A DNA stretch of 64,000 bases from a bacterium (lineage in GTDB: Bacteria; UBA4055): contig JAKQBN010000055.1 of the NCBI GenBank assembly GCA_029559475.1, forward strand, positions 7,089-71,088. The letters are read 5' to 3'. Of this stretch, positions 1 to 64,000 are shown one piece after another (positions within the stretch are counted from its first letter, which is position 1; each line of letters starts with the position of its first letter). Below the pieces are notes generated by a model that was given only the letters and a program-made list of their open reading frames with translations, was not told the DNA's origin and made no database searches. The position numbers and the translations under genes are program-made.

Positions 1-279
1 GAGGTCAATGCTTAGCCGGAAGGCTTAATACTTATTACCGGGCGTAGTTTCTTCTTCCTTTCCGATAAATTAACGAATAACAGACAGGAGCAATCATGCC
101 GCAGGTAGTAGAACACATAGACAGGATCGCAAGACAAAGAAAACAGGCTGTACTTTTTGCAGAACAAACACCATGATGATCCCGAATACGGGGAGGATTT
201 CTAAGATAAAATTTATTAAGAATTGTTTTGATTTAACGTTTAATATAGGATAAATTTACAGAACTTAGGAGATAAAAAA

Positions 280-1068
280 ATGTCGATCCAATTATTAAAA
301 GAGCTTAACGGGAACAATACAGGAATATTCAGTCAATTTATCAATACGCAGAAAACATGCCCGAGGATCGCTTGGTACCCATCTGCAGGGTCAGATTTCC
401 GAGCACTTCTTTTTTTAAGCCCGTTATACGCAAAAGCGAATCCTGCAAATTCACCAGAGCCTTCAAGCCCAGATTTATTCCTTTTTACGGATTATTTTCC
501 TTGGGAAAATTCAAAATTTCTTGACACAGCAATTATACATGACGATGGCAGATCAAAAGTAACAGTCGAGGAAATAGAAGAACTCCCAAAGATTGATCTA
601 CCTTTACACAAAGAGATCGTAGATTTTTCGAAAATCAAGATAACAACAAACAGAGTTGTTTTTATGAATGTCCGGATTGAAAGTAAAAGCCTCGGTACTT
701 TCAAATTTCCGATTGTTTATATATTTTCTGAAAATGAAGCTTTCTTCTGCGAAAAAATGCTCCCCGCTAAAGCAAAAATCAGCCATATAATACATATCAG
801 GTACGGCGGTGGCCTTGGAGGTGGAGGAAAAGCAAGGGGCGGCTGGATATCCCGAATTCTAAAACAAGTCGGTTGCGAAGTCCTTGTTTCAGATGGTCGT
901 CATAACGAAATGGGATCAGGCGATGAATTCATGCTGAATTACTGCAAAGAAGCAAATGCTGATGACAAATTCAGCCTGAACATTATCAGAACTGTAAAAA
1001 GCGAATCATGGTCTAACTATGGCAATGTGAACTGGAATGTAGTAGCCAAATCTCAACAAACAAGTTGA
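280..1068 (+). CDS. hypothetical protein (no domain recognised)
   Basis: Intact 262-aa ORF with ggag-type RBS (ttaggagataaaaaaATG). Gly-rich loop GGGLGGGGKARGG. No family recognised by eye. Confidence 0.5.
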   Translation: MSIQLLKELNGNNTGIFSQFINTQKTCPRIAWYPSAGSDFRALLFLSPLYAKANPANSPEPSSPDLFLFTDYFPWENSKFLDTAIIHDDGRSKVTVEEIEELPKIDLPLHKEIVDFSKIKITTNRVVFMNVRIESKSLGTFKFPIVYIFSENEAFFCEKMLPAKAKISHIIHIRYGGGLGGGGKARGGWISRILKQVGCEVLVSDGRHNEMGSGDEFMLNYCKEANADDKFSLNIIRTVKSESWSNYGNVNWNVVAKSQQTS

Positions 1069-1111
1069 TATTAATAATAGTGGATAATTGAAATTATTTT
1101 AATTTAGGAGA

Positions 1112-4100
1112 ATGGTAATGTTTAAGAATTATTTGAATGCAATAAAAGATCAGATAATTTCTGGGAATGTGCTTGAGAGAAATTTAAGAGCAGCAATTAA
1201 TAATTTATTAAATGAAATAATAAAAGAAAATAATCTGAAGCTATTATTAACTGAAGAGCCTGAAAAAAAAGAAATATTTGGCACTCCTGATTTTAAAATA
1301 ACATCGTCCCATAATATTATTGGCTATATAGAAACAAAAAAAATCGGTGAAGATTTAGATAAAATAATCAAATCCGATCAAATAAAAAAGTATCAAGAAC
1401 TGTCAGATAATATTTTATTGACTAACTATCTTGAGTGGGTATGGATAAAGGATAAAACTGTAAATAATAGGGCTGTGTTGTGTGATTTCTCAGACTTGGA
1501 GAAATCAAAATACAAACTAGAATCAAGTAAAATTGAAGCTGTAAGTAATATTATTAGTAATTTTTTTTCACAACCACCAATAGGGATTTCAGATTCAAAG
1601 AAACTTGCAAATGTACTTGCAATTAGAGCTAAATATCTTAAAGCATTTATTTTGGAGGAATTAGAAAATGAAGACAAAAAATCTGAGACGAGTAAATTAT
1701 CTGGACTTTATTCGACATTTCGTGACTTTGTTTTTGACCAGCTTAGTTTAAGCGAGTTCGCAGATGCTTTCTCCCAAACTCTAGTCTATGGTCTTTTTTT
1801 AGCTAAGCTAAATGCTGAAACAAACAAAATTGATCTATATAACGCAAAGAAATTTATTCCACAATCTTTTATTTTAATTAAAGAACTTGTGAATTTTCTC
1901 GATGAACTTGATAATGAGGAATATAAGCCTATTCGTTGGATTGTTGAAGAAGTTTTGACTGTTGTTAACAATTTGGATTTAGAATCAATTTATAGCGGTT
2001 TATCTTTCAAAACCAGAAAGAAGGACCAAGATGATTTTACAATTAAAGACCCATATGTTTATTTCTATGAAGATTTTCTGGGAGCTTACGATTCCAATTT
2101 AAGAAAATCAAAAGGTGTGTACTTTACCCCACCAGCGATAGTCAATTTTATTATCGATAGTATAGATGAAATAATAAGAAAAATGTTTGAAGTAAAGGAA
2201 GGTCTTGCGGACCATAAAAAAATTACTGTATTAGATTTCTCCACAGGAACAGGTACATTTTTAGTGGAAATAATTCAGAAAATTTTTGAAACTTTACCTA
2301 AAGGTTCAGGTAAGCGCAAACTTTTAATTAAAGAACATATTTTAAAAAATCTTTATGGGTTCGAATATATGATTGCGCCTTACACTATCAGTCATCTTAA
2401 ATTGTCACAGTATTTAAAAGATGAAGGTTACGACTTACAAGCCGATGAACGCTTTCAAATATACCTAACTAATACACTTGTACCAATGGATGGGCAATTA
2501 AAAATTCCTCTATTGCCCGCCTTATCAAAGGAAATTGAATCTGCACAAAAAGTGAAGGATTTCCCAGTTTTAGTAATAACTGGTAATCCACCGTATAGTA
2601 TAAAGTCAAAAAATACTGGTGACTGGATAACGCAACTTTTAAAAGGTATTGATATCTCTTCAGATGGGAAAAAAGACCATCAATTAAGCTATTATATGGT
2701 AGATGGGAAGCCCTTAAATGAGAGGCAAAATTGGTTAAGAGATGATTATGTGAAATTTATTAGTTTTGCGCAATGGAAGATGCAGAAAGTAGAGAATGGT
2801 ATTATTGGCATAATTACAAATCATACATTTTTGGATGGTATTACTTTTGGAGGGATGAGACAAAGTTTATTAAATAGTTTCGATCAAATGTTTTTTTTAG
2901 ACCTTCACGGAAGTGCTAAGAAAGAAGAAAATGTTCCTGACGGCATAAGGAATGATCCGGTATTCGATATAGGGCAGGGTGTTTCTATTTCTTTTTTTAT
3001 AAAAAAAAGAGGATTAGATAAAAAGGTGTATCATGCAGATATGTGGGGCAGTCGTGTTGAAAAATATAAGCAATGCTTTGAGAACTCAATATTTACATTA
3101 GACTGGAAAGAAATAAATCCTGTGTCTCCATATTATTTTTTTGTGCCTCGTACTGGTAATTTCAAAGAAAAATACGATACTTACTGGTCTGTTACTAAGA
3201 TATTTAAGGAATTCAGCCTACCAATAATGACTGGAAATGATCAAATAGCTATACAATTTAGGAAAGATGAAATTGAAGTCATTGTAAATGATGTAAAATC
3301 GATTACAGAAGATGAATTAAAAAATAAATATAAAATGAATGATAAAAAAATGTCTTGGATAGTCAATTCAAAAAAAGAAATTACAATGTCAAATTTTGAT
3401 GCATCTTTTTTTCAGATCGTTTCTTATCGCCCATTCGATAAAAGGATAACATATTTTACTGGCAAAAGCAATGGTTTTCATAGCCGTCCTGGTACAATTA
3501 CTAAGCATATGTTGTATGAAAACATAGGAATGCTTCTTCCAAGGCAGTTGGCAAGCAAATCTTTCCAGCATGTTTTCTGCACAGGAACTATTCCTGATTA
3601 TAACTGTATATCAACATCACAAAAAGAAGCAAATCAACTTTTTCCGTTGTACATTTATTACGAGGATATTATTGGAGATAAATGGCAAACAACTCGAAAA
3701 TCAAATTTTACTGACGAATTTAACAAATTCATCAGTACTAAATATAAAAGTGAATTTAAGCCTGAGCAAATATTTGGATATATCTATGCCGTGTTACATA
3801 GCGAAACATACAGAGAGAAATATTTTGAATTTTTAAAAGATGAATTCGCAAAAATACCATTTGTTTCTAAAATTGATGATTTTAGAATTATATCTGAAAA
3901 AGGAACAGAATTAGTAAATGCACATTTGTTAAAATCATTTACAAAGTCAGGATTTGGTATTTTTATGGGTGAAGGTTCTAATGTTGTTGATAAGATTGAG
4001 TACAATGAGATGTCAAAAACAATATCAATGAACAAAAGTCAATGTTTTGAAAATGTACCAGTTGAAGTTTATAATTTTAAAATCGGTGGATTTAAGCCCA

Positions 4101-4246
4101 TTTATCAATTTCTAAAAAGTAGAAAAGGTCGGTCATATCCTTTGACTTTAGATGAAATTGAGACTGTAGAGAACATAATAAATGTTATTGCTTTTACTAT
4201 TGAGAAAATGGAAGAGATAGAGGAATTAACAAAAGATTGGATATAA
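1112..4246 (+). CDS. single-polypeptide Type IIG/IIL-like restriction-modification enzyme (PD-ExK nuclease + N6-adenine methyltransferase + target-recognition region)
   Basis: 1044-aa ORF. N-terminal PDF...GYIETKK (PD-ExK-like). MTase motif I LDFSTGTGTF and motif IV GNPPY. Long C-terminal region with an FPLY motif typical of Type IIG/ISP-type specificity domains. RBS aggag (1106-1110) is better spaced for the second ATG at 1118. Confidence 0.8.
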   Translation: MVMFKNYLNAIKDQIISGNVLERNLRAAINNLLNEIIKENNLKLLLTEEPEKKEIFGTPDFKITSSHNIIGYIETKKIGEDLDKIIKSDQIKKYQELSDNILLTNYLEWVWIKDKTVNNRAVLCDFSDLEKSKYKLESSKIEAVSNIISNFFSQPPIGISDSKKLANVLAIRAKYLKAFILEELENEDKKSETSKLSGLYSTFRDFVFDQLSLSEFADAFSQTLVYGLFLAKLNAETNKIDLYNAKKFIPQSFILIKELVNFLDELDNEEYKPIRWIVEEVLTVVNNLDLESIYSGLSFKTRKKDQDDFTIKDPYVYFYEDFLGAYDSNLRKSKGVYFTPPAIVNFIIDSIDEIIRKMFEVKEGLADHKKITVLDFSTGTGTFLVEIIQKIFETLPKGSGKRKLLIKEHILKNLYGFEYMIAPYTISHLKLSQYLKDEGYDLQADERFQIYLTNTLVPMDGQLKIPLLPALSKEIESAQKVKDFPVLVITGNPPYSIKSKNTGDWITQLLKGIDISSDGKKDHQLSYYMVDGKPLNERQNWLRDDYVKFISFAQWKMQKVENGIIGIITNHTFLDGITFGGMRQSLLNSFDQMFFLDLHGSAKKEENVPDGIRNDPVFDIGQGVSISFFIKKRGLDKKVYHADMWGSRVEKYKQCFENSIFTLDWKEINPVSPYYFFVPRTGNFKEKYDTYWSVTKIFKEFSLPIMTGNDQIAIQFRKDEIEVIVNDVKSITEDELKNKYKMNDKKMSWIVNSKKEITMSNFDASFFQIVSYRPFDKRITYFTGKSNGFHSRPGTITKHMLYENIGMLLPRQLASKSFQHVFCTGTIPDYNCISTSQKEANQLFPLYIYYEDIIGDKWQTTRKSNFTDEFNKFISTKYKSEFKPEQIFGYIYAVLHSETYREKYFEFLKDEFAKIPFVSKIDDFRIISEKGTELVNAHLLKSFTKSGFGIFMGEGSNVVDKIEYNEMSKTISMNKSQCFENVPVEVYNFKIGGFKPIYQFLKSRKGRSYPLTLDEIETVENIINVIAFTIEKMEEIEELTKDWI

Positions 4247-4267
4247 TGAACTGGAATCTATAAAATC

Positions 4268-4714
4268 ATGATAGAAAAAATTGGTAATATAAAATGTACC
4301 GGAATCGATAATATTGAGCGTGATTTTATTTTGTCCAAAGAAAATGATAATTATAAAAACATAATTACATTCTATGTTTCATTACTGCCCATTATTGATA
4401 TTCAACCTAATTTTTACATGGTTGTAGAAAAAGTATTCAAGCCTAACAACGCTTATAAAGTTACGATGATAAATTGTAACAATGATGAAAAATTTTGTAA
4501 AAAAGGAATTCCGGATTCTTTGTTGCCAAGAGTAGCTGATTATTTGCAAACGGAAATTATTTCAAGCTCAGGTATAAAAGAGTTTAAAAGTACTGTCGGT
4601 GAGACAAGATATCCCGAAGCGACTACGATGTGGGAAAGATTAAGACAAAAAGGAATTGCTACATATTCGAAAAGAGAGGATATTTATACCATTGATTATA
4701 AGCTACTAAATTAA
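4268..4714 (+). CDS. hypothetical protein
   Basis: Intact 148-aa ORF 21 nt after the RM gene on the same strand. No domain recognised. Confidence 0.5.
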   Translation: MIEKIGNIKCTGIDNIERDFILSKENDNYKNIITFYVSLLPIIDIQPNFYMVVEKVFKPNNAYKVTMINCNNDEKFCKKGIPDSLLPRVADYLQTEIISSSGIKEFKSTVGETRYPEATTMWERLRQKGIATYSKREDIYTIDYKLLN

Positions 4715-4744
4715 AAAAATCGAGGCACAAAAGAGTCAGGATAA

Positions 4745-5326
4745 ATGAAGAAAAAAGATAAGTTGAAAATTATGGTATCATCCACTGTTTACGGCAGGGA
4801 GTATGAACTTGAACAAATTTACGCTATACTTACAGGCTATGGTTACGAAGTTATCATGTCTAAGGAAGGTTCGGTTTATCTGCCTGCCGGGGCTTCTATT
4901 CCTGAGTCTTGTCTAAAGGCTGTAGAGGACTGTGATTTGTTTTTGGGTATAATATTCCCTCGTTATGGTTCAGGAATTACTCATCAGGAATTTAAAAAAG
5001 CGATTGAATTGGGTAAACCAAGATGGTTTATTGCTCATCAATATGTGAATTTTGCCAAAAATATATTGGACCAGTATATGTTTAAAAAAGACGGCACTTT
5101 GAACATATCGTTTAAATTTAAAGAAACTTCTATGTTGGATAGTGCCGATATTGTGCACATGTACAATGATGCAGTATTGAATCATTTGAAGCCTGAAGAG
5201 AGAAGATCTAACTGGGTGCATCATTTCTTTAAAACGGATGAGATATTCACTTTTTTGAAGACGCAATTTGAACCTATCGAATCGAGGTGTGCTGAGATAG
5301 AAAAAATAAAGGGAACAAGAAAATGA
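4745..5326 (+). CDS. DUF4062-like protein (TIR / nucleoside deoxyribosyltransferase-like fold)
   Basis: N-terminal pattern KIMVSSTVYG..E...IY..L...GYEV...CL.AVEDCDLFLGII.PRYGSGITHQEF..A.ELGKP resembles the DUF4062 signature. Its stop overlaps the next start (ATGA at 5323-5326). Confidence 0.55.
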   Translation: MKKKDKLKIMVSSTVYGREYELEQIYAILTGYGYEVIMSKEGSVYLPAGASIPESCLKAVEDCDLFLGIIFPRYGSGITHQEFKKAIELGKPRWFIAHQYVNFAKNILDQYMFKKDGTLNISFKFKETSMLDSADIVHMYNDAVLNHLKPEERRSNWVHHFFKTDEIFTFLKTQFEPIESRCAEIEKIKGTRK

Positions 5327-6774
5327 AAGAAAATCAAATAATCCAAAACTTGATTGCCGATGGAGAAAATGAACAGCTTGGATTCAAATCGGATGTTCTC
5401 AAAGATTCAATTGCTAAAATTATTTGCAGTTTTTTGAATTCAAAGGGCGGTACGGTTCTTATCGGTATTGATGATAAAAAAAATATTGTCGGTGTGAAAA
5501 ATGCCGATAAACTTAAAGCTGACCTCGAAAATTATCTTGTTGCTGCCATTGTACCTGAAGCCCCAGTAACAGTTTCTATAGAAAAAATTAACGGTAAAAA
5601 ATTATTGCTATTAAAAGTTTGGGGCGGTTCTAAGCAGCCGTACATTTTTAACGGTAGCATTTATTATCGAAGAGGAAATATTACTCAGAAAGCTACCTCA
5701 AAAGAGATTTCAGACCTGATCCACAACAGATCAATTTCTGAAAAGAACTGGGAAAGGCAGGTATTTACAGAAGTAAGCTTGGAAGATCTTGACAGTAAAT
5801 TAATTATAGAAACGATTAAAGAATCGCATAAGAACAATAAGACTAATTTCACCGGTGATGACATTTTAAAATTCCTTATTCACTACGGGCTGTATGAAAA
5901 CGGTGCTTTTACAAAGGCTTGTGTAGTTCTATTCGCAAAAAATCCTGTAAGGTTTTTACCGCAGATCAGAGTAAGGCTGACCGAATACCCCGAATCTAAA
6001 ACAGATAAAGCATTAATTAGAGACAAGTATTTTGAAGGTAATCTTTTTAGAATAAGAGAAGATATTGAGAAATATATAAATGGCTTAGGAACAAGAAGCG
6101 TTTTTGACAAGAATCAATGGAAACGCATTGATTTTTCTTTCCCGAAAAAAGCTTTGCAGGAAGGCGTGATAAATGCTTTAATACATCGTGATTATTCCAG
6201 CTCGACAAGCGGAGTGGCAATAAGCGTATATCCCGATACTTTTGTTATTTCAAACAGCGGTAAGTTTCCTGATGATATTCAGATAAAAGATTTAAAAAGA
6301 AACCACAGGTCGCATCCTGTTAATCCTGATATTGCCCACATAGTTTATTTGCGGGGATTCATTGATAAACTTGGCAGAGGTACGGTAAAGTTAGTTGAAG
6401 AATGCCGTAGTGCCGGATTGAAGGAACCGGTTTGGAAAGAAACTTCAGAAGGTGTGACTTTGACTTTTCATGGCCCAAAAGCACTTTCAGAGAGAAAGCA
6501 GCAAAATGAGGCTGTAAATGAGGCTGTAAATGAGGCTGTAAAAATAAGATTATGTAAGGAACTTGTTACTATTTATGTTGAAAAAGGAATAGGATTAAAG
6601 GAACTTATGATTAAATTCAATATGTCAAGAGCTACATTGCAGAGAGATATTGCAGTTTTAAAAGAATATAATTTAATAATATTTGCCGGTTCAGCTAAGA
6701 CAGGTGTTTATAAATTAACCGAAGAACTGAAAGGGAAACTTGACAGTGTTCCAGCAGCGGGAAATAAAAGTTAG
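5323..6774 (+). CDS. AlbA_2 (Schlafen-type) / HATPase_c_4 / C-terminal wHTH protein, putative regulator or sensor
   Basis: The N-terminus EQLGFKSD...ICSFLNSKGGTVLIGIDD..NIVGV is typical of AlbA_2 (divergent AAA_4). The central ALQEGVINALIHRDYSS..GVAISVY resembles the RecG-like HATPase_c_4 region. The C-terminal SRATLQRDIAVLKEYNLI is HTH-like. Confidence 0.7.
   Translation: MKENQIIQNLIADGENEQLGFKSDVLKDSIAKIICSFLNSKGGTVLIGIDDKKNIVGVKNADKLKADLENYLVAAIVPEAPVTVSIEKINGKKLLLLKVWGGSKQPYIFNGSIYYRRGNITQKATSKEISDLIHNRSISEKNWERQVFTEVSLEDLDSKLIIETIKESHKNNKTNFTGDDILKFLIHYGLYENGAFTKACVVLFAKNPVRFLPQIRVRLTEYPESKTDKALIRDKYFEGNLFRIREDIEKYINGLGTRSVFDKNQWKRIDFSFPKKALQEGVINALIHRDYSSSTSGVAISVYPDTFVISNSGKFPDDIQIKDLKRNHRSHPVNPDIAHIVYLRGFIDKLGRGTVKLVEECRSAGLKEPVWKETSEGVTLTFHGPKALSERKQQNEAVNEAVNEAVKIRLCKELVTIYVEKGIGLKELMIKFNMSRATLQRDIAVLKEYNLIIFAGSAKTGVYKLTEELKGKLDSVPAAGNKS
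6505..6540 (+). repeat. perfect 12-bp x3 in-frame tandem repeat (aatgaggctgta, encodes NEAV x3)
   Basis: Read directly: 6505-6516, 6517-6528 and 6529-6540 are identical. It lies in the linker before the C-terminal HTH of the 5323-6774 protein. Confidence 0.95.
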
Positions 6775-6783
6775 ACAGGAAGA

Positions 6784-7215
6784 TTAGACGGGTTGAAGTC
6801 CAGTTGTACAGACAGTAAGGTCGTAAAAAGTGGTCTGTTCTTCGCCGGATTCTGTCTTTACCGTTACGCTGTAGCCCGCGTTGATTTTGTCGGCGGACAT
6901 TTTCTTCGAGAATTCCGATAAGATGCGTTTAATGCTCTCGGTTATCTCATTGGTCTGTATAGTAAAAGAAAAGTCTTTTTTCCTTCTCACGCGCACCCAT
7001 CCCTTAGCGAACAGGCTCTTCATGATTTCTTCTCTGGCTTTTCCTTCCCAGCCGTATTTCTCATGATACTTATCGAAAGCGTCTCTGACCTCATCAGCAC
7101 CAAAACCGAAATATTCCGGATCTGCGAGTATGGCAGATATGTGCTTGTTTTCGACCGGAGTGACTTTTCCGTCAGGGCTGATCCAGTATGCTTCTTTTGC
7201 AGTTTCGAATTCCAT
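6784..7215 (-). CDS. hypothetical protein
   Basis: Intact 143-aa ORF, convergent with 5323-6774. No domain recognised. Confidence 0.5.
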   Translation of the reverse strand: MEFETAKEAYWISPDGKVTPVENKHISAILADPEYFGFGADEVRDAFDKYHEKYGWEGKAREEIMKSLFAKGWVRVRRKKDFSFTIQTNEITESIKRILSEFSKKMSADKINAGYSVTVKTESGEEQTTFYDLTVCTTGLQPV

Positions 7216-7263
7216 GCATTAAATTTAACCGAAAAAAGAAATAAAGTCAAAAAGTTTTGAGAC

Positions 7264-7339
7264 CGCCATTATTTGGCGTTATCACTGTATTATATTACAT
7301 CCGGTATCAAAAGTTGTCTAAACTTAACCGGAGGAAAAA
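7264..7339 (+). promoter_or_regulatory. conserved leader copy A (hairpin cgcca-ttatt-tggcg + tatatt box + RBS)
   Basis: The 17-mer cgccattatttggcgtt (7264-7280) is identical to 11346-11362. Downstream blocks ttatatt / ccgg(t)at / taaact occur in the same order in both copies. It ends in ggagg RBS + ATG 7340. Confidence 0.5.
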
Positions 7340-7612
7340 ATGGAAGATCAGGTAAAAAAAATTGACAGAAGCGTGACTTCACACGCATACATTGAGATCA
7401 GAGACCTGAGGCGGTTCGCGCTTAAAGGGAACAAAATATCGGTATTTGACAACGAAGTGCTTAAGGCTGAATACGAGTTCCAGCTGGAATTCGAGGCCGG
7501 CGGGGCATATCAGAAGATAAATTATGTAATGGCGTGCGGAGGCAAAAGCCTGATAATCAAGCTGACTACAGAAATACCAGACCTCGAGATCGAGGAGTTT
7601 CATATAACATAG
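7340..7612 (+). CDS. hypothetical small protein (first gene of MoxR-VWA module)
   Basis: 90-aa ORF with ggagg RBS, 21 nt upstream of the next ORF on the same strand. Confidence 0.5.
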   Translation: MEDQVKKIDRSVTSHAYIEIRDLRRFALKGNKISVFDNEVLKAEYEFQLEFEAGGAYQKINYVMACGGKSLIIKLTTEIPDLEIEEFHIT

Positions 7613-7633
7613 AAAGCGAGGGAATAACAGAAT

Positions 7634-7927
7634 ATGAAAGTATTACAAAACATTATAGATTATCTTCTGCAGGAGAACAAAATCAAGCAGGATGATTATA
7701 ATTACCTTCAGCAGAAGGGTTTTTATGTCTTAGATTATGATGATCTGGATTTTTATGATGACGGATACTGGCGCATAGTTGAACAGGAAAATGAAGATTA
7801 TTGGAAGTATTATGAGGAAGATTATAATGATATTGAATTTGAGCCTTCTTTAGCAGATAAAAGAAGAAGAAAACAGGGTAGAAGAGCCCGTTTTGAAGGA
7901 CCGAAAAGAATCCGGCGGGCAGCATAA
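7634..7927 (+). CDS. hypothetical small protein, D/E/Y-rich core with basic tail
   Basis: 97-aa ORF. The central DYDDLDFYDDGYWRIVEQENEDYWKYYEEDYNDIEFE is followed by KRRRKQGRRARFEGPKRIRR. Confidence 0.5.
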   Translation: MKVLQNIIDYLLQENKIKQDDYNYLQQKGFYVLDYDDLDFYDDGYWRIVEQENEDYWKYYEEDYNDIEFEPSLADKRRRKQGRRARFEGPKRIRRAA

Positions 7928-7947
7928 ATAAGACTGGAGATAAATTT

Positions 7948-8961
7948 ATGATGGAAACGATCACTTTGAACCAGGCTAAGTCGCTGATCAAGGCTCTGGC
8001 AGCTAAAGAAAGTATATTATTGCTGTCAGCTCCCGGAGTAGGAAAATCAGATATCGTGAGGCAGGCAGCAACTGAAGCGGGTCTTGAATGCCGTTCGCTG
8101 CTCGGAACTCAGATCGCTCCGGAAGATGTGAGCGGAATACCCCGTATAGTAAATGAACGCTCCGTATTTTGTCCTCCTCGGATCTTGTTGCCGGAAGATC
8201 CCAAGCCATTCTGTCTGTTCCTTGATGAATTTCCCGCTGCCGCACCGGATGTCCAGAAAGCACTGTACGCTTTACTTCTTGAACGCCGTCTCGGTGAACA
8301 TTTACTGCCTGAAGGTACATGGGTAGTCGCCGCGGGTAACAGGCAGGAGGACAGAGCGCTTGTACGGCAGATGAGCAGCGCGCTTGTGAACAGGACTTTT
8401 GTCATGCAGGTAAGGGTGGATGTGAAGGAATGGATGATATGGGCGCAAAAGAACAAGGTCAGGCAGGAGATTTTATCGTTTATAGCATTTTTGCCCGAAG
8501 CATTGATGCGTCAGGTACCGGCAGAATCAGTTCCGTTCTCTACACCGAGAGCTTGGGCGTCTTTGTCAAATGCTCTTGATCTTGCGGAAAAAGCCGGAAT
8601 TCTCGACGATGAATTGTTTCGAGCCCTTTGTTTCGGGAGAGTATCGCCTGCCGATGCCGCTATTTTTTGTTCAATCAAAGAAATGAAAATAGATCAGTTC
8701 CTTCCGGCTGAAAAATATGTACTCGATCCTGATATGTTGCCAAAAGAGCATACTTCGCTCTGGTTCCTGCTGAACCTTATACGCAGCAGACTGTTGAAAA
8801 AAACAATTGAATTTGAGCCTGTAGTGATAAATAAGTTTCTTATGAGCCTGCCTCAGGAACAAAGATTTGCGATGTTTGCGGACTCTGTAAAAGAATGGGG
8901 AGAGCTTGGAGCTCAGGAAGCTTTACTTGAATCGCTAAAAGAAATAACGGTGTTATCATAA
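7948..8961 (+). CDS. MoxR-like AAA+ ATPase (AAA_5 type)
   Basis: Walker A LSAPGVGKS, Walker B CLFLDEF, sensor region VVAAGNRQEDRA. The size (337 aa) is typical of the MoxR family. Confidence 0.85.
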   Translation: MMETITLNQAKSLIKALAAKESILLLSAPGVGKSDIVRQAATEAGLECRSLLGTQIAPEDVSGIPRIVNERSVFCPPRILLPEDPKPFCLFLDEFPAAAPDVQKALYALLLERRLGEHLLPEGTWVVAAGNRQEDRALVRQMSSALVNRTFVMQVRVDVKEWMIWAQKNKVRQEILSFIAFLPEALMRQVPAESVPFSTPRAWASLSNALDLAEKAGILDDELFRALCFGRVSPADAAIFCSIKEMKIDQFLPAEKYVLDPDMLPKEHTSLWFLLNLIRSRLLKKTIEFEPVVINKFLMSLPQEQRFAMFADSVKEWGELGAQEALLESLKEITVLS

Positions 8962-8963
8962 AT

Positions 8964-10163
8964 ATTAATGAAAACATACTTCAAGAAGCAAAACAGGCAC
9001 TGCATATTGTCCGCATAACCGTTCCGTATCTTGCCGAACTTGCCGATGCTGTAGAACTTATACCGGATGACAGGATCGAAACCGCAGGTATATTTGCTTC
9101 GGGAAGGCTGATATTTAATCCTGAGTGGTTTGCAAAACTTTCATTAAGAGACAGATCGTTTGTCATTGCGCATGAAATTATGCATCTCGCGCTTAGAACT
9201 CATCACCGGACACTCATTCAGGACAGAGAACTGTTTAATATCACACATGATTTTATAATTAATGAATATCTAAAAGAGTCGTTTGGTCTGACTGAAACTC
9301 CGGCGGACGGCCTTGACTGGCAGACTGAATTCGGACGATATTACGATATAAAAGACAAACCGGCAGAAGAACTTATGAAGTTTATAAAAGACTCTTTCGG
9401 TAAGGAGCTTGATCGAAAAAGGATATACAGGCTGGTTTGCGATGTGTTTTCTGATGAGCTGGAATTAAAATTATTTCCCGGTCTGTCAATTCAAGATCTA
9501 ACTGCAAGAAAAGCAGACATAAATAGCAGATCGTTCAAGGCTATCAGCACCAAACTCATAATTGATAAAGCTGATTTAATCTTCGGAAAGGGTACAACTA
9601 CCGGCGATAATTCAAGTACTTATGATATGATTAGATCATTATATAAACCGCCGTGGGAGGCGGCTTTACAGAGCTGGATTGATTTCGCCATTCGGACAGG
9701 CCATACCTATTCACGCCCGAGCCGAAGAGGACAGAGCGCAGATTATGTTTTGCCCGGATATAAAAGGGAAGGCCATACACTGCATATTCTTGTTGACACA
9801 AGCGGTTCAATGTCAGGCGCACTAGGAATAGTACTGGGCGTAATAGCATCTTTCTGTGATGATCTGCAGGTTGAAAACATTCACATAATTCAATGTGATG
9901 CAGGTGTAAGCGACGACAACTGGTTTACGCCAGATCAATTAAACAGATTTAAGGTAAAAGGGCTCGGAGGAAGCGATATGTCTCCCGGAATGTATCGCCT
10001 GCAAAATGACCCTGAAGTCCAATATGCCCTGATAATTACCGACGGTTATATTGATTATCCGACGATCTCTATGCCATATCAGGTTCTCTGGGTATTGACG
10101 GAACAAAATTGCAGCTTTAAACCGGATTACGGTCAAATCATCAGTTTGCCTGCGTTGAAATAA
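8964..10163 (+). CDS. putative metallopeptidase (DUF2201_N-like, HExxH) + VWA domain protein; start codon unresolved
   Basis: The frame is open from 8931. Translation gives ...PYLAELA...FNPEWF...FVIAHEIMHLALRTHH (HExxH) and a C-terminal VWA MIDAS motif LVDTSGSMSG. No in-frame ATG/GTG/TTG occurs before 9180. The start here is set at ATT 8964 as a placeholder (see finding). Confidence 0.7.
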   Translation: MNENILQEAKQALHIVRITVPYLAELADAVELIPDDRIETAGIFASGRLIFNPEWFAKLSLRDRSFVIAHEIMHLALRTHHRTLIQDRELFNITHDFIINEYLKESFGLTETPADGLDWQTEFGRYYDIKDKPAEELMKFIKDSFGKELDRKRIYRLVCDVFSDELELKLFPGLSIQDLTARKADINSRSFKAISTKLIIDKADLIFGKGTTTGDNSSTYDMIRSLYKPPWEAALQSWIDFAIRTGHTYSRPSRRGQSADYVLPGYKREGHTLHILVDTSGSMSGALGIVLGVIASFCDDLQVENIHIIQCDAGVSDDNWFTPDQLNRFKVKGLGGSDMSPGMYRLQNDPEVQYALIITDGYIDYPTISMPYQVLWVLTEQNCSFKPDYGQIISLPALK

Positions 10164-10166
10164 TTG

Positions 10167-10292
10167 ATGTTGGTGATGACGGCACTGTTCTTCTGCACAG
10201 GCGTTTATGCGTGGAGTTATATCAAGGATTATTCGTCGGGCAAGCGGTTGTATGAGTTCGACGGCGAGTATATCAAAGACTATTCGTCATAA
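10167..10292 (+). CDS. 41-aa ORF with internal YIKDYSS repeat (possible 4-fold beta-flower-like fragment)
   Basis: MLVMTALFFCTGVYAWSYIKDYSSGKRLYEFDGEYIKDYSS. Hydrophobic N-terminus, and YIKDYSS occurs twice. Too short to be confident. Confidence 0.25.
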   Translation: MLVMTALFFCTGVYAWSYIKDYSSGKRLYEFDGEYIKDYSS

Positions 10293-10439
10293 TTCCCAGA
10301 GTTATCGTCGCGCTGATCGTGCTGCAGGGATTGTAAGCTACTCATTAAATTTCAGATAAAAAATATCATATTTAGATAAGAGTGTCATTAGATGAACGTC
10401 ATCGTTTCGTATATTGCGGGTAAGTAAGCGGAGATTTTT

Positions 10440-11333
10440 ATGAATACGCATGAATTAGAAAAGTTTGATGAAGATATCATCAGGGACAAGATCTATTCGA
10501 TCCGGGGATTTCAGGTAATGCTGGATTCTGATCTGGCAGAATTGTATGGTGTTGGGACTAAGATACTTAATAAAGCAGTGAAAAGAAATAGCGCTAGATT
10601 CCCTGCGGAATTTATGATGAAATTAACTCAGGATGAATACGAATGTATTTCAAACTTGAGGTTCCAAAATGGAACCTCAAGTTGGGGTGGTACAAGATAT
10701 CTTCCTTTTGTTTTCACTGAGCAGGGAGTTGCAATGCTCGCAGGAATTTTAACTAGTGAGACAGCTATAATAATCAGTATTAAGATTATCAAAGCTTTTG
10801 TCGAGATGCGTAAATTCATTCAATCAAATGCGCAGGTGTTTCAAAGACTTGATAGAGTAGAAATCAAGCTGATAGAAAATGATGTTAAATTCGATAAATT
10901 GTTTACCGCTCTTGAGAATAAAAAATTCCAGCCTAAGCAGGGAATATTTTATGACGGGCAGGTTTTCGATGCGTATAAGTTCGTGTCAGACCTGTTCAGG
11001 AGCACGAAAAGTTCCATTCTTATAATAGATAATTATATTGACGATTCGGTTCTGATTCATCTGACAGTGGTTTCAAAAAGCGTAAAGGTTAAGATACTCA
11101 CGAAATCTATATCGGATAAGCTTGTTTTGGATATAAAAAAGTTCAGCGAACAGTATTATCCTATTGAGGCTAAAGTATTCACTCTCGCGCATGATAGGTT
11201 CATTATTATTGACGATAAAGATGTTTATCACTTTGGAGCATCATTGAAAGACTTGGGAAAAAAATGGTTCGTGTTCTCGAAGATAGAGAAGTCTGATATG
11301 GAATTATTAAGCAGGCTGGAGAAAGTGAAATAA
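10440..11333 (+). CDS. ORF6N (KilA-N-like) domain DNA-binding protein
   Basis: IYSIRGFQVMLDSDLAELYGVGTKILNKAVKRNSARFPAEFMMKLT is the classic ORF6N signature. Confidence 0.8.
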   Translation: MNTHELEKFDEDIIRDKIYSIRGFQVMLDSDLAELYGVGTKILNKAVKRNSARFPAEFMMKLTQDEYECISNLRFQNGTSSWGGTRYLPFVFTEQGVAMLAGILTSETAIIISIKIIKAFVEMRKFIQSNAQVFQRLDRVEIKLIENDVKFDKLFTALENKKFQPKQGIFYDGQVFDAYKFVSDLFRSTKSSILIIDNYIDDSVLIHLTVVSKSVKVKILTKSISDKLVLDIKKFSEQYYPIEAKVFTLAHDRFIIIDDKDVYHFGASLKDLGKKWFVFSKIEKSDMELLSRLEKVK

Positions 11334-11345
11334 TTTTTATCCAAG

Positions 11346-11417
11346 CGCCATTATTTGGCGTTGTTCCAATGTTATATTCCGGATATGAATGTTAAACTCA
11401 GAAAAAGGAGAAAAAAT
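11346..11417 (+). promoter_or_regulatory. conserved leader copy B (same hairpin + tatatt box + RBS)
   Basis: Carries the 17-mer identical to 7264-7280 and collinear downstream blocks. It ends in aggag RBS + ATG 11418. The ORF-track start at 11355 falls inside this element. Confidence 0.5.
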
Positions 11418-13064
11418 ATGAAGGGACCGGTACACATAAAACTGATAGAAATAGCATCTGATGAGATGAACCTGACGAGACAGGTAAATACGGACGAGAT
11501 AAAAATGCTTATGAACGATTACGGTCTTACGAACAGCGAGGCCGTAATTTTCGCTTTTCTTTTAAAATATTCCATGGAAAGAACTCACCTCGAACTTGAA
11601 AAATTCGACAATCAGATCGTACGCAAAGGCGATGAAAATTATATAAGAATATACAGAGACCTTAAAAGCATGCAGAAGAAAGGTGTCATCGCGTTGAACG
11701 CGGAAGGCAGAAGGAGAAGGGGGGACGACCTTTTTAATCCCGCTATATCAATAGATGAAGCCGTTTTTTCAAGATTAGTCCTCGGAGAGGATATGTTCGC
11801 CGATACCGATTTTTCCTGCCCGTACTCTATACTCGAAACCGCGGATGAAGTAATAGACTCTAGGCTGGCTGAAAAGATATCCGGCGAGCAGTTCGAAAAA
11901 AGGATCGATATGCTAATGTCCAAAGCCGATCATAGCCTTGAATTAGTAAAAGTCCTGAAAAAATATGAAATAATAGAAAAAGCGCTGATCTTCAGAGCCT
12001 GCCTGAACGAAATAAAAGGCGACAGCGACGATACGATCAACGGATTCATATCAAATTTCGTATCATCCCTTTCGGAATCCGGAAGGATAATGAAGAAAAT
12101 ATATGAAAAGCGTATGAAATGCTTTAACGACAAGGTACTTGAGCTTAAAGACGGCCGCGGGATATTCGGGCTTATGGGTAATCCGGTTTTCATTATAACG
12201 GAAAAATATTTCGAGAAGATGTTCGATACGAAAACAAAGATCAAGATAAAAGAATTCACTCCGCGCTATACAGAACTTGTTAAGCACAAGGATATGAAAA
12301 AAGAACTTTTTTTCGAGCCGGGATTGAAAAAGGAAATAGATACGATCGCTTCCGCGCTCGAAGCAAAAAGATTTAAAGAAGTCTCGAAAAAGCTTAAAAG
12401 CAACGGGTTCCCTCAGGGTATAGTATCTATATTATACGGGTATCCCGGTACAGGGAAGACAGCGAGCGTTCACGAGATCGCAAGAGTTACGGGACGCAAC
12501 ATACTTCAGGTCGATATATCGAACATAAAGGATATGTACGTCGGCGAAAGCGAAAAGAGACTGAAGGATGTTTTTAAGGAATACAAAAAAGCGAAGAACA
12601 TTTTTAAAAAAGCTCCTATCCTTCTTTTCAACGAGGCTGACGCCATAATAGGTAAAAGGATCAATGTGTCCGACAGCGTGGACCAGATGTATAACAATAT
12701 GCAGAACATAATTTTGGAGGAGCTTGAAAAATTCGAGGGTATATTCTTCGCCACGACTAACATGATAAACAACATAGATGACGCTTTCGACAGAAGATTT
12801 TTATTCAAGGTGGAATTCGGAAAACCTTCACCCGAGATCAGAAAAAGGATATGGTCGTCCAAAATGAAAGATATTCCTGAGGAGTGGACAGATATCCTTT
12901 CGGTCTATGAGCTTACCGGAGGCCAAATAGACAACATAGTAAGAAAATACATGATCGACAGCGTGTTGAAAGATGTAAAAGGTATCGACGGGCTCAAAAA
13001 GTTTTGTTATGCGGAAACTGCTTTTAAAAAGGAAGGAACCCGCATTATCGGTTTCGGAAGATAA
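11418..13064 (+). CDS. AAA+ ATPase (classic AAA clade) with ~330-aa N-terminal non-ATPase region
   Basis: Walker A GYPGTGKT, Walker B ILLFNEAD, sensor-1 FFATTN, Arg-finger region DDAFDRRF. The start was moved to MKGPV (aggag 7 nt upstream). Confidence 0.8.
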   Translation: MKGPVHIKLIEIASDEMNLTRQVNTDEIKMLMNDYGLTNSEAVIFAFLLKYSMERTHLELEKFDNQIVRKGDENYIRIYRDLKSMQKKGVIALNAEGRRRRGDDLFNPAISIDEAVFSRLVLGEDMFADTDFSCPYSILETADEVIDSRLAEKISGEQFEKRIDMLMSKADHSLELVKVLKKYEIIEKALIFRACLNEIKGDSDDTINGFISNFVSSLSESGRIMKKIYEKRMKCFNDKVLELKDGRGIFGLMGNPVFIITEKYFEKMFDTKTKIKIKEFTPRYTELVKHKDMKKELFFEPGLKKEIDTIASALEAKRFKEVSKKLKSNGFPQGIVSILYGYPGTGKTASVHEIARVTGRNILQVDISNIKDMYVGESEKRLKDVFKEYKKAKNIFKKAPILLFNEADAIIGKRINVSDSVDQMYNNMQNIILEELEKFEGIFFATTNMINNIDDAFDRRFLFKVEFGKPSPEIRKRIWSSKMKDIPEEWTDILSVYELTGGQIDNIVRKYMIDSVLKDVKGIDGLKKFCYAETAFKKEGTRIIGFGR

Positions 13065-13065
13065 G

Positions 13066-13090
13066 AAAAAAGCGGGAATATCCCGCTTTC
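13066..13090. terminator. bidirectional intrinsic terminator between convergent genes
   Basis: Stem agcggga (13071-77) / tcccgct (13081-87), loop ata, flanked by an A-run and a T-run. Confidence 0.6.
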
Positions 13091-13091
13091 T

Positions 13092-14309
13092 TCATCTCTC
13101 TTTGCAGAGGCATGTGCCCTGAGGGACAGAGTTTATCACGAATCCCCTTTTAGCCGAAGCCAGAAATTCTTTATTGCCTATTATCGAAGCCAGCTTTCCG
13201 TCGTGAGAACACAAAAGCACTTTTCCGACATTCGCATTCTGAACATGGAATAAACATTTCGAGTTACCTTCTATTATATTGTTTCTCATCCAGTTCTCGA
13301 ACCTGCTTCTGTTGTTCGGGCCTACGGGAAGGATGATATCGCTTATCACTTTCCAGCCTTTCTGCGGAACTGAAGGCTCGTTATTATCGATAAAAAGATA
13401 CGAATAGTTAAGCTGTCTGTGATCGATCCCGGTTATCCTGTCTATGAAGGTGACGCCTTCAGGGACGTACCATGTGTTCTTGAACCAGCACCAGTCTGTC
13501 CTTTCGCTCTCTGAAGACAACGGGCATTCAAGAGTGTGAAGGCAGGGCGAAAGTACGCGGAACTTCCCGTGCATCTCTTTTAAAAGGGCGTTCCTTAAAG
13601 AACCGAGGGATCTCGAATGAACGTCCTGCCCGGGCTCGATGATAAGGAGGTTCCCTTTCATTACATTGATCAGGGATTCAAGCGTGACCAGCCTGTGTTT
13701 TTCAGGAATCTCGTTAAACACGTTAGCGCACAGTATGATGTCCGCATTTTCGGGAACTTTCAGCGCGGAGCTGTAATTATTATGTTCGATTTCAAGTGAC
13801 GGAAAAGCGGCTTTCAGAAGTTCAAACCCGGCATTGAGCATATTTGACGATCTTTCAACCGACATTATCTTTATCTTCTTTCCGGTCAGATCGATCCCCG
13901 CGAAATCCAGCGAGATCAGAAAGCCGGCGGTCGCGCTCAGCGGTCCCGCTCCAAAATCAAGTATCACAAGTTCGTCCTGACATTTGCAGATATTTTTTAA
14001 AAGATGCGCGTTCTGCCTGTTGGTCAGGATAGCGAAAGTCCTCTGAATGTTCGGCATGTAAAAAGATGATATGTAGGCGGCGACGAATTTCTTTTCATCT
14101 GAATACTTTTTCGTAAATTCGTCCCTGTTCTCATTGAATGACTTCCATAATGTCTTGATCCTGTCCCTGAGCCTGTCGCTCTCAGATCTTTTCTTATCTC
14201 CTTCGAGGGTGGAAAAGTCTTCCGTACCGATTATCATCTTCTGCCAGGATGAATAGAAAGCATTCCAGTCGAAGTGCCTGTATTTCAAATACGAGTTGAA
14301 TGAGCTCAT
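13092..14309 (-). CDS. Rsm22-like SAM-dependent methyltransferase (putative ribosomal small-subunit associated)
   Basis: SAM-binding LDFGAGPLSA. C-terminal Cys/His cluster CLHTLECP...WCWF as in bacterial Rsm22-family proteins. Start set at MSSFNS (aaggaaaacaATG). Confidence 0.6.
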   Translation of the reverse strand: MSSFNSYLKYRHFDWNAFYSSWQKMIIGTEDFSTLEGDKKRSESDRLRDRIKTLWKSFNENRDEFTKKYSDEKKFVAAYISSFYMPNIQRTFAILTNRQNAHLLKNICKCQDELVILDFGAGPLSATAGFLISLDFAGIDLTGKKIKIMSVERSSNMLNAGFELLKAAFPSLEIEHNNYSSALKVPENADIILCANVFNEIPEKHRLVTLESLINVMKGNLLIIEPGQDVHSRSLGSLRNALLKEMHGKFRVLSPCLHTLECPLSSESERTDWCWFKNTWYVPEGVTFIDRITGIDHRQLNYSYLFIDNNEPSVPQKGWKVISDIILPVGPNNRSRFENWMRNNIIEGNSKCLFHVQNANVGKVLLCSHDGKLASIIGNKEFLASAKRGFVINSVPQGTCLCKER

Positions 14310-14398
14310 TGTTTTCCTTTGTTTTAAAATCCGCCCAAATATAACAGAATCTTCAGATAAAAGACAGAAATATTTTTTATTAATTTGTTTTAAATTGC

Positions 14399-14427
14399 TT
14401 GACTTTATGCTCAAAAATTTTTATCAT
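14399..14427 (+). promoter_or_regulatory. sigma70-type promoter for the kdsD-...-hppA operon
   Basis: TTGACT (14399-14404), 17-nt spacer, TATCAT (14422-14427), about 55 nt upstream of ATG 14482. Confidence 0.4.
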
Positions 14428-14481
14428 TCGTCAGAATCATAATTAATCACCAAAATACTACCGGAAGATCCAGGTAAAATC

Positions 14482-15456
14482 ATGAAAAAAATGTCAGAAA
14501 AGAAGATAATTCAATTAGCAAAAAACGTATTTGAGACCGAGATAAAAGAGCTTGTCAGGGTTTCAGAGAAGATAGACGGAAGTTTTTATAAAGCCGTTAA
14601 ACTTATTCTCGAATGTAAAGGAAAATTGATAGTATCCGGAATGGGAAAATCGGGTCTTATCGGCAGAAAGATAGCCGCGACTTTATGTTCGACAGGTACG
14701 CTGGCGATATATATGCATCCGGCTGAAGGGCTTCACGGCGATCTCGGTGTTGCTGAAGATAACGATGTAGTGATAATGATCGGCAAAAGCGGCGAATCGG
14801 ATGAGATAGTTTCTATGCTTCCAGTGCTCAAAAAGATCGGCTGTAAAATAATAGCTATTACCGGAAACATAAATTCCACGCTTGCAAAGAACTCGGATGT
14901 CATACTCAATTCATACGTGGAAAAAGAGGCATGCAGCCTTAATCTCGCACCGACTTCAAGCACGACGGCCGCGCTCGTTATAGGAGATGCCATAGCCGCC
15001 GTACTTTCGCAGCTCAAGAATTTCAAAGAGGAGGATTTCGCTCTTTTCCATCCGGGCGGAACCTTAGGCAAAAGGCTTCTTTTAAAAGTCTCGGATTTCG
15101 TTCATCCTCTGTCTGAAACTGCAGTTTGCACAGAAGATACAAAATTCAGGGATGTTCTTATCAGAATGAGCGAAAGAAATCTCGGAGCCGCTTTAATAAT
15201 CGAAGACGGGAAACTTAAGGGAATAATCAGTGATGGCGATATAAAAAGGATACTTACAAAATTCACAAACGCGGATAACCTTACCGCCAAAGAGATGATG
15301 ACTCCTAATCCCAAGACGATCGAGTATGATATGATGGCGTATGATGCGTTGAAGATCATGAGATCGAGCGGAAGTTTCAGCGTAATGCCCGTTCTTCAGA
15401 ATGACGGACCCGCAGGCCTGATCAAACTTCACGACCTGCTGAAATCAGGTTTATAA
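14482..15456 (+). CDS. kdsD: KpsF/GutQ-family arabinose-5-phosphate isomerase (SIS + tandem CBS)
   Basis: SIS motif VSGMGKSGLIGRKIAATL...GESDE, then two CBS-like repeats at the C-terminus. Confidence 0.85.
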   Translation: MKKMSEKKIIQLAKNVFETEIKELVRVSEKIDGSFYKAVKLILECKGKLIVSGMGKSGLIGRKIAATLCSTGTLAIYMHPAEGLHGDLGVAEDNDVVIMIGKSGESDEIVSMLPVLKKIGCKIIAITGNINSTLAKNSDVILNSYVEKEACSLNLAPTSSTTAALVIGDAIAAVLSQLKNFKEEDFALFHPGGTLGKRLLLKVSDFVHPLSETAVCTEDTKFRDVLIRMSERNLGAALIIEDGKLKGIISDGDIKRILTKFTNADNLTAKEMMTPNPKTIEYDMMAYDALKIMRSSGSFSVMPVLQNDGPAGLIKLHDLLKSGL

Positions 15457-15469
15457 TCATAAAACGATA

Positions 15470-18076
15470 ATGAAAAAAGACAACTCAGACAGCCTTACCC
15501 CGATGATGAAACAATACCAGGAAATAAAAAGCAGAAATCCTGAACATATTTTATTTTACAGGCTGGGTGACTTCTATGAGATGTTTTTTGATGATGCAAA
15601 GACCGCAAGTAAAGTTCTGAACCTTACGCTTACCACCCGGGGTAAACATCTCGGCATAGAAATACCTCTGGCAGGTTTTCCTCACCATCAGATAAACAAT
15701 TACCTTTCTAAAATGATCAGGGCGGGCTATAAGGTCGCGGTCTGCGATCAGGCCGAGAACCCGAAATACGCAAAAGGGATCGTAAAAAGGGAGATAACAG
15801 ACATCGTTACCGCAGGAACCGCGCTTTCGGATGAAATGATCCGGGGCGATTCCAATAATTATATCGTATGCGTATTCACCGATGAAAAACACGGAACCGG
15901 ATTCGCGGCGGCGGATATTTCTACCGGAGAATTCACCGCATACAGCCCCGAAACAGCGGCAGAACTTAAAGAGACGGTATCTCTTTTCGATCCTTCGGAA
16001 ATACTTATTCCTTCAACCTGGTCGGAGATCGTTTTCGACGACAAAAGGACGCTGACAAAGATTGAAGACTATAAATTCTGCGGAACTGCGGCATCGGAAA
16101 AGCTCAAAGAATATTTTAAAATATCATCGGTCTCTTCACTCGGATTTACAGATGATGAGCCGGCAGTTATATGCGCCGGAGTACTTCTGGAATATCTGTC
16201 TGAAAATCTCAAATCGGGATTTTCCCATCTTGAAAAACCGAAAAAATACAGCGATAAGAATATCTGCGCGATAGATTACAGGACGAGAAAGAACCTTGAG
16301 ATCCTGGAGCCTGTAAATTCAGACGGCGACAAAAACGCCACTCTTTACGGCGTAATGAACAGGACGAAAACTCCTATGGGCGCAAGGCTTTTACGAAAAT
16401 GGCTGACAATGCCGTTAAGAGACAAAGAAGAGATAAACAAAAGACTGGAGATAACGGAAAAGCTGCTTTTAGAGACCGCCAGGAGAAGAAAGATAACTTC
16501 TATCTTATCGGATATGGCGGATATAGAAAGGCTTTCCGGAAAGATCAGCGCGAAAAAGATCAGGCCGGATGAGCTTTTAAGGCTTAAAAACTCGTTGAAT
16601 CTGCTGCCTGAAATAGCAGAACAGCTGAAAGGAACGGGATCTGAATTTATTGACGGGCTTATTTCAGATTTAGCGCCTGATGAAGGAATTATCAGCCTGA
16701 TCGACAATTCGATAAACGAGCCTGAAGGAATAGGCATAAAAGAGAAAAGGTTCATAAAAAAAGGCAGATCGAAAGAGCTTGATGAGCTTTACGATATAAT
16801 GGATAACGGAAAAGATAAGATCCTCGCCCTGTCCGATACTATCAAAAGCGAACTGAACATACCGACCTTAAGAACCGGCTACAACAAGGTATTCGGTTAT
16901 TATTTCGAGGTAACGAAAAAGTATTCGGAAATGATACCTGCGGGATTTATCAGAAAGCAGACTCTTGTAAATACGGAAAGGTTCATAAATCAGGAACTGA
17001 AGGAGTTCGAGGAGAAGATATTAAACGCGGACGAAAAGATAGAAGAGCTCGAAAAGGAAGTTTACGCCGGAGTTCTTAAAGAGGCTGAAAAGCACATTGA
17101 AAGCATAAAGCGAAATTCAGCCGTCATAGCCCGTCTCGACTGTTTAAATTCGTTCGCCGCATCGGCGGAGGCCGAAGGCTACATAAGGCCTGTCTTTACG
17201 GACAAGAACGAGATCATTATAAAGAACGGCAGGCATCCGGTAGTGGAGAAGATGCTGAAGCACGGGCAGGATTTTATACCTAACGACCTTACGGTAACTG
17301 AAGACAGGAACCTGCTTATAATAACCGGACCGAACATGTCCGGAAAATCGACATTTTTGAGGCAGACCGCGCTTATAGTCATAATGGCGCAGGCGGGAAG
17401 CTTCGTTCCAGCAGATAATGCCGTTATAGGCATGACGGACAGGATATTCACGCGGGTCGGAGCTTCAGACAACCTGAGCGGAGGAGAAAGCACGTTCCTC
17501 GTAGAAATGAACGAAACGGCCAATATCCTGAACAACGCTACAAAGGACAGCCTGATAATCTTCGACGAGGTCGGCAGAGGGACAGCCACTTTCGACGGAC
17601 TGAGCCTGGCCTGGGCGATACTAGAGTACATTCACGATGAACCGCGTCTGATGTCAAGAACACTTTTCGCGACCCATTATCACGAGCTGACCGACATCGA
17701 AAGGATCTGCCCGAGAGCTAAAAATTTCCATGCCAGCGTAAGAGAGCATAAAGACGAAGTGATATTTATGCGCAAGATCATCGAGGGCGGCGCGGACAAC
17801 AGCTACGGAATTTATGTGGCCAAGCTGGCGGGAATACCGGAAAAAGTCCTTTCGAGGGCGAAAGTCATACTCGGGAATCTCGAGGAGAACGAACTTACTC
17901 CCGATTCGAAACCGGTTATCGCGAAAGACAGGGATAAAAAGATCGTTGCTGACCAGCTGAGCCTGTTCATCTTCGATAATGATGGATTAAGGGAAAGACT
18001 GAGAGAGACCGATCTCAACAACATCACGCCGCTGCAGGCTTTCGACAAGCTGAAAGAACTGAAAGAAATGATTTAA
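15470..18076 (+). CDS. mutS: DNA mismatch repair protein MutS
   Basis: TPMMKQY...FYRLGDFYEMFFDDA N-terminus, Walker A GPNMSGKST, STFLVEM, DEVGRGT. Confidence 0.95.
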   Translation: MKKDNSDSLTPMMKQYQEIKSRNPEHILFYRLGDFYEMFFDDAKTASKVLNLTLTTRGKHLGIEIPLAGFPHHQINNYLSKMIRAGYKVAVCDQAENPKYAKGIVKREITDIVTAGTALSDEMIRGDSNNYIVCVFTDEKHGTGFAAADISTGEFTAYSPETAAELKETVSLFDPSEILIPSTWSEIVFDDKRTLTKIEDYKFCGTAASEKLKEYFKISSVSSLGFTDDEPAVICAGVLLEYLSENLKSGFSHLEKPKKYSDKNICAIDYRTRKNLEILEPVNSDGDKNATLYGVMNRTKTPMGARLLRKWLTMPLRDKEEINKRLEITEKLLLETARRRKITSILSDMADIERLSGKISAKKIRPDELLRLKNSLNLLPEIAEQLKGTGSEFIDGLISDLAPDEGIISLIDNSINEPEGIGIKEKRFIKKGRSKELDELYDIMDNGKDKILALSDTIKSELNIPTLRTGYNKVFGYYFEVTKKYSEMIPAGFIRKQTLVNTERFINQELKEFEEKILNADEKIEELEKEVYAGVLKEAEKHIESIKRNSAVIARLDCLNSFAASAEAEGYIRPVFTDKNEIIIKNGRHPVVEKMLKHGQDFIPNDLTVTEDRNLLIITGPNMSGKSTFLRQTALIVIMAQAGSFVPADNAVIGMTDRIFTRVGASDNLSGGESTFLVEMNETANILNNATKDSLIIFDEVGRGTATFDGLSLAWAILEYIHDEPRLMSRTLFATHYHELTDIERICPRAKNFHASVREHKDEVIFMRKIIEGGADNSYGIYVAKLAGIPEKVLSRAKVILGNLEENELTPDSKPVIAKDRDKKIVADQLSLFIFDNDGLRERLRETDLNNITPLQAFDKLKELKEMI

Positions 18077-18085
18077 ATAAATTAA

Positions 18086-19714
<1,629 letters not shown>

Positions 19715-19716
19715 GC

Positions 19717-20985
19717 ATGATGGTAAAAGAAGAGATCCAATATCTGTTCGACCGCGGGATGTTCGGAATGAAGCTCGGTCTGAAAAACATAACTGATCTT
19801 TTAGAATTCGGTTCTGTCGATCTTAAAAAGCTGCCGGCTGTTCATATTGCAGGAACTAACGGCAAAGGCTCTACATCTAATATCATAGCTCAGGTAATGA
19901 CAGCTAACGGATACAGGACAGGTCTCTTCACATCACCTCATCTGCAGAGGTTCAACGAAAGAATAAAGATAGACAACTTAGAAATATCGGATGATGAATT
20001 GTCTGAATACATTAAATTTTTCAGGCCTGCGATAGAAAAATTCAACTGCACGTTCTTCGAGGCCAATACAGCGATAGCGTTTAAATATTTTACTGATAAA
20101 AAGGTCGATCTGGCCGTGATAGAGACAGGGCTGGGCGGAAGCCTCGATTCCACTAATGTGATCACTCCGCTTTTATCGGTTATCACGGGAATAGATTTCG
20201 ACCACCAGAAACAGCTGGGATCATCGGTTGTTCAGATCGCCCGCGAAAAGGCGGGGATCTTCAAAAAAAGTGCGCCTGCCGTAGTTAATTTCAGAAGAGA
20301 AGCAGCAGGGAAGGTTCTTAGGTCATACGCAAAAAAGACAGGATCGAAGTTCCATATAGTCGATAAGCACAAAATCATGTTCAGAAATACTGACGGGAAA
20401 AAGACCCTTGAGTTCTATCTTAACGGAAAACGCGTTACCGCGACGGTAAATCTGAAAGGAAAATATCAGGAAGACAATCTTAGAACCGCTCTTACAGCTC
20501 TCAGGTTCATATCGAAAAAGTTTAGTCTCGATCCTGAAAAGACAGCCGAAGCTCTGTCAGATATCAGGATAAAAGGAAGGATGGAGACTTTATCACAAGA
20601 TCCGTTTTTTATGATCGACGCGGCGCATAATACAGAGGGGCTTACTTTTTTAAAGAACGAACTTGAAAAAGGAGCGTATAAAACGGTGCATCTGATAATC
20701 GGTATGGTAAAGGATAAGGATTTCGAGAAAGCACTAAAGCTTATCTCGGAAATCAAAGCTGAAAAATACTTCACACAGGCTGACAATAAAAGAATGCTCG
20801 ACATAGAAACGATAAAAAACTGCAAATATTTAAAAAGAAGCGGCGCTGCGGGATTTTTCGAAAAGCCTTCTGAAGCTTTCGATGAAGCCGCAAAGAGGTA
20901 TAAAAAAGGCGACATAATAGTCGCATCGGGTTCGCATTATATGCTCGGCGACCTTTTAAACGGAATAGAAAACAAATTAAAATAA
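19717..20985 (+). CDS. folC: bifunctional folylpolyglutamate synthase / dihydrofolate synthase
   Basis: P-loop [11 protein letters not shown], Mur-ligase-like layout, 422 aa. Confidence 0.9.
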
Positions 20986-20999
20986 AAAAGGAAAAGATC

Positions 21000-22298
21000 A
21001 TGGACGAACTGCAGAAGTACGATCTCAAAACATTAAAAAGCATGACGGTCAGGGAACTGACTGAGATAGCCATTAAGCTTGGCATCGAAGATTACGCGAC
21101 TCTTTTAAAGCAGGAGCTTATTTTCAAGATCCTGGAAGGCAACACGCAAGAAGAAGAGGGACTTGAGGGTGACGGTCTTTTAGAGATAATCGCGCTCGAT
21201 AAGGATAATAAATATGGATTTTTGAGATCCCCGAACACGAACTATCAGCAGGGCAAGAACGACATTTACGTTTCTCCCGCTCAGATAAAGAAATTCGGAT
21301 TAAGGACAGGCCACTATGTATCAGGCCAGATCAGAGCGCCCAAGGAAGGGGAGAAGTATTTCGCTCTTTTAAAGGTGGACAGCGTGAACGACATGGATCC
21401 CGATTACATCAAGAAGATCATTATGTTCGAGAACCTGACGCCGTTACACCCTAACGACAGATTCAAGCTCGAAAATAAAAAATTCGGCGTCGAGAATGAA
21501 ACTTTAAGGATACTCGATCTGTTCTCGCCTTTGGGAAAAGGGCAGAGAGCGCTGATCGTATCTCCGCCGAAAGCCGGAAAAACGACTATCATGAGACAGA
21601 TAGCCAACGCGATAGCGGAAAATCATCCTCAGGCCAAGATAATGATGCTTCTTGTAGACGAAAGGCCAGAAGAGGTCACAGAGATGCAGAGAAGCATTAA
21701 AGGCGAGGTCATCAGCTCCACATTCGACGAAAAACCCGAAAAGCATATTTCAGTAGCCAGAATGGTTCTCGATAAGGCTAAAAGAGAAGTCGAGTACGGA
21801 AAGGACGTTGTTATACTTCTCGACAGCATCACAAGGCTGGCAAGAGCCTATAACGCGGCGGCTCCCCACAGCGGAAGGATCCTTTCGGGAGGTGTGGACG
21901 CGAACGCTCTCTATGAACCGAAAAGATTTTACGGAGCTGCAAGGAACCTGGAGGAAGGCGGAAGCCTGACGATAATAGCCACCGCTCTGATCGATACGGG
22001 AAGCCGTATGGACGAAGTAATCTTCGAGGAGTTCAAGGGAACAGGCAACCTCGAGCTTGTTCTGGACAGAAGGCTCGCCGAAATGAGGATCTATCCGGCT
22101 ATAGATATAAATAAATCAGGCACGAGGAAAGAAGAGCTGCTGCTCGAGACCTCAACCCTGAATAAAATATGGATATTGAGAAAAATGCTCGCACCGATGT
22201 CGAATATCGAATCAATGAAATTCATGAAAGAGAAGATCGTACAGACAGAGAACAATACAGAGCTCTTCAAGATGATGACTAGCGGTTCGTCCTTTTAA
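21000..22298 (+). CDS. rho: transcription termination factor Rho
   Basis: Rho N-terminal and RNA-binding region (GFLR...DIYVSP.QI..F.LRTG), Walker [34 protein letters not shown]. Confidence 0.95.
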
Positions 22299-22317
22299 AA
22301 ATATTTAAGGAATCAAT

Positions 22318-24696
22318 TTGGATAAATTCAAACGATATACTCCCTATCTGATATTTCTTACGGTAACAGTTATTCTTTTCGGAGAATTTTTGTTTACGAA
22401 CGGAGTTCTTTTCAGCTCTGATCAGCTTGAGAGCGGTATTTTCTTTAGAAAATTCTATACAGATTTCGTAAAGGAATTCGGTGAAATGCCGATGTGGGAC
22501 AGATATATTTCTTGCGGCCTGCCTTTCGTAGACGCTACGCACGGCGATACTTTCTATCCGGCGGCTCTTTTACAGTTCTTCATTCCGCTGCATAAGGCAC
22601 TCGGATTAAAGCTCGTTCTGCATGTATTTCTCGCCGGCGTTTTTATGTTCGTTTTTCTCAAGAATTACGGTCTGAGAAAAATATCCTCTTTTGCAGGAGC
22701 TTTAGCTTATATGACGGCTCCGATGCTTGTTACCCTCGTTTATCCCGGCCACGATGCGAAAATGTATGTCGCGGCGCTTTTTCCTCTCGGCATGAACTTT
22801 TTGTATAAAGGCATCGAAGGCAAAGGGAATAAAAATTATGCATTCTTCGGCGCAACATTAGGATTTATGATCCTTTCATCTCATCTTCAGACTACCTATT
22901 TCGCTATGTGGTTCTATTTCTTCTACGCTCTCTACAGAGCCGTCAAAGATTATACAGTTTCAAAAAAGCTGATAAAGCCCGTATCGGGATTCGGCCTTTT
23001 CTGGGCAGGGATCATACTCGCCGTCTTCATAGGCGCGGTCCAGCTCGTGCCTCCTTATATGTACACGAAGGAATTCTCGATAAGGGGGACCGAAGCTAAA
23101 ACATCTTACGAGCACGCCATTTCCTGGGGAATTCATCCCGAAGAGGCGATGTCGCTTGTCGTGCCTGAATTCTGCGGCGAGAACAGGACTTCCCACGTTC
23201 AGAGCTACGAGGAACAGCAGGAAGTAATAAAAGACGGCGGAAATTCTTACTGGGGAAGGAACTCGTTCAAACTGAACAGCGAATATTCCGGCGTGATCCT
23301 GATACTTTTGACGATACTAGCACTTTTCATTTACAGAGGCAAACATTTCGGCGATGTCGTTTTCTTTTTCTGCTTCGGCGTGTTCACTCTTTTATATTCG
23401 CTGGGTGACCATACACCTCTTTTCAGGCTGGTTTACCATATCGTTCCCGGAGTGAAAATGTTCAGAGGCCAGGGAATGATACTCTTCTTGTTAACTTTCG
23501 TCCTTGCAGCCTGCGCGTCTGTGATCCTCGATCACATCATAAGCCTGAAAGAAGACGGAAAAGCTGAAAAGTATGTTAAGCCTTTAATGATCGCTGCAGG
23601 CGTAATATTGGCTGCGGGATTAATAAAGGCGGCCGCTGCGGGCAGTATGATGGAAATTTATCAGACGTTCTTTACGCCCGAAAGAATGCCGTCTGAAGAA
23701 TACTTAGGGACCATAAGTAAAGGGATAATATTATCAAGCCTGCTGATGTCGGGCACACTTATATTAATCTGGCTATATCTGAAAAACAAGATGAGCGCGA
23801 TAGTATTTATCAGCCTGATCTCCGTACTTATATTTGCCGACACATACAGAGTCGACCGGAAATTTATCCGTACGGTTTCAAAGGATGGTCTCGGTATAAA
23901 ATTCACCGATATCGATATCACAAAGCAGCTAAGGCAGCTTGAATCTGATGAAGGATATTTCAGAGTTTTGGATCTGAATATGTTCGGAGCTAACCAGCTT
24001 CCTATACACAAAGTCACAACCGTAACGGGATTCCATGACAACGAGCTTAAATGGTTCAGAAAATTCAGAGGCGTAAATATAGACGGTGTGAATACGGATG
24101 AAAATTTTACGTATAATTTAAATGAGTATTACAATAATAATTTTTTAAAACTTTCCGGCGCCAGATTCATTTTGTACAGGCCTGAAGGCTCGCAGGGAGA
24201 GATAATCCCCAACCAGAACTATCTTCCGAGAGCTTACACAGTAAGCAGTTGCGTAGTTATACCTGAAGAAGATAAGATCGCTGGAAGGCTGAAAACGGAT
24301 TTCGATCCTGCAGCGGTCGTGATATTAGAAAAGGAACCGTCCATAAAACCTGTAAACGATTCTATCCCGCCGGGAAATGTTACAGGCTACAAATATCTTG
24401 GCAACGAGATAGAACTCACGGCTGTGATGAACAGGGACGGTTTTGTTGTAATGACTGACAATTATTTCCCGTACTGGCACGCATTCGATGAAAGCGGCAA
24501 AGAGATCGAAATATACAAGGCTGATCTCACTTTCAGATCTATCGAACTGAAAAAAGGTGAACACAGGATCACCTTCAAATATGTTTCAAAGCCGTATGCA
24601 GTCGGAAAATCTGCAACAATATTAGGGTTGATTTTTTTATCCGTTATTATTATTTTTGAAAGTTTTATACGGAATAAGCGTAGAAAATTAAAATAA
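22318..24696 (+). CDS. YfhO-like polytopic membrane protein (putative glycosyltransferase)
   Basis: 792 aa with many hydrophobic segments. C-terminal NYFPYWHAFDESGKEIEIYKADLTFRSIELKKGEHRITFKY resembles the YfhO family. TTG start. Confidence 0.65.
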   Translation: MDKFKRYTPYLIFLTVTVILFGEFLFTNGVLFSSDQLESGIFFRKFYTDFVKEFGEMPMWDRYISCGLPFVDATHGDTFYPAALLQFFIPLHKALGLKLVLHVFLAGVFMFVFLKNYGLRKISSFAGALAYMTAPMLVTLVYPGHDAKMYVAALFPLGMNFLYKGIEGKGNKNYAFFGATLGFMILSSHLQTTYFAMWFYFFYALYRAVKDYTVSKKLIKPVSGFGLFWAGIILAVFIGAVQLVPPYMYTKEFSIRGTEAKTSYEHAISWGIHPEEAMSLVVPEFCGENRTSHVQSYEEQQEVIKDGGNSYWGRNSFKLNSEYSGVILILLTILALFIYRGKHFGDVVFFFCFGVFTLLYSLGDHTPLFRLVYHIVPGVKMFRGQGMILFLLTFVLAACASVILDHIISLKEDGKAEKYVKPLMIAAGVILAAGLIKAAAAGSMMEIYQTFFTPERMPSEEYLGTISKGIILSSLLMSGTLILIWLYLKNKMSAIVFISLISVLIFADTYRVDRKFIRTVSKDGLGIKFTDIDITKQLRQLESDEGYFRVLDLNMFGANQLPIHKVTTVTGFHDNELKWFRKFRGVNIDGVNTDENFTYNLNEYYNNNFLKLSGARFILYRPEGSQGEIIPNQNYLPRAYTVSSCVVIPEEDKIAGRLKTDFDPAAVVILEKEPSIKPVNDSIPPGNVTGYKYLGNEIELTAVMNRDGFVVMTDNYFPYWHAFDESGKEIEIYKADLTFRSIELKKGEHRITFKYVSKPYAVGKSATILGLIFLSVIIIFESFIRNKRRKLK

Positions 24697-24709
24697 AGAG
24701 GGAGTGTTT

Positions 24710-26917
24710 ATGATCAACAATCTGTTCTGGCTGGCGCCGATAGGCTCTGTAATAGCGCTTATCTTCGCTTTCTACTTTTACAAAAAACTTCTGAAAGAAG
24801 ACGAAGGCACGGACAAAATGAAAAAGATAGCCGCGCATGTAAGAGTGGGAGCGATGGCATACTTAAAACAGCAGTACAAAGTAGTGACGATAGTGTTTGT
24901 CATTATAGCTGTGCTTTTCGCGATTATGGCTTATGTTCTTAAGATCCAGAACGAATGGGTATGGTTCGCGTTTTTAACAGGCGGATTCTTTTCGGGGTTG
25001 TCGGGATTCTTCGGAATGAAAACGGCGACTTACGCTTCAGCAAGGACTGCTTTCGCCGCTCAGAAATCATTAAACGACGGTCTAAGGGTAGCTTTCCGTT
25101 CCGGAGCAGTTATGGGTCTTGTAGTAGTCGGACTGGGGCTATTGGACATTTCGTTATGGTTCCTTATCATGAATTACTTCTATCCTTTCGGCGAAGCGAA
25201 TAATGCGATAATCATTACGACTACTATGCTTACATTCGGCATGGGAGCTTCGACTCAGGCTCTGTTCGCAAGAGTCGGCGGAGGTATATTTACTAAAGCC
25301 GCTGACGTGGGAGCTGATCTTGTCGGAAAAGTCGAAGCGGGAATTCCCGAGGACGATCCCAGGAATCCGGCCGTTATAGCTGATAACGTAGGAGATAACG
25401 TTGGCGATGTTGCAGGTATGGGCGCTGACCTTTATGAATCTTACTGCGGATCGATACTGGCTACCGCATCATTGGGAGCCGCTATATTCGTAGGAAAAGC
25501 TGATACGTTGATGCAGTTCAATTTCGTTATTGCACCGATGCTAATCGCGGCTGTTGGTATAGTTCTTTCGCTTATCGGTATTTTTATGGTAAAAACAAAA
25601 GAAGGCGCTTCGCAGAAAGATCTTCTCGCATCTCTGGCTACCGGAGTTAATATCAGCTCTGTGCTGATAGCTGTTGCTTCTTTTATGATCATGAAATACC
25701 TTGATATGGATAATTATCTCGGAATTTGGGGATCTGTCGTTACCGGACTTTTGACAGGCATAATAATAGGTAAAACTACAGAATACTATACATCACATTC
25801 GTTCAAACCTACTCAGTCAGTCGCTGATAATGCTAAGACGGGACATGCGACCGTGATTATCGCCGGTCTCGGACTCGGAATGCTTTCAACGGCTATACCG
25901 GTGATAACAGTTGTTGTAGGTACAATACTCTCTTTTCTTTTCGCATCGGGAGGAGATTTGTCTCATGTATCAATGGGATTATACGGGATCGGGATCGCTG
26001 CCGTAGGGATGCTTTCGACACTCGGAATAACATTAGCTACCGATGCATACGGACCGATAGCTGATAACGCGGGCGGTAACGCAGAAATGAGCGGGCTGGA
26101 CAAGGAAGTCAGAAAAAGAACTGATGCTCTGGATGCTCTGGGAAACACCACGGCTGCAACAGGAAAAGGGTTCGCAATAGGTTCAGCAGCTTTAACAGCG
26201 CTTGCTCTTTTAGCTTCTTATGTTGACGAGATCAAGATAGCGCTCGAAAGAGCAGGACAGACTACTCTTGAAGTTGCCGGAGGGGCTATAGTAGCTGTTA
26301 ATGAAGCATCGCTCAATGATTTCATGTCGGCATTCAATATCACGCTCATGAATCCGTTCGTTCTGGTCGGAATATTTCTGGGATCTATGATGGCGTTCAT
26401 GTTCTCCGGATTGTCGATGCTGGCAGTCGGAAAGGCAGCAGGAAAGATGGTGGAAGAGGTAAGAAGACAGTTCAGAGAGATCAAAGGCATTATGGAAGGT
26501 AAAGCCGAACCTGATTACGCAAGATGCGTAGAGATATCCACGAAAGGCGCTCAGAGAGCGATGATGCTTCCTTCGCTTCTTGCTATAATAGTTCCGATAG
26601 TAACAGGAATAATATTCGGAGTTCCCGGAGTCATGGGACTTCTGATCGGCGGAACATCTACGGGATTCGTACTCGCGATATTTATGGCGAATGCCGGCGG
26701 AGCATGGGATAACGCGAAGAAATACATCGAGGAAGGACATCACGGCGGAAAGGGCTCGGACGCGCACAAAGCGGCAGTTACGGGTGATACAGTCGGCGAT
26801 CCTTTCAAGGATACCGCAGGACCCAGCCTCAATATTCTGATCAAGTTAATGAGCATGGTATCGATCGTTATGGCCGGTCTGACCGTAAGCTTCAATATGC
26901 TTAATCTTTTCAAATAG
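24710..26917 (+). CDS. hppA: membrane-bound K+/Na+ or H+-translocating pyrophosphatase
   Basis: [67 protein letters not shown] 24710 is preferred (gagggag RBS). Confidence 0.95.
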
Positions 26918-26933
26918 ATAATTATATCGTAAT

Positions 26934-26964
26934 AAAAAACCCCGGCTTAGTTCCGGGGTTTTTT
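26934..26964. terminator. bidirectional intrinsic terminator
   Basis: aaaaaaCCCCGGcttagttCCGGGGtttttt between convergent hppA and mscS-like genes. Confidence 0.8.
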
Positions 26965-26978
26965 AATTTCAATATATT

Positions 26979-28031
26979 TTATTTCTTGTATATCGTCTGC
27001 GTCGGGTAAGCGAACTCCAGCCCGTTCTCATTGAATCTTTTTAATACCTCAAGATTGATCTTTGATTGTGCTTTTAGAATGTCGGCCTCTTTTCTTATGT
27101 AATAAATAAAGAGAATACCCAGCGAGAATTCACCCCAGCTGTTGAAAGACACGAGGCAGTCTTCGCTAACGATCTCATTATTGTTCTTTATAATATCTTT
27201 TAAAATATTCATGGCTGCGTCCATCTTCTCCGGAGAAGTGTCGTAAACAAGGCCGAGATTAACAACAACTTTCCTTGTCGGCTCGGCAGAATTGTTAGTT
27301 ACGCTGGATTCCGCGAATTTAGAATTCGGCACAGTTACGAGCCTGCCTTCGAGAGTTCTGATTCTTGTGCTTCTTATGCCGACTTCTTCAACAATTCCGT
27401 TGTCGCCGCCTATTACTACCCAGTCTCCAAGCTGGAAAGGCTTGTCGATGAAGATCATTACCCCACCGAAAATATTCTTCACAGTATCCTGGGCTGCAAG
27501 GGCAAGAGCGAGACCTCCGATACCGAGACCTGCGATTAGAGCCATAATATCGAATCCCGCATTATCGAGCGCAACGATCAGGCCGATGATCCAGAGCAGG
27601 ACTTTTACTCCTGTTCTTAGGATAGGTACTATCTGGTCGTCAAAAGTATTCTCTGATTTCTCTGCTAAAGGTATAAGTATCTCGCCTATAAGAGCGTCGA
27701 TAGCCCTTACTATGAGCCATGTGATGTTAAAAATCAGCACGAACATCAGCGCTCTGTGCATAAAATTCTCGAATCCTTCAGGAAAGGTCAGCCTGTTGAA
27801 TCCCATCCACATACCTGTCAGAACTATGCCGTAAACGACTGGTTTTTCGATCGCGCCGATAAGAGCGTCGTCAATGTTCGTTTTTGTTTTCGCGGTAAGT
27901 TTTTTTACTACTTCCTTGATCACCCAGTAGATGGCCTTGGAAAACAATATACCTCCGAGAACGAACAGAAGAGAATAGAACCACTGTTCAACGGTATTTC
28001 CGTAAAATGTCTTTGAGAAAAATTCATCCAT
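26979..28031 (-). CDS. mechanosensitive ion channel (MscS family)
   Basis: N-terminal TM helices, then GLGIGGLALALAAQDTVKNIFGG..I..DKPFQLGDWV and the beta-domain. Confidence 0.85.
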   Translation of the reverse strand: MDEFFSKTFYGNTVEQWFYSLLFVLGGILFSKAIYWVIKEVVKKLTAKTKTNIDDALIGAIEKPVVYGIVLTGMWMGFNRLTFPEGFENFMHRALMFVLIFNITWLIVRAIDALIGEILIPLAEKSENTFDDQIVPILRTGVKVLLWIIGLIVALDNAGFDIMALIAGLGIGGLALALAAQDTVKNIFGGVMIFIDKPFQLGDWVVIGGDNGIVEEVGIRSTRIRTLEGRLVTVPNSKFAESSVTNNSAEPTRKVVVNLGLVYDTSPEKMDAAMNILKDIIKNNNEIVSEDCLVSFNSWGEFSLGILFIYYIRKEADILKAQSKINLEVLKRFNENGLEFAYPTQTIYKK

Positions 28032-28059
28032 ATTTCAACCTCATGTTAATTTTTTCGCA

Positions 28060-28089
28060 AATATAACAATAGCTGTAAGGATTAGTCAA
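28060..28089 (-). promoter_or_regulatory. sigma70-type promoter for the MscS-family gene
   Basis: Minus strand: TTGACT (28084-28089), 18-nt spacer, TATATT (28060-28065). RBS gaggt precedes ATG 28031. Confidence 0.35.
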
Positions 28090-28118
28090 TATATAAATAG
28101 AATATTCGGACGCGTTTA

Positions 28119-28865
28119 TTATACTTTTCCCACAGGCGCGAGATATACGACGAACTCATCTTTTCCGTCAGCCTTAACGAATGAATCACACTTTTTCTGG
28201 TCATATGCGCCTATTCCGCATGTTCCGCAGCTGACAGCCTCGCAGGCCAGATAAAGATTCTGGCACAGATGTCCGGCGTCAAGAGCAACAAGTTTAGCTG
28301 ATGCGGAGCTGTAGCGCCATTCGGTCCTGTAGGGTATAGCTGTCCAGATAAAGTAAACGGCGGGATCCCAGAACTGCTCAAGCGTGGCTTCGTGAAGATC
28401 TTTTACCATATCTCTTTTATATTCGCGTTCGGGATAAAGCATATGAGCTATCGGGAGGTATCTGTAAATTCCTTTTTCCAGTCCTGTCACGTTCCAAACG
28501 AACAGGTAGGTTTCGAAAGGGTGTCTTGCTCCGCCTGAAGGTACTGTTCTGAAAGTATACTTTTCAGTAAATTTTCTTACTCCCTGGGTCGCATAAAGCA
28601 GGAATGAAAGTTCTTCTATTGTCAGAGGTTCTTTTGAGTATTTTCTTCTGCTCTGCCTGTTCAGAATTGCCTGTTCAAGTGTAACCGGTTTGATCTTCCA
28701 TTCATCTTTTTTAACGAGCGGTATCAGCTGTCGTGTCCTGTCTATGGGCTTTTCCATAGCCGGAAGAGGTTTTTTCAAAGCCTGATCAGAAACTTCAAGA
28801 TCCAATACGTCCCAGTTCGATCTTAAATACTCTCTGTTTTTTAAGAGTTTCTCGTTACTCTGCAT
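28119..28865 (-). CDS. SagB/ThcOx-type nitroreductase-family dehydrogenase
   Basis: RQSRRKY...LSFLLYATQG...RTVPSGGARHPFETY...GIYRY pattern. Confidence 0.7.
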   Translation of the reverse strand: MQSNEKLLKNREYLRSNWDVLDLEVSDQALKKPLPAMEKPIDRTRQLIPLVKKDEWKIKPVTLEQAILNRQSRRKYSKEPLTIEELSFLLYATQGVRKFTEKYTFRTVPSGGARHPFETYLFVWNVTGLEKGIYRYLPIAHMLYPEREYKRDMVKDLHEATLEQFWDPAVYFIWTAIPYRTEWRYSSASAKLVALDAGHLCQNLYLACEAVSCGTCGIGAYDQKKCDSFVKADGKDEFVVYLAPVGKV

Positions 28866-28874
28866 ATTTCCTCC

Positions 28875-29249
28875 CTAAAAAATCTTTGGTATAAAAATTA
28901 TCAGTCCTGTAACTACCGATACTATAGCGGCAACCAGAACCATTGCTGAACAAAGGTCTTTCGTTATGCCGACGATCATATTGTGCTCGGGAGATACGAA
29001 ATCGGCGATCCTTTCCACGGCTGCGTTAAAAATTTCGGACACAAGCACTAATCCTATGACAACTGAAATCATGATCCATTCTATGGCTGAGATATTAAAA
29101 ATGATCCCGAAGGCGACAGTTACCGATGCCGCGATAATGTGTATCCTGAAATTGGGTTCTTCATAAAACATAATAGCAACGCCCTTGAATGCGTATCTGA
29201 AACTGTGTATCCTGTTCCTGACTGAAAAACCAAGGCTGTTTTTGCTCAT
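28875..29249 (-). CDS. dgkA: diacylglycerol kinase (prokaryotic DAGK family)
   Basis: 124 aa, three TM segments, FRYAFKG...EPNFRIH...E.FN.A.E motif. Confidence 0.8.
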   Translation of the reverse strand: MSKNSLGFSVRNRIHSFRYAFKGVAIMFYEEPNFRIHIIAASVTVAFGIIFNISAIEWIMISVVIGLVLVSEIFNAAVERIADFVSPEHNMIVGITKDLCSAMVLVAAIVSVVTGLIIFIPKIF

Positions 29250-29262
29250 CGACCTGTCTCCT

Positions 29263-30015
29263 TTAAAAAACTGCCGTTATCTTTATTCCGTAAGTTCCGA
29301 CATCGAAGTCGGGAATTATACCTATTAATTTATCATTTAGATCTGTATTGCCACTTCTTTTGAACGGTTCGAAACGGTAAACAAGATCCGCGCAAAGCAT
29401 TCCGATACCTGCTCCAGCGAGAACATCTCCTGTCCAGTGCTTATTGTTAAGTATTCTAAGAGCACCCGTTGCAGTTGCGAAAGCGAATCCGCTATAAGCG
29501 ATAAAGCTGTTCGAATTTTTATATTCGTGAAAAAGAATCGATGCGTTGGTAAAAGCGATATTCGTGTGATTGGAGGGGAAAGATTCACGATCATCTCCGT
29601 CCGGTCTCAGCTTGTCAGTTGTATATTTCAGGATCTGAACGATTATCTGCGATGAAAGATTAGCCAGAAATACGTTTTTCGATCTTTCATAAAATCTGTT
29701 TTCTGCCTTTATTCCCATAAGATCAAAAATATATATTTCAGCCATGGGAACGTGGACTATGTAATCGTCGGCTTTAAGACTGAAGTCTTCTCCTGCCGCT
29801 TGTCTTATATCCGCCTGCAAATCTTTTTCAAACCCGCTTCCGCTTATAGCGCAACCGGCCGTTATAATCGTGATGGGCAGAATATATGGCAGAAAGGGGT
29901 TCTGATTACTTGTATTAAAACTGTCCTGCGCCTGAAGTGCCAATAAGATCGTCAGAATCAATAAAATGACCGTATGCCTGAAATTCGCTGCCAACAGATA
30001 CCCCGTGTAAGACAA
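29263..30015 (-). CDS. PAP2-family phosphatase
   Basis: KYTTDKLRPDG / SFPSNHT / HWTGDVLAG match the three PAP2 motifs. TTG start. Confidence 0.8.
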   Translation of the reverse strand: MSYTGYLLAANFRHTVILLILTILLALQAQDSFNTSNQNPFLPYILPITIITAGCAISGSGFEKDLQADIRQAAGEDFSLKADDYIVHVPMAEIYIFDLMGIKAENRFYERSKNVFLANLSSQIIVQILKYTTDKLRPDGDDRESFPSNHTNIAFTNASILFHEYKNSNSFIAYSGFAFATATGALRILNNKHWTGDVLAGAGIGMLCADLVYRFEPFKRSGNTDLNDKLIGIIPDFDVGTYGIKITAVF

Positions 30016-30053
30016 TGAAAATTAGTTCATATATTGCGTGAAATCAAGGTAAA

Positions 30054-31424
30054 TCAAACAGAATTGTATTTAGGTTTACGTCTGTATTCAACGGTTTTGG
30101 GCTCTTTGATTTCTGCCGGTTTATGCTTGAATCTGTCGGGAGACCGGTGCGCAGGCCTTTTATTCTGAACTGATTCTGAAAGTTTACGTTCAGCGACCTT
30201 TCTGGGCAGTTCCTTTGCGGAAACCGGGACCGGAGTGACGCCGGTGAACGGATAGGGGTGATCTTCGACTACCGGGATCTTTTTCGAGATAAGTTTCTCG
30301 ATATCACGCAGGTAAGGTCTTTCTTCAATGTCGCAGAATGAATAGGATGTGCCTCTTGCTCCGGCTCTTCCTGTCCTGCCGATCCGGTGAACGTACATCT
30401 CCGCGATATTGGAAATTTCGTAATTAATTACATATTCAAGATCGTTCACGTCTATTCCTCTTGCGGCTATATCGGTAGCTACAAGAACTCGGGTCGACTG
30501 ATCTTTGAAATTATTAAGAGCTCTCTGTCTGGCATTCTGAGCTTTGTTACCGTGTATCGCCTCTGCCGTAATATTGTTTTTCTGAAGAATCTTAACAACT
30601 TTATCCGCGCCGTGTTTTGTGCGTGTGAAAACCAGAGCTGTTTTAATTTCTTTGTTCTTGAGAATATCAATAAGAAGCGCCGACTTGTTCGCTTTATCCA
30701 CGAAGTAAACGTACTGATCGATCGTATCTACAGTAGAAGATATTGGAGTCACTGAAACATGAGAAGGATCATTAAGGATCGTTCCCGCCAGTTTTATGAT
30801 CTCATCCGGCATTGTTGCGGAAAAGAAAAGCGACTGTCTTTTTTTCGGAAGAACGGCAAGAACTTTTCTGATATCGTGAATGAATCCCATATCGAGCATT
30901 CTGTCAGCTTCGTCAAGAACGAATATCTCAATATCCTGGAGGCTTATAAATTTCTGGTTCATCAGATCTAAAAGCCTTCCGGGAGTGGCGATAAGTATAT
31001 CTATCCCGTCCTTTAATATCTGTGTCTGCGGATACTGATTAACTCCGCCGAAGATCACGGCGGTCTTTAGTTTTGTGTATCTTCCGTAGGCTTTGAAGCT
31101 GTCGCCGATCTGAATCGCAAGTTCTCTTGTCGGAGTAAGTATCAGGCTTCTTATCTTTCTTTTTCCTTCGTGTTTTCTTTCGCTGAGCAGTTGAAGGATA
31201 GGCACTGCGAAAGCGGCAGTCTTACCTGTGCCTGTCTGTGCGCACCCGAGAAGGTCGCGGCCTTTCAGGCAGACCGGTATGGATCGTACCTGTATCGGCG
31301 TCGGAGTCTTGTAGCCTTCGACAGCAATAGCTCTCAAGATCGGTTCGATTATATTTAATTGTTTGAACGGTGAATTTTCGTTCAAAGGTGAAACTTCAGA
31401 TTTTATCGTATTCGTCAAAATCAT
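30054..31424 (-). CDS. DEAD-box ATP-dependent RNA helicase
   Basis: Q-motif region, [25 protein letters not shown], basic C-terminal tail. Confidence 0.9.
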
Positions 31425-31545
31425 TCCTTAATTTTCTATTATTTGCGGATTATTCCGGTAATTGATTCAATACTCTATCGTTTGTTTGTTCTATGTTACA
31501 TACCTGATCAAACTTGATATCGTATCTTATTTGAAACGGTGACCG

Positions 31546-31574
31546 AATATAATCAATATTTTATATTAAATCAA
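31546..31574 (-). promoter_or_regulatory. sigma70-type promoter for the DEAD-box helicase gene (long 5' UTR)
   Basis: Minus strand: gccTTGATT (31569-31574), 17-nt spacer, TATATT (31546-31551), about 115 nt upstream of the ATG. Confidence 0.35.
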
Positions 31575-31592
31575 GGCAATTAAAAGTTCTGC

Positions 31593-32408
31593 CTATTTAC
31601 CCACTCCGTACATCGGCGTAATACCCTGTCCGAGGATGATCGAAACATTCTGCTTTTCTCTGACCAGCTCGATCTTTTCTTTCTCGATCTCGAGTGCACG
31701 GAGCTGCAGATATTCCTGGATTGACATAGACATCTGATTCTGATAGGCTTTATCAGCAATAGCTTTATTAACCTCGGCTTCCTTTCTGGAAACCTCAGCC
31801 TTAGATCTTGCTTCCTGTGTAAGTATGCTCTGATTCTGAGCTGCGGTCCTTTTTGTTTCCTCGAGAACTTCCTGCGGTGGAGTAACGGCACCGACCACTA
31901 CCTGCAGAATTTCAACAGGAATATCTATCTTTTTGCAGTAATCAGTAATAAGCGTGAAAGTTTCGCTCTGGATCTCCGCAAGTACCTGTCGGTTCCCCGC
32001 AAGATCGAACATTTTGTAAGAAGAGGCTTTATCCCTTATCATAGTTCTGAAAGTTTCCTGAATCGACATCGCATACCAGTTCTGACCGAATTTTTCATAA
32101 AGTTTAGGCGTTTGGCCTTTTATGATCTGAAGTTTCAGATATGCGTTGAAGTCCACCGGAATGTTGTCGTCGGTTATCATATCATCGAACGGTTCTGTGA
32201 TCGTCAGAGGCGTAACTTTAAAAAAAATCGCGCTTGTTGTCGGTGCCACCCAGACTAGACCCGGCTTTACAGCATCCTGATCAACTCCTCCATGTCCGAA
32301 AACCCAGGGCTGCATAAGAAGTACAGCTTCTTCATCCCCGTTCGGAGATACGGAGCAACCGGCAAGAAAAATTAACGAGGTTAATAGGAGATATTTTACA
32401 TACTTCAT
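31593..32408 (-). CDS. SPFH/Band-7 (prohibitin-like) lipoprotein
   Basis: Signal peptide with lipobox LAGCS. Prohibitin-like core and C-terminal coiled coil. Confidence 0.7.
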   Translation of the reverse strand: MKYVKYLLLTSLIFLAGCSVSPNGDEEAVLLMQPWVFGHGGVDQDAVKPGLVWVAPTTSAIFFKVTPLTITEPFDDMITDDNIPVDFNAYLKLQIIKGQTPKLYEKFGQNWYAMSIQETFRTMIRDKASSYKMFDLAGNRQVLAEIQSETFTLITDYCKKIDIPVEILQVVVGAVTPPQEVLEETKRTAAQNQSILTQEARSKAEVSRKEAEVNKAIADKAYQNQMSMSIQEYLQLRALEIEKEKIELVREKQNVSIILGQGITPMYGVGK

Positions 32409-32421
32409 TTGATCCTCCTGT

Positions 32422-33354
32422 TTAGTTTTGTCTTATATTATGTTCGGCGAGTCCGTAACATTCGTTCTTTTCGTGATTCTCGTGATGCCCCATCGGTTCT
32501 ATATGAACCACGATGTCGTAAACGTTCGGGATCTCTGATCTAATTTTATCTTCAAGCGCCATTACGAGATCGTGGGCATCAGATACTTTAATATTCCCGT
32601 CAACTTCCACGTCCATGTCGATAGTGTAAAGCACTCCGAGCTTAGTTATTCTAACGCGGTGCGGATTACCCACTCCGTCAGATTTTCTTACGACCTCGAA
32701 AATCTTATTGTATAGTTCCTGATCAACTTCTCCTTCCATCAGTTCCGTTAGGGTTCCCATGAATATCCTGACTGCGGAGAACATTATCCATACGCTTATT
32801 ATTATTGCAATTATCCTGTCTATTACAGGCATGTGAAAGTAAAAAGCGCAACATAGACCCATAAGTACACCGGTTGAAGTGACAACATCGTTGAGCATAT
32901 TTCTGCAGTTAGCTTTAAGCATTTCGCTGCGGGATTTTTTACCGAGAGCGTACTGGCTGTACGATAAAAGTATTTTTCCGAATATCGAGAAAACGGTCAC
33001 GTAGACGGCCCATATTCCCGGCATTTCTATAACAGGATGATTCGCGAGCTTATCTATCGTCGTCATAGCGAGCTGGCCGCCTATGAAGAACATTATAAAT
33101 GAAAGAACCGCAGTAGCTATTGTTTCAGCTCTGAAATGGCCGTACGGGTGTTTAGCGTCCGGAGGAGTATCAATTATCTTAGCCACGAACAGAGTGATTA
33201 TAGATATAAAAATATCGGTCATGCTGTCGATACCGTCGCTGACTACGGACATACTTCCTGACATCAGACCTATTATGATCTTGGATGCCGAAAGCACTGC
33301 ATTACCCGCGATGCTTATGATTGAAGCTGTTCTTATTATTCTGTTCCTGTCCAT
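32422..33354 (-). CDS. cation diffusion facilitator (CDF) family metal transporter
   Basis: Six TM segments with SMSVVSDGIDSMTD and HPYGH motifs. Cytoplasmic C-terminal domain. Confidence 0.85.
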   Translation of the reverse strand: MDRNRIIRTASIISIAGNAVLSASKIIIGLMSGSMSVVSDGIDSMTDIFISIITLFVAKIIDTPPDAKHPYGHFRAETIATAVLSFIMFFIGGQLAMTTIDKLANHPVIEMPGIWAVYVTVFSIFGKILLSYSQYALGKKSRSEMLKANCRNMLNDVVTSTGVLMGLCCAFYFHMPVIDRIIAIIISVWIMFSAVRIFMGTLTELMEGEVDQELYNKIFEVVRKSDGVGNPHRVRITKLGVLYTIDMDVEVDGNIKVSDAHDLVMALEDKIRSEIPNVYDIVVHIEPMGHHENHEKNECYGLAEHNIRQN

Positions 33355-33363
33355 AAGAATAGA

Positions 33364-33392
33364 ATATTATGAAATAAAAAAATCTAAATCAA
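33364..33392 (-). promoter_or_regulatory. sigma70-type promoter for the CDF gene, near-leaderless geometry
   Basis: Minus strand: accTTGATT (33387-33392), 17-nt spacer, TAATAT (33364-33369). Only 9 nt separate the -10 box from ATG 33354. Confidence 0.4.
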
Positions 33393-33478
33393 GGTAAATA
33401 AAAAGTCTGATCGTTTATTACTTGAAATATGATTATATTTTGTTTAATATATCATCAGTATAATCTTAGGGAGGGTCT

Positions 33479-35005
33479 ATGACTTTATCAAAATCAAAAA
33501 TGCTGTTTAATTCGATATTACTGATCTGTACCGTTGTTTCATCACAGACAATAGTTCAGTGGTACACATCAATGGGGAATTTTAAAGGCCAGATGAGAGA
33601 GGATCTCGTTCCTATCACAGCTAATAATTTTATCGATCTTACAAACGCGGGTTTTTATGACGGTCTGATATTTCACAGAGTGATACAGGGTTTTGTCATA
33701 CAGGACGGCGACCCGCTGGGTACAGGCACCGGAGGACCGGGATATACGATACCTGATGAATTTCATCCTGATCTCAACCACAATTCCGCGGGAGTGCTCT
33801 CTATGGCAAATGCGGGGCCTAATACAGGGGGCTCACAGTATTTCATAACGCTGGATTCTTATCCTCATCTTAACGATAGCTATTCGGTCTTCGGTAAGAT
33901 AGTCGAGGGGATGGATGTTGTTTTCAATATCAGTTATGTTCCGGTAGATGATTCAGACAAACCGGTAACTCCTGTAAGAATAGACAGTATCAGAGTCGTA
34001 TATTCACCTCCTGCAGATGGAGTTTATCTAAGCGGTTATATCGAAGGCAGGACGCTTGTTTATGACGAAATATCCCTTGTCAATGTTAATGACCTGTTCT
34101 CGGATCGCGGCGGTGCGGACATTATGCTGAGTATTGAAGGCAATAGCAACCCTGAGATTCTTTCGTGTGCTCTGAACGATTCAGTCCTGACTCTAACGGC
34201 AGGAAATACTTCCGAAGGCTCATCTATAGTTACACTTAAAGGTACCGCGGGTGATTCATCAGAGACTTTTGATATTAAAGTATCTGTAATTGACTATAGC
34301 ATGACAGTGGAAGATTTTGAATCTGGAAGTATAGTCAGATTCCCGTGGCAGACAGGAATATACGGCTGGTCAGCTCAGAATACCGATCCGCAGGAAGGGG
34401 TCTACAGCCTGCAGTCCGACGCGATCGGGCATAGCCAGACCACGGAAATATTCATTGATACATATTATGAAAACGACGGTGAAATAAGCTTCTGGTACAA
34501 AGTTTCGTCCCAGGAAGATTATGATTATCTGGAGTTTTGGATCAACAGGATTAAAAAGATGTCCGTAAGCGGAGAGACACCCTGGAGAAAGATCGCTTTT
34601 CCAGTATCGTCCGGCAACCGCACTTTTAAATGGTATTATAAAAAAAGTGCTTCGGGGGTCTCCGGCGAGGACTGCGCAAGGATCGACAGGATAGAATTCA
34701 GAGGCGGTTCACCGGTATCGATAGAGCCTCAGATCACGCCTGTTCAGGTAGAGCTTTATAAGAATTATCCGAATCCGTTCAATCCAAGCACAGAAATAAC
34801 TTTTTCAATAGACAGAGCTCAACCTGTCAGGCTGTCGGTTTATAATCTTTCAGGCCAATTGGTCTCAGATCTCGTCAACAGGAAGCTGGAAAAAGGTTTT
34901 CATCAAATCAATTTTGATGCTTCAAACCTAAACAGCGGGATTTACTTTTATAAATTGGAATGCGAAGGTTTTACCGGGACGAATAAAATGCTGCTTATCA
35001 AATAG
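33479..35005 (+). CDS. secreted cyclophilin-type peptidyl-prolyl isomerase with extra beta-rich domains and T9SS C-terminal sorting domain
   Basis: FHRVIQGFVIQDGDP, SMANAGPNTGGSQYFIT. The C-terminal YPNPFNPSTEITFSI...SGIYFYKL is a T9SS type-A sorting domain. Confidence 0.85.
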   Translation: MTLSKSKMLFNSILLICTVVSSQTIVQWYTSMGNFKGQMREDLVPITANNFIDLTNAGFYDGLIFHRVIQGFVIQDGDPLGTGTGGPGYTIPDEFHPDLNHNSAGVLSMANAGPNTGGSQYFITLDSYPHLNDSYSVFGKIVEGMDVVFNISYVPVDDSDKPVTPVRIDSIRVVYSPPADGVYLSGYIEGRTLVYDEISLVNVNDLFSDRGGADIMLSIEGNSNPEILSCALNDSVLTLTAGNTSEGSSIVTLKGTAGDSSETFDIKVSVIDYSMTVEDFESGSIVRFPWQTGIYGWSAQNTDPQEGVYSLQSDAIGHSQTTEIFIDTYYENDGEISFWYKVSSQEDYDYLEFWINRIKKMSVSGETPWRKIAFPVSSGNRTFKWYYKKSASGVSGEDCARIDRIEFRGGSPVSIEPQITPVQVELYKNYPNPFNPSTEITFSIDRAQPVRLSVYNLSGQLVSDLVNRKLEKGFHQINFDASNLNSGIYFYKLECEGFTGTNKMLLIK

Positions 35006-35020
35006 CGGCAGTTTCGGAAT

Positions 35021-35539
35021 TTATTCAACTTCGATATCGAAAGATTTTAATAGTGATATTGCTTCCGGGATCGAAAATTTTGCTTTCTTGTGAATATTCT
35101 GGTTCAGATTTATTTCATAATTGACCGCATTGACGAATGAGGCAGAACTGAGGTCGCAATTCTTAAACCTGCTGTTTTGTAGGTCTGAATTGTCAAAAAC
35201 AGCTTTAGTCAGGTTAGTTCTATAAAAATCGCAATCGTGAATTTTGCAGCTGTCAAATATAATATTCTTCAGATCCATTTCAGAAAACACGCACAAGGTT
35301 ATCTGACAGTCTTTGCAGTTAAAGCTGAATGTGAAAGTATCGCAGTTTGAAAAATTCAGCCCCAGCATTTTGCAGTTATTGAACGAAACATTTATAAGCC
35401 TGGTTTTAGTCAGATCTACATTCGACAGATTGCAGTTTTCAAAGCGGCAGTCTGTGAAGGCTGTTCTCTTAAAAGATAGGCCGGTGAAATTTATATTTTC
35501 AAAGGTTTCAGATTCAAATTCATTATTTTCGTATTCCAT
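35021..35539 (-). CDS. pentapeptide-repeat protein
   Basis: Repeated A(D/N)LxX-type units throughout (FENCNLSNVDLTKTRLINVSFNNCKM...). Confidence 0.85.
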   Translation of the reverse strand: MEYENNEFESETFENINFTGLSFKRTAFTDCRFENCNLSNVDLTKTRLINVSFNNCKMLGLNFSNCDTFTFSFNCKDCQITLCVFSEMDLKNIIFDSCKIHDCDFYRTNLTKAVFDNSDLQNSRFKNCDLSSASFVNAVNYEINLNQNIHKKAKFSIPEAISLLKSFDIEVE

Positions 35540-35565
35540 AGCTATATCTTTTCCAGATAAGGTTA

Positions 35566-35590
35566 GACTTTTTTGCGACGAATAAATTTA
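35566..35590 (+). repeat. junction repeat M1 (gacttttttgcgacgaataaattta)
   Basis: 22/25 identical to M2 at 37321-37345. It overlaps the RhuM stop codon. Confidence 0.85.
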
Positions 35591-36637
35591 TTTTAATTTC
35601 TTTACATCTATTTTTTTGATATCTGTTTCAAGCTCTTTCAGGCTATTTTCTCTTTCTGCAAGCCTCTGGTTCTCAATGAATTTCTCATATTCGGCTTCTG
35701 ACTTCTCAAGAGCTGCCTGATGACTTATTTTTCCTGCGTGTGTGAGTAATTCTCTCTTGTTCATTTTTAAAATATCGTCAAGCTTTTCTATCCAGTCTTT
35801 CATATACATCGGAATATGCTGATTCGCCATTGTCTCAGCGAACGCGAGATACTGCTCCACAAGAAGCCCGAGAAGGCTCATTTCGTTCTCATTCAGATAA
35901 TTTTTTGCTGTCGAAACTTCGCTTTTTGTAATTCGTGTGCCGGAATCTTTATCGTAAGACTGCATGCCCATCAAAGGCATTTTTGCATCAGCTCTTCGAT
36001 AAATCAGCTCAGCTGCGGTCTGCTTACTTATAGCCCATAATAGTTTATTCTGAACGATCTTGAAGAATTCGATAGTTTTTTCATCTTTGGGATTATAATC
36101 TATGCTTGTTGTATAAATATCTTTGATCTTCTGATAAAAGAACCGTTCTGAGATCCTTATCTCGCGAAGTCGTGCCTGAAGTTCGTTAAAATAATTCATC
36201 GAATTACCCTTTTTGAACCTCTCATCGTTCAGAGTGAAGCCTTTAACGATATATTCCTTAAGCCTCTGAGTAGCCCATTTTCTGAATTGGGTACCCTGGA
36301 GTGATTTTACACGATATCCGACAGAAATTATAGCATCGAGATTATAATAATTAACTTCCGTTTCTTGAGTTTTACCTTCAATTGCACCGTGCTGAGTGGT
36401 TTGTCGGAATTTCCGACATACCATATGTTCATCCAATTCGCACTCTTTAAAAATATTTCTAATATGTTCAGTTATTGTCGTTCTGCCTTTCCCGAAAAGC
36501 TGAGCTATCTGATTTTGATTCAGCCATACGGTTTCACTTTCCAGGATCACATCGATCTTTACTTTGCCGTCATCAGCTTCGTAAACAAGGAATTGGCTGC
36601 TCTTCGAATCATGTATTGTGATATCATTTTTTGCCAT
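35588..36637 (-). CDS. RhuM-family protein
   Basis: N-terminal FLVYEADDGKVKIDVILESETVWLNQNQIAQLFGKGRTTITEHIRNIF and the central region are typical of RhuM. Confidence 0.8.
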   Translation of the reverse strand: MAKNDITIHDSKSSQFLVYEADDGKVKIDVILESETVWLNQNQIAQLFGKGRTTITEHIRNIFKECELDEHMVCRKFRQTTQHGAIEGKTQETEVNYYNLDAIISVGYRVKSLQGTQFRKWATQRLKEYIVKGFTLNDERFKKGNSMNYFNELQARLREIRISERFFYQKIKDIYTTSIDYNPKDEKTIEFFKIVQNKLLWAISKQTAAELIYRRADAKMPLMGMQSYDKDSGTRITKSEVSTAKNYLNENEMSLLGLLVEQYLAFAETMANQHIPMYMKDWIEKLDDILKMNKRELLTHAGKISHQAALEKSEAEYEKFIENQRLAERENSLKELETDIKKIDVKKLK

Positions 36638-36695
36638 ATATTCTCCTCAGTAACTTCATAGGCAATTTAAGAAAAAATTCAAAGATATTCTATAT

Positions 36696-36733
36696 TTACC
36701 TGAATTATTTACATGAACCTTATTATTGACGAT
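36696..36733 (+). repeat. junction repeat N1 (ttacctgaattattta...ccttattattga)
   Basis: 32/38 identical to N2 at 38022-38059, including an exact 16-mer. Contains ACCTGAAT, also present in R1/R2. Confidence 0.85.
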
Positions 36734-36784
36734 TTGATTTAATCGGAAAAATTCGTATATTACGGATAAGAAAACGGAGTAAGA

Positions 36785-37033
36785 ATGCCTGTAATATCAA
36801 GATTCTATGGCATAATAATTAAGATGTACTTCAATGAGCACGGAATTCCTCATTTTCATGCTATTTATAATGAGTATAACGGAGTTTTCAGCATATCTGA
36901 TCTGATAATGATAGAAGGGGATTTGCCTTCAAAAGCACAGACACTTGTAAAGGAGTGGGCATTTAAATATAAAGATGAACTTGAAAAGATGTGGGCAACG
37001 AAAGACATAATTACTCTTCCGGGGTTGGAATAA
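36785..37033 (+). CDS. DUF4160-family protein
   Basis: MPVISRFYGIIIKMYFNEHGIPHFHA is the DUF4160 signature. Confidence 0.8.
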   Translation: MPVISRFYGIIIKMYFNEHGIPHFHAIYNEYNGVFSISDLIMIEGDLPSKAQTLVKEWAFKYKDELEKMWATKDIITLPGLE

Positions 37034-37320
37034 TGAATTTCCATAGAATTAAAAATATAGAGGTTTTGAATAATTATCAGCTCAAAGTTGAATTTATAAC
37101 CGGCGAAATAAAAATATACGATTGCAAACCACTGCTTGAGAAAGATGTTTTCAAAGCTCTGGAAAATGAGAATTTATTCAGGAAAGTAAAGGTTGATATT
37201 GGAGGCTACGGTATTATCTGGAACGATGAAATTGATATTTCTGAATCTGAATTATGGATAAACGGCAAAAATATTAACTCCCAAGTCGCTGAAGACAAAG
37301 CAGATTACAATTCAAAATAA
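37033..37320 (+). CDS. DUF2442-family protein (usual partner of DUF4160)
   Basis: The ATG overlaps the upstream stop (taATG). IKNIEVLNNYQLKVEFITGEIKIYD resembles DUF2442. Confidence 0.75.
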   Translation: MNFHRIKNIEVLNNYQLKVEFITGEIKIYDCKPLLEKDVFKALENENLFRKVKVDIGGYGIIWNDEIDISESELWINGKNINSQVAEDKADYNSK

Positions 37321-37345
37321 GACTTTTTTATAACGAATAAATTTA
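37321..37345 (+). repeat. junction repeat M2 (gacttttttataacgaataaattta)
   Basis: Starts immediately after the DUF2442 stop codon. 22/25 identical to M1. Confidence 0.85.
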
Positions 37346-37350
37346 CTCGA

Positions 37351-37899
37351 TTACGGCAGGCGGCCGAGCAGAAGGTTTAAACTCAGGCCCGCAAAGCTTT
37401 TCTCCGCATTGATATTCCCGAAAGCCGAAAGACTTAATCCGAAAGGACGCGCTCTGTTCAGATCAAGCTGAATTTCCAAAGGAAACCCGAATGTCTGAAA
37501 ATTGTTCATTTCGTATCTTGGTGAAGGATCGTTCTCAATAAAATATTTTTTACCTTCATATTCACCGGTTGTAACACTAATACCGCAAAGATATGATAAA
37601 TGAATATTCCCGAAAGATCGTCCGTATCCGTAAAGCAAACCATAATCCCAGGCTGAACCGCCATTATAAGGCTCACACGAAATAGTGCTACCTCCCGCAA
37701 TTCTCAACTTGATAACGTGCGTGTATTTTGAAAAATTGATTGAAACATTACCGCCTGTTAAGCCTGTATCCTCTGTAACAACTGCGCCTAATCCTGCGCT
37801 GAACCAGAGATGGTAGGGGAAAGGTCCGGTGCGTTCCTTGAAATTTATCGCGTTCAGGCATGAGGCGGTGAAGATCAGGAACAATAAAAAATACTTCAT
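37351..37899 (-). CDS. putative secreted or outer-membrane beta-rich protein
   Basis: N-terminal signal peptide (MKYFLLFLIFTASCLNA). Gly/aromatic-rich alternating pattern. No family recognised. Confidence 0.45.
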   Translation of the reverse strand: MKYFLLFLIFTASCLNAINFKERTGPFPYHLWFSAGLGAVVTEDTGLTGGNVSINFSKYTHVIKLRIAGGSTISCEPYNGGSAWDYGLLYGYGRSFGNIHLSYLCGISVTTGEYEGKKYFIENDPSPRYEMNNFQTFGFPLEIQLDLNRARPFGLSLSAFGNINAEKSFAGLSLNLLLGRLP

Positions 37900-38021
37900 T
37901 TTGACCTCAGTTTTGCAGTCGAATTACACTTTCTGATAATTTAGGAACACTTGAGACTTTTTGCAAGGTAATATTATCGTTTTGCTGTCCTCAGCAAAAT
38001 GATCGGAACTCACATTTCCGC

Positions 38022-38059
38022 TTACCTGAATTATTTATAAAAGCCTTATTATTGAAGAG
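38022..38059 (+). repeat. junction repeat N2
   Basis: 32/38 identical to N1. Its last 11 nt overlap the stop and last codons of the DUF4143 ATPase gene. Confidence 0.85.
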
Positions 38060-39254
38060 TTGGTTTAGACAGAAAATCAAACAGATTTATATGTTTTACG
38101 CCTGACTTTCTTTTAAAAACGACCGGATCCATTGAAATAACATACTTCGGATGGTTGTCCCTGACAGCCTCAAGGGCTGAAAACTCTCTTTCTGCTGTTT
38201 CCTGATTCTGCATCAGATATGATACCTGAATATAGATTTTTTCTTCTTCCTTTTCCGCTATAAAATCAATTTCCTTGTCTCCTATTCTGCCGAATGATAC
38301 TTTATAATCCCTTCTGTAAAGCTCAAGGCAGACTATGTTCTCCAGTATTCCGCCGATATCTTCATCTCTGAATCCCAGTACCGCGTGTCTTAAACCCAGG
38401 TCGCCGGCGTAATATTTTGCGTTCGTGTCAAGATATTCTTTTCCTTTTAAGTCGTATTGCCTGATCTTATGTGTGATCATTACATCGTTCAGGTTGTGTA
38501 TAAGGCTCAGAATAGTCGGAACACTGGTTTTTATGTGCTGGTTCTTCATATATTTTACGACGCTGCTTGCGTTGAACTGATTACCTATGTTATCGAAAAC
38601 AAAGCTCACTACGTCCTCCAGCAGGCTCACATTCCTTACATTGAATTTCTTAACTATATCTTTGAGAAGTATCGTCTGGTAGATAGCATCAAGGAACTGA
38701 AATGTTGCGGAAGCTTGAAAATCCAGATGAAAAAGTCCCGGCAGCCCTCCGAATCTGATATATTTTCTGAATACTTCCTCCTTCGGCTTACTTTCAAAAC
38801 CTCCGAGCTCGGTAAATTCATTGAAGCTGAAAGTATATATTTTGAACTCGACATATCTGCCTGAGATCAAAGTGGCAAGATCAGATGAGAGAAGATGCGA
38901 GTTCGATCCTGTGATATAAACATCCATGCCTTCAGCCAGAAAAGAGTTCACCGACCGTTCCCATTCCTTTATTTCCTGTACTTCATCAATAAGGATAACC
39001 GAACCGGACTTTCCTCCCGATTCGTCTATATAGCTATTCAATACTTTATAGTCAGTTATAAAATCGAACTGACGAAGCTCTTTATTTATTGAAATGACTT
39101 TCTTTTTCGGTTCGTTATGTTTTATCTCAGCTTCGATCTGCTTCAGCAGTTCACTTTTTCCCACCCTTCTCATACCGCTCAGGATCTTTATGACCGGTTT
39201 ACCCATAAAAGGCCTGATCTTTTTTAAATATGTTTCCCTTATTATAGTTTTCAT
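38049..39254 (-). CDS. AAA_14 + DUF4143 ATPase
   Basis: Walker A SGMRRVGKS, Walker B VILIDEVQ. C-terminal DUF4143-like region (GRIGDKEIDFI...). Confidence 0.8.
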   Translation of the reverse strand: MKTIIRETYLKKIRPFMGKPVIKILSGMRRVGKSELLKQIEAEIKHNEPKKKVISINKELRQFDFITDYKVLNSYIDESGGKSGSVILIDEVQEIKEWERSVNSFLAEGMDVYITGSNSHLLSSDLATLISGRYVEFKIYTFSFNEFTELGGFESKPKEEVFRKYIRFGGLPGLFHLDFQASATFQFLDAIYQTILLKDIVKKFNVRNVSLLEDVVSFVFDNIGNQFNASSVVKYMKNQHIKTSVPTILSLIHNLNDVMITHKIRQYDLKGKEYLDTNAKYYAGDLGLRHAVLGFRDEDIGGILENIVCLELYRRDYKVSFGRIGDKEIDFIAEKEEEKIYIQVSYLMQNQETAEREFSALEAVRDNHPKYVISMDPVVFKRKSGVKHINLFDFLSKPTLQ

Positions 39255-39409
39255 GTTTTAATTCCTATTTTAAATTCCTGACAAAATAAAGGAAATTTAA
39301 TATATACTTTAGATAAATGCAAGTTTTTAATTAATTTAAAATGTAAAATTATTTAAATATTAAAGCTGCGGCTTCATACTGCGTAGAAGTATCATTTATT
39401 TCTGACCAC

Positions 39410-39497
39410 TTTTGGCTGTTTTACAAGGATAATAAATAACATTAATGGACAAAAGGAAAGGTTATTTTAACAATATTTTGGCTATTTTACAAGGATA
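39410..39497 (+). repeat. two 22-nt direct repeats (ttttggctRttttacaaggata) 66 nt apart
   Basis: 39410-39431 and 39476-39497 differ at one position. They lie in the 336-nt AT-rich gap upstream of the DUF4143 ATPase gene. Confidence 0.85.
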
Positions 39498-39590
39498 CTT
39501 TATTTTGAACGATTAATTAACAGGCATATAGGGTAAGTTTCAAATCAACGATACAAGATAAAATTCCCAAATATTCTATAACTACCTTCA

Positions 39591-40094
39591 CTACCCCAGC
39601 CCCAGCACCAATTCCGGAATAAACTTATTCCTTGCGTCAGGATAGATCTTCTTTCTAAAGTTCTCTACCGCAATTTTCTCATATAAGTATAAAGACCCTC
39701 CGTCTCCGGCTATTGAATATTTAGGCATAATAATATCACCCAGCTTAATATCCGCTTTCAAAGCACCTGCCGCGCCTATGAATATCACTTTTTTGCATTT
39801 CGATCCGCCCAGAGTCAAACATGAATCGATCGTATTGGCCGCACCCGCCGCTACCTGAATATAGCCGAAACTTTTACCTTCAAATTCTACGGTATAACCG
39901 CAATAATACGGACCTTTTTTTTCTACTCTGACCACAGGATTGTATGCCGAAAAAATAATTTCAGGATTCCACGAAGGAGCCACGATTACCGCATCGTATT
40001 CAAAATCGGGATCTAACCCGTAGATATCTTTCAGCAGATTATCACAGGCGTTATACTTATGCAGGGATGATTTAAATTTTTCGTAGAGGGTCAT
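39591..40094 (-). CDS. nucleoside phosphorylase-family (PNP_UDP_1-like) protein, apparently C-terminally truncated
   Basis: VIFIGAAGALKADIKLGDIIMPKYSIAGDGGS resembles the phosphorylase core. At 167 aa it is short for the family. Confidence 0.45.
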   Translation of the reverse strand: MTLYEKFKSSLHKYNACDNLLKDIYGLDPDFEYDAVIVAPSWNPEIIFSAYNPVVRVEKKGPYYCGYTVEFEGKSFGYIQVAAGAANTIDSCLTLGGSKCKKVIFIGAAGALKADIKLGDIIMPKYSIAGDGGSLYLYEKIAVENFRKKIYPDARNKFIPELVLGLG

Positions 40095-40179
40095 CTATTC
40101 GAACTCCTTTGAGCATTTGAGCCTGAAGCATTCAGATACTTATAACTTTTTTTTGTCGTCAATCTAAGAGGGAATAGTA

Positions 40180-40731
40180 TCATTTTTCAAGAAATTGAAT
40201 AGCTTTATATATATTTGAGTATGATCCTCCTTTAAGTTCTAATTCTGAAGCGTATTGAACGGCTTTATACTGTCCTGAAATTAATTTTTCAACCCACTCT
40301 CTATTTTTTAGAAATTTCTCAGTTTTATCATAGCTCTCAATATATTTCAGTAACTCTTTTTTCAATTCGCCATAACTAGAGTATCGCTTATTGCGCTGAA
40401 CAAAATGGATAAGGAACCAGAATTCTATTGAAGGCAGGCTGTCGCAAATCAGCACGTTTTTATTGTCTTTGTATCTTTTTCTAAACTTTTCCAGTTTATC
40501 CTTCTCAACGTCATTTCTTTGTGATACATCAGCATCGAATACGCATATCGCTACAGCATCGGCTTCTAAAATTTCCTTTACTTTTTTCTCTATCTTCGAG
40601 ATGCAGGTATTACTGTCGCAAAATCTTGGACTCACACTATATTTATAATCTTTAAGAATTTTCAGGTGTTTAAAGTAATATTTTTCTGTTACACCTTCTC
40701 CGATTATATGTATTGCTTGCTTTAATTTCAT
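40180..40731 (-). CDS. RloB/AbiLii-like protein
   Basis: The N-terminal IHIIGEGVTEKYYFKHLK matches the RloB signature (cEGe.TE..Yf). It sits 7 nt downstream of the ATPase partner. Confidence 0.75.
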   Translation of the reverse strand: MKLKQAIHIIGEGVTEKYYFKHLKILKDYKYSVSPRFCDSNTCISKIEKKVKEILEADAVAICVFDADVSQRNDVEKDKLEKFRKRYKDNKNVLICDSLPSIEFWFLIHFVQRNKRYSSYGELKKELLKYIESYDKTEKFLKNREWVEKLISGQYKAVQYASELELKGGSYSNIYKAIQFLEK

Positions 40732-40738
40732 TATAATC

Positions 40739-42034
40739 TTAATCTATATTAGGCACTGCTCCGAATTTTCCGTATTTATATGCTTTCTGCAGAGATGAGA
40801 TTCTGTTAAGACCGTTGAAACCTGTAAGGGGATAAAGCTTTGTCGAGCCGTCTTCTCTTTTTTCCGTGAACCAGAAATTATCCTTTCTAAGAAGATCTGT
40901 TTCGTCGAATAAATTGTCATAGTGAGTCGCAACAAGCACCTGAGCTTGGTCTGAATTACGTAGAAAATGCTCAAGAACATATTCAATAAGCCTTGGATGC
41001 AGCTTTGATTCTATCTCATCTATCGTAATGAATGCGTTATCCTCAATCGATTTAATAATTGCTCCGAACAAACCGAATATTCTTTTTGTACCCTCTGATT
41101 GCCATTCTATAGGCAGTCCGTAAATTTCTTTTCTACCATCGCTGACGACAGTATGCTTGAATTCAGTTACAGGATATTTAAAACTCTTATCTTTTTTTAA
41201 ATCTTCAATAACAGATGCGCGAATACTTAAAAAATTACCTATTGTCTGAGCCTGTTTTATAAAATCATCATCAACACTCTGAACGAATTCTTTGACATTT
41301 ATATCAGAAATATTAAAATCAGCCTCTTTCAGGCACTCAAGCATTTTTAATTTATGGCTAGGGTTTGTTTTAATTAATTCCTCTGAAAAATGCTGTAAAG
41401 GATCGTTAGGCACGATTGAATTGAAAACATGATCAAATAGCCATTTTGTAACATCGCTCAAGCCGTTCAGATAAGCATTTATCTTTCTCAATGCCGCCAG
41501 GACAGACATATTTTTCAAACATTTTACATTTAGTTCATCTTGAGTGATCTTGCTGATATTGTTTTTTCCTTTAAAAACTATTTTGGAAACGTCCGACTTC
41601 TCGTCATAATTTCTTTCAAAAAGAGTAGCAGGCTGAGTACCCGGATACATATCAAGCTTTTCATAAAGGACAGCTTTCTGATCGACCTCTAAATAATAAA
41701 CATATTTGATCCCATCTTTATAAAAAACAAGCTTAAACACGCTCGGGTGGTTTCTGCTTGTTTTATCGAGAAGAAAAGGTATTGCATTGGTGCCGGAATA
41801 CTTATTGTCGGTTCCTATAAACCAGAAATTTATAAGGAACTGAAAAGCAGCTATAAGATTAGACTTTCCGGACGCATTGGAACCATATAAAATGCCCAAC
41901 TTTAACAGGCGGACCCCTTTTGCGGCCTCTACAACATGATGATCTTCAAAAGTCCTGTCTTTCGAAGCTTCGAAAGAATATGTAACTTCATCTCTGAACG
42001 AGAGAAAATTCTTGATTGTAAGTGAATGTATCAT
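40739..42034 (-). CDS. AAA_21/ABC-type ATPase, AbiLi-like partner of RloB
   Basis: Walker A YGSNASGKSN, Walker B/D-loop FITIDEIESKLHP. Confidence 0.8.
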   Translation of the reverse strand: MIHSLTIKNFLSFRDEVTYSFEASKDRTFEDHHVVEAAKGVRLLKLGILYGSNASGKSNLIAAFQFLINFWFIGTDNKYSGTNAIPFLLDKTSRNHPSVFKLVFYKDGIKYVYYLEVDQKAVLYEKLDMYPGTQPATLFERNYDEKSDVSKIVFKGKNNISKITQDELNVKCLKNMSVLAALRKINAYLNGLSDVTKWLFDHVFNSIVPNDPLQHFSEELIKTNPSHKLKMLECLKEADFNISDINVKEFVQSVDDDFIKQAQTIGNFLSIRASVIEDLKKDKSFKYPVTEFKHTVVSDGRKEIYGLPIEWQSEGTKRIFGLFGAIIKSIEDNAFITIDEIESKLHPRLIEYVLEHFLRNSDQAQVLVATHYDNLFDETDLLRKDNFWFTEKREDGSTKLYPLTGFNGLNRISSLQKAYKYGKFGAVPNID

Positions 42035-42371
42035 TTTTCCGGTTCCGGCAGATTAAACATTGTCAGAAATGTAAAACAAAACACTTAATTTGTCAAGTGA
42101 GTTTATGAAAATAGCAGAAAAATTGCAAAAACATAAAATAAGGTTGTTGTATAAATATAATTATCCTATTTGTTGTGTTAACTTTAAAAAATTACTAACT
42201 TATCTATACGCCAATAATATTTTTTCTAATTTCATAATATAATTTTAATTTAAAAATTACTTTGGATTATTATTATTAATGGGATAGATTTAGTTTATAT
42301 TTGTATCGTAAAGTGAAAAGTCAGGGAACTACGGGAGAGTCCAAATGAGTGAGCCTGTAAACGAAAGAAAC

Positions 42372-42439
42372 ATTGTCGTATCGACAAAACGACAATTAAC
42401 AATAATGCAAGGTTAGATGCATGGAAAAAGATTCCATGC
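42372..42439 (+). other. two hairpins in the leader of the DUF5131 gene
   Basis: attgtcg (42372-78) / cgacaat (42390-96) with an 11-nt loop. gcatgga (42419-25) / tccatgc (42433-39) with a 7-nt loop. The second ends 36 nt before ATG 42475. Confidence 0.4.
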
Positions 42440-42474
42440 GAGTAAATCTGTAATTAGAGAAAAGTAAAACGCAA

Positions 42475-43209
42475 ATGGCAACGACTAAGATAGAATGGAC
42501 AGAATCAACATGGAATCCGATCACCGGATGCACAAAATTATCCGCAGGCTGCAAATTCTGTTATGCCGAAGTAATGGCGAGAAGGCTCAAAGCTATGGGA
42601 CAGCCGAAATACAAAGACGGTTTCAAGCTTACGCTCCATCCCGACACGCTGACAGAACCTTACACTTGGAAGAAGCCTAAAATGATCTTCGTGAACTCAA
42701 TGAGCGATCTCTTCCATAAAGATGTCCCCGTTGATTACATACAAAAAATATTCAAAGTCATCAAAGACAATCCTCAGCATGTATTTCAGATACTAACAAA
42801 AAGAGCCGACATATTAAGATACTACGACAGTGAAGGCTGGCTTGACTGGCCGCATAACCTTTGGATGGGCGTGACAGTGGAAGATTCAACCGTAACATCA
42901 AGAATTGACTGCCTGAGAAAAACAAAAGCAAGAGTAAAATTCCTCTCCTGCGAACCGCTCCTAAGCTCATTACCCGAACTCAACCTACAAGCAATAGACT
43001 GGGTCATCGTAGGCGGAGAAAGCGGAAGAACACCGCGCCCGATCAAAGAAGAATGGATAATCGAAATAAAAGAACAATGTGAAAAAGCCGGAACAGCATT
43101 CTACTTTAAACAGTGGGGCGGCACCAACAAAAAAGAAGCAGGCAGGCTGTTACAAGGCAAAAGGTACGATCAAATGCCTGAAATGGTCGAGCAAGAAACT
43201 CTAATATAA
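42475..43209 (+). CDS. DUF5131 (phage Gp37/Gp68) family protein
   Basis: MATTKIEWTESTWNPITGCTKLSAGCKFCYA, with three Cys, is the family N-terminus. Also GGESG...FFKQWG. Confidence 0.85.
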   Translation: MATTKIEWTESTWNPITGCTKLSAGCKFCYAEVMARRLKAMGQPKYKDGFKLTLHPDTLTEPYTWKKPKMIFVNSMSDLFHKDVPVDYIQKIFKVIKDNPQHVFQILTKRADILRYYDSEGWLDWPHNLWMGVTVEDSTVTSRIDCLRKTKARVKFLSCEPLLSSLPELNLQAIDWVIVGGESGRTPRPIKEEWIIEIKEQCEKAGTAFYFKQWGGTNKKEAGRLLQGKRYDQMPEMVEQETLI

Positions 43210-43234
43210 AACTTTTTGTTACGAATAAATCTTA
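43210..43234 (+). repeat. junction repeat M3 (aactttttgttacgaataaatctta)
   Basis: Starts right after the DUF5131 stop. Shares acttttt + acgaataaat with M1/M2 at the same spacing (one T fewer). Confidence 0.6.
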
Positions 43235-43279
43235 TGCTGTCCGGTCAGTAGACTATCTTTTCTTTACTTCAAATGCGTT

Positions 43280-44647
43280 CTAATTCTTAAATATTTTATC
43301 GTATTTTGTGTAATCGAAATTTGGTCCTAGAATTTTACTTGATTTATCTTTTAATTGTTTTGTTATACGATATATTTCATTGTTGTTATAGAATTCCCCA
43401 TTCTCATTGATTAACTTAAATAATAACTCAAAATCACTATTGTCAAAATCGTTTAAAATTTTGCTAATGATATTATCATACGTGCTTAAAGCAGAATAAT
43501 AAGTAAACGATTTTCCACAATAATTTATCAAGAATGTCTTAACTTGAATTTGAGATAAAACAATTTTTGATCTATTATAAAGCTGCATCAGAGCATCTTC
43601 CTGTATACAGTCGTATAGATTTACATTTACATAGCCATTAGGCTCAATAAGTATTTTATCATGTATTTCTTCGATTTTAGATATATGCGCCTCAATGCTA
43701 TTACTTAGAAAATATGCTACTGTAAATAAAGAAATATTTTTGTTAGCTTCGATTTGTATATAATTTTTTACTGTCGAATCTAGGACATTATATATTTCTG
43801 GATATTTGCTAATATATGATGTAAGAGCAGTAATTCGAGAACTACCTTGATTTATAGCCTTATCGTTTATGCTACAAGAAAAATTACTGGGTTTAATATT
43901 GTTGAATTTTTGTGAATTTTGCTTGATTAAATTTATAAAATCTTCAAGATGTTTTTCTGTAAGTGTCTTAATACAAAATACATTCAGATAACGGTTTTTT
44001 TCGCATTCAGAATTATCAAGAATAAATGTAAGTTTCCATAAAGATTCGAATAGTTTTTCTCTCACTGGTTTGTTAATTCTCGAGTAGTATCGTACATTTA
44101 GGAAATCTTCTAATCCCTCAGTACGGACTCTTTCAAAATAATCTGTAGTATTTTTTAAAAATTCATCAATTATCTTTTTACATAATAACGCTTCTTTCTC
44201 AAAGACAATTTCAAACATATTTCTCATGTGGTTTCTAACATTTTCCGGTGTCGGATTTATTAATCTATTTCCATTGTCAATTAATGGATGAGCAGCTATG
44301 TTTCGTTCTTTAACAAGTTCATTTATTCTATGAAATTCTACATCATTAATTAATTCAGTACTATCTTTTATTTCTTGTAACAATGTTTTTTCCCAGTCTG
44401 AAGATGTAGGTTTTAGCTTTTGTTCGTTCTTGATTTTATCAATTATTCTTTTTGCGTTATTATCAGAATATATTTCATCGAGCAAAATCAATTTGTTCAT
44501 TAAATCATAGACTACTACTGAATACAAAACGACTATTGCAGAACGATAATTACCGTTATGATAACTTGATAAGACTTCTTTTAAGTATTCTTTAGTTTGT
44601 ATGTTTGGAATTTTCTTTATCTCATCTTCAATAATAAATTCATCCAT
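43280..44647 (-). CDS. HEPN-like (Rx4H) N-terminal domain protein with unknown C-terminal region
   Basis: Helical N-terminus (NYRSAIVVLYSVVVYDLMNKL) followed by VKERNIAAHP (R-x4-H). aaggtg RBS. Last gene of the six-gene operon. Confidence 0.5.
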   Translation of the reverse strand: MDEFIIEDEIKKIPNIQTKEYLKEVLSSYHNGNYRSAIVVLYSVVVYDLMNKLILLDEIYSDNNAKRIIDKIKNEQKLKPTSSDWEKTLLQEIKDSTELINDVEFHRINELVKERNIAAHPLIDNGNRLINPTPENVRNHMRNMFEIVFEKEALLCKKIIDEFLKNTTDYFERVRTEGLEDFLNVRYYSRINKPVREKLFESLWKLTFILDNSECEKNRYLNVFCIKTLTEKHLEDFINLIKQNSQKFNNIKPSNFSCSINDKAINQGSSRITALTSYISKYPEIYNVLDSTVKNYIQIEANKNISLFTVAYFLSNSIEAHISKIEEIHDKILIEPNGYVNVNLYDCIQEDALMQLYNRSKIVLSQIQVKTFLINYCGKSFTYYSALSTYDNIISKILNDFDNSDFELLFKLINENGEFYNNNEIYRITKQLKDKSSKILGPNFDYTKYDKIFKN

Positions 44648-44679
44648 TCTTCACCTTCTTTTTTTTATTACAATATTAT

Positions 44680-45639
44680 TTAAGAAAATTTATTTAAAAG
44701 AGTTAAAATCTTTTTAATTTCATATTTTATTTCAGGGCTATCATTGATAGAATCAGCGAATTCAGAATCAGTAATGAGCTCTCGAAATGCTCTCATCTTT
44801 TTATAGATACTATCTATTTTTCCAGTATCTTTAACCTGTTCGAAACCATTATAAATATCTTTTTGCCCCGATGCTATCTCAGCGAGAACTTTTTTCGCTT
44901 TTTTATCAGGACACTTAGCTATTTCACCTACCTTTCTGATGTCAGAAGCCTGTTGTATTTCTTTGTTTTTTATTTGCAAAACGAGAGTATTAACTAATTC
45001 AGGATGAGATTTGGTTGCATTATTTATAGATTTGTTCTTGAGCAACTCGTCATAATAACTCCAATTTGTCGGTTCCAAGTCTTTAGTCTCAATCATAAAA
45101 GAGAAGACTTTTAAATATCTTTGAGCATCTCCTTTTTTTATACCTAACTCTTTAGCCATTATGTCAACAGATAGCTTTGATTCTTTACTTCGTCTGTACA
45201 AATATCCAGCCTGCTCGTATGGACTCCAGTCTTTTCTTCCTATAATGTGATATTGCCCAAGAAGAGTAAAAATAGATGATTCATCAATGTCTGAAGGTAA
45301 AATTAAACATTTAACTTTACCCCATGAAATAGGATCTTTTTGACATAAAATTCGATATGCCGCTAATCGGCTATTTCCTTCAAGTACAACTAAATCACCA
45401 TCACGCACAATTAAAGGATCAATTAGACCGCCATTACTTTCAATGGAAAGCCTAAGTTGCTTCACATGCTCCATCGAAATCATCAATTTTTCAATGTTAC
45501 TTTGATCGGGCTTGATGTCATCAGAAACTCTTAGGGCACTATAGACTCGAGGATTATCGACATAGAACTTAAGAGAAGCTTGGAGGATTTCCTCTTCTTT
45601 TACTTGAAACTCTTTTTTGCCAATTGTCAATGTATTCAT
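44680..45639 (-). CDS. ParB/Srx-fold N-terminal domain protein (paralogue 2)
   Basis: DNPR, NGGLIDPLIVRDGDLVVLEGNSRLAAY, GRKDWSPYEQAGYLY. Its start overlaps the SNF2 stop (ATGA). Confidence 0.7.
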   Translation of the reverse strand: MNTLTIGKKEFQVKEEEILQASLKFYVDNPRVYSALRVSDDIKPDQSNIEKLMISMEHVKQLRLSIESNGGLIDPLIVRDGDLVVLEGNSRLAAYRILCQKDPISWGKVKCLILPSDIDESSIFTLLGQYHIIGRKDWSPYEQAGYLYRRSKESKLSVDIMAKELGIKKGDAQRYLKVFSFMIETKDLEPTNWSYYDELLKNKSINNATKSHPELVNTLVLQIKNKEIQQASDIRKVGEIAKCPDKKAKKVLAEIASGQKDIYNGFEQVKDTGKIDSIYKKMRAFRELITDSEFADSINDSPEIKYEIKKILTLLNKFS

Positions 45640-47120
45640 GTTTCACTCTCACTATTTTCATTTAAAATATCTTTAACAAGCTCACCAAAACTATAATCCG
45701 CAACATTTTGGTATTTCTTCAAAACATAATCTCCTTGAGCTAAAAAAGCTGCATTCTGTTTGGCTTTGAGTAAAAGGTCAATCCAAATGTCAATACTATC
45801 TTTAACCATCAAATTATAGATGTTGCAAGTTTTTGTTTGTGAAATACGATGAATTCTATCTTGTGCCTGCAAATAATCATCAAGATTAAAACCGCGATCG
45901 TAAAAAATGACATTGTTCGCAACTGTCAGTGTAAGTCCTTCTTTCGCGGATTGAGGCGTAGCAAATAATACTTTAGCATCTCCATTTTTAAACTCACGTA
46001 CAGAATGTATTCTTTCTTCAATTTTCATTTTTCCGGTAATTTTTACTGCATTAAGGTACTTATACTTTTTACAGAAATGATCAACATTGTCAATAAAAAT
46101 TGACCAAACTATAATCTTTTCATCTCTATTGATTATTTCTTTGATTAATTCATCTAGTTTAGCTTCCTTACCTGAAAAACAGCAGTATAAGTCATCTAAT
46201 AATCTAGGATTTGATGTAATCTGTACCAGTCTTAACAATCTTTTTATTGAATCAGAAGATTCATCAAGTATAGCCACATCATCCCGTTGCAATAATAGTT
46301 GCATCTCTGTTCTAACTTTATCATACATCATGTATTGGGTCTTTTCAAAATCGACAAACACATCATAATACACTTTGTTTGGAAGTGTTATAATTCCGCT
46401 GCTCTTAGTCTCACGTACAGTAAAATCTTTAATTCTCGTAAAAATATTAGATACAGATGATTCAAACACATCTCTTTTTACTTTGTTATTGGACAAATCA
46501 TTAGTAAGATTTGTTGTCGATTTGAACTCAGAGAAATTAGTTCCCAGGCTCTTCCCGTTATCGAGGAAATAAATCTGAGCCCAAATATCATATGGTCTAT
46601 TAGCCACAGGTGTGCCTGTCATTATAACCCGAATCTTAAATAAACTAGAAATCTCGAAAAAATCTTGTGTTAGTCTAGAATCGGGATTTTTTAGTTTCGT
46701 AGATTCATCGATAATAATGGCAACATTCCTAGTCTTTAGAAAAAGCTTGAATCTCACTAACTCACCAGATATAGTTTCAAAATTCGTAATTATTACTCTA
46801 GTAGCGCTATTAAATACATAGTAATTTTCTGTCCGTTTACTTGTTAGGATTCTAGGTGTAATATTAGTATGTATTTCAAACTCGCCACGCCAATTTTCAA
46901 CTAATTGCTTTTTTGTGACAATAAGTACGGTATCAATTTCCAAAAATTCTAACCAATATAAAAGAAGATCAATTGCTATTTTCGTTTTACCTAGTCCTTG
47001 CTCATGAAAGATTGCTGCATATGGCAAATTTTTCATTGCTTCAAAAGCTTCGTATTGATATGGGAATGCATTTAGCTTCGCTGTTAGATTTTGTCCGGGT
47101 AAATTGATTATTTTTCTCAT
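45636..47120 (-). CDS. compact SNF2-family helicase/translocase
   Basis: Motif I HEQGLGKT, motif II IIDESTKLKN, motif VI QAQDRIHRISQTK. 494 aa with no accessory domains. Confidence 0.9.
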   Translation of the reverse strand: MRKIINLPGQNLTAKLNAFPYQYEAFEAMKNLPYAAIFHEQGLGKTKIAIDLLLYWLEFLEIDTVLIVTKKQLVENWRGEFEIHTNITPRILTSKRTENYYVFNSATRVIITNFETISGELVRFKLFLKTRNVAIIIDESTKLKNPDSRLTQDFFEISSLFKIRVIMTGTPVANRPYDIWAQIYFLDNGKSLGTNFSEFKSTTNLTNDLSNNKVKRDVFESSVSNIFTRIKDFTVRETKSSGIITLPNKVYYDVFVDFEKTQYMMYDKVRTEMQLLLQRDDVAILDESSDSIKRLLRLVQITSNPRLLDDLYCCFSGKEAKLDELIKEIINRDEKIIVWSIFIDNVDHFCKKYKYLNAVKITGKMKIEERIHSVREFKNGDAKVLFATPQSAKEGLTLTVANNVIFYDRGFNLDDYLQAQDRIHRISQTKTCNIYNLMVKDSIDIWIDLLLKAKQNAAFLAQGDYVLKKYQNVADYSFGELVKDILNENSESET

Positions 47121-47530
47121 ACGATACTTACGCTCCCGATGTCGTTTAAAATATGAAGCTTGACCGATGAATTTTGTTCCGCTTTGATTCTTTTAGCCAT
47201 GTTTTTTATTCTTGCGTATGAATAAATTGATGTACAAATAATAATATGGCTTTCTTCATCAAATAATGAGGCTTCTCTAATATATGATCTATACTGTTCA
47301 ATACTGTGTTTACGGTCAATATCATTCTCAGTTTTAGCTTCTCCAATTATCAAACGACGAGTATCTTTGTAATATAGGTCAGGTATAAAATTACCAATCG
47401 TTCTTTCTGGTCTTCTGTTACTATCGGGTAAATCTACTAGCACAAGTGCCCTTGCGTCGAAAGGTAATAATAAAAATACATAATTAGCAATTTGGCGAAC
47501 ATAATTTATATGTTCAATAGATTCAGCCAT
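47117..47530 (-). CDS. small PD-(D/E)xK-like nuclease-fold protein
   Basis: FIPDLYYKDTRRLIIGEAKT gives D...ExK with 14-residue spacing. 137 aa. Its stop overlaps the SNF2 start (ATGA). Confidence 0.5.
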   Translation of the reverse strand: MAESIEHINYVRQIANYVFLLLPFDARALVLVDLPDSNRRPERTIGNFIPDLYYKDTRRLIIGEAKTENDIDRKHSIEQYRSYIREASLFDEESHIIICTSIYSYARIKNMAKRIKAEQNSSVKLHILNDIGSVSIV

Positions 47531-47534
47531 AAAA

Positions 47535-48545
47535 TTAATCTTCAGGTTGTATGTCTTTCAATATTTCTTGGAGACCTTCAAAAATATCAAGGAGCATTGT
47601 TTTCTTTTTTTCGTATTCGGGATCACTACCTAAATTTTTTACTTCTTTGTATTCTAGCCTGTTAAGCGCTTCTAAGAATTTTGTACCAAGAACATCATAT
47701 GTAAACTTATCTAGCTCATTATGTGTATTCTCAGTTATAGCTATCTTTTTTACAGCTTCTGAGATATTTCTTCTTAAAAAAACTTTTAACGCTTCTGGTT
47801 CCTTCAGTACTGCGGGTAATTGACGCACATTTTGCGCTGTATCGATGTTATCATCGACAACCCATTTTGCAAAATCATTTTTTGTAAAACCTTTATTGGT
47901 TAGTGCATAAGTTATTGTTGACCGTTGAAGCTCAACAAATTTTGAAAATTCTCTTATATCAAAATCATCACCTTTTTCTTTTACTGCTTTGGCATAATAT
48001 ACTTGCATGTCGCGGTATGCACTTATAAGCTTATTTATTTCTGAAGTATTACCACCGCACATGGATATGATATTTGCCATTGGCAAGCGTTCAATTTCAC
48101 TCAGTTGATGTAGATATTTAGCTTTTGAATACGGATCCCAATCACGAGGACCAACTAAATGTGACTGTAATCTAATGGAATGTTTTTCTGAGTCAGTTAA
48201 GCATTCGTAAATAATGGAACTGATTTTACTCCAAGGGCCTGTTGGATTTAACGCTAGAAATTCTTTATAAATTTGAAGTCTCGTATTCCCTTCGATTACG
48301 ATTAAACGTCCATCCGGTTCTTTACTGACTATAATTGGATGAATAATTCCTCCACTGACCTTAATAGACTCCTTTAGAGTATTATAAGATGTAGATGAAT
48401 CACCGTTACCTGGGTTTGTTAATGCAAGTGCAATAGCTTCACTTGTTATTTCACCCGGATAAATCTCAAGATATTGCTTGATTCTTGGATTGTCGAGGTC
48501 AAGATGAATTTCGCTAATGTCCAATTCAATGTATTTAGGTTCCAT
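47535..48545 (-). CDS. ParB/Srx-fold N-terminal domain protein (paralogue 1)
   Basis: LDLDNPR, SGGIIHPIIVSKEPDGRLIVIEGNTRLQIY, GPRDWDPYSKAKYLH. agaggg RBS. Confidence 0.7.
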   Translation of the reverse strand: MEPKYIELDISEIHLDLDNPRIKQYLEIYPGEITSEAIALALTNPGNGDSSTSYNTLKESIKVSGGIIHPIIVSKEPDGRLIVIEGNTRLQIYKEFLALNPTGPWSKISSIIYECLTDSEKHSIRLQSHLVGPRDWDPYSKAKYLHQLSEIERLPMANIISMCGGNTSEINKLISAYRDMQVYYAKAVKEKGDDFDIREFSKFVELQRSTITYALTNKGFTKNDFAKWVVDDNIDTAQNVRQLPAVLKEPEALKVFLRRNISEAVKKIAITENTHNELDKFTYDVLGTKFLEALNRLEYKEVKNLGSDPEYEKKKTMLLDIFEGLQEILKDIQPED

Positions 48546-48556
48546 ATTTTACCCTC

Positions 48557-49810
48557 TTATTTAGATTTATACTGATTAATTTCTTCGAATCTTAAATCAT
48601 AATACTTCTTTGCGATTTCAGGAAACTCCATTTCAAAATCAATCATTGCTTTATAACAAGAGCAATATCCTTTTATGATGTTTGTATGGGTCAGGTGGTA
48701 TTCCTCATTTGCTTTACAGTACTGTCTAAAGCTTTTCTTTTTTAAAAAGTTTGGTTGATTACACCATCTTGCCAACTGTATATACATTGATTTATATTTA
48801 GATTCTTTATAATCCTCATATCTCATTATATAAGGCAAACATCCATGTTCCATTATTATTTTAATACGTTCAAAAGTATTCTCAATATCTCGTTCATCCT
48901 GGCTATCGTATCCGGTAAGGACATATAATTTTGTGGATTTTTTGTAATATTTTTTCCAAATCTTCAAGCTGTTGGAAATTTTTTCAGCATCTTCAATATG
49001 GTCAAATGCAAATATAAAATCACCTTTGTATTTAACTTTTGCAAGCCGTTCAGCTTTATCAGCTGTCATTAGTCGTATATCTAGACCCTGTCTAAATTGG
49101 AAAGGCTTCCCAGTAGCTATTAATGCATCAAGAATGGTGTAGAAGTCAGGTGAAGCCATAAAATTGTCATCCCATAAATATATGCCTCGTCTTTTTGGGT
49201 CTAAAAATTCCGAGATTGGAGAGTGTTTAATAACACGGTCATATTTCCTGTTAACACAATAACTACATTTTCTAAAACAACCTCTTGTCGTGAATCCGAT
49301 TGAGTAATTCAAGTAATCTTCATATCTAATAACATTCTTAGTAAAATTATCTGTTTGACTAGAAATAAAGTCTGTATAGAGTTCATAATCAGGCATGTGA
49401 TGTTCTATCTTATCCGGTAGATCTGGACTGTCCATCCCATAGAAACCTGTACCTCCGATAATTATCTCTTTATTATCAATTCTCTTTTGAATAACAGCTG
49501 GAATTTTAGTAAAATTAAAAACTTTAGACATTATTAAAAAATCATAAATATCTTCTTTCAATTTATCTGCAATTTCAGAGTAGTCACATATTAATTTAAC
49601 GCTATGTCTGAACTCTTTGCAATATCCCGATATTTTAAGTAAAGCAAGATTTGGATGCTTTGTGCCTTGGTCAAGAAGGTCGGCATCAATTATTCCAATT
49701 TTAAATTGTTTGTCGTTAGCCTCAATTAATTCACAAAAAATGAATCCTAATTTATTTTCGAGGAGTTTGTAGTAATTATTTTTTTGAAGGTTTTCTTTTT
49801 TACTTAACAT
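48557..49810 (-). CDS. radical SAM protein with N-terminal Rossmann/B12-binding-like extension
   Basis: GFTTRGCFRKCSYCVN gives CxxxCxxC. About 170 aa precede the cluster (IGIIDADLL...LALLKISGY). ATG 49810 is preferred over TTG 49819. Confidence 0.8.
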   Translation of the reverse strand: MLSKKENLQKNNYYKLLENKLGFIFCELIEANDKQFKIGIIDADLLDQGTKHPNLALLKISGYCKEFRHSVKLICDYSEIADKLKEDIYDFLIMSKVFNFTKIPAVIQKRIDNKEIIIGGTGFYGMDSPDLPDKIEHHMPDYELYTDFISSQTDNFTKNVIRYEDYLNYSIGFTTRGCFRKCSYCVNRKYDRVIKHSPISEFLDPKRRGIYLWDDNFMASPDFYTILDALIATGKPFQFRQGLDIRLMTADKAERLAKVKYKGDFIFAFDHIEDAEKISNSLKIWKKYYKKSTKLYVLTGYDSQDERDIENTFERIKIIMEHGCLPYIMRYEDYKESKYKSMYIQLARWCNQPNFLKKKSFRQYCKANEEYHLTHTNIIKGYCSCYKAMIDFEMEFPEIAKKYYDLRFEEINQYKSK

Positions 49811-50030
49811 AATTTCCAAGTTTTAAAGTTACAGAATGCTTAACTGAGAGGAAAGTGAGGACTATTTTTGATAGCAATAGACCACTTTTTGTTTAATAGA
49901 ATGAGATATTTTAATGAACTGCTTCGTTTTATAGCTGCGTTATCGTTTCATTTATGACATTAGGAAAATAAAACCTTATGAATGAATAATCAAGTAAATT
50001 GCTTTAGTATTTTGTCTGATATAATTCGAA

Positions 50031-50087
50031 TTAATTAACTTTCTTATACCTGAATACTGCGTAGTTGGTTACGACTGTGCTGTAATG
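50031..50087 (+). repeat. direct repeat R1: displaced copy of the ABC-2 permease 3' end
   Basis: Aligns to 51835-51892 with 4 mismatches and 1 indel over 58 nt. Its minus strand encodes STVVTNYAVFRYKKVN*, against STVVTAYAVFRYKKVN* in the real gene. Confidence 0.9.
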
Positions 50088-50109
50088 TAAAATATATTAT
50101 ACAAATGTA

Positions 50110-50138
50110 TTGACAAAAATAATTGACATGTGTATATT
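50110..50138 (+). promoter_or_regulatory. near-consensus sigma70 promoter of the XRE-Panacea gene
   Basis: TTGACA (50110-15), 17-nt spacer, TATATT (50133-38). A second TTGACA lies at 50123-28. aggagg RBS before ATG 50165. Confidence 0.55.
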
Positions 50139-50164
50139 GCAGCTACATATTATACAGGAGGTTT

Positions 50165-51022
50165 ATGATGGCGATGAATGAATACATTAGAAAAATGAGA
50201 GAAATGAAAAATATTTCTCAAGAGATCGCCGCAAAAGAACTGGGATATACAAGACAGACATATATACAGATCGAGAGCGGCAGCAGAGATATTACTTTAA
50301 GCGAGTTGAAGAAACTTTCGGCTATGTTTGATATTCCTTTTAATAAATTTGTGACCGAAACAGAACCTGACACATTTAACATAGATTTTGAGGAAAAGGA
50401 AGCGGATATTGAGTCAAAGGAGATAAGGATAAGTGTTCCGCAGAACAGAGTCGGTAAATTCAAGGAGGTTCTGCTTTATATTCTGTCTAAGGCGGGAGCA
50501 AAGCCGAACATTGGTGAGACAGCTATTTATAAACTTTTGTATTTTATTGATTTTGATTATTACGAGAAGTATGAAGAACAGTTGATAGGGGCGAATTATA
50601 TCAAAAATCATTATGGACCGACTCCAGTGATATTTAAAAAACTGACTGAAGAAATGATCGCTGATAATGAGCTTGAAGTGATCGAAAAAACTTATTATGA
50701 ATTCAATCAAAAGAAATATTTACCGAGAAGATGTGCCGATTTAAGTAAAATATCCGCCCGTGAGATTAAGCATATTGACGAGGAACTGGAAAGGCTAAGT
50801 GATAAAAATGCAGCTGAGTTGAGCGAGCTGTCGCATAAAGATGTCCCGTGGATCACAGCGAAGGAAGGTGAAACGATTGAATATGAAGGCGTTTTTTACC
50901 GCACAGGAGATACTTCGGTGAGATATAAAAAATTGAAAGATCGTATGTCCATGGCTGCGGAAGCTTTGTATAACGATTATTGTTCTGATAAAGAGCTCAC
51001 TGCATTTACCGATCTTATTTGA
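50165..51022 (+). CDS. XRE-family HTH fused to Panacea (DUF4065/SocA-like) antitoxin-type domain
   Basis: The HTH is ISQEIAAKELGYTRQTYIQIESG. The Panacea-like core is GETAIYKLLYFIDFDYYEKYEEQLIGANYIKNHYGPTP. The ORF-track start at 50123 is actually a -35 box. Confidence 0.8.
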   Translation: MMAMNEYIRKMREMKNISQEIAAKELGYTRQTYIQIESGSRDITLSELKKLSAMFDIPFNKFVTETEPDTFNIDFEEKEADIESKEIRISVPQNRVGKFKEVLLYILSKAGAKPNIGETAIYKLLYFIDFDYYEKYEEQLIGANYIKNHYGPTPVIFKKLTEEMIADNELEVIEKTYYEFNQKKYLPRRCADLSKISAREIKHIDEELERLSDKNAAELSELSHKDVPWITAKEGETIEYEGVFYRTGDTSVRYKKLKDRMSMAAEALYNDYCSDKELTAFTDLI

Positions 51023-51080
51023 ATAAGTAGGTTTTGAGAACTCAACTATGCGGAGTGTAGTTAGCTTGAGGGATGGTATT

Positions 51081-51497
51081 TTAATTTTTAAAAGGATTTA
51101 TGATTTTAAGAGTGTTTTCAATCAGTTGATTATGCTGCATATCTTCGCTGTATAAAATTGAACATCCCGACTCCAATGCGGAAGCAATTACTAAGCTGTC
51201 CCAATATGAGAATCCATACCGGTCTTTGATTTCCATAGCCTTAATTACATCAAAAGTGCTTATATCGACTACATTAAAATTAGCTATAGTCTCGATAATG
51301 ATATCATTTACTTTGCCTTTTGTATTGATAGCTTTTTTTACTAGTGCTGAATAAAGCTCATTTAAAATTTGCGTACTTATGATAATATTTTCAAAATTTT
51401 CAGTAATTAACTTATCGGCTATATTTTTTTTTGAGATATCTTCGCTGTAATAAAGGTAAACCCATACATTGGTATCAATAAAAACCTTATCTGTCAT
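51081..51497 (-). CDS. PIN-domain toxin (VapC-like)
   Basis: MTDKVFIDTNVWVYLY N-terminus, DSLVIASAL, YSEDM acidic residues. Confidence 0.8.
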   Translation of the reverse strand: MTDKVFIDTNVWVYLYYSEDISKKNIADKLITENFENIIISTQILNELYSALVKKAINTKGKVNDIIIETIANFNVVDISTFDVIKAMEIKDRYGFSYWDSLVIASALESGCSILYSEDMQHNQLIENTLKIINPFKN

Positions 51498-51693
51498 ATA
51501 ATTCTTCCCGGTTGAACTTATAGCCCTTTTCAAATTTCATCTGATATCTTTTAACAAAATCAAGAAAACTTTTCTTTTTGTCGTGTTTTTCATCAATAAT
51601 AATGACTTTAATTTTCTGCCCGTCAACCAACCCGAATTCTTCATCTAAAGTCAGGTTATTGTTATTGTATGTGGCGGTAACTACTTTAAACAT
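51487..51693 (-). CDS. putative antitoxin (DUF104-like)
   Basis: 68 aa. Overlaps the PIN start by 11 nt. ATYNNNNLTLDEEFGLVDGQKIKVIIID resembles the DUF104 pattern. Confidence 0.5.
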   Translation of the reverse strand: MFKVVTATYNNNNLTLDEEFGLVDGQKIKVIIIDEKHDKKKSFLDFVKRYQMKFEKGYKFNREELYDR

Positions 51694-51834
51694 AATAATT
51701 TTCTCCTTTTGCTATTCTGGTTCAATTTAGCAAAAAAAAGGATTAATTCCAAATGAAATATCAAAAAAGGCGGTCAGGGATGTTCTGACGCAGATTTTCA
51801 GAAAAACTGTTAATGAACATTGTGATACTCTTCA

Positions 51835-51892
51835 TTAATTCACTTTCTTATACCTGAATACTGCGTATGCGGTTACGACTGTGCTGTAAATG
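51835..51892 (+). repeat. direct repeat R2 (functional 3' end of the ABC-2 permease gene)
   Basis: Partner of R1. Includes the 16-nt near-palindrome tactgcgtatgcggta. Confidence 0.9.
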
Positions 51893-52962
51893 GTCATTAT
51901 TAAAAAGTGTTTTGAGATGTCTGAGAAGCCTGATCCTTTTAGGAGTACCATGCGCATTGCGTCTATGAAGTATGCTATCGGGTTGAACCATGTTATGCGC
52001 TGCGCCCACATCGGCATGCTTTGTATGGGTGTGAAGAGGCCTGACATGAGCAGGAAGATCACTAGTATGAACCATGAGATGAACATAGCCTGCTGCTGGG
52101 TGTCCGCGAAGGTTGAGATCACGAGTCCGACGGATAGGACTGCCACGAGGTAAACGGCTGCGAAAAAGAATATGAGGGTGAGGCTTCCGTTGAAGGGGAT
52201 GTCGAAAATAAGCTTGGCTATGAATAATCCGAATGTGAGTTCGAAGAGCGCGATGATGAAGAAGGGGGTGAGTTTGCCGATTATGAATTCATATTTTTTT
52301 ATCGGGGTGACATTGATCTGCTCGATCGTGCCTATTTCCTTTTCTTTTACCACGCTCATGGAGGAGAGGAACATTCCGATGAAGGTGACGAGGAGTACGA
52401 GTATGCCCGGTACCATGAAAGTGATGTAATCAAGTTCGGGATTATACCAGTGGAGATATGATACCTGCACCGTTGAAGATTGTACAGGCGTGATGACATT
52501 TATTAGGTTCATGCCTTCATCAATATTAAAATCCCTTACGATGCTCTGGGAATATGCCGCTATTATGCCTGCTGCGCCTCCGTCTATGGCGTTGATCAGG
52601 AATTGGACTTCAGCCTTATTTTCTTTGATGAGATCTCTTTCAAAATTCTTCGGGATGACTATTGTGAGTTTTGAACGGTCTTTTAAGATGCCTTCTTCCG
52701 CATCTTTCTGGCTCTGCGGATAGTCGGTTCTGGTAAAATGGGGAGAGGCTTCAAACTTTGAGGCAAGCCTTGTTGAAAGCGGGCTTCTGTCGAGATCGAG
52801 CACTCCGAAATTTACATTTTTTATTTCAAATGTGGTGGCGTTGGCTAAGATCAGAAGCTGGATGATGGGCATAACGAAGATCATCGGGAGCATTGATCTG
52901 TTCCTGAAAACCTGCCTGAATTCTTTCCTCACTATAAAAAAGATCGTTCTCATTCCGGTCAC
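51835..52962 (-). CDS. ABC-2 type transporter permease (YbhR/YbhS-like)
   Basis: 375 aa. N-terminal TM helix, large periplasmic loop and five C-terminal TM helices, the typical ABC-2 layout. Confidence 0.85.
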   Translation of the reverse strand: MTGMRTIFFIVRKEFRQVFRNRSMLPMIFVMPIIQLLILANATTFEIKNVNFGVLDLDRSPLSTRLASKFEASPHFTRTDYPQSQKDAEEGILKDRSKLTIVIPKNFERDLIKENKAEVQFLINAIDGGAAGIIAAYSQSIVRDFNIDEGMNLINVITPVQSSTVQVSYLHWYNPELDYITFMVPGILVLLVTFIGMFLSSMSVVKEKEIGTIEQINVTPIKKYEFIIGKLTPFFIIALFELTFGLFIAKLIFDIPFNGSLTLIFFFAAVYLVAVLSVGLVISTFADTQQQAMFISWFILVIFLLMSGLFTPIQSMPMWAQRITWFNPIAYFIDAMRMVLLKGSGFSDISKHFLIMTIYSTVVTAYAVFRYKKVN

Positions 52963-54062
52963 AGCCTCGTTTTAAATTTTTTTATACTCAGTCCGAGAAG
53001 AAAGACGGTCATGGATATCAGCACGAGAGTTTCTTTGTAAACATACGAAAAACCCGTACCTTTGAGCATTATGTTCTTTATGATTATCACGAACCATTTA
53101 GCCGGAAGTATGTGCGAGATCCACTGAAGCGGCCACGGCATATTTTCGATCGGGAAAATAAATCCCGAAAGAAGCACGGTGGGCATCATAAGACCGACGA
53201 GGGAGATCATCATGGCTACCTGCATTGAACCTGCGACCGTAGAGATAAGAATTCCCAAGGAAAGCGCGGTCGTTATGAACAGGGCGCATTCGGCAATAAG
53301 AAGGATCATACTGCCTCTGACAGGCATACCGAAAACTGTCATTGAGATCCATAATATCAACGTCAGATTGACAAGGGACAGGAGCAGGTACGGAGCGACT
53401 TTGCCGAGTATTATCTGATACGGCTTAAGGGGAGAGGCCAAGAGGACTTCCATCGTGCCGAATTCTTTCTCCCGTGTGATCGTTATGCTCGTCATCATGG
53501 CCGAGATCAGCATGAGAATCGTCGCCATTATACCGGGGACGAACATGAAAACGCTCTTAAGCTCCTCATTATAAAGCATCTTAATCTCTGGCGTAATGAC
53601 AAATGACCTTTCTTTTCCGGCTGAAAGCGATTGAGAAAAATCCAGAATTATTCCGGTCGTATAAGAAAGCGCGAGATTGGCCATATTAGGCTCCGATGCG
53701 TCTGTGATTATCTGAACTTCGGCTCTGCCTTCTTTCTGAAGTTTTTCCGCGAAACCGCTCTCAAAAACTATAACTTCCTTGACAAGCCCTTTTTTGAATG
53801 CCGCGTCTATCTGACTTTCATCCGTCAGATATTCTTTTAAAATAAAATAATCGGACGACAGGATCTTAGAAGTAAGTTTCTGCGTCATTTCATCCTTCGA
53901 TCTATCAAGAATGCCTATGTTGACCGAATTGAGCTCGTTCCTGATGGCGAATCCGAAAAGTATGACCTGAATTACGGGCATTCCGATAAGAATTATCATC
54001 GTTCTGTAATCTCTTATCAGGTGCAGAAATTCCTTATATACAAATCCTTTGAATTTATTCAT
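52959..54062 (-). CDS. ABC-2 type transporter permease (YbhS/YbhR-like)
   Basis: Paralogue of the downstream permease. Start set at MNKFKGF (ATGAATAA overlap with the upstream stop). Confidence 0.85.
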   Translation of the reverse strand: MNKFKGFVYKEFLHLIRDYRTMIILIGMPVIQVILFGFAIRNELNSVNIGILDRSKDEMTQKLTSKILSSDYFILKEYLTDESQIDAAFKKGLVKEVIVFESGFAEKLQKEGRAEVQIITDASEPNMANLALSYTTGIILDFSQSLSAGKERSFVITPEIKMLYNEELKSVFMFVPGIMATILMLISAMMTSITITREKEFGTMEVLLASPLKPYQIILGKVAPYLLLSLVNLTLILWISMTVFGMPVRGSMILLIAECALFITTALSLGILISTVAGSMQVAMMISLVGLMMPTVLLSGFIFPIENMPWPLQWISHILPAKWFVIIIKNIMLKGTGFSYVYKETLVLISMTVFLLGLSIKKFKTRL

Positions 54063-54789
54063 TTTTACCTCTCGCAAGATGCAGGAACACCTCATACATC
54101 GAACCGACATTATAGCTGCTCTTCAGCTCAGCCGGAGTTCCCATCGCGGCTATTTTCCCGTCGACCATCATGCTTATCCTGCCGCAGTATTCAGCCTCAT
54201 CCATATAATGAGTGGTCACCAGTACGCTGATACCGTCATCCGCCGCTTTATAGATAAGATCCCAGAACTGCCTTCTCGTCACAGGATCGACTCCGCCCGT
54301 AGGTTCATCCAAGAAAACTATCTTGGGGCTGTGAATTACGGCTACCGAAAAAGCCAGTTTCTGCCTCCAGCCGAGGGGAAGCGATCTTATCAGAGAATCC
54401 GCCGATCTTTCAAGCCCGAGCTCGCTGATCAGCAGCTTCGATCTCTCTTTAATTTCTTTCGTGCTCAGCCTGTAAATTCCCGCGTAGAATTCAATATTCT
54501 CCTTAACGGTCAAGTCCTCATAAAGCGAAAATTTCTGGCTCATATAGCCTATATTCAGCTTGATCTTTTCGGTGTCCTTATAAATATCATAACCGCCGAT
54601 AGAAGCTTTACCTGATGTCGGAAGAAGCAGTCCGCAGAGCATCCTGATAGCCGTGGTCTTTCCGGCTCCGTTCGCGCCCAAAAATCCGAATATCTCGCCC
54701 TTTTTCACGCTGAATGAAATCTTGTCGCAGGCTGTGAAGCTTCCGAATTTTTTTGTAAGATCTTCAGTTATTATGATATTTTCGTTCAT
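54055..54789 (-). CDS. ABC transporter ATP-binding protein
   Basis: Walker A GANGAGKTT, Walker B VFLDEPTGGVD, degenerate signature LPLGWRQKL. Confidence 0.9.
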   Translation of the reverse strand: MNENIIITEDLTKKFGSFTACDKISFSVKKGEIFGFLGANGAGKTTAIRMLCGLLLPTSGKASIGGYDIYKDTEKIKLNIGYMSQKFSLYEDLTVKENIEFYAGIYRLSTKEIKERSKLLISELGLERSADSLIRSLPLGWRQKLAFSVAVIHSPKIVFLDEPTGGVDPVTRRQFWDLIYKAADDGISVLVTTHYMDEAEYCGRISMMVDGKIAAMGTPAELKSSYNVGSMYEVFLHLARGKNE

Positions 54790-55703
54790 TTGTTCTCTTC
54801 TTTATTCATCAATTCCATAAAGCAGTCCTCGATAGACGGATGCACAGGGAAAATTTTAATGTCTTTATGATCTCTTGCTTCAAGATAGCTTAAGAGTTTA
54901 TTTCCGTCGGGACAGTTCTTAACATCGGCGTGGATGAATTCACCGAAAATATATGCCGAAGTTATGCCCTCGAACTCTTTCAGATCAAAATTCAATCTGG
55001 ACATATCATTTGATCTTACTGCATAAAGATGTCCTGTGAAAGCCGAAACGATATTCTCAAGAGTGTCAATACGCATTATCCTGCCCCGCTGGATCAGAGC
55101 TATCCTGTCGCAAAGCGCAGCTTCATCCATATACGGCGTTGAAACGAGGATCGTAATTCCTTTCGTTTTCAGTTTCTTCAGCATCTCCCAGAATTCGTGC
55201 CTTGAAACAGGGTCAACTCCTGTCGTAGGCTCGTCCAAAAATAGAACTTTCGGCTGATGGATTAGTGCGCAGCATAAAGCAAGTTTCTGCTTCATACCGC
55301 CTGAAAGTTGACCTGCTCTTCTTTTCCTGAACGGTTCGATCTGAACATAGATATCTCTGATCAGCTCGTAATTATCTTCGACGGTCGTATCGAACACGGT
55401 CGCGAAGAATTTTAAATTCTCTTCGACCGACAGATCCTGATATAATGAAAACCGTCCGGGCATGTAGCCGATAATTTTCCTGATAGCTTTATAATCCTTT
55501 TCGACATCAAAGCCTTCGACAGTCGCGCTTCCGCTGTCTTTTAATAAAAGCGTAGTCAGTATCCTAAAAAGCGTGGTTTTGCCTGCGCCGTCAGGACCGA
55601 TAAGCCCGAAGATCTCGCCTTTATTCACATTAAGGCTGATGTCTTTCAATGCCTGAACTTTCTGATATGATTTATCTATATTTTTAACTTCGATAGAATA
55701 CAT
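54786..55703 (-). CDS. ABC transporter ATP-binding protein
   Basis: Walker A GPDGAGKTT, signature LSGGMKQKL, Walker B LFLDEPTTGVD. Confidence 0.9.
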   Translation of the reverse strand: MYSIEVKNIDKSYQKVQALKDISLNVNKGEIFGLIGPDGAGKTTLFRILTTLLLKDSGSATVEGFDVEKDYKAIRKIIGYMPGRFSLYQDLSVEENLKFFATVFDTTVEDNYELIRDIYVQIEPFRKRRAGQLSGGMKQKLALCCALIHQPKVLFLDEPTTGVDPVSRHEFWEMLKKLKTKGITILVSTPYMDEAALCDRIALIQRGRIMRIDTLENIVSAFTGHLYAVRSNDMSRLNFDLKEFEGITSAYIFGEFIHADVKNCPDGNKLLSYLEARDHKDIKIFPVHPSIEDCFMELMNKEENK

Positions 55704-55705
55704 CT

Positions 55706-56623
55706 TTAATCCTCAAAAGGATGGATCTTGTTAAAGTCCGGCCGGTAATTATTGTGACTGTCAAACTCCTGAACCCAGCCGTTATCAAGTCCGAGCCTGT
55801 TCATTTCTTCGGTAACGCGCAGATAATCAGCTTCTTTGATCTTATGATTGAGCGCTTCACGGTCGAATTTCTTAGGAGCCCAGTACTGGGACATAAGCGA
55901 AATATTTATCTTAGGCGATATTTCTTCCGCGATCGTTTTTAGAACCGCGAGGCTGTTTTCAACCTCTCCGGGCAGGATCAGGTGCCTGATGATTAGACCG
56001 CTCTCAGCGTATCCTGAATCGTTAGTGATCAGCAATGAGCCTTTCTGACGATACATTTCCTTTATAGCTTTATAAGCAATTTCAGGATAGTCAGGCGCAT
56101 CTGAAAGTTCTTTTGAAAGAACGGGATCGCTGTACTTGAAGTCAGGCAGATAGACATCAACGATGCTTTCGAGCTCCTTCAAAGTCTCAACTCTATCGTA
56201 CCCGTTTGAATTATATACTATGGTCGGCTTGTAAGATCTTTTATGAAGCTCTTCAATGATAGAGAGCATCTGCGGGATCTGATGCGACGGAGAAACAAAA
56301 CCCAGCACCTGAATGCCTTTATCGAGGATATCTATGATTTTATTTACGGCTGCTTCAAGCGTCATTTCATACCTGTCAGCTGCGAATTTATTATCGCTGA
56401 TCTGATAATTCTGGCAGTAAACGCACTGAAGATTACAGTGCGCAAAGAACACATTGCAGATCCCGTGCGGGCCGCTTACCGGAGGCTCTTCACCCTTATG
56501 AATGCAAATCGAGGAGATATATATCTTATCATCGAGCCCGCACCAGCCCTTTTCTCCCTTTGTGCGGTCAATTCCGCAATTCCTCGGACACAATGTGCAG
56601 TGTTTTAATCTATCTGACAACAT
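55706..56623 (-). CDS. PflX-like (COG1313-type) radical SAM protein
   Basis: CTLCPRNCGIDRTKGEKGWCG, HKGEEPPVSG, FFAHCNLQCVYCQNYQIS (CxxxCxxC). Confidence 0.75.
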   Translation of the reverse strand: MLSDRLKHCTLCPRNCGIDRTKGEKGWCGLDDKIYISSICIHKGEEPPVSGPHGICNVFFAHCNLQCVYCQNYQISDNKFAADRYEMTLEAAVNKIIDILDKGIQVLGFVSPSHQIPQMLSIIEELHKRSYKPTIVYNSNGYDRVETLKELESIVDVYLPDFKYSDPVLSKELSDAPDYPEIAYKAIKEMYRQKGSLLITNDSGYAESGLIIRHLILPGEVENSLAVLKTIAEEISPKINISLMSQYWAPKKFDREALNHKIKEADYLRVTEEMNRLGLDNGWVQEFDSHNNYRPDFNKIHPFED

Positions 56624-57509
56624 TAAAATTCGCCTCGCCGGGCATACCGATTTTCAGGCTGCCGTCGTTTTTAACTTTTATCTTCACGGCGTAAACCAGA
56701 TTCACTCTTTCAGCCTTGGTCTGAATGATCTTCGGCGTGAATTCAGCCTTATCGGATATCCAGGTGACCGTACCTTCATGCTTCTTCATTTCGCCTGACT
56801 GAGTATCCGTCAGAACTTCCGCTTTACCGTTCAGCTTTAAGGAAGATATCTGATCGCCGGAAACATATACTTTCAGATAGATATCCGACAATCCGGCGAT
56901 TTTATACAGCGGCTTGCCAAAAGCGGTGATCTCGCCGGCATTCGCGTACTTCGTCAGAACGGTTCCGCCGATCGGATTGACCACATAGCATTTCCGGATC
57001 TGATCATTGATCTGATCGATCTGAATATCTATTGATTTCAGCTCGTCGCCGATGGAAGTTCCCTGCGTGGAAATGCTCTGCATCTGCCTGTCGAACACCT
57101 TGATCTGGGCTGAAATATCATCAAGCTGTTTCTGCGTGGCGGCGTCATCCTTTAAAAGCTTTTCAAATCTGTCGAGTTCGCGCACTGCATTAGCTTTCTG
57201 CTCTTTCACGACTTCGATCTGCGCATAAATATTTTTATTTCGAGCTCTGACTATATCCTTTTGCGTCACAAGCTGCGCTTTTTTCAGGCTCAGCTGAATT
57301 GTATCAATTACAGCCGTGATCTCATTTGCAGCCGCTTCATCGCCTTCGCTGATATTAAAAAATCCTATCATTCCGTTAGCCTGCGATGAAACTATGATCT
57401 CATCAGCCTCAAAATTACCGTAGGCGTCGCTTTTCTGCTCATTCGCCGTGCATGAAGCGAGGATAAAAGTAATTGATATTATCAGAGCGTATAAAATTCT
57501 GTTCTTCAT
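56610..57509 (-). CDS. HlyD-family periplasmic adaptor (YbhG-like)
   Basis: Lipoprotein-like N-terminus (LASCT), coiled-coil hairpin region, beta-barrel C-terminus. Confidence 0.8.
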   Translation of the reverse strand: MKNRILYALIISITFILASCTANEQKSDAYGNFEADEIIVSSQANGMIGFFNISEGDEAAANEITAVIDTIQLSLKKAQLVTQKDIVRARNKNIYAQIEVVKEQKANAVRELDRFEKLLKDDAATQKQLDDISAQIKVFDRQMQSISTQGTSIGDELKSIDIQIDQINDQIRKCYVVNPIGGTVLTKYANAGEITAFGKPLYKIAGLSDIYLKVYVSGDQISSLKLNGKAEVLTDTQSGEMKKHEGTVTWISDKAEFTPKIIQTKAERVNLVYAVKIKVKNDGSLKIGMPGEANFNVVR

Positions 57510-57512
57510 GAT

Positions 57513-58787
57513 CTATTCCTGATTGTTTAATAAATTGTTGTAATTGACCTTAGCCTGAACAAGCATAATTTCGTGCGATCTCAAAGACTGCCTCGATAGG
57601 TTCAGTGCGCTTGAATATCCGATATAATCGTTCACGGTTATCGTACCGTGCGCAAGCTGTTTATCCGCAGTCTCAAGAATACTTTCTCTGATGGTGATTA
57701 TCTCTTTATCTTTTTCCAGCAGGCTTTTATAATTCTCAATATCTGCTAATGTCTTATTAAGCTGGATGTCGAGCGTTTTATTGAAAGCTTCCTTCTGCTT
57801 TTCGATGATATGTTTCGTATTTGTAAGAATGTCTTTCTCGCGTGAATTCGTATAAAGACCCGAAATGTCATATTCAGCCCTGACACCCACTATACCGTAG
57901 GTATCGAATTCATTGCTGAACATATTCAGCCCGGGTTTTGAATAACCCGTCTGCGCGAATCCGTAAAGCTTTGGCATCAGCTTTGATTCAACCGTCCTTA
58001 TCGTGTTATCGAGCTTCAGTCTTTCATTCTTGAAAGATTCAAGCTCGAGCCGTTTTGAATTCTTAGAAACTTCAGCCGCTTCCGGAATGACAAATTCCGT
58101 ATCAGAGCTTATTTCTCTGCTCATCAGATCAGAGAGCATATCAATGTTCGCTTTCTTAAGAACATCTGTCTCTGATACCTGCTGTTCAAGGTTAAGGATC
58201 TCCGCTTTCAGGATCAGTGAGCTTGTCTGAAGCATCACGCCGTTCTTCACTCCGGATTCAACCGTTCTCATCTTGGAACTAAGATCATTCAGGCTGATCT
58301 CAAGCGCTGCTTTTTTCTCCTGAAGGAGAAGGACGGCGAAATATAGACTGTTTACTGTCTCATTTAATTTATAAAGTTCAGACTCAACTTTAAGGCTGTC
58401 GCCGAGATAGATCGTTTTTTCAGTATTTATCTGACTTTTCACTAACCCGCCGTCCCAGATAAGCTGTTTTACATCAAGCTGGAACTGATATCTGTCTTTA
58501 TCCGGAGATTCAGGCGATTCGATCGTGAAAAGGGGAGAGGAAGGGAATTTGATCGGGAATTCAGTCACATCGCTCTGATAAGTTGCCTGAGCTGACAGCG
58601 TCAACTTAGGATAATAGTTCGTGAAGAGGTTTTTACTCTTCATCCTGAACGAACTCTTCAGATATTCCTTATTCTGATATGTCGGAAAGTTCTTTCTGAC
58701 CTCTGATCTGCATTCCTCAAGCGTAAGCTTCGTCTGCGCGAACAAAGCAGAAACAGCGAGAAGGAAAATTAATAATTTCATCTTCAT
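57513..58787 (-). CDS. TolC-family outer-membrane efflux protein
   Basis: Signal peptide and two repeats of the TolC/OEP coiled-coil + beta pattern. 424 aa. Confidence 0.8.
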   Translation of the reverse strand: MKMKLLIFLLAVSALFAQTKLTLEECRSEVRKNFPTYQNKEYLKSSFRMKSKNLFTNYYPKLTLSAQATYQSDVTEFPIKFPSSPLFTIESPESPDKDRYQFQLDVKQLIWDGGLVKSQINTEKTIYLGDSLKVESELYKLNETVNSLYFAVLLLQEKKAALEISLNDLSSKMRTVESGVKNGVMLQTSSLILKAEILNLEQQVSETDVLKKANIDMLSDLMSREISSDTEFVIPEAAEVSKNSKRLELESFKNERLKLDNTIRTVESKLMPKLYGFAQTGYSKPGLNMFSNEFDTYGIVGVRAEYDISGLYTNSREKDILTNTKHIIEKQKEAFNKTLDIQLNKTLADIENYKSLLEKDKEIITIRESILETADKQLAHGTITVNDYIGYSSALNLSRQSLRSHEIMLVQAKVNYNNLLNNQE

Positions 58788-59416
58788 TTTATCACTATCG
58801 AGTTAATTATTGTTTCGGTCACTATCTTTTTTCTGTCCTGAATGAATTTATTGAATTCGGCTTCATCCATCCTGAATAAGCCCTTAACCAGAGGTTTGGC
58901 GGCAAAAGGAAAAACATTCATTGAAATGAGGTTTATCATTACCTGCCTCAGGTCAACATCCTTCAGCCTGCCTGCTTTTTTCTCTTTTTCGATCTGGGCA
59001 AGGATCTTTTTAAGCCTGTCATCCTTTTCATATAACTTAGAAAAAATATTCACGAACATCTCGGGACGCCTGTTCACTTCATTTACGATAAAAAGGGGCA
59101 GATGCCTGTTCTTGCTCAAAAAATCCGCGTGCTTATCAACGAATACGGTGATTTTGTCCTCAAGGCTCATGTCCGCATTAAATAGGAAATCCATTTCTTT
59201 CGCAAGCCTGTTGAAAGCCATCGCGAAAATCATCTCGAACAGCTTATCCTTCGAGCGGAAATAATAATGTAAAAGAGCCTTGTTGATCCCTGCTTTATCG
59301 GCGATCTCCTGCATCTTGGCGCCGTCATAACCTTTCTTCTCGAAGATCTCATTTGCGGCAGTGATTATTTTCTCTTCGGTATTCTCATTTTTATCTTCAG
59401 CCATTTTAAAATCCAT
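58784..59416 (-). CDS. TetR/AcrR-family transcriptional regulator
   Basis: The HTH is MQEIADKAGINKALLHYYFRSKDKLF. Its stop overlaps the TolC start (ATGA). Start set at MDFKMAEDK (59404 is also possible). Confidence 0.85.
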   Translation of the reverse strand: MDFKMAEDKNENTEEKIITAANEIFEKKGYDGAKMQEIADKAGINKALLHYYFRSKDKLFEMIFAMAFNRLAKEMDFLFNADMSLEDKITVFVDKHADFLSKNRHLPLFIVNEVNRRPEMFVNIFSKLYEKDDRLKKILAQIEKEKKAGRLKDVDLRQVMINLISMNVFPFAAKPLVKGLFRMDEAEFNKFIQDRKKIVTETIINSIVIK

Positions 59417-59693
59417 TTTGTTAACTTTATGATTTAACTGTTTGGTTATACCGAATGGTAAGATAACACAATGAAAAGGTTTTGTCAAGAAGCAGACAAA
59501 GAAATATCATTTGTGTTTCAAGAATACTGGCGTTAAATTACTAACTAAAATTTTTATTGAAACAAAAGTATGTAACCGCAAGAGGCAATGTTGAAATAGC
59601 ACAGGCTGATATGTAACTACAATTCAGCAATAAATTTTCGCAGAAAATGAGACGAGTTGAAAATAAAAATTTGAAAAATTGGAGAAGTTATAT

Positions 59694-59819
59694 ATGGAAT
59701 GGTTAAATAAACTTTTCGGCAGGAAAGAAAATTCGGTAACTTCCGCGCCTAGCCAAAATCAAATATGCAGCGTCTGTGAACAAGAATATAAGATCGAAGT
59801 AGATTCTGTTGCCGTTTGA
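59694..59819 (+). CDS. 41-aa ORF with a single CxxC
   Basis: ggaga RBS 8 nt upstream. MEWLNKLFGRKENSVTSAPSQNQICSVCEQEYKIEVDSVAV. Possibly a truncated zinc-ribbon remnant. Confidence 0.25.
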   Translation: MEWLNKLFGRKENSVTSAPSQNQICSVCEQEYKIEVDSVAV

Positions 59820-59887
59820 CTTGAGTTTACATACACAAAAAGCTTGATATTCTGCTAAAAACAATCTAAATTACTTGAAAAGGAGTT

Positions 59888-60589
59888 GTGATGTCAACAA
59901 CACTAAAGAATTCCACAAAGGAAACTAGTACCAATGCTGATAGTCCTGTAGAAGGACTTGTGTCATTGTCAGCCATAGAAAATCCGGAAAATTATATTGG
60001 ACAAACAGCATTTGATCCAGGTAATGGACATTATCTCGGAAAATTAGTCAGTATAGAAAAAGAGAATGGGAAATGCTTGGTCAAAACCGACTTTGGTAAA
60101 GAAATAAGCCGGGATGTAAATCAAGTGATCGTGACAAATGCTTCGGAGAATACTCAATCCTCTGAAATGAGTTTTAAGGAGGTTAAGAAACTGTATTATA
60201 TATCACGGAGATTTTTGCTTGTTCCCTTTATACTGGGGCTGGGCATTCTTTATTTTGCCTATGGATTGGCTGGAATTTTTGAAAACTATAGTATTTGGAT
60301 AGAAGAGAAGGTTAAGTTTGCTATTGTTGTGGTTATTCTTACTTCAATAATTATATTCCTGTTCATCACCTATGTTGGTAGCATTAAAAGGACAAGTTGG
60401 GGTAGAGTTATGATGATGATTGTGTTTTATGTGTTTATTATTATCAAAATACCGTTCTTCATTTCCCCTATTTTCGCAATTATTGGATTCTTCGAATTTC
60501 GTAAGTCTAAAGCGTTGTTTGGTGAAAATCGGATTACTCATACCGCTATTAAAAAGGAATTTAAATCCCGTAAGGTATTAGGAAAATGA
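59888..60589 (+). CDS. hypothetical membrane protein
   Basis: 233 aa. Soluble N-terminal ~100 aa, then 3-4 hydrophobic helices. Its stop overlaps the next start. Confidence 0.5.
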   Translation: MMSTTLKNSTKETSTNADSPVEGLVSLSAIENPENYIGQTAFDPGNGHYLGKLVSIEKENGKCLVKTDFGKEISRDVNQVIVTNASENTQSSEMSFKEVKKLYYISRRFLLVPFILGLGILYFAYGLAGIFENYSIWIEEKVKFAIVVVILTSIIIFLFITYVGSIKRTSWGRVMMMIVFYVFIIIKIPFFISPIFAIIGFFEFRKSKALFGENRITHTAIKKEFKSRKVLGK

Positions 60590-60999
60590 GGAATTGGTTA
60601 AACAACATGAAAGGAGATCTTGAAATGAATTACCAATCAGGAATCTGCATGGACTTACGGTGTCACCGCAGACAGCAAGCGTTTATTTATTATGCGTTGA
60701 TCGCTTTTGTTGTCGGCATCGTCCTTGGAGGATGTTCCCATAGTGAGACTAAGTGGAAAGAAACTCAAGAACAGTATACGATTGAAGCCTACATATCTTA
60801 CATGAAAGAGTTACCGGATAGCCCTCATGTAAACGAGGCGAAAGCTCGAATCGAAGAGCTTGAGTGGGAAGCAGCTTTTAAGGCCAAAGACGAGCAGCTA
60901 ATACGTGTCCTTTTAAAGAAGTACCCATCCGACAAGAACCGGATCCGAGCTGAAGAAGTTTTGTGGTCAATCAAGTGGCCAACCGTTAGGCAATCATAA
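60586..60999 (+). CDS. hypothetical lipoprotein with one TPR-like unit
   Basis: Lipobox VLGGCS. YTIEAYISYMKELPDSPHVNEAKARIEELEW resembles the repeat units of the next gene. The true start is uncertain. Confidence 0.45.
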   Translation: MRNWLNNMKGDLEMNYQSGICMDLRCHRRQQAFIYYALIAFVVGIVLGGCSHSETKWKETQEQYTIEAYISYMKELPDSPHVNEAKARIEELEWEAAFKAKDEQLIRVLLKKYPSDKNRIRAEEVLWSIKWPTVRQS

Positions 61000-61018
61000 T
61001 AAGGAACAGTATATACTT

Positions 61019-63076
61019 ATGAAACTTTTAGGAAATATTATCGCTTTGCTGATTGTTGTAGTAATACTTGCAGGATGCGTAAGCACTGCGTATAAGACCG
61101 CAACTATTGCGAATACGATTGCATCTTACGATCAATTCCTTAGAAATCATCCTGGCAGTCAATTTGAATCTGATGCCCGGAGTCGGCTCGACTCGCTGTA
61201 CTTTCAGAGTACCGAGTGGGAAGGTTCGATCCAGGCGTATGAGAACTTCCTTCAAGTGCACAAGAACTCTCCCTATATAGCAGAAGCCCGGAGTCGGCTC
61301 GACTCGCTGTACTTTCAGAGTACCGAGCGGGAAGGTTCGATCTATGCGTATGAGAACTTCCTTCAAGTGCACAAGAACTCTCCCTATATAGCAGAAACCC
61401 GGAGCCGGCTCGACTCGCTGTACTTTCAGAATACCGAGAAGTACTGGGCAGCTGCGCAAGAGACCGACAATATCGAAGGATATGTGGCATTCCTTGATGA
61501 ACATCCCGGGTCGTCTCGTACAAAGGAGGCAACAGCACGAAAAGAATTGCTCGAAAAACACTTGGACGAATGGAAAGATGTCATGCGTAATCCTACCAGG
61601 CAGAGTCTCATGCTTTACTGCGACCGGAATTCGGATAGCCCTTACCTCACAAAAGCAAGGGTTGTAATTCAGGACATGGAAGGACGCGACATCGTCGATC
61701 TCCTGAATGAAAAAAAAGTCGAGATTGAGACCAATGGCAGTGGAATTCAGGAGATAAGAGCCCGTATCCGGAAGCTTGTAGATTATCCTATAAGGGTTCT
61801 TTTTCCTATTGGTAGCTACTTTGTCTCCTCCAGGCTGTCGGCGCAGAACATGGTATCGACAGCAGAGACGAGCATGCATCTTACAGGCAGCGAATGGAAA
61901 TCGGTTTCGATATCGGCAGCATGCGCTAATAGACTAAAGCATATTCCTGGTTCAGAAGACACGTTCACTGTTCAGCGATTATATTTGGAGGAACTGGCTA
62001 GAATTATGCCTGTTCTTGATAAGGCAGGTGTGAGTTACGAAACACGCCAAGCAGCAGTATGGATTGTGACGGACAATGCCGATTACAATGATCTTGGAAT
62101 CCTTGTCCAAGACGACAGAAGTCGAGAAATAAACGAACTTGAAGCGGCGCGTGCCATGAAGATTTGCGTCGAAGCTGGTATTGATATCCGGCTGAAGAGA
62201 ATCTGGAGCGACTGGCAGGAGATTATTACTGGATTGCATGACGCTGAATTGAAGACATGGTTCGCTATTTACGGAGCACATTTTCTTGATTCAGATAAAA
62301 AAAGTGCTAAAGATCGAAATAACAAAAAGGTACAGAAAAATATTGAAGCAATCCCTGAAATGGTATTTGTGGAGGGTGGTACGTTTCAGATGGGAAGTAC
62401 TAGCGGAGATCAAGATGAAAAGCCTGTTCATAATGTAACACTTTCTGATTTTTACATCGGCAAGACTGAGGTGACACAGGCGCAGTACCAGGCTGTCATT
62501 GGCGAAAATCCGTGTTGTTTTAAAGACGATAATTTACCGATAGTAAATGTGTCTTGGTACGATGCAGTTAATTTCTGCAATAGGCTTAGTGAAATGGAGG
62601 GACTGGATATTTGTTACAGTGAAAACGATTTTAAAATTACCTGTAATTTCAAAGCCAAAGGGTACAGGCTCCCGACTGAGGCTGAATGGGAGTATGCAGC
62701 AAGAGGGGGGAATAATAGCAAAGGATACAAGTATTCCGGAAGCAACAATGCAGATGATGTTGCCTCAGAGTATGGTTCGAATCCATATTCTGTAGCAGCA
62801 AAACAGCCTAATGAAATTGGTATATATGATATGAGTGGAAATGTCTGGGAGTGGTGCTTTGATTGGTACCGCAGTTACATGAACAGTCCAAGTAATAATC
62901 CAACAGGGCCAAGTTCGGGCTATAATATAATCTGCAGTGGCATCTGGGACCACTTTGTCGGGTTCTGCCGCGTCCTACGGGGCGGCGACTGGAAATACCG
63001 GTGTGTTGATCGATACTACTATCCCCCATGGCGCAGAATCAACCGCGTCGGCTTTCGTGTCGCAAGGACGCCTTGA
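61019..63076 (+). CDS. lipoprotein with TPR-like repeats and C-terminal FGE-sulfatase (SUMF1/EgtB/PvdO-type) domain
   Basis: Lipobox LAGCVS. The C-terminus carries GGTFQMGS...DEKPVHNVTLSDFYIGKTEVT, YRLPTEAEWEYAARGG, NVWEWCFDWY, RVLRGGDW and GFRVARTP. Confidence 0.85.
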   Translation: MKLLGNIIALLIVVVILAGCVSTAYKTATIANTIASYDQFLRNHPGSQFESDARSRLDSLYFQSTEWEGSIQAYENFLQVHKNSPYIAEARSRLDSLYFQSTEREGSIYAYENFLQVHKNSPYIAETRSRLDSLYFQNTEKYWAAAQETDNIEGYVAFLDEHPGSSRTKEATARKELLEKHLDEWKDVMRNPTRQSLMLYCDRNSDSPYLTKARVVIQDMEGRDIVDLLNEKKVEIETNGSGIQEIRARIRKLVDYPIRVLFPIGSYFVSSRLSAQNMVSTAETSMHLTGSEWKSVSISAACANRLKHIPGSEDTFTVQRLYLEELARIMPVLDKAGVSYETRQAAVWIVTDNADYNDLGILVQDDRSREINELEAARAMKICVEAGIDIRLKRIWSDWQEIITGLHDAELKTWFAIYGAHFLDSDKKSAKDRNNKKVQKNIEAIPEMVFVEGGTFQMGSTSGDQDEKPVHNVTLSDFYIGKTEVTQAQYQAVIGENPCCFKDDNLPIVNVSWYDAVNFCNRLSEMEGLDICYSENDFKITCNFKAKGYRLPTEAEWEYAARGGNNSKGYKYSGSNNADDVASEYGSNPYSVAAKQPNEIGIYDMSGNVWEWCFDWYRSYMNSPSNNPTGPSSGYNIICSGIWDHFVGFCRVLRGGDWKYRCVDRYYYPPWRRINRVGFRVARTP
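61175..61440 (+). repeat. 111-bp (37-codon) tandem repeat, about 2.4 copies, inside the lipoprotein gene
   Basis: Copy 1 (61175-61285) and copy 2 (61286-61396) differ at 3 positions. A third partial copy starts at 61397. Confidence 0.9.
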
Positions 63077-63310
63077 TGCATATGGGGGTACTTGCATGCG
63101 GGGGTGGGAATGAGTTACCTTTTAGCCTTCTTACCTTTTTACCTTATTTTTGAATTTGATTTAAACGGGAATATTTTGTATGGTATTTTGGTAAGTCCAT
63201 ATTACAATCGTTGTAAAAGATTGTATTCAGTTGAGAAAGAAAACACTTGCAATAAAACTATTATAGTGTTATATTATAACTAAAATGTAACTACAGAAAG
63301 GAGTAGAGGC

Positions 63311-63496
63311 ATGAATATAACGATAAGAAATATACCGGATGATGTAATTGACAAAATAAAAACAATTTCTAAGATGGAAAAGAGAAGTCTGAATAATGAA
63401 ATTCTCCTTGTCTTAGAACGCGGAATTGAAGATGAATTAAGAAATTCATTCAATATTTACGACGGCAGAACTTTAGGCCGCGAGGTTGAGCTATGA
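63311..63496 (+). CDS. ribbon-helix-helix (Arc/FitA-like) antitoxin
   Basis: MNITIRNIPDDVIDKIKTISKMEKRSLNNEILLVLERG. Its stop overlaps the ATG of the vapC remnant (ATGA). Confidence 0.7.
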   Translation: MNITIRNIPDDVIDKIKTISKMEKRSLNNEILLVLERGIEDELRNSFNIYDGRTLGREVEL

Positions 63497-63696
63497 TCCT
63501 TCTCGATACAGGCATTTGTATTGAAATACTTCGGGGAAACAACTATGCGGTCGAAAGAAGGTAGTCCTACGATGAAAGAGTTACGATCAGTTTCATAGTT
63601 GCCACCGTTTTCACTAAATGTACAAAACTAGTCACCGGCAATACAAAACACTTTGACAGGTTCGAGAATCTTACGATTGAAAACTGGCTGAAATAG
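63493..63696 (+). pseudogene. decayed PIN-domain vapC (N- and C-terminal fragments only)
   Basis: MILLDTGICIEILRGNNYAVERR* (63493-63564) is a PIN N-terminus. ...LVTGNTKHFDRFENLTIENWLK* (ends 63696) is a PIN C-terminus in another frame. The middle ~190 nt expected for a full PIN are missing. Confidence 0.65.
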
Positions 63697-63754
63697 GGTT
63701 ACTGCTCAACTGCCACTTTGTTTATCAAGCAGTATATTATTTTAAAAGAGAATA

Positions 63755-63783
63755 TTGACAATGTATGTCAAATGCCTTATATT
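63755..63783 (+). promoter_or_regulatory. promoter with palindromic operator, leaderless geometry
   Basis: TTGACA-atgta-TGTCAA (63755-63771). 17-nt spacer from the -35 box to TATATT (63778-83). The ATG at 63790 sits where the TSS is expected. Confidence 0.45.
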
Positions 63784-63789
63784 GCTTTT

Positions 63790-64000
63790 ATGAAGATATT
63801 CAAGTGGAATGCAGAGAAAAACGAAACACTTTCAAAAGAAAGAGGCATTACTTTTGAGGAGATCATTCAAAGAATTGAAGCAGGTGCGGCAGTAATAGAA
63901 ACTGATCATCCGAATAAAGAAAAGTATCCCAATCAGAAAATTCTGATCGTTGATGTCGAAGGATACGCATATTTAGTTCCGTGCGTGATCACAGGAGATG
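63790..64000 (+). CDS. BrnT/DUF497-like toxin, partial (runs off the window)
   Basis: MKIFKWNAEKNETLSKERGITFEEI...NQKILIVDVEGYAYLVPCV loosely fits the F.W...K...L...RG.sFEE pattern of BrnT-type toxins. No stop before 64000. Confidence 0.45.
   Translation, partial: MKIFKWNAEKNETLSKERGITFEEIIQRIEAGAAVIETDHPNKEKYPNQKILIVDVEGYAYLVPCVITGD

Follow-up and report, generated by a model that had tools for sequence, protein, structure and literature searches.

A palindromic promoter-operator element probably shared by separate cassettes of a bacterial defence island, with a WYL-domain protein as its candidate regulator

Two transcription units that lie 4 kb apart in one defence island, each encoding an AAA+ ATPase, begin with nearly the same leader. 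Does such a leader mean that the two ATPases belong to one functional system, as was originally predicted, or that unrelated modules have come under a common control? The window, by which we mean the whole 64-kb stretch of DNA analysed here, opens with this defence island (positions 1 to ~14400; Pfam and PADLOC). Its first genes encode a DUF7663 protein (280-1068), a Type ISP/MmeI-like restriction enzyme (1112-4246), a DUF4062 protein (4745-5326) and an AlbA_2-HATPase_c_4-HTH protein (5323-6774), followed on the minus strand by a 143-aa ORF with no assigned function (6784-7215). The first of the two units (7340-10163, plus strand) comprises a 90-aa ORF (7340-7612), a 97-aa ORF (7634-7927), a MoxR-type AAA_5 ATPase gene (7948-8961) and a gene for a DUF2201_N/DUF2201 VWA-like metallopeptidase, whose open frame runs from ~8964 with an ATG at 9180 and a stop at 10163, all on the plus strand. 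An ORF6N gene, which is PADLOC candidate PDC-S05 (10440-11333, plus strand; Pfam E 5e-31, PADLOC E 9e-114), forms a separate cassette between the two units. The second unit consists of a gene for a 548-aa classical AAA+ protein (11418-13064, plus strand; Pfam AAA, E 8e-25). A bidirectional terminator-like hairpin, GAAGAAAGCGGGATATTCCCGCTTTTTTC (13065-13093; 13 pairs and then a T-run in the terminator scan), sits between this gene and a convergent gene for an Rsm22-like methyltransferase (13092-14414, minus strand), and since the AAA+ gene is bounded by a promoter of its own and by this terminator, its unit is most simply read as monocistronic. Housekeeping genes, namely SIS/CBS, MutS, CTP synthase, FolC and Rho, come after the Rsm22-like gene. 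In an AlphaFold model of the 548-aa protein (mean pLDDT 77), two winged-helix-like units at the N-terminus are joined to one classical AAA+ domain, and its closest solved AAA domains are VCP/Cdc48-like. Pfam bears out the labels first given to these genes (MoxR-type AAA_5, DUF2201 VWA-like, ORF6N and classical AAA).

The repeat itself is real. Direct reading of the sequence finds the 17-mer CGCCATTATTTGGCGTT exact at 7264-7280 and 11346-11362, and downstream of both copies the same blocks follow in the same order (TATATT, CCGG(T)AT, TGT, TAAACT, a Shine-Dalgarno sequence and an ATG), just as the original prediction had described. A repeat finder aligns the pair over 33 nt, 82% of them identical (family D12), and there is no further match to the 17-mer on either strand of the window with up to three mismatches allowed. 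Mononucleotide shuffles of the window contain a mean of 0.2 exact 17-mer pairs, so the exact pair alone is weakly improbable. A leave-out profile, built from 19 copies in other genomes with the window copies excluded, was therefore decisive: run against the window, it matches 7262-7303 (E 5.7e-7) and 11344-11382 (E 8.2e-7), the next-best match having an E of 2, and because it picks out exactly these two sites, the repeat is not a product of chance.

Both copies lie on the plus strand and are organised alike. Copy A contains a 23-bp imperfect palindrome (7260-7282) with the core CGCCATTATTTGGCG at 7264-7278, made of a left arm AGACCGCCA (7260-7268), the spacer TTATT (7269-7273) and a right arm TGGCGTTAT (7274-7282). 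A putative -10 hexamer, TATATT, stands at 7291-7296, 13 nt 3' of TGGC, and TTATTT at 7269-7274 can be read as a weak -35 with a 16-nt spacer to TATATT. The leader (7297-7342) carries the Shine-Dalgarno sequence GGAGG (7330-7334) and the ATG at 7340 of the 90-aa ORF, the first gene of the unit. In copy B, 12 nt beyond whose upstream gene's stop (that of ORF6N) the core begins, the palindrome spans 11342-11364 with the same core CGCCATTATTTGGCG at 11346-11360, and its arms CAAGCGCCA (11342-11350) and TGGCGTTGT (11356-11364) again enclose TTATT (11351-11355). The putative -10 hexamer TATATT (11373-11378) is here preceded by TG at 11370-11371, as in an extended -10 box, and the leader and 548-aa gene follow (11379-13064), with GGAG at 11407-11410 and the ATG at 11418. 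As homologues align from that methionine, the AAA+ gene is taken to start at ATG 11418 and not at TTG 11355.

Further copies, for which the original prediction had suggested a search, turned up on the same contig and in related loci. A regular-expression and profile search of all collected loci found a third copy on the window's own contig (L003, position 2188), ~470 nt upstream of window position 1; it directly follows a WYL-domain gene, and behind it come a truncated DUF6847 ORF, the DUF7663 gene and the restriction enzyme. In all, at least 22 distinct copies stand before unrelated genes in ~10 related metagenomic loci, and a single island may have as many as three to five cassettes so marked, with up to three or four per 6 kb: three copies in L009, five in L011 (two of them weaker), two in L131, three in L133, and, within 6.3 kb of L097, three type-1 copies together with two copies of a variant described below; L113, L114, L115, L122 and L125 likewise bear copies. 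An exact-pattern scan of metagenome contigs with 19 specified bases gave 31 matches, among which seven loci, representing six distinct copies, have the full anatomy (L097, L113, L114/L116, L115, L122 and L125; L114 and L116 hold the same copy). The remaining matches look like chance, being inside genes or lacking a Shine-Dalgarno sequence and ATG. The products encoded downstream at the pattern-scan loci are proteins of 316, 173, 262 and 309 aa and an AAA homologue; the downstream proteins are mutually unrelated, and most have no Pfam family. A third module on the window contig thus follows the element, as do at least 10 other unrelated gene families in related genomes. Duplicated cassettes or truncated ORFs adjoin several copies (L097 at 1349 and 3105, L133 at 4997, and the DUF6847 remnant of the window contig). 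Proteins of the metagenome-assembled genome from which the window comes bear the NCBI label Clostridiales bacterium, and the element-bearing relatives are labelled Candidatus Delongbacteria; strong Shine-Dalgarno sites are the rule in the lineage of the window. The original prediction had named an element upstream of many unrelated genes, as a generic promoter would be, as what would refute it; the downstream genes are indeed many and unrelated, but no other site in the window matches, and as far as the collected sequences go the element precedes island genes only and is not a generic housekeeping promoter.

A gapless alignment of 22 distinct copies defines the anatomy of the family. The core GCC(A/G)-TTATN-TGGC is nearly invariant, and both 9-bp arms of the 23-bp palindrome fit a single half-site consensus, ACTCCGCCA, that is A-C-T-(C/A)-C-G-C-C-A. 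The first four bases of the spacer, TTAT, are invariant, and the orientation is constant throughout. We considered whether the last spacer base is specific to each genome, as co-evolution would have it; the window, L097 and L011 fit this idea, but L133 has C, T and G, and the idea was dropped. The distance from TGGC to TA(T/A)ATT is 13 nt in 22 of 22 copies, and a hexamer TA(T/A/C)ATT stands in the same register in all aligned copies, preceded in ~40% of them by the TG of an extended -10 box. A T-run lies ~10-15 nt 5' of the palindrome. On the other side, the start codon follows 29-43 nt 3' of the -10 hexamer, after an A/T-rich leader of ~20-35 nt and a strong Shine-Dalgarno sequence. Seven of eight deviations from the palindrome are wobble (G-U) compatible on the sense strand and cluster in the promoter-distal arm, a clustering that a pure protein-site model does not predict. 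What the two arms have kept is their shared sequence and not their pairing, a pattern that speaks more for a dimeric DNA-binding protein than for an RNA structure.

From its constant register, we infer that TATATT is the -10 box. If it spans -12 to -7, the palindrome would span about -43 to -21 and be centred near -32, over the position of a -35 box. The -35-like remnant is the spacer TTATnT, with two of six consensus matches and a 16-nt gap, and there is no consensus -35 hexamer. Canonical promoters exist in the same neighbourhood, such as TTGACT-N17-TATCAT before a housekeeping gene at 14482 and TTGATA-N17-TATATT before the WYL gene, the latter with no copy of the element inside. Our best model is that each copy constitutes a portable sigma-70-type promoter-operator-leader cassette of ~75 bp. 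Two other promoter types describe the copies poorly: a Bacteroidetes-type promoter (TTTG at -33 and TAnnTTTG at -7) would need ~20 nt where inspection finds 15 nt between TTTG and TATATT, next to strong Shine-Dalgarno sites, and for a sigma-54 promoter (GG-N10-GC) the GC is not conserved 10 nt after GG. The ORF6N gene has a related arrangement. Its promoter (10380-10415, plus strand) combines a degenerate palindrome, GAGTGTCA-TTAGA-TGAACGTC, with a TATATT at 10410-10415, and a homologue of the form GAGTG(Y)CACTATTTG(R)CACTC...TATATT stands before ORF6N/KilA-N genes in L097 (1558 and 5552), L115 and L016. This variant 2 is, to judge from its layout, a sister promoter in which a different palindrome keeps the same 13-nt spacing to TATATT.

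Which protein might bind such a site? Directly beyond the edge of the window, 14 nt separate the third copy from the end of a gene (L003 1433-2173) for a WYL-domain protein of 246 aa, and Pfam identifies WYL or WYL-WCX genes in nine motif-bearing loci (the window contig, L011, L014, L097, L114, which has two, L116, L122, L131 and L133). In L003, L011, L014, L097 and L122, a WYL gene stops 3-44 nt short of a copy. A word-based protein search for relatives of the 246-aa protein returned two clusters only (P0257 and P0258); loci picked through this protein alone, with the motif ignored, all have the order WYL gene, element, DUF6847, plus more copies. In the unbiased loci selected by the motif, a WYL gene is present in three of six, an ORF6N gene in two and the AAA gene in one (L114/L116). 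Distant WYL genes again flank an AAA homologue in Bacteroidota. In L067, 9 nt separate a WYL stop codon from a palindrome, ATGCCACAAGTTGGCAT, that stands before a Bacteroidetes-type TAnnTTTG box; the GCCA-N5-TGGC core is thus retained at a promoter of another type. As defence islands often encode WYL regulators anyway, co-localisation of this kind is inflated. Four motif loci have no WYL gene on the available contig (L006, 17.6 kb; L009, 17.7 kb; L115, 5.6 kb; L125, 13.5 kb), and there the factor would have to act in trans. The 246-aa protein shows a WYL domain and, in Pfam, no WCX dimerisation domain; the long forms in L097 (such as the gene at 210-1304), L014, L116, L122 and L133 have both. 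The WYL motifs read ERWYLAA, GRWYLAA and GKWYL(M/I)A, that is (K/R)WYL. When a profile made from the WYL proteins of the islands is compared with all solved structures, it finds only DriD (7TZV, 7U02, 8TP8 and 9PFQ; E ~1e-6), with PafBC (7P5X) next at an E of 0.27 and no BrxR or CapW structure at E <= 10. Of the proteins considered, the WYL-domain protein is most likely to be the one that binds the palindrome and is our best candidate, and a common trans-acting factor probably governs both transcription units.

We propose a model in which the palindrome stands in for the -35 box, always 13 nt from the -10 box, and a dimeric transcription factor, for which the island WYL regulator is the best candidate, would bind its two half-sites. 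Once bound to a ligand, which by analogy may be single-stranded DNA, the WYL protein would recruit RNA polymerase to promoters that are otherwise weak, and several independent defence cassettes would be switched on at once. On the window contig, these would be the DUF6847 remnant with DUF7663 and the Type ISP-like restriction enzyme, the 90-aa/97-aa/MoxR/VWA unit, and the winged-helix AAA+ gene. DriD-like activation is favoured because the -35 box is replaced at an invariant distance, because DriD is the only structural match and because the motif reads (K/R)WYL and not RWHVR. We consider it reasonably probable that the cassettes form an island-wide regulon under a DriD-like WYL factor, with activation the favoured direction, both binding and direction being predictions. 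The stronger claim, that a DriD-like WYL activator and not a repressor turns on the whole island through a plug-in promoter cassette of ~75 bp, is put forward tentatively.

Several known WYL systems help to place this model. PafBC/RDRM of Actinobacteria is a WYL activator whose motif substitutes for the -35 element. It is a heterodimer-like fusion with a non-palindromic motif, whereas the palindrome here is symmetric, which implies a homodimer. A closer parallel is provided by DriD, a WYL activator of Caulobacter crescentus, which like the present case has a ~20-bp site at -35 and several promoters in one regulon (PMC13004042, PMC10853764). [quoted passage not shown] The same layout, a ~20-bp palindrome at a fixed distance from a putative -10 with no consensus -35, recurs in the island. 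The two nevertheless differ in the sequence of the site and in their targets, which are defence-island cassettes here and DNA-damage genes for DriD. The WYL protein adjacent to the window is, moreover, short (246 aa) and without a detectable WCX, its host belongs to an uncultured Delongbacteria-like lineage, and activation is in this case predicted.

Repression by the same WYL candidate at the same element is a serious alternative, possible even if we do not expect it to prove right. A dimer of the BrxR/CapW type seated over the -35 would block RNA polymerase until a ligand, such as single-stranded DNA from damage or restricted infection, frees the promoter. All characterised defence-associated WYL regulators repress (PMC11662680, PMC9122601, PMC13622015). 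The inverted repeats bound by BrxR have 11-bp arms and a 5-bp spacer, and one defence island has two such boxes (R-BOX1 and R-BOX2; PMC9122601). The present case resembles BrxR/CapW (wHTH-WYL-WCX; PMC9122601, PMC11662680) in that the WYL gene lies inside the defence island, the repeats are separated by the same 5 bp (with 9-bp arms here), more than one box occurs per island, and a box downstream of the regulator gene would control the next promoter. A site centred at about -32 occupies the classical position for occlusion, and the several copies with a TGn-extended -10 could work without a -35. The sequence of the regulator argues the other way. An RWHVR motif in place of WYL is the signature of the CapW/BrxR repressor group (PMC11662680); it is absent here, where (K/R)WYL stands instead, and the profile search that finds DriD and weakly PafBC yields no match to BrxR/CapW structures. 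The arrangement of the sites is different too, in that the boxes precede many separate cassettes and not the regulator's own promoter, which unlike that of brxR lacks a copy, and their strict phasing to the -10, invariant at 13 nt in all 22 copies, is not needed for repression.

A WYL protein is not the only island product that could be imagined on the palindrome. The AAA+ protein might itself bind through its N-terminal winged-helix-like units, autoregulating its gene and controlling the other promoters that bear the site. In the model, its N-terminus contains two units with the helix-helix-helix-strand-strand order of winged helices. In L006, L009, L011, L014 and L114, the AAA gene has otherwise unrelated surroundings and still comes with the element, and L006 bears the element with no WYL gene within 17 kb. 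Yet the AAA loci were selected through the AAA protein, which makes the association circular; where the motif alone guided the selection, the AAA gene is met in one locus (L114/L116) against three for WYL, and L097, L125, L131 and L133 have several copies without an AAA gene. Binding by the AAA+ protein is accordingly improbable in our estimate.

It is very unlikely that the palindrome acts not as a protein site on duplex DNA but as a hairpin in RNA or single-stranded DNA, be it a leader stem-loop, a weak terminator or insulator, or a site of recombination at cassette junctions. The predicted RNA stems are stable (-9.5 and -10.4 kcal/mol, z ~-4), in several loci the upstream gene stops 12-44 nt before the copy, the seven wobble-compatible deviations would preserve pairing on the sense strand, and the duplicated cassettes and truncated ORFs beside some copies recall recombination. 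Stem and loop are, however, kept in sequence without compensatory change, the arms share a 9-nt half-site consensus, and the orientation and distance to TATATT, Shine-Dalgarno sequence and ATG are fixed. A terminator of the upstream gene was rejected, as the tails TTATCACT and TTGTTCCA contain no U-tract and the terminator scan makes no call; in most copies elsewhere the stem is followed by TAC or GAG. Searched with L003 1-16000, a region that spans all three copies, Rfam 15 yields nothing at E <= 1. The 4-kb interval contains no recombinase, and in L006 a single copy stands between housekeeping genes; for att-like direct repeats flanking a 4-kb insertion, the missing recombinase, the fixed position of the start codon and the single copies elsewhere were likewise at odds with the idea, and a phage origin found no matches in viral contigs. 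The leader of copy A can also form a UCCGGU/ACCGGA pairing (-10.0 kcal/mol, z -2.2) that is absent in copy B. A leader hairpin that sequesters the Shine-Dalgarno sequence looked attractive in copy A, L006, L125 and L133a, but as a family trait it was discarded, with at least five Watson-Crick pairs in 3 of 25 copies and a Fisher combined p of 0.37. The anti-Shine-Dalgarno segment would lie mostly upstream of the predicted transcription start.

With a protein-bound promoter-operator as the preferred reading, the opening question can be answered. The original prediction took the shared leader as a promoter-operator or 5' UTR that implies co-regulation, and from this suggested one functional system for the MoxR-VWA module and the large AAA+ protein; on such a reading, the leader would serve to co-express them. 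A shared promoter-operator stands and co-regulation is plausible; the step to one system is unsupported, and we think it very improbable. The two units do share an identical 15-bp core 4 kb apart in a single island. The AAA homologues (54-58% identity), however, are stand-alone genes that adjoin unrelated genes and have no MoxR-VWA neighbour, with the same upstream element in all that were examined: in L006 the gene lies between mutS2 and a gene for a 2033-aa helicase-nuclease, with a single copy of the element; in L011 it follows an LPG-synthase gene, in L014 a WYL gene, and in L009 it is part of another island. Homologues of the MoxR protein (64-82% identity) occur in many phyla. In Bacteroidia, in Leptospiraceae and on another contig (L126, L128 and L129), MoxR and VWA form a module in which a variable partner is followed by MoxR and a 444-aa VWA protein, and the 97-aa ORF of the window matches the conserved N-terminus of this partner (E 5e-12). 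These three modules have neither a 548-aa AAA neighbour nor the palindrome upstream, so the element does not travel with the MoxR-VWA module. It also precedes more than 10 other gene families, and in the window the ORF6N/PDC-S05 cassette, with a promoter of its own, intervenes between the two units. As the modules are independent in other genomes, the shared leader would be a control element of the host or island and not a sign of a shared mechanism; the two AAA+ modules may share a regulator and would then be members of a regulon, not parts of one machine. As for the binders first suggested, the AlbA_2 protein recurs less than the WYL regulator. Scarcely credible as a binder is the ORF6N (PDC-S05) protein, which is built on a DNA-binding domain and whose gene has its end directly upstream of a copy at 11333 in the window, at 2511 in L115 and at 3086 in L097, but whose own variant-2 palindrome would be the more natural target, if any, and which is absent from the copy-bearing loci L114/L116, L122, L125, L131 and L133.

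In the known examples of defence-system control, each system has its own WYL or CapH/CapP regulator, or a single island contains two boxes. Against this background, the element is a new, lineage-specific case of a known thing, a transcription-factor box common to several defence-island promoters, whose deployment appears unusually modular and multi-copy, with an architecture resembling that of DriD promoters. From a leader shared in this manner, it does not follow that two ATPase modules make up a single system. The element gives a testable regulon, for which both the 23-bp site and the candidate regulator are defined, and a motif that can be used to find candidate defence genes without known function in this lineage. 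Should the activator model hold, any gene that acquires the cassette would join an inducible, island-wide immune regulon, triggered by single-stranded DNA if the analogy is right, and an uncultured phylum would provide both an activator logic for phage defence and a modular promoter for newly acquired genes. The finding thereby bears on how many independent and often toxic defence systems stay silent and then switch on together.

The contig carries the element a third time, ~470 nt before the window begins (positions 2176-2270 of L003, a locus that reaches beyond the window, and 2216-2376 of locus L004). Immediately 5' of it is the 246-aa WYL-domain gene (L003 1433-2173), the candidate regulator, and on its 3' side are 27 codons (MKLAEALINRKDLE...) that remain of a DUF6847/DIP1984-like gene; this gene is intact, at 151 aa, in the close relatives L133, L134 and L137, as well as in L011 and L131. 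Across all 22 copies of the element, departures from perfect palindromy fall almost entirely in the promoter-distal arm (five A to G and two C to T), with a single departure in the proximal arm, and all seven distal-arm changes would preserve G-U pairing on the sense strand.

At copy A, which precedes the MoxR-VWA unit, the minus strand carries a promoter-like TAGACA-N17-TAATAT (window 7292-7320) that overlaps the plus-strand TATATT. From this predicted promoter, the divergent gene for a 143-aa protein (6784-7215) would have a leader that contains the copy A palindrome, and a single bound factor could then control transcription both ways. In L011, L131 and L134, homologues of this protein are encoded by cassette genes. 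At window 10380-10415, a sister promoter precedes the ORF6N (PDC-S05) gene; its palindrome is a different one and partly degenerate, and the distance to TATATT is again 13 nt, as in the element. This variant is also found 5' of ORF6N/KilA-N genes in L097, L115 and L016, which suggests that there is another regulator whose binding geometry is related.

Downstream of copy A, the 97-aa ORF (window 7634-7927) aligns only with the conserved N-terminal ~90 residues of a variable MoxR partner, a protein of 221-782 aa encoded 5' of MoxR in other phyla and fused to MoxR in some homologues (572-590 aa; P0121-P0123). No relatives of the 90-aa ORF (window 7340-7612) were detectable in these partner loci. 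The VWA-like gene lies in a frame that is open from directly 3' of the MoxR stop codon (window 8962-9180) and already encodes an HExxH metallopeptidase motif (HEIMH); this frame contains no ATG, GTG or TTG 5' of 9180. The NCBI annotation gives a product of 382 aa starting at 9015 (ATA), and homologues, 444 aa in length, overlap the stop codon of MoxR. The window gene may be truncated at its 5' end, or its start may be non-canonical or coupled. Elsewhere in the window, the AlbA_2/HATPase_c_4/HTH gene (5323-6774) is a single 483-aa ORF; the NCBI assembly for this population has it split into ORFs of 396 and 98 aa (L001 3770-5357), and the Type ISP gene encodes 1044 aa in the window versus 1042 aa in that assembly. 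The cause is either variation between strains or a difference in assembly. A tandem repeat of a 111-nt unit (~2.4 copies, 95-100% identity) occupies window 61172-61438.

The gene for the 246-aa WYL protein has a canonical promoter, TTGATA-N17-TATATT, followed by a ~190-nt leader that is kept in four genomes (L003 1255-1432, L011 11857-12019, L131 380-556 and L133 5090-5288), for example as AAAGGTGAATAC. The leader also has a hairpin that varies among them, with changes that look compensatory, and it has no match in Rfam; it could be a so far unrecognised cis-regulatory RNA. Distant WYL genes adjoin homologues of the wH-AAA+ gene, which encodes the window's winged-helix AAA protein, in several phyla (L022, L041, L047, L051, L067 and L086, from Bacteroidota and other genomes), lying upstream, downstream or divergent. 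WYL and wH-AAA+ genes may constitute a recurrent two-gene module. In L085, consecutive genes are preceded by three TGCCACTTTTTGGCA palindromes.

What the first reader, a model, noticed from the sequence alone, without database searches (positions are those of the whole stretch)
7340..10163. Four-gene MoxR / HExxH-VWA module with two unknown small proteins
Two small ORFs (90 and 97 aa), a MoxR-like AAA+ ATPase and a protein combining a DUF2201_N-type HExxH domain with a VWA MIDAS motif (DTSGS) lie in one tight plus-strand unit. MoxR-VWA pairs are established chaperone-like couples. They have also been proposed in comparative genomics (vWA-MoxR ternary systems) to be NTP-dependent conflict systems. 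The location, between an RM/AlbA_2 block and ORF6N/AAA+ genes, fits an accessory or defence role, but nothing here proves it.
Basis: partly seen in the sequence, partly recalled or inferred. Interest (0 to 1): 0.5.

Follow-up and report, generated by a model that had tools for sequence, protein, structure and literature searches.

The report
Three-gene MoxR, peptidase-VWA and tagged partner
The region holds a real, widely scattered three-gene machine: an ATP-driven MoxR motor, a zinc-peptidase/VWA protein, and a small partner carrying a conserved 31-residue N-terminal tag that I found no description of. The fourth small gene is only a neighbour, and a defence role remains plausible but unproven.

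Summary
The four ORFs exist as described, and the MoxR and DUF2201_N/DUF2201 assignments hold (HEIMH 9171-9185, DTSGS 9795-9809).

Three corrections:
1. The peptidase-VWA gene has no ATG/GTG/TTG at its true N-terminus. It starts at ATA 8958, overlapping the MoxR stop (ATAA where relatives have ATGA). A 59%-identical relative has the same arrangement, and the 74 upstream codons are under purifying selection.
2. The 90-aa gene is separable. Sister strains carry a 3.4-kb two-gene insert exactly between it and the 97-aa gene, and its 81% homologue sits next to AbiE without MoxR.
3. The 97-aa protein is a genuine third component. Its N-terminal two-helix tag recurs at the N-terminus of a same-strand gene beside the pair in 58 of 71 related loci. 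There it is fused to LCCL, WD40, HEAT, LRR, FGE-sulfatase or unknown domains.

The pair is homologous to phage N4 core genes gp24/gp25, whose function is unknown. It fits none of the four published vWA-MoxR ternary classes and has no PADLOC match.

The local context is defence-like (RM, AlbA_2, PDC-S05, an IetA-like AAA+ gene, and a shared palindromic operator near a WYL regulator). Family-wide neighbourhoods show no defence enrichment.

Verdict: a new variant of a known kind, with an inferred mechanism.

The parts
7264..7300 (+). Palindromic operator CGCCATTATTTGGCG (7264-7278) followed by a TTATATTAC -10-like box. It is the promoter/operator unit in front of the 90-aa gene and, in this strain, the only such unit upstream of the MoxR module.
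   Evidence: An exact second copy lies at 11346-11360. Further copies precede cassettes in L001, L011/L010, L096 and L004, always about 60 nt before an ATG.
7340..7612 (+). 90-aa ORF of unknown function. It is the first gene of the transcription unit in this strain but not a conserved part of the MoxR system.
   Evidence: Only two protein clusters were found. The 81% homologue lies next to a 75-aa gene plus AbiEi/AbiEii. Sister strains carry an insert between it and the 97-aa gene. It has no homologue in 80 related loci.
7613..7633 (.). Cassette junction. Sister strains carry a 3,364-bp insert here, at about 7616, holding a Metallophos gene, an SMC-like 716-aa gene and a further operator copy.
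   Evidence: blastn breakpoints of L011, L013 and L014 against the window. Junction sequences. Pfam of the inserted genes.
7634..7927 (+). 97-aa partner protein. It has an N-terminal two-helix tag (residues 1-31, 7634-7726), an acidic/aromatic linker (7727-7849) and a basic LADKRRRKQGRRARF... tail (7850-7924).
   Evidence: Homologues lie directly upstream of MoxR in L096, L097 and L018. Eight cluster representatives were found among 1.84 billion proteins. The tag HMM scores E 2e-15 here and this is the only hit in the 64-kb window. The AF2 model gives helices 2-13 and 19-27 at pLDDT 82-88, with the rest at low confidence.
7948..8961 (+). MoxR-type AAA+ ATPase of the N4 gp24 / phrog_1297 family. 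Walker A lies at 8035-8049 and Walker B at 8224-8229.
   Evidence: Pfam AAA_5 scores above its cut-off. phrog_1297 scores 8e-66. It lies directly upstream of the VWA gene in essentially every related locus that holds enough sequence upstream of the VWA gene.
8958..10163 (+). Zincin (DUF2201_N) plus helical linker plus VWA (DUF2201) protein, 401 aa, of the N4 gp25 / phrog_1314 family. The proposed start codon is ATA at 8958-8960, overlapping the MoxR stop. HEIMH lies at 9171-9185 and the MIDAS DTSGS motif at 9795-9809.
   Evidence: Pfam and PHROG at 1.4e-48. Alignment to homologues. ATAA/ATAG here versus ATGA in relatives. 24 synonymous against 23 non-synonymous codon differences upstream of the first canonical start. 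AF2 model with pLDDT 85.8. Foldseek finds MIDAS/VWA domains and selecase.
10167..10292 (+). 41-aa ORF starting 3 nt after the VWA stop. It has a signal-peptide-like N-terminus and a YIKDYSS repeat. Whether it belongs to the module is uncertain.
   Evidence: It is found only in this species and its sister strains. It was not followed up further.

Best explanation
**What it is**

Window 7634-10163 encodes a self-contained three-component MoxR system.
- A MoxR-type AAA+ ATPase (7948-8961).
- A two-domain protein with an N-terminal minimal zincin peptidase and a C-terminal VWA/MIDAS domain (8958-10163).
- A partner protein (7634-7927) recognised by a conserved 31-residue N-terminal two-helix tag.

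**What is shown**
- The three genes co-occur on one strand across phyla.
- In other genomes the tag is fused to protein- or ligand-binding domains: LCCL, WD40, HEAT, LRR, FGE-sulfatase, or unknown helical domains.
- In most non-LCCL members the tag is followed by an acidic stretch and then a basic patch. The window's 97-aa protein is the minimal form: tag, acidic linker and an Arg-rich tail.
- The peptidase-VWA gene starts at AUA overlapping the MoxR stop codon.
- The catalytic HExxH motif, the MIDAS motif and the Walker motifs are all intact.

**What is inferred**
- The tag, or the adjacent acidic segment, docks the partner on the VWA MIDAS site. This resembles the way Rea1/Mdn1 MIDAS binds the N-terminal UBL of its substrates.
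- The MoxR ring uses ATP to remodel or unfold the bound partner.
- The zincin then cleaves it, probably around the conserved E-x-x-L-x-D-x-RRRKQG motif.
- The AUA start implies termination-reinitiation, which would keep the peptidase sub-stoichiometric to the ATPase.

**Biological role in this genome (inferred)**
- In this strain the module is read from the operator-controlled promoter in front of the 90-aa gene. The same operator precedes other cassettes of an island that begins, just left of the window, with a WYL regulator.
- An accessory conflict or defence function, regulated together with the neighbouring cassettes, is therefore the most likely role.
For: **Pair identity and coupling**
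- Searches identify the two proteins.
- One search shows MoxR directly upstream of VWA in nearly all 80 loci, usually with a 4-nt overlap.

**Partner family**
- homologues at 42%, 33% and 35% identity lie directly upstream of MoxR in L096, L097 and L018.
- eight cluster representatives, with M1, I8, L11, L25, K28, G29, E70, L73, R77, R79, K80 and G82 invariant.
- the tag HMM finds one same-strand ORF beside the pair in 58 of 71 main-clade loci, at E 1e-17 to 1e-7 among about 9,000 ORFs. Only one weak hit lies off the strand.
- all 62 hits are on the + strand. 48 lie downstream with a median gap of -3 nt, and 14 lie upstream.

**Independent validation**
- loci fetched after the model was built (L105, L108, L110) all carry tag proteins next to MoxR.
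- the 97-aa protein is the only hit in the whole window.

**Partner domains and structures**
- the C-terminal domains are LCCL, WD40, FGE-sulfatase, HEAT and LRR_5.
- the model has pLDDT 85.8. The VWA domain best matches the MDN1/Rea1 MIDAS-UBL complexes and the N-terminal domain matches selecase.
- the tag is modelled as two helices.

**Start codon**
- Searches support the AUA start.

**Local regulation and context**
- document the operator copies and the WYL genes.
- Searches show the flanking genes: a Type ISP-like methyltransferase, AlbA_2, PDC-S05 and an IetA-like AAA+ protein.
- One search shows AbiL adjacent to the module in L097.
Against: - There is no direct evidence that the tag contacts VWA or MoxR. 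No complex model could be run.
- No cleavage site has been demonstrated.
- The 16 seed sequences of the tag HMM came from the same locus set, so their own scores are circular.
- The ORF calling in the related loci was crude.
- Family-wide neighbourhoods are ordinary metabolic genes with no recurrent defence or mobile-element family.
- About 45 of the 62 tag ORFs are the 128-aa LCCL form. That uniformity does not look like arms-race diversification.
- No classical toxic effector domain is present in the window's module.
- Phage homologues (N4 gp24/gp25 and others) lack a recognisable tag protein in the five phage loci examined. The pair can therefore work without it.
- AUA is a very weak initiator, so the gene could be poorly expressed here.
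- The window's protein lacks about 40 linker residues that are present in most homologues.
Confidence: 0.55

Rival explanations
1. Dedicated housekeeping chaperone or maturation system. As with NorQ/NorD, CbbQ/CbbO or RavA/ViaA, the MoxR-VWA pair would remodel or process one cellular client, here the tag-bearing protein, for assembly, localisation or activation. There would be no role in conflict.
For: - Neighbours of related loci are mostly ordinary metabolic genes, and no defence family recurs (L105, L107 and L110).
- The LCCL partner is uniform at 128 aa and translationally coupled across many Proteobacteria.
- MoxR-VWA pairs are established chaperone couples (Kaur et al. PMC7159879).
Against: - No gene is consistently linked to the module beyond the three components.
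- The distribution is sporadic: at least 477 relatives among 185,579 species representatives.
- The third component swaps between unrelated binding domains, which is unusual for a single-client chaperone.
- The window copy sits in a strain-variable island between defence-type genes.
Confidence: 0.25
2. One reading: a four-gene defence operon in which both small proteins are integral components of a vWA-MoxR ternary conflict system.
For: - In this strain the four genes are contiguous, with gaps of 20-21 nt.
- They share a single upstream operator/promoter.
- The surroundings are defence-like.
Against: - Sister strains carry a 3.4-kb insert between the 90-aa and 97-aa genes, and there the 97-aa gene has its own operator/promoter.
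- The 90-aa homologue occurs with AbiE and without MoxR.
- No 90-aa homologue is found in 80 related loci.
- The defining components of the published ternary classes are absent.
Confidence: 0.07
3. Remnant of a phage module. The pair would be a domesticated or decaying copy of the N4 gp24/gp25-type phage genes, serving virion assembly or phage replication, and the peptidase-VWA gene would be a pseudogene because it lacks a start codon.
For: - PHROG matches at 8e-66 and 1.4e-48.
- 115 phage records carry a homologue, mostly N4-like phages.
- A jumbo-phage MoxR plus metallopeptidase-vWA pair has been proposed as a virion-assembly chaperone (PMC7824862).
- The gene has no ATG/GTG/TTG start and a shortened linker.
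Against: - Identity to phage copies is only 22-31%, whereas bacterial relatives reach 40-63%.
- There are no phage structural, integrase or tRNA genes nearby.
- The 74 codons upstream of the first canonical start show 24 synonymous against 23 non-synonymous changes and 69% amino-acid identity to L096.
- ATA is retained at the position of the ancestral ATG in two lineages.
- All catalytic motifs are intact.
Confidence: 0.08

Closest known systems
Phage N4 gp24 (ATPase) and gp25 (vWFA protein), two of the 14 core genes of N4-like phages (Schitoviridae); PHROGs 1297 and 1314
   Same: The two protein families are the same: an AAA_5/MoxR-type ATPase and a protein with DUF2201_N zincin plus a DUF2201 VWA domain. 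The matches are strong. The function is unknown in phage as well, where they are middle genes (PMC4193335).
   Different: Identity is only about 22-31%. In phages the two genes are often separated by small ORFs, and they lie among nucleotide-metabolism and replication genes. No tag-bearing partner was detected in five phage loci. PHROG and RefSeq label the VWA protein 'HNH endonuclease', which appears to be a mis-annotation.
MoxR plus (N-terminal metallopeptidase-vWA) pair of group 2.2 jumbo phages (Iyer et al. 2021, PMC7824862)
   Same: The two-gene architecture is identical, with the peptidase N-terminal to the vWA domain.
   Different: That pair was proposed to act in virion assembly. No third component was described, and the context was phage rather than chromosome.
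vWA-MoxR ternary conflict systems (Kaur, Burroughs, Iyer, Aravind 2020, PMC7159879): VMAP, iSTAND, FtsH and beta-propeller classes
   Same: The logic is the same: a MoxR-vWA core plus a variable third protein carrying sensor-like repeat domains. A peptidase is linked to the vWA component. The distribution is sporadic, including Planctomycetota and Bacteroidota.
   Different: No VMAP, iSTAND or FtsH component is present. The vWA domain has no C-terminal effector or propeller, and the peptidase is N-terminal. The P-loop is the ordinary GVGKS, not GxxxTAKS. The bpMoxR Pfam score falls below its cut-off. The third component is defined by a different N-terminal tag that Pfam does not cover.
Rea1/Mdn1 (midasin) MIDAS domain binding the N-terminal UBL of Ytm1/Rsa4
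   Same: An AAA_5-type motor is coupled to a MIDAS domain that recognises a small conserved N-terminal module on otherwise different substrates. The best Foldseek matches of the modelled VWA domain are these complexes (8ql1, 6qtb, 6qta).
   Different: Midasin is eukaryotic and a single giant polypeptide with no peptidase. The structural match is modest (TM 0.26 and 0.40, E 4e-5). The analogy for the tag is an inference and was not tested.
NorQ/NorD, CbbQ/CbbO and RavA/ViaA MoxR-VWA chaperone pairs
   Same: An AAA+ MoxR hexamer works with a VWA adaptor that uses its MIDAS site to hold a client. NorQD appears among the fold matches (9qhe).
   Different: Those adaptors lack a peptidase domain and are linked to a defined client operon. 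Here no client operon is linked, and the partner is tagged and variable.

Membership tests
MoxR-type AAA+ ATPase (AAA_5) | Pfam AAA_5 match above the curated cut-off | tested here: met
   27.3 bits against a cut-off of 22. phrog_1297 scores 8e-66.
MoxR-type AAA+ ATPase (AAA_5) | Intact Walker A (GxxGxGK[ST]) and Walker B (hhhhDE) | tested here: met
   GVGKS at 8035-8049 and LFLDEF with DE at 8224-8229, read.
MoxR-type AAA+ ATPase (AAA_5) | Adjacent VWA-domain partner gene | tested here: met
   There is a 4-nt overlap with the VWA gene here. The same adjacency holds in nearly all 80 related loci.
MoxR-type AAA+ ATPase (AAA_5) | Hexameric ring with ATPase and chaperone activity | not testable with these tools
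   This needs biochemistry.
DUF2201_N + DUF2201 (N4 gp25-like zincin-VWA protein) | Both Pfam domains above their cut-offs, in this order | tested here: met
   68.0 bits against 23.2 and 42.3 bits against 26.4. phrog_1314 scores 1.4e-48 over the full length.
DUF2201_N + DUF2201 (N4 gp25-like zincin-VWA protein) | HExxH plus the downstream His, and the MIDAS DxSxS...T/D motif, conserved | tested here: met
   H70, E71, H74, D278, S280, S282 and D360 are invariant and H80 is nearly invariant in 78 sequences, and all are present in the window.
DUF2201_N + DUF2201 (N4 gp25-like zincin-VWA protein) | Complete gene with a canonical start codon | tested here: not met
   No ATG, GTG or TTG occurs before 9180. 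ATA at 8958 replaces the ancestral ATG of ATGA. The frame upstream is under purifying selection.
vWA-MoxR ternary conflict systems (Kaur et al. 2020) | Third component is VMAP, an inactive STAND protein or FtsH | tested here: not met
   The 97-aa and 90-aa proteins have no Pfam match. The neighbours are ORF6N, AAA and AlbA_2.
vWA-MoxR ternary conflict systems (Kaur et al. 2020) | vWA component carries a C-terminal effector domain or a four-bladed beta-propeller | tested here: not met
   The VWA domain ends the protein at residue 399-401.
vWA-MoxR ternary conflict systems (Kaur et al. 2020) | bpMoxR-type ATPase (Pfam PF20030; GxxxTAKS P-loop variant) | tested here: not met
   26.0 bits against a cut-off of 27. 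The P-loop is GVGKS.
Catalogued anti-phage defence systems (PADLOC-DB 2.0) | Any of the module's proteins matches a defence-system model | tested here: not met
   There are no matches for the four proteins. The neighbours do match: pAgo-associated/AlbA_2, PDC-S05 and IetA-like.
Catalogued anti-phage defence systems (PADLOC-DB 2.0) | Experimental protection against phage | not testable with these tools
   This needs a phage challenge of the cloned module.
Tag-bearing partner family (defined here) | N-terminal ~31-36-residue module, consensus MKV[VI]QEL[VI]xYFxRxGxL[ST]xxQLRxLLDQG[FY]L, starting at Met1 | tested here: met
   The window's 97-aa protein scores E 2e-15 and is the only hit in the window. 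Consensus.
Tag-bearing partner family (defined here) | Encoded on the same strand, directly beside a MoxR + DUF2201 pair | tested here: met
   The gap to MoxR is 20 nt here. The same holds in 58 of 71 main-clade loci plus L105, L108 and L110.
Tag-bearing partner family (defined here) | Physical binding of the tag to the VWA or MoxR protein | not testable with these tools
   No multimer prediction or experiment was available.

The most novel reading that the evidence does not exclude
The MoxR/zincin-VWA pair, including the long-unexplained N4 phage core genes gp24/gp25, would be a general ATP-gated proteolytic switch that acts on proteins addressed to it by a portable N-terminal two-helix tag. 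In bacteria the tag would couple diverse sensor domains (WD40, LRR, HEAT, FGE-sulfatase, LCCL) to the machine, forming a fifth, undescribed class of vWA-MoxR ternary conflict systems. In the minimal form seen here, cleavage at the conserved RRRKQG motif would separate an acidic masking segment from an Arg-rich peptide, and that peptide would be the effector.
Probability: 0.2. Interest if true: 0.75.

Novelty: new variant of a known kind. Interest (0 to 1): 0.55.

Why it matters
- MoxR-VWA pairs are widespread, but the DUF2201 branch has no known function, even though it supplies two of the 14 core genes of N4-like phages.
- A conserved, recognisable third partner gives the first concrete handle on what the machine acts on. 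The tag defines candidate substrates or adaptors in hundreds of genomes, and it suggests simple experiments: binding, cleavage and phage challenge.
- The AUA start overlapping the upstream stop is a clean natural example of non-canonical, coupled initiation. Standard gene callers get it wrong, truncating the peptidase through its active site.
- The shared palindromic operator points to co-regulation of several cassettes in a WYL-headed island.

Tried and rejected
1. **Assembly error or 1-nt frameshift at the VWA start.** An out-of-frame ATG lies at 8968. Rejected because the junction is identical in three independent assemblies and five sister contigs, and because L096 has the same ATA-over-stop arrangement.
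2. **Pseudogene.** Rejected on purifying selection and intact motifs.
3. **Membership of the beta-propeller 'bpMoxR' ternary class**, suggested by a near-threshold Pfam hit. Rejected after reading its definition.
4. **PADLOC and NCBIfam.** PADLOC has no match for the module's proteins. NCBIfam gives only a 17.8-bit match of the 90-aa protein to ribosomal protein L16, far below its 295-bit cut-off.
5. **Sequence search of the PDB.** It returned only selecase for the peptidase domain and generic AAA proteins for MoxR.
6. **Scans for relatives of the 97-aa protein.**
   - The viral-contig scan and the metagenome-contig scan found none. An earlier attempt failed for lack of a conserved stretch.
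   - The second metagenome scan, with MoxR, gave three short loci with no tag hit.
7. **Plasmid search.** It found only distant relatives, below 32% identity, in 32 of 72,556 records.
8. **Consensus promoter and terminator scan.** The counts were no better than the shuffles.
9. **Neighbour census for defence enrichment.** It found none. The first attempt exceeded the residue limit.
10. **First clustering of neighbours.** It was muddied by shadow ORFs in high-GC loci.
11. **Literature searches.** DUF2201, LCCL+MoxR and MoxR+vWA+anti-phage turned up no description of the tag or of a three-gene DUF2201 system. This is absence from the held library only.
12. **First translation of the small ORF after the VWA gene.** I used the wrong frame and corrected it.


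Full report
**1. The observation**

The window is a bacterial chromosome segment. The same sequence occurs in a MAG labelled 'Clostridiales bacterium' (GCA_035422465.1) and in two independent metagenome assemblies.

- From about 13.1 kb onward the genes are housekeeping: an Rsm22-like methyltransferase, KpsF-like SIS/CBS, MutS, CTP synthase, FolC and Rho.
- Before that lies an accessory island. It holds DUF7663, a Type ISP-like methyltransferase, DUF4062, AlbA_2/Schlafen, a 143-aa gene on the minus strand, the four genes of the finding, an ORF6N protein matching PADLOC candidate PDC-S05, and an IetA-like AAA+ protein.
- The MoxR assignment holds (AAA_5 above its cut-off, phrog_1297 at 8e-66). 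So does the DUF2201_N + DUF2201 assignment (68 and 42 bits, phrog_1314 at 1.4e-48).
- HEIMH (9171-9185), DTSGS (9795-9809) and the Walker A and B motifs can be read directly from the sequence.

**2. The peptidase-VWA gene starts at AUA**

- The mechanical ORF begins at 9180, which is the Met inside HEIMH. Homologues are 410-460 aa, and their N-termini align with window codons from about 8958-8970.
- That frame is open from 8931 but contains no ATG, GTG or TTG.
- I first suspected a lost base in an A-run, because an out-of-frame ATG sits at 8968. The junction, however, is identical in three independent assemblies and in five sister-strain contigs that differ by 2-4% elsewhere.
- In relatives (L017, L018, L097) the VWA start ATG overlaps the MoxR stop as ATGA. 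The window has ATAA at exactly that place. The closest diverged relative, L096 (59% protein identity), has ATAG.
- Between this ATA and the first canonical start there are 74 codons. Compared with L096, 27 are identical, 24 differ synonymously and 23 differ non-synonymously. Amino-acid identity is 69%, higher than for the rest of the protein.
- The region is therefore translated in both lineages. The simplest reading is initiation at AUA by ribosomes terminating on the overlapping MoxR stop. That is an inference.
- Gene callers truncate the protein through its active site (327 aa).
- The AF2 model built from 78 homologues is confident (pLDDT 85.8). It shows an N-terminal helical zincin, a long helical linker and a compact VWA domain.
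- By Foldseek, the VWA part matches MIDAS domains best, with the MDN1/Rea1 MIDAS-UBL complexes on top. The N-terminal part matches the minimal gluzincin selecase.

**3. The 90-aa gene is a neighbour, not a component**

- It has only two protein clusters in 5.8 billion.
- Its 81%-identical homologue lies in another organism, in front of a 75-aa gene and AbiEi/AbiEii, with no MoxR.
- In sister strains of the window organism, a 3,364-bp block is inserted at window position 7616, exactly between the 90-aa stop and the 97-aa start. The block holds a Metallophos gene and an SMC-like 716-aa gene.
- None of 80 related MoxR/VWA loci holds a homologue.

**4. The 97-aa protein is the conserved third component**

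- A k-mer-limited search found only itself. An exhaustive phmmer search against 1.84 billion representatives found eight clusters. These are short forms (95-101 aa) and long forms (233-287 aa).
- They share three features: an N-terminal MKV[IL]xEIIxYL...L...KG[FY]Y module, an acidic/aromatic stretch, and an invariant E-x-x-L-x-D-x-RRRKQG motif.
- Where context is available, these proteins lie directly upstream of MoxR (L096, L097, L018).
- A profile of the family then gave weak but strangely consistent hits to same-strand ORFs flanking the pair in distant phyla. The match was always to the first ~35 residues.
- A profile of that module alone finds one plus-strand ORF beside the pair in 58 of the 71 main-clade loci, at E 1e-17 to 1e-7 among about 9,000 ORFs. 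Only one weak hit is off-strand, and it is itself a plausible second copy.
- Most misses are contigs cut at the relevant side.
- All 62 hits are co-oriented. 48 lie downstream of VWA with a median gap of -3 nt, and 14 lie upstream of MoxR.
- The 16 seed sequences are circular evidence. More than 40 non-seed hits are not. Nor are three loci fetched only afterwards (L105, L108, L110), all of which carry tag proteins next to MoxR.
- In the whole 64-kb window the 97-aa protein is the only hit.
- The module always starts at Met1. It is modelled as two short helices at pLDDT 82-88, with the rest of the 97-aa protein at low confidence.

**5. What the tag is attached to**

- Behind the tag, Pfam recognises several domains:
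  - LCCL, in the recurrent 128-aa form in Proteobacteria and Acidobacteriota
  - a WD40 propeller (919 aa)
  - FGE-sulfatase
  - HEAT repeats
  - BspA-type LRR
- In other members Pfam recognises nothing.
- Most non-LCCL members repeat the pattern of tag, acidic stretch and basic patch.
- One Leptospiraceae locus has two tag paralogues flanking a Fic gene.
- The window's protein is the minimal form, with no domain after the basic tail.
- Pfam, PADLOC and PHROGs do not cover the tag, and NCBIfam gave the 97-aa protein no match.
- I found no paper that describes the tag. That is absence from the held library, not proof of novelty.

**6. Comparison with what is known**

- The pair is homologous to N4 gp24/gp25, two of the 14 core genes of N4-like phages. 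They are middle genes of unknown function.
- The architecture 'MoxR plus N-terminal metallopeptidase-vWA' was noted in jumbo phages and proposed there as a virion-assembly chaperone.
- The four vWA-MoxR ternary conflict systems of Kaur et al. are defined by VMAP, iSTAND, FtsH or a propeller-bearing vWA. None of these features is present, and the bpMoxR Pfam score is below its cut-off.
- The system is therefore not a member of those classes, but it follows the same three-part logic with a different third component.
- The five phage loci I examined have no recognisable tag protein.

**7. Role**

*Evidence for a conflict or defence role in this lineage*
- The module sits in a strain-variable island between RM-like, AlbA_2, PDC-S05 and IetA-like genes.
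- The close relative L097 has AbiL immediately upstream.
- L096 lies among WYL and DUF1016 genes.
- A 15-nt palindrome, CGCCATTAT[T/G]TGGCG, followed by a -10-like box, precedes the 90-aa gene, the IetA-like gene and, in sister strains, the 97-aa gene itself. It also lies immediately after a WYL-domain gene in both L001 and L096, whose WYL proteins are 45% identical.
- A one-base variant of the palindrome precedes three successive genes in L004.
- This looks like a shared operator, possibly for the WYL regulator. That is an inference, by analogy with BrxR/CapW-type regulators, which I cite from my own knowledge.

*Evidence against generalising this*
- Among 128 neighbours of related loci, no family recurs in more than three.
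- The commonest families are oxidoreductases, ABC transporters and the like. PADLOC matches are few and generic.
- L105, L107 and L110 sit among ordinary genes.
- Plasmids carry only distant relatives.
- A defence role is therefore plausible here but not established for the family.

**8. Mechanism**

*Shown*
- The three genes are co-conserved.
- The catalytic, MIDAS and Walker motifs are intact.
- The genes are translationally coupled.
- The tag sits at the extreme N-terminus of otherwise different proteins.

*Inferred*
- The MIDAS site captures the partner through the tag or the neighbouring acidic motif.
- MoxR remodels the partner with ATP.
- The zincin cleaves it.

For the minimal partner, the only parts that could carry a function are the acidic segment and the Arg-rich tail. 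Proteolytic unmasking of the tail is a speculative but testable idea.

**9. Verdict**

- The real unit is a three-gene system (7634-10163). It has a non-canonical start and a partner family that is, as far as I could find, undescribed. The 90-aa gene is an unrelated island cassette that happens to supply the promoter in this strain.
- It is a new variant of a known kind. Interest is moderate, limited by the lack of any functional test.

Noticed in passing
window 7264-7278 and 11346-11360; also L001:1579-1593, L011:4799-4813, L010:1588-1602, L096:2950-2964 and 5018-5032, L004:370, 1159, 1653: A 15-nt palindrome, CGCCATTAT[T/G]TGGCG (CGCCGTTATNTGGCG in L004), is followed about 11 nt later by TTATATTAC and about 40 nt later by GGAG..ATG. 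It precedes successive plus-strand cassettes in these islands. It also lies directly after a WYL-domain gene in two organisms whose WYL proteins are 45% identical. It looks like an island-wide operator/promoter unit, possibly a WYL regulon.
   Followed up: partly
window ~7616 (compare L011:1489-4852, L013, L014): Sister strains, 96-98% identical in the flanks, carry a 3,364-bp insert between the 90-aa and 97-aa genes. It holds a Metallophos (354 aa) gene, an SMC-like (716 aa) gene resembling SbcCD, and another operator copy. In those strains the MoxR module has its own operator/promoter. The insert's proteins have no PADLOC match.
   Followed up: partly
window 10167-10292 (+): A 41-aa ORF starts 3 nt after the VWA stop: MLVMTALFFCTGVYAWSYIKDYSSGKRLYEFDGEYIKDYSS. 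It has a signal-peptide-like N-terminus and a duplicated YIKDYSS motif. It is found only in this species and its sister strains.
   Followed up: partly
L034:5878-6879, L045:3303-4379, L073:5969-6955: In several Planctomycetota loci a second MoxR paralogue next to the pair carries a C-terminal extension that resembles the RNA polymerase alpha C-terminal (helix-hairpin-helix) domain, for example LSVRAVNCLESDGVTTVRDLV...LLQIRHFGE. This was judged by eye only.
   Followed up: no
L108:639-5971: A Leptospiraceae locus has two tag-bearing paralogues (743 and 782 aa) flanking a Fic-domain gene directly upstream of MoxR-VWA. An MNT-HEPN pair lies just downstream. The Fic gene is a possible effector-bearing variant of the system.
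   Followed up: no
phage records under hits H4-H30 (for example NC_023556.1 gp36): RefSeq/PHROG annotation calls the DUF2201_N/VWA protein of N4-like phages an 'HNH endonuclease'. The domain content (zincin HExxH plus VWA) does not support that name.
   Followed up: partly
window 5323-6774 versus L001:7240-8827: The AlbA_2/HATPase_c_4 gene is one 483-aa ORF in the window. It is called as two genes (396 + 98 aa) in the NCBI MAG and as 515 aa in the JGI contig. This suggests strain or assembly differences at its 3' end, which contains an NEAV repeat.
   Followed up: no
L087-L095: A distant clade, about 30% identical, has VWA proteins of about 600 aa that are also paired with MoxR. It shows no tag protein and may be a separate sub-family with a different third component or none.
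   Followed up: no

Follow-up and report, generated by a model that had tools for sequence, protein, structure and literature searches.

A recurrent gene-end motif in a variable defence island as a probable relic of a promoter module

Integron attC sites are imperfect palindromes of 57–141 bp that have RYYYAAC/GTTRRRY cores and fold in single-stranded form; the cassettes that carry them are co-oriented and lie next to an intI gene. Like the motif described here, attC is a short element found at the ends of single-gene cassettes, sometimes abutting the stop codon. Duplicated gene 3´ ends of the attL/attR kind, which elements leave behind on integrating into the end of a gene, form another class of junction sequence. 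On the scale of whole islands, the core defence hotspots of Pseudomonas aeruginosa, such as cDHS1, are situated between conserved core genes, have variable content that includes defence genes, and are without mobile-element markers (Johnson et al., 2023; PMC10250203). The parts of that article on which we draw describe no repeated junction or promoter module for cDHS1 (PMC10250203).

The locus analysed here likewise resembles core defence hotspots, a likeness that concerns the context of the island and not the motif within it. In the window (the whole 64,000-nt stretch of DNA that was analysed), a 17-kb island is bordered by an ABC-2 permease gene and by a cyclophilin gene that has a type IX secretion signal. 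This pair of core genes flanks the island in every relative examined and its content differs in each, documenting a core-gene-flanked variable hotspot in an uncultured lineage. The defence genes of the island include AbiL-like, PD-T7-3, PDC-S01, DUF5131 and RhuM genes as well as toxin-antitoxin pairs, and mobile-element marker genes are absent from it. Neither Pfam and PADLOC searches of the island ORFs nor Pfam searches of the other parts of the window, apart from approximately 13–29 and 55–64 kb, detected an integrase, resolvase or transposase.

Three copies of a short motif, M1 to M3, are found at gene ends in this island (see table); the best reading is on the minus strand, along which most island genes run. 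M1 and M2 are identical at 22 of 25 positions (23 of 26 counting the preceding A). M3 aligns as a third, gapped copy requiring two 1-nt indels, and matches the family pattern ATTTATTCGT-NNN-AAAAAGT with 0 mismatches. The last three bases of M1 are the RhuM stop codon (35588–35590, minus strand), and the ATG of a pentapeptide-repeat gene follows 26 nt after the motif. M2 occupies the 30 nt that separate the convergent 182-aa gene from DUF2442, and M3 is flanked by a convergent PD-T7-3-like gene and DUF5131. On the minus strand, each copy is also just 3´ of a minus-strand gene (0 nt from RhuM, 5 nt from the 182-aa gene and ~45 nt from PD-T7-3). Folding z-scores range from −0.6 to +0.4 on both strands with no hairpin, and a terminator scan found no terminator-like site, that is, no G+C-rich hairpin with a U-tract, at any M copy. 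The original prediction, which described the same identities and gene-end positions and held that the motif is not a terminator, stands in these respects. The M motif differs from attC in being ~27 nt long, without symmetry or fold, with neighbouring cassettes in both orientations and no integrase found; an assignment to attC was rejected given the 30-nt gap and these z-scores.

Coordinates of the motif copies, the permease repeat and neighbouring genes in the window
Feature	Position	Strand	Sequence or description
M1	35566–35590	minus	GACTTTTTTGCGACGAATAAATTTA; minus-strand reading TAAATTTATTCG-TCGCAA-AAAAGTC
DUF2442 ORF	36991–37320	plus	ends one base ahead of M2
M2	37321–37345	minus	GACTTTTTTATAACGAATAAATTTA; minus-strand reading TAAATTTATTCG-TTATAA-AAAAGTC
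182-aa gene	37351–37899	minus	signal-peptide-like N-terminus
M4	37938–37979	minus	intact promoter-like module upstream of the 182-aa gene; half-diverged copy
DUF5131 ORF	42475–43209	plus	ends one base ahead of M3
M3	43210–43234	minus	AACTTTTTGTTACGAATAAATCTTA; minus-strand reading TAAG-ATTTATTCG-TAACAA-AAAGTT
R1	50030–50085	minus	displaced copy duplicating the permease 3´ end; identity to R2, 93%
SocA/Panacea antitoxin-like gene	50123–51022		only HTH gene in the island
R2	51834–51889	minus	genuine 3´ end of the ABC-2 permease gene (C-terminus ...AVFRYKKVN*); right island border

The resemblance among the copies could in principle be a chance similarity of AT-rich intergenic sequence. Only five direct 25-mer pairs in the window reach at least 22/25, the other four being obvious true repeats, and the M1/M2 pair alone is only marginal because seven locally composition-matched shuffles yielded one such pair (p ~0.1). 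The 10-mer ACGAATAAAT occurs exactly three times in the 128 kb of both strands, each time as an M copy, 3–4 nt after ACTTTTT, in one orientation, intergenic and inside the 17-kb island; outside the island, no family match with at most 3 mismatches was found in the window. What we regard as decisive support that the motif is real comes from comparison with related genomes, where the same element recurs, in agreement with the proposal that the copies are related to one another. About 15 further copies are present in six of them (L105/L136/L149, L145, L146, L147, L150 and L151), the named relatives being labelled Candidatus Delongbacteria. In 40.6 kb from relatives, ten copies with at most 3 mismatches were counted, all on one strand, compared with a shuffle mean of 0.58 and a maximum of 3. 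This ~17-fold excess of strictly one-stranded, intergenic copies rules out a chance origin, which we consider the least credible of all the explanations, even though exact-pattern matches in unrelated taxa and phages are themselves at chance level.

The family copies in the relatives are all intergenic, all on the gene-direction strand and all within the same hypervariable island between the ABC-2 permease and cyclophilin genes. Read on the minus strand, the family consensus is GG-ATTTATTCG-TTGCAA-AAAGTNTCAT. M1 and its flanks are conserved in L105/L136/L149 with the hexamer intact (TTGCAA), and in L151, whose core genes share only ~73% DNA identity with the window, ATTTATTCGTTGCA is nonetheless exact. 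In GTDB genomes and JGI metagenomes, scans for the exact pattern recovered the motif from this lineage alone, apart from matches at chance level. Neither symmetry nor dispersal of the kind seen in REP- or MITE-like interspersed repeats was observed in the material scanned; dispersal in the relatives was judged on the copies examined, all in the same island.

A distinct architecture is apparent in the copies that precede a gene. All nine copies with a co-oriented downstream gene (M4 in the window, L105:5277, L145:384, L146:3382, L147:493, L150:2903, L150:6670, L151:4637 and L151:6919) carry a TTGCAA-like hexamer followed after exactly 17 nt by TAAATT, TAACTT or TATATT; TAnnnT has a background frequency of 0.024 per position. 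The hexamer in M4 and the intact relatives is TTGCAA, TTGCAC, TTGCTA or TTTCAA, and lies ~55–65 nt ahead of the ATG in eight of the nine and ~120 nt ahead of it in L105:5277. On visual inspection, the spacers and leaders of the nine form about four groups that are unrelated to one another. From this layout, TTGCAA-N17-TAnnnT, we infer a putative promoter of the sigma-70 type: TTGCAA matches TTGACA at 4/6 positions, the spacer is 17 nt, a TAnnnT –10 is present, an A/T-rich stretch lies directly upstream of the –35 and the co-oriented gene starts ~20–85 nt downstream of the –10-like box. The sigma-70-type consensus used for comparison may not be that of this lineage, for which a Bacteroidota-type consensus is possible; the Bacteroidota promoter consensus differs (TTTG / TAnnTTTG).

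We therefore favor, with a probability of about 0.6, the explanation that M1–M3 derive from the upstream part of a promoter module that is specific to this lineage and located between island cassettes, and that they have since degenerated. That upstream part would comprise the A/T-rich box ATTTATTCG, TTGCAA as the –35 hexamer and the beginning of the spacer, and the module would head island gene cassettes, most often those for the 182-aa secreted-protein paralogues and sometimes an AAA_14 ATPase gene. At intact copies, RNA polymerase holoenzyme would bind TTGCAA-N17-TAnnnT, with transcription predicted to start roughly 25–90 nt upstream of the next start codon. In M1–M3 this architecture is lost. 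The hexamers are degraded to TCGCAA (M1), TTATAA (M2) and TAACAA (M3), and the sequences at 17 nt are TGGAAA, TTGTAA and TTTCTT, respectively, with no TAnnnT –10 in any of the three. M2 and M3 are without a co-oriented downstream gene and face convergent genes, and the pentapeptide-repeat ATG is too close to M1 for the expected –10 and start site. Because their hexamers have been lost, M1–M3 cannot be working promoters. A generic sigma-70 scan did not flag M1–M3, which fits a relic state though it does not positively support it.

How relics might come to lie at gene ends is suggested by the M2 junction. The order in the window is 182-aa gene, M2, DUF2442. In L105/L149, the homologous 186/180-aa gene has after it just the left half of the motif, behind which the RhuM upstream region begins, and the DUF2442 cassette, with its own degenerate copy, is found elsewhere, upstream of the AAA_14 gene. 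In the window, the sequence on the left of the motif is that found on the left of L105:6509, and the sequence on its right is that found on the right of L105:1450; the changeover falls within the motif, making M2 a demonstrable synteny breakpoint relative to L105/L149. L146 keeps the M2 junction with only a 3´ remnant of DUF2442. These comparisons cover the M1 and M2 junctions, the M3 junction being read from the window alone. The proposal that the copies sit at boundaries between independently assorting modules is borne out, at M2 at least as a real rearrangement breakpoint. Since the module is repeated between cassettes in one orientation, it could provide short patches of identity where cassettes join, duplicate or are replaced, and recombination within the module, which we infer, would leave a truncated copy at the junction, abutting convergent stops in the case of M2 and M3 and between RhuM and the pentapeptide-repeat gene in the case of M1.

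The same junctions could instead reflect site-specific recombination, with M an att-like or cassette-capture site in which a recombinase encoded elsewhere recognises ATTTATTCGT / AAAAAGT, and crossover around the variable triplet inserts or excises single-gene cassettes. Copies lie exactly at cassette boundaries, DUF2442 and DUF5131, two unrelated convergent genes, share the motif position at which they end, the left and right halves are found separately (M4), and the RhuM cassette in L105/L149 is bracketed by the identical 16-nt sequence TAAATTTATTCGTTGC. Suggestive, too, is the breakpoint shared by the half copies L105:6509 and L145:1660, directly after TGC. We nevertheless consider a dedicated recombination site unlikely, given the lack of a recombinase gene in the island and the scanned parts of the window, the lack of dyad symmetry or structure in the motif halves, the tandem 33-nt duplication in L150, which looks like slippage, and the confinement of the motif to this lineage in the database scans. 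The fixed distance to the –10-like box and start codon in nine copies would also be left unexplained. A bolder version appears quite improbable. It would place the ~27-nt motif at the heart of a cassette-capture system, integrase-independent or acting in trans, that operates in a chromosomal hotspot of this uncultured lineage of the FCB group. Such a system would insert, excise and re-order single defence or surface-protein genes by crossing over at the variable triplet, with the promoter-like hexamers driving expression of the captured genes, as in integrons but with an unrelated site.

The promoter module itself leaves one feature to be accounted for. Its best-conserved block, ATTTATTCG, sits upstream of the –35 and, unlike an UP-like element, is conserved in its specific sequence and not just in being rich in A/T; the apparently functional M4 is without it. 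Being more specific than a typical UP element and lost in M4, the block may be conserved for some other reason: as a regulator site, for a recombination function, or simply through recent duplication. If a transcription factor bound it as an operator to regulate the island cassettes jointly, the box would overlap the promoters without being a polymerase contact. This would account for its being far more precisely conserved than the spacer and leader, across different downstream genes and even in the genome with a ~73% identical core. The box has no dyad or direct-repeat symmetry, however, it is missing from M4 upstream of an intact gene, and no candidate regulator was found, the only HTH gene in the island being the SocA/Panacea antitoxin-like gene. 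An operator is therefore also a doubtful alternative.

The original prediction saw M1–M3 as older, decayed copies of an R1/R2 attachment sequence left by successive integrations, an origin that we now consider very improbable. R1 and R2 are indeed of the duplicated-3´-end kind, as is an analogous displaced copy of the permease 3´ end in the relative L097, so that this 3´ end is truly a duplication and insertion point in two species. M and R also have the same orientation, and one minus-strand frame reads KFIRRKKV* in M1 and KFIRYKKVLF* in M2, recalling the AVFRYKKVN* of the permease. The reported match to R at 16 of 19 positions with one gap was recovered for M2, with a score of 12 that is reached by 0.2–0.4% of random window oligomers (25-mers and 30-mers), but it depends on the TAT triplet private to M2 and does not extend to the rest of the family. 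For the consensus and for 11 of 12 individual copies, the similarity to R is at the level of random 30-mers: scores range from 5 to 9 for M1, M3, the consensus and ten copies from relatives, and 5–90% of random 30-mers reach as much. An alignment to R no better than random, which the prediction itself had named as counting against descent, is what the consensus gave (score 7 against R2, p = 0.30). In addition, the M copies share TATTCGT (R: TATTCAGGT), the AAAAAGT run and an ATTT extension, all absent from R, and therefore form a family of their own rather than independent decay products. FIRYKKV is not the C-terminal sequence of any of the 120 closest permease homologues. AAATTTATTCGTNNNAAAAAGT is the 3´ end reading that permease orthologues would need for such a descent. 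M also differs from the attL/attR class in that its relatives are not confined to island borders but precede genes, with promoter architecture, and no integrase was found in the scanned parts. Judged by these comparisons, R1 and R2 are unrelated to M.

The preferred explanation, a promoter module inherited with cassettes and left as truncated relics at cassette swaps, would make the finding fairly ordinary, because the copies would be relic promoter modules and not decayed attachment sites. A gene-end motif in a defence island is then explicable without attachment sites, and its importance is only modest. ATTTATTCGTTGCAAAAAGT could serve as a simple marker for cassette boundaries in this island. 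If recombination does join cassettes at the module, the island would illustrate in a concrete case how defence hotspots without an integrase are rebuilt.

M4, absent from the original list, was found here as a fourth copy in the window. Its left half has diverged (AATATTACC), GACTTTTTG is located at 37955, and TTGCAA (37961–37966) is separated by the 17-nt spacer from TAAATT (37938–37943). The only Rfam covariance-model match was a sub-threshold snoRNA chance match (37873–37938), partly overlapping the M4 leader. The downstream 182-aa gene has no match in Pfam or PADLOC. M4 is homologous to L145:384 and L151:4637, both upstream of paralogous genes, and members of this paralogue family, present as tandem 182-aa-type genes in L105, L145, L147, L149 and L151, are the genes most often preceded and followed by the module.

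The 25-nt junction motif, present as M1, M2 and M3, is best explained as the upstream part of a promoter module that would travel with the cassettes of the island, the promoter function being predicted from its sequence layout. Within the window, the description of the three copies held up. M1 and M2 agree at 22 of 25 bases; M3 retains ACTTTTT and ACGAATAAAT, and needs two single-base indels to be aligned. M2 and M3 each start one base past the stop codon of a plus-strand gene (DUF2442 and DUF5131), and M1 ends with the three bases of the RhuM stop codon. As the original prediction had it, the copies fold no better than shuffled sequence on either strand, and a consensus terminator is absent from all three. 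No consensus promoter site coincides with M1-M3 either, and Rfam, RNA structure and terminator searches at these sites were all negative.

Statistics internal to the window were mixed. An all-against-all scan returned only five direct 25-mer pairs matching at 22 or more of 25 bases, the four besides M1-M2 being obvious true repeats, and seven shuffles preserving local composition produced one such pair. The 10-mer ACGAATAAAT occurs just three times in the window, at M1, M2 and M3, each time 3-4 nt past ACTTTTT, and all three sites are intergenic, in a single orientation and within the same island. A fuzzy search of the window for more full-length copies gave five-error matches only, which is the level of shuffled sequence. 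A fourth copy, M4, lies upstream of the gene for a 182-aa protein, with its right half intact and its left half diverged. The suggestion that M3 is preceded by a 3´ end remnant of a gene of the same 182-aa family was dropped (best of eight comparisons p = 0.04, not significant).

The loose pattern ACTTTTTN{3,4}ACGAATAAAT had 88 matches in phage contigs, which reduce to some 15 sets of near-identical phage sequences; this was taken as roughly the chance level and uninformative. The exact pattern AAATTTATTCGTNNNAAAAAAGT was found at 13 loci in GTDB genomes, 12 of them in unrelated taxa and contexts, and at 32 loci in JGI/ENA metagenomes, 31 of them unrelated; the source genome is in neither of the collections scanned. 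The one true relative in each was L105 (Candidatus Delongbacteria bacterium UBA12480) and L136, respectively. Homologues of the 182-aa protein led to five further loci of the same lineage (L145, L146, L147, L149 and L150) and to L151, from another Delongbacteria MAG.

The family consensus, on the minus strand of the window and thus in the direction of most island genes, reads GG ATTTATTCG TTGCAA AAAGTNTCAT (alignment A1). In five relatives (40.6 kb), ten sites match it with no more than three mismatches, every one on the gene-direction strand; shuffles averaged 0.58 such sites and never exceeded 3. The site at L105:1037, inside a gene, is probably a chance match. Half copies are found at L105:6509 and L145:1660. 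All nine copies with a co-oriented gene downstream have a TTGCAA-like hexamer and, after a spacer of exactly 17 nt, TAAATT, TAACTT or TATATT, where the background of TAnnnT in the islands examined is 0.024 per position. Read by eye, these copies sort into about four groups whose spacers and leaders are unrelated. Eight of the nine have the hexamer about 55-65 nt ahead of the start codon; in L105:5277 the distance is about 120 nt. Sigma-70-type promoters with an A/T-rich upstream box are laid out in this way, and we predict that these copies act as promoters. In L150, a tandem pair of modules (6637-6702, copies at 6637 and 6670) with a 33-nt period lies between 182-aa-family and AAA_14 genes, and only the second copy has TAnnnT at 17 nt. 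M1-M3 are read as relics, since their hexamers are spoiled (TCGCAA, TTATAA and TAACAA, respectively), TAnnnT is absent at the proper distance from all three, and M2 and M3 lead directly into convergent genes.

The island is a low-GC mosaic of defence and toxin-antitoxin genes between two core regions of higher GC, one including a cyclophilin gene with a type IX secretion sorting domain, the other two ABC-2 permeases and an ABC ATPase. A homologous island adjoins the cyclophilin gene in L105/L136, L145, L147, L149 and L151; in L151, which holds the complete interval, permease and cyclophilin genes are only 4.2 kb apart. Gene content differs in each genome examined. Between genomes, DNA identity is 95-97.6% for the AAA_14/DUF4143 gene with its upstream region, compared with 73-84% for core genes of the relatives and the window, which argues for recent horizontal exchange of this single cassette.

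Coordinates of the island, its motif copies and neighbouring elements (relatives by locus handle)
Feature	Window	Strand	Relatives
Second low-GC defence island: DUF7663, Type ISP restriction-modification enzyme (1044 aa), DUF4062, Schlafen/AlbA_2-HATPase protein, MoxR-like AAA and VWA (DUF2201) genes, ORF6N-domain protein, AAA ATPase	1-13064
Core side 1 (cyclophilin)	up to 35005
Pentapeptide-repeat protein
M1	35566-35590
RhuM	35588-36637	minus
55-nt repeat, copy upstream of RhuM	36696-36750
DUF4160/DUF2442 pair	DUF2442 36991-37320	plus
M2	37321-37345
182-aa protein, signal-peptide-like N-terminus	37351-37899
M4	37938-37979
55-nt repeat, copy at AAA_14 gene end	38022-38076
AAA_14/DUF4143 ATPase cassette (PADLOC PDC-S01)	38049-39351		L105 1907-3193; L136 12168-13454; L151 3348-4628
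TATCCTTGTAAAAYAGCCAAAA sites	39410-39431, 39476-39497		L105 3231-3288; L146 ~3255-3340 (two copies); L150 ~2880-2900
PNP-like
AbiL-like AAA_21 and RloB pair
DUF5131	42475-43209	plus
M3	43210-43234
PD-T7-3-like
SNF2 helicase operon
HTH-SocA/Panacea gene and PIN gene (between R1 and R2)
R1	50030-50085
R2	51834-51889
Core side 2 (permeases, ATPase)	from 51835
TAAATTTATTCGTTGC repeat around RhuM			L105 6506-6521, 7629-7644; L149 4564, 5687
Motif copies with a co-oriented gene downstream (n=9)	M4		L105:5277; L145:384; L146:3382; L147:493; L150:2903; L150:6670; L151:4637; L151:6919

That the motif marks module boundaries holds as a description, and the junction at M2 is a different one in L105 and L149. 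The order in the window is 182-aa gene, M2, DUF2442. In L105/L149, TAAATTTATTCGTTGC comes after the homologue of the 182-aa gene, with an abrupt change to the upstream region of RhuM behind it, and the DUF2442 cassette lies on the opposite side of the AAA_14 gene with its own degenerate copy, AATTATTCGCTACAAAAAGTA. The M2 junction of the window combines the left flank of one L105 copy with the right flank of the other, the switch falling within the motif. L146 keeps the window-type junction, with DUF2442 reduced to a 3´ stub. The upstream neighbour of the pentapeptide-repeat gene also varies, being RhuM with M1 in L105/L149, a 183-aa paralogue without the motif in L147, and an AAA_14 gene in L150.

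We propose that the promoter module would move with island cassettes, chiefly those of the 182-aa family, and that its repetition in one orientation would provide short identities at which cassettes could duplicate, join or be replaced by recombination. M1-M3 would then be remnants at three such joints. It is possible instead that the motif is a site for site-specific recombination, as breaks fall directly after the triplet in two genomes and, in the UBA12480-type island of L105/L149, an identical 16-nt direct repeat, TAAATTTATTCGTTGC, brackets about 1.1 kb made up of RhuM and the region upstream of it. This bracketing could reflect insertion between tandem module copies as well as site-specific insertion; the motif is without symmetry, neither the island nor the first 13 kb of the window encodes a recombinase (integrase, resolvase or transposase), and a recombination site leaves the fixed distance to the -10 box unexplained. 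Binding of a regulator to ATTTATTCG is also possible because the sequence of this box is kept more exactly than that of a typical UP element, but M4 lacks it.

The original prediction also took M1-M3 for older, decayed copies of an attachment sequence represented by R1 and R2. R2 is the genuine 3´ end of the permease gene (C-terminus ...AVFRYKKVN*), and R1 is a displaced duplicate encoding the same C-terminal residues. A displaced permease 3´ end is also found in L097 (permease 72% identical), about 2.4 kb downstream (about 4990-5030), next to a homologous HTH-SocA gene and with different cargo (an AAA_14/DUF234 ATPase), so R1/R2 mark a genuine insertion point. R1 and R2 bracket a 1.8-kb HTH-SocA/Panacea and PIN toxin-antitoxin block; no integrase accompanies this block or its L097 counterpart. 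Descent of the motif from R1/R2 is not supported. The alignment of M2 to R (16 of 19 positions, one gap) stands and is equalled by just 0.2-0.4% of random oligomers, but it rests on a TAT triplet private to M2; M1, M3, the relatives' copies and the consensus have scores equalled by 5-90% of random 30-mers (consensus score 7, p = 0.30). We also considered that the motif encodes a displaced permease C-terminus (KFIRRKKV* in M1 and KFIRYKKVLF* in M2, compared with AVFRYKKVN*). In six frames, R[YRN][KR]K[VTF] matches only M1-M3, R1, R2 and one other site. This reading was dropped because none of the 120 closest permease homologues ends in FIRYKKV, all ending in ..AV[WF][RN]Y[RK]K.., and because R and the family consensus do not match.

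The motif does not belong with attC sites, terminators, REP/MITE-type repeats or known RNA families; it is another case of a known kind, a repeated promoter or intergenic module with its relics, and the finding is real yet ordinary. In its behaviour the island resembles the core defence hotspots of Pseudomonas, which have consistent flanking core genes and no clear mobile-element identity, and are possibly exchanged by homologous recombination (PMC10250203).

The 182-aa protein (homologues P0121-P0138) has a signal-peptide-like N-terminus, MKYFLLFLIFTASC, and a C-terminus ending in ..LLGRLP, and has no match in Pfam or PADLOC. Two or three tandem paralogues adjoin the cyclophilin gene in relatives. 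The family is probably one of secreted or outer-membrane proteins, not of defence proteins.

Another intergenic motif that is conserved reads TATCCTTGTAAAAYAGCCAAAA in gene direction; the window has two copies, 66 nt apart, upstream of its AAA_14 gene. It is found at other junctions in relatives, and in L150 directly abuts an M-like copy. A 55-nt direct repeat (82% identical) brackets the DUF4160/DUF2442/182-aa block, and part of this repeat moves with the DUF4160 cassette in L105. One repeat copy covers the last nine codons of the AAA_14 gene, its stop and 27 nt downstream; the other, upstream of RhuM, resembles what would be left of that gene end (FPIKSNRQ* compared with DFLSKPTLQ*).

Exact-protein look-ups with cyclophilin, DUF5131, RhuM and DUF2442 returned the source organism alone, with identical synteny, so there was no strain-level variation to use; the window was traced to contig DAOMLF010000006.1 of MAG GCA_035422465.1. 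An independent assembly of the same organism (L002/L005 and L007; SRR5168926 contigs 36709 and 6511) breaks within the DUF4160 gene, at the edge of a cassette located elsewhere in relatives, which may reflect strain heterogeneity at this junction. The NCBI label on the source MAG protein, 'Clostridiales bacterium', is probably wrong; L105 and L151, which are syntenic relatives, carry the label Candidatus Delongbacteria, and a type IX secretion sorting domain is encoded at the locus. Finally, the 685-aa ORF at 61019-63076 contains three tandem 111-nt units (61172-61438; 95-100% identical over aligned stretches) and thus encodes a repeat-containing protein.

Follow-up and report, generated by a model that had tools for sequence, protein, structure and literature searches.

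The window analysed here is a stretch of 64,000 nucleotides from the Delongbacteria-like genome of an uncultured bacterium (GCA_029559475.1 JAKQBN010000055.1:7089-71088). Its positions 35566-51892, about 16 kb in all, raise the question of how a block of separate gene modules, with short repeats at the joints, was put together. A previous sequence-only reading proposed serial accretion at one att-like site, the 3' end of a permease gene, and took three groups of repeats, M, N and R, for scars with a common core whose similarity to the permease end falls off with distance.

Setting and gene content of the block

The block is located in a variable region, with the cyclophilin gene on one side and an ABC-efflux operon on the other. 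It has a low GC content, 0.28-0.40 as compared with approximately 0.43 in the host, and contains at least nine defence or toxin-antitoxin (TA) modules. The genes of the region 35588-52962 are the following.

35588-36637, minus strand: RhuM / PDC-S05 cassette (Pfam PF13310, E 4e-100; PADLOC PDC-S05)
36785-37320, plus strand: DUF4160-DUF2442 toxin-antitoxin-like pair (Pfam), oriented opposite to its neighbours
37351-37899, minus strand: 182-aa signal-peptide protein ('beta-rich'), no family match in Pfam or PADLOC
38049-39254, minus strand: AAA_14/DUF4143 ATPase, PDC-S01 (Pfam and PADLOC)
39591-40094, minus strand: truncated PNP_UDP_1 gene fragment (Pfam match to profile positions 66-112 of 233 only)
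40180-42034, minus strand: AbiL-type pair, AbiLi (AAA_21) and AbiLii (RloB) (Pfam and PADLOC)
42475-43209, plus strand: DUF5131 gene, in reverse orientation (Pfam)
43280-49819, minus strand: six-gene operon with a PD-T7-3 homologue, an SNF2 helicase and four unknown genes (Pfam and PADLOC)
50123-51022, plus strand: XRE-Panacea antitoxin-type gene (Pfam)
51081-51693, minus strand: AF2212-like and PIN toxin-antitoxin pair (Pfam)
51835-52962, minus strand: ABC-2 permease, last gene of the TetR-OEP-HlyD-rSAM-ABC efflux operon (domain search)

The order from RhuM to AF2212-PIN is as the sequence-only reading had given it. The PADLOC matches are PDC-S05 (RhuM), PDC-S01 (DUF4143), AbiLi/AbiLii, PD-T7-3 and a ZorD/DpdE-like SNF2 helicase, while PIN, Panacea and DUF4160/DUF2442 are the TA-type matches in Pfam. 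The defence and TA genes are clustered according to both searches, and the accessory character of the block is seen in the GC shift and in the varying modules of the compared loci L082, L086, L087, L001, L179 and L183. The block is a mosaic defence and TA island of swappable gene modules with short repeats at their joints.

A recombinase had been reported missing from the window, and the same was found beyond it. No integrase or transposase was matched by Pfam in any ORF of at least 110 aa over the whole 64 kb, and no recombinase, relaxase or transposase occurs among the window and the called genes of about 23 kb of flanking contig, both sides. Phage_integrase/IntI had no match in the window or the fetched flanks, relics of mobility genes were absent from all of the sequence examined, and a search of the sequence found no tRNA.

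Repeats that copy gene ends

The M, N and R repeats are real, lie where they had been placed, and all have one orientation; all are found inside the block. Two of the groups are related to the 3' ends of genes.

50030-50085, plus strand: R1, relic of the permease 3' end (56 nt, 93% identical to R2)
51834-51889, plus strand: R2, functional 3' end of the ABC-2 permease gene (the final 17 codons with the stop)
49959-50029, minus strand: 'leader' after the R relics, conserved before four different cargo operons
36696-36750, plus strand: N1, relic of the DUF4143 gene 3' end (8 codons and stop, then 27 nt of flank)
38022-38076, plus strand: N2, true DUF4143 3' end and flank (repeat comparison with N1)
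37966-38026, minus strand: terminator-like hairpin directly after the N2 core (fold z -3.25 on the plus strand, -2.29 on the minus strand)

R1 and R2 are 56-nt direct repeats on the plus strand; N1 and N2 are 55-nt direct repeats on the same strand, 82% identical. R1 and N1 are each the relic of a coding 3' end and clearly without function. The N1 flank ends in ATTCAGGTAA (gene orientation). The R2-R1 insert, of TA genes, is 1.75 kb long and the N2-N1 insert 1.27 kb. The N pair duplicates the end of the DUF4143 gene and not that of the permease, which argues against one att-like site for the whole block. A terminator-like site (38020-38004) is located within the hairpin after N2, and a second terminator-like hairpin follows the permease stop.

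The R relic differs in length between strains: 149 nt in L082, 51-56 nt in the window and in L086, and 24 nt for R3 of L086. This variation, like the breakpoints found within some genes, is not that of a fixed att. In L086 three tandem R-type copies (R2/R1/R3), with different cargo behind each, form an accretion-like array at the permease end. Serial accretion gains from this array; a single shared site for M, N and R is not supported. A comparison of the L082 relic with the functional permease end of L087 shows a difference of 1 nt, as against about 7-10 nt when the relic is compared with the intact end of L082 itself. This suggests that the intact end was imported with AF2212-PIN and that the relic is the earlier resident. 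The cargo adjoining the permease is different in every strain compared. L087 and L001 have one permease end only, but with other cargo after the stop, and are not clean empty sites; a true empty site, in which the leader directly follows the permease, was not found among the compared genomes.

The composite M joints

The third group has a different character.

35565-35590, plus strand: M1, 26-nt joint overlapping the RhuM stop (profile 27.2 bits, E 2e-7)
37320-37345, plus strand: M2, joint of the beta-rich gene and the TA module (profile 25.1 bits)
43208-43233, plus strand: M3, joint of DUF5131 and the six-gene operon (profile 27.3 bits), on a strain breakpoint
49883-49908, plus strand: M4, degenerate M-like joint at the far end of the six-gene module, shares ACTTTTTGTT with M3
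37950-37975, plus strand: M5, degenerate M half-site TTGCAAAAAGTCT (gene orientation) at the 5' end of the beta-rich cassette

M1, M2 and M3 are 26-nt direct repeats on the plus strand, 73-88% identical, with the consensus TAAATTTATTCGT-NNN-AAAAAGTYT in gene orientation; M1 is upstream of a pentapeptide gene. The left half of M moves with the upstream cassette, as its 3' flank, and the downstream cassette starts with the right half. M had been taken for an att scar; it is instead a composite joint with halves from different cassettes. The M pattern has three matches against 0.43 expected, and a looser pattern has four against 0.15. No M was found in the remaining approximately 48 kb of the window, and each significant match in the other searched loci is at a cassette joint. 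Counted over four genomes, the joint is present at about seven different pairs of cassettes. Species L183 has kept M1 behind the RhuM stop, L179 has kept M2 beside DUF2442, and a site homologous to M5 (16.2 bits) is located directly 3' of an MFS gene stop in L185. The M profile does not detect M4. The degenerate copy tentatively marked at 49883-49905 finds support: ACTTTTTGTT is found only at M3 and M4, and the copy lies 3 nt from a strain breakpoint.

Variation at the joints

In sister strains and two related species, modules are replaced exactly at the repeats. This agrees with the earlier description of an accessory, modular block with repeats at its boundaries. The repeats make up about 2-3% of the block in total, and about 6-7 of the 12 breakpoints between strains or species lie on them.

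The six-gene operon is replaceable as a whole, with M3 and the degenerate M4 as its bounds. In L086 its place is taken by a UvrD-like helicase and DUF4062, R3, and an Mrr-like enzyme with DUF5677; L082/L176 have a type I restriction-modification (RM) system there. The homology of L086 stops at 49908 and restarts at 43216. The DUF5131 gene is 97% identical in L086, where a 70-nt 5' relic of the PNP_UDP_1 gene lies beside it. The RhuM cassette extends from M1 to the N1 core. Homology between the window and L183 begins at 35570; the cassette 35570-36710 is 88% identical to L183, and the flanking core genes are 71-77% identical. The N1 core and the RhuM upstream region are kept in L183. The TA module DUF4160-DUF2442, bounded by M2 and N1, is missing from L183; there the beta-rich gene and RhuM are immediate neighbours, which gives an empty site for the TA pair. 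The pair is present in L179 in another context, and the N1 relic has moved together with it. The beta-rich protein has an L183 homologue with 40% amino-acid identity, and the nucleotide 5' end is 90% identical. The DUF4143 cassette (38065-39351) behaves as a unit, 97.6% identical in permuted context in L179/L180, and its homology in L179 ends at 38065, within N2.

Some breakpoints lie within genes, at 51473 (PIN) and at 50922 and 51016 (Panacea), DUF4160 has a deletion, and a 5.6-kb insertion beside the TetR promoter has no flanking repeats. PIN is truncated in L082, and the XRE-Panacea gene has different partner toxins in L001 and L087. In the related species L183, RhuM and the beta-rich gene adjoin the cyclophilin gene and the permease is absent. 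The permease 3' end, on which integration had been thought to depend, was thus unnecessary for the older modules.

Relation of the three repeat groups

The M, N and R families did not arise by decay of copies of a single att site. N and R have only the 9-mer TACCTGAAT in common (p about 0.03-0.07), and M2-R is the sole pair with similarity at the level of p about 0.008, before multiple-test correction. A search of the window with the M profile at E<=10 detected no R, no N and no M4. The 9-mer ATTCAGGTA, common to R and N, is located at two repeat edges, the end of the N repeat and the start of R3 in L086, with weak statistics and varying relic lengths. Ordinary coding sequence contains the 8-mer ACCTGAAT too, one copy being a conserved string of DUF4143 codons. 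Similarity to R2 showed no gradient with distance. The M profile did not pick up the copies suggested outside the block at 31-49/62-80 and 59508-59536. Position 59496, near the latter, is a real strain breakpoint.

Comparison with known systems

A close published likeness is insertion with long target duplication (Nobusato/Furuta/Kobayashi), in which RM genes are flanked by direct repeats of more than 30 bp and variable length that overlap gene 3' ends, and mobility genes are absent (PMC2853133). The island is alike in its cargo of less than 20 kb with defence genes, its variable repeats of more than 30 bp copying the target, the overlap with a resident gene 3' end, the lack of mobility genes and a GC content below that of the host. 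The R repeats (56 or 149 nt) are single in L087 and L001, which have other cargo after the stop, and the inserts of 1.75 kb and 1.27 kb contain defence genes without mobility genes. The island differs in that several nested or serial events are stacked, TA pairs are part of the cargo, the additional 26-nt M joint is not a target duplication, and a clean empty-site genome is absent for the R event.

Tandem accretion of ICE, IME and CIME at the 3' end of a target gene (Pavlovic 2004; Bellanger 2011; review PMC5704250) likewise gives several elements in tandem, decayed ones without integration genes, as the three R copies of L086 recall. Gene-end repeats of this kind are seen for R (R2/R1 here, R2/R1/R3 in L086), but N copies another gene and M no gene end. 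Further differences are the repeat length, which is not constant, and the absence of integrase, relaxase or other mobility relics from the sequence examined.

The island also resembles integron arrays and CALINs in its joints of one orientation, its small, often TA or defence, cassettes and, as in CALINs, the lack of an adjacent integrase. CALINs are clusters of attC sites without integrase; IntI next to the array is a feature of the complete integron only. The attC sites are imperfect inverted repeats at the cassette 3' end that fold into single-stranded hairpins. However, no attC-like hairpin was found here (DNA folds of the R1, N1 and M1-M3 regions have z of -0.7 to +1.2), and IntI is absent. 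The GTTRRRY core was not found at the joints, which read ATTCAGGTA or TTATTCGT...AAAAAGT. Cassettes of either orientation are present, several of them with promoters of their own.

In core-genome defence hotspots and minimal mobile elements, cassettes are exchanged between conserved flanking genes by homologous recombination. The island is similar, with different defence cassettes per strain in the same place, conserved flanks and no mobility genes. It differs in having conserved short repeats and relics of gene ends at its internal joints as well, indicating that exchange is not confined to the outer flanks. Xer/dif (pdif) sites are 28 bp long, with two inverted 11-bp arms, a 6-bp spacer and alternating orientation. 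Such modules were rejected: M, N and R are without the ATAA-N6-TTAT architecture, and all sites are direct.

Possible mechanism of island growth

From these joints and their variation we infer how recombination shaped the island. The reading that we prefer, at a probability of roughly one half, is that cassettes are inserted and replaced one at a time where short sequences are shared, accompanied by long target duplication. The island would have grown, and would still turn over, by cassette-sized insertions and replacements, with exchange through short common sequences at the cassette ends and not through one dedicated att site. R and N would be long target duplications. The incoming DNA would consist of the resident gene end and new cargo, with homologous recombination on one side and illegitimate joining within the 3' end of the resident gene on the other, giving the order intact gene end (R2, N2), cargo, relic of the old end (R1, N1). 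Either Campbell-type integration or homology-facilitated illegitimate recombination would produce this outcome. M may act as a short portable homology for cassette exchange.

This reading is favoured by the varying relic length (149, 51-56 and 24 nt), the likeness of the L082 relic to a resident allele, the origin of N from a different gene, the breakpoints within genes and the repeat-less 5.6-kb insertion. The oldest cassettes occur without the permease in L183, there is no nearby recombinase, folded site or tRNA, and a precedent is published (PMC2853133). Against it, M is short for RecA-dependent exchange, yet it joins about seven cassette pairs; all sites have a single orientation; no true permease-leader empty site was found; and the coincidence of the N end and R3 start at ATTCAGGTA, with the three tandem R copies of L086, is more like site-specific accretion.

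A true site-specific cassette system (an integron, or CIME/IME tandem accretion) is possible but appreciably less probable. A tyrosine or serine recombinase encoded elsewhere would serve the array in trans, with crossover at a short core ATTC(AG)GT or at M, and the joints would be hybrid sites. Besides the coincidence at ATTCAGGTA and the L086 array, the restriction of one-orientation sites to the island, the M halves that go with upstream and downstream cassettes, as expected of a recombined site, the share of breakpoints on repeats and the established CIME/accretion model (PMC5704250) agree with such a system. However, the window and fetched flanks hold no recombinase, the duplications range from 24 to 149 nt, the M-N-R link is weak, there are neither inverted binding arms nor hairpins, ACCTGAAT is found in ordinary coding sequence, and some breakpoints fall within genes.

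A more specific version, which we regard as rather doubtful, is a hairpin-less, integron-like gene-cassette system in Delongbacteria-like bacteria. Each cassette would end in TAAATTTATTCGT and begin with CAAAAAGTYT, its circle would carry one 26-nt M site, and insertion, excision and reshuffling of cassettes at M and the related ATTCAGGTA sites would be the work of a putative unlinked recombinase.

It is less probable still that the repeats serve as functional signals between genes (3'-UTR, terminator, promoter or leader) or are partly due to chance, coinciding with boundaries only because both are intergenic, in an island built by unrelated events. M is located at convergent gene ends with an AT-rich near-palindrome, the 14-mer AAATTTATTCGTTA has a further copy in a core divergent promoter region (L170 21265), an operon comes after the R-relic leader in every case, the two terminator-like hairpins follow N2 and the permease stop, and AGACTTTTT on its own is not enriched (four matches against 2.1 expected). 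These features could suit such signals, but R1 and N1 are relics, M has no significant fold and is confined to the block and to cassette joints elsewhere, and the breaks in homology are no more than a few nucleotides away from the repeats. A MITE or other small non-autonomous transposon family is close to refuted, since the repeats, although short, AT-rich and intergenic, have no terminal inverted repeats, target-site duplications or Rfam match and number only 3-5 copies, not dispersed but all within one island, with R and N copying neighbouring gene ends.

Since neither a single attachment site nor a recombinase accounts for the block, this mosaic island is a somewhat unusual case of a known kind of genomic island.

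Organization of the island

From 35 to 52 kb of the window the GC content drops to 0.28-0.40, from a level of about 0.43. The three repeat families described in the sequence-only reading are present where it placed them, all as direct repeats, and its gene map agrees with the Pfam/PADLOC-type family assignments. The repeats, followed by the genes in map order, are as follows.

M1: 35565-35590, plus strand, 26 nt (M copies are 73-88% identical)
M2: 37320-37345, plus strand, 26 nt
M3: 43208-43233, plus strand, 26 nt
N1: 36696-36750, plus strand, 55 nt, 82% identical to N2
N2: 38022-38076, plus strand, 55 nt
R1: 50030-50085, plus strand, 56 nt, 93% identical to R2
R2: 51834-51889, plus strand, 56 nt, last 17 codons and stop of the permease
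RhuM: PADLOC PDC-S05
DUF4160/DUF2442: toxin-antitoxin (TA) module
182-aa secreted (beta-rich) protein: no family match
AAA_14/DUF4143 ATPase: PDC-S01
PNP gene, truncated
AbiLi/AbiLii
DUF5131
Six-gene operon, including an SNF2 helicase and a PD-T7-3 homologue
XRE-Panacea, then AF2212-PIN: last cargo before the permease
Permease: last gene of the TetR-OEP-HlyD-rSAM-ABC operon, adjoining AF2212-PIN

The six-gene operon (43280-49819) fits no complete known defence system. Besides the PD-T7-3 homologue it encodes two proteins weakly similar to PDC-M38A/PD-Lambda-5 and unknowns of 137 and 420 aa, and its SNF2 helicase resembles the ZorD/DpdE C-terminal half. The window belongs to contig DAOMLF010000006.1 of MAG GCA_035422465.1. 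The nearest named relatives are Candidatus Delongbacteria MAGs.

The earlier remark that a recombinase is missing was confirmed: ORFs of at least 110 aa across the 64 kb contain no integrase or transposase domain, and no recombinase family was found among the called genes of the contig flanks (about 7 kb and about 16 kb on either side of the window). A tRNA scan of the window found no tRNA, and an Rfam scan gave no match.

A second low-GC, defence-like island occupies window positions 1-13064. It contains DUF7663 with a Type ISP restriction-modification (RM) enzyme, DUF4062, Schlafen/AlbA_2-HATPase, a MoxR-like AAA with a VWA-like DUF2201 protein, ORF6N and an AAA ATPase; WYL and RmuC genes lie beside it in the flank upstream of the window.

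Nature of the repeats

Read along the genes, R1 is what remains of a permease 3' end, and behind it lies a conserved leader of about 70-95 nt. N1 is not the decayed R copy it had been taken for. N2 holds the final 8 codons of the DUF4143 gene with their stop and a further 27 nt of flank, and N1 represents a relic of such a gene end. The M repeat, in gene orientation, is a composite joint, TAAATTTATTCGT-NNN-AAAAAGTYT, whose left half comes after the stop codon of the minus-strand gene upstream and whose right half is the start of the next cassette or element. Four genomes together show this composite behaviour at about seven different cassette pairs. A pattern search of the window for M gave three matches versus 0.43 expected. 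The sequence ACTTTTTGTT is common to M3 and to M4, a degenerate M-like joint, and occurs nowhere else in the window. Folding of the repeat regions revealed no attC-like hairpin. The Xer/dif and CTnDOT-type target consensus sequences, compared by eye, did not match.

A 22-nt direct repeat, TTTTGGCTRTTTTACAAGGATA, is located upstream of DUF4143 in two copies 66 nt apart (39410-39431 and 39476-39497), and a further copy is found downstream of the DUF4143 gene in a related locus (L179, 2294-2351). It may be another joint element.

The link between M, N and R through a common motif is weak. The motif TACCTGAAT has six matches in the window, all in the block, versus 0.5 expected. This enrichment was discounted: two pairs of the matches are duplicates, two copies lie in coding sequence (a DUF4143 homologue conserves one of them), the 8-mer is found also in core ABC genes, and 6-7 copies are reached by other 9-mers too. 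The half-motif AGACTTTTT showed no enrichment. In pairwise local alignments compared with genomic controls, N-R gave p of about 0.03-0.07, M2-R1 was the only pair to reach about 0.008 (uncorrected), and M1 and M3 were not significant. A profile built from five M sites found M1-M3 in the window at E of about 1e-7; at the reporting threshold of E<=10 it detected neither R, N and M4 nor the outside copies proposed earlier at 31-49/62-80 and 59508-59536. The supposed gradient of similarity to R2 was likewise not found. The end of the N repeat and the start of R3, a third R-type copy in a sister strain (L086), fall exactly on ATTCAGGTA, which is suggestive. Viral contigs scanned with the R core plus arm, and with the leader, gave zero matches; a degenerate version of the M pattern matched at least 120 times, which by our rough estimate is about the chance level for such a collection.

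In another sister strain (L082), the gene after hsdR, presumably hsdS, contains a 183-nt direct repeat (14955-15137 and 15573-15755, 99% identical) which starts with TACCTGAAT in the orientation opposite to the island sites. These are probably HsdS conserved regions, and the occurrence of TACCTGAAT in them is probably coincidental.

Comparison with related loci

The island was compared with the corresponding loci of its relatives, of which L082, L086, L179 and L183 bear out the description of a modular island varying at its repeats. The sister strain L082/L176 (about 95% identity) has the same operon and AF2212; its PIN is truncated and is followed by a 149-nt permease-end relic, the leader and a type I RM system replacing the six-gene operon. 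The sister strain L086/L175 (about 92% identity) is colinear with the window down to 49908. Beyond this point it carries a UvrD-like helicase and DUF4062, then the diverged R3, which retains just 24 nt of the permease end, with its leader copy, then an Mrr-like enzyme, DUF5677 and a 70-nt PNP 5' relic, and it rejoins the window at 43216, within M3. The L086 comparison shows the six-gene module to be a replaceable unit, bounded by M3 and M4 (49883-49908).

In two further strains, L001 and L087, the permease stop is directly followed by other toxins, whose fusion to the Panacea gene is at 51016 and 50922, respectively. XRE-Panacea is an antitoxin-type gene (window 50123-51022; L001 6775-7570; L087 3408-3953) whose downstream toxin partner differs from strain to strain: L001 has a MazF/PemK-like toxin (judged by eye), L087 another small protein, and the window no adjacent one. 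The fusion points lie at or within the Panacea gene 3' end.

In L179/L180 the DUF4143 cassette (38065-39351) is 97.6% identical and occurs in a permuted context. The TA genes and an N1-like relic lie in front of it there, accompanied by two M-like sites in tandem. The neighbours of this cassette and its promoter in L179 (970-2256) are only 87-91% identical and differently arranged, which suggests that the 1.29-kb one-gene DUF4143/AAA_14 unit has moved recently.

The locus L183 belongs to a different species. Its order is cyclophilin, M1, RhuM, ATTCAGGTAA, an M left half and the beta-rich gene, without the pentapeptide gene, the TA module or the permease; it provides a cross-species empty site for the TA module. 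The RhuM cassette, whose ends are M1 and the N1 core, is 88% identical (window 35570-36710; L183 11543-12659), versus only 71-77% for the flanking core genes, implying either recent transfer or strong constraint. In the 182-aa protein (window 37351-37899; L183 12692-13237) the signal-peptide region is nearly identical (90% of nucleotides over a 62-nt stretch) and the C terminus retains GRLP; the remainder has only 40% amino-acid identity. Diversifying selection, or replacement of the middle of the protein, may account for this. In another locus, L185, an M-like site lies directly 3' of an MFS gene stop and is followed by the beta-rich upstream region.

Of the 12 breakpoints that we counted, about 6-7 coincide with repeats, which make up only 2-3% of the block, and some lie inside genes. 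The pentapeptide protein proved useless as an anchor for finding relatives, its best match being 40% identical; the gene itself is an insertion relative to L183. Exact-protein look-ups with DUF5131, the beta-rich protein and AF2212 led back to this locus and to no other. In a relative with 72% identity (L002) the contig ends exactly at the permease stop (11123), and those of two same-sample assemblies (L084 and L167) break inside DUF4160, which would fit population heterogeneity or repeats at the joints.

On the TetR side, positions 59497-64000 and beyond (8479-14075 of L170, which covers the window's own locus) form a 5.6-kb insertion relative to L082, between the TetR promoter -35 box and the glyoxalase start codon. 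No repeats flank it. The cargo consists of two unknown genes, a 685-aa FGE-sulfatase protein, FitA, BrnT/CopG and FitA-PIN. Within the FGE-sulfatase-domain gene (61019-63076), a 111-nt tandem repeat (61175-61438, 2.4 copies, 96% identical) would encode 37-aa protein repeats.

Proposed mechanism

The block is a defence island of a known kind, with long target duplications or accretion. We propose that a 'permease end plus cargo' fragment would be imported on one side via homology and on the other by an illegitimate join within the resident gene end, a Campbell-type or homology-facilitated illegitimate insertion that would leave a long target duplication. The probability of this model is roughly 0.5. 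It fits the R relics because their lengths vary (149, 51-56 and 24 nt) and because the L082 relic differs at a single nucleotide from the functional permease end in L087, against about 7-10 nt of difference from the intact end of L082 itself. The model is also backed by the breakpoints inside genes, by the insertion adjoining the TetR promoter without flanking repeats, and by the absence of hairpins and of a recombinase in the sequence examined. The phenomenon has been described for RM genes, where the repeats exceed 30 bp, vary in length and overlap the 3' ends of genes, and mobility genes are absent (PMC2853133).

The observations of the sequence-only reading largely stand, and its interpretation stands in part, namely its picture of a modular island that varies at repeats with no recombinase nearby. 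Serial accretion at one permease att site does not, since N and M are of other origin and the oldest cassettes occur in a related species without the permease. A site-specific recombinase might instead act in trans, as in the accretion of CIMEs (cis-mobilizable elements; PMC5704250). The uniform orientation of all sites, the recurrence of the M composite and the three tandem R copies in L086 would agree with this; a fixed att crossover fits the relic pattern less well than homology with an illegitimate join, and we regard such a recombinase as possible but rather doubtful. It is still less probable that the repeats are functional intergenic elements, and a MITE was rejected as highly improbable.

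Only the conserved composite joint M might turn out to be novel. To the question of how defence islands acquire and shed systems without an integrase or transposase, this locus brings nucleotide-resolved joints, several natural variants of one site and one cross-species empty site, which make the mechanisms testable, homology-anchored illegitimate insertion against a trans-acting recombinase. If M is a recombination site, it would represent a new cassette system, from a candidate phylum that has hardly been studied. Otherwise the locus would be a clear non-proteobacterial case of 'insertion with long target duplication', widened to TA and non-RM defence genes.
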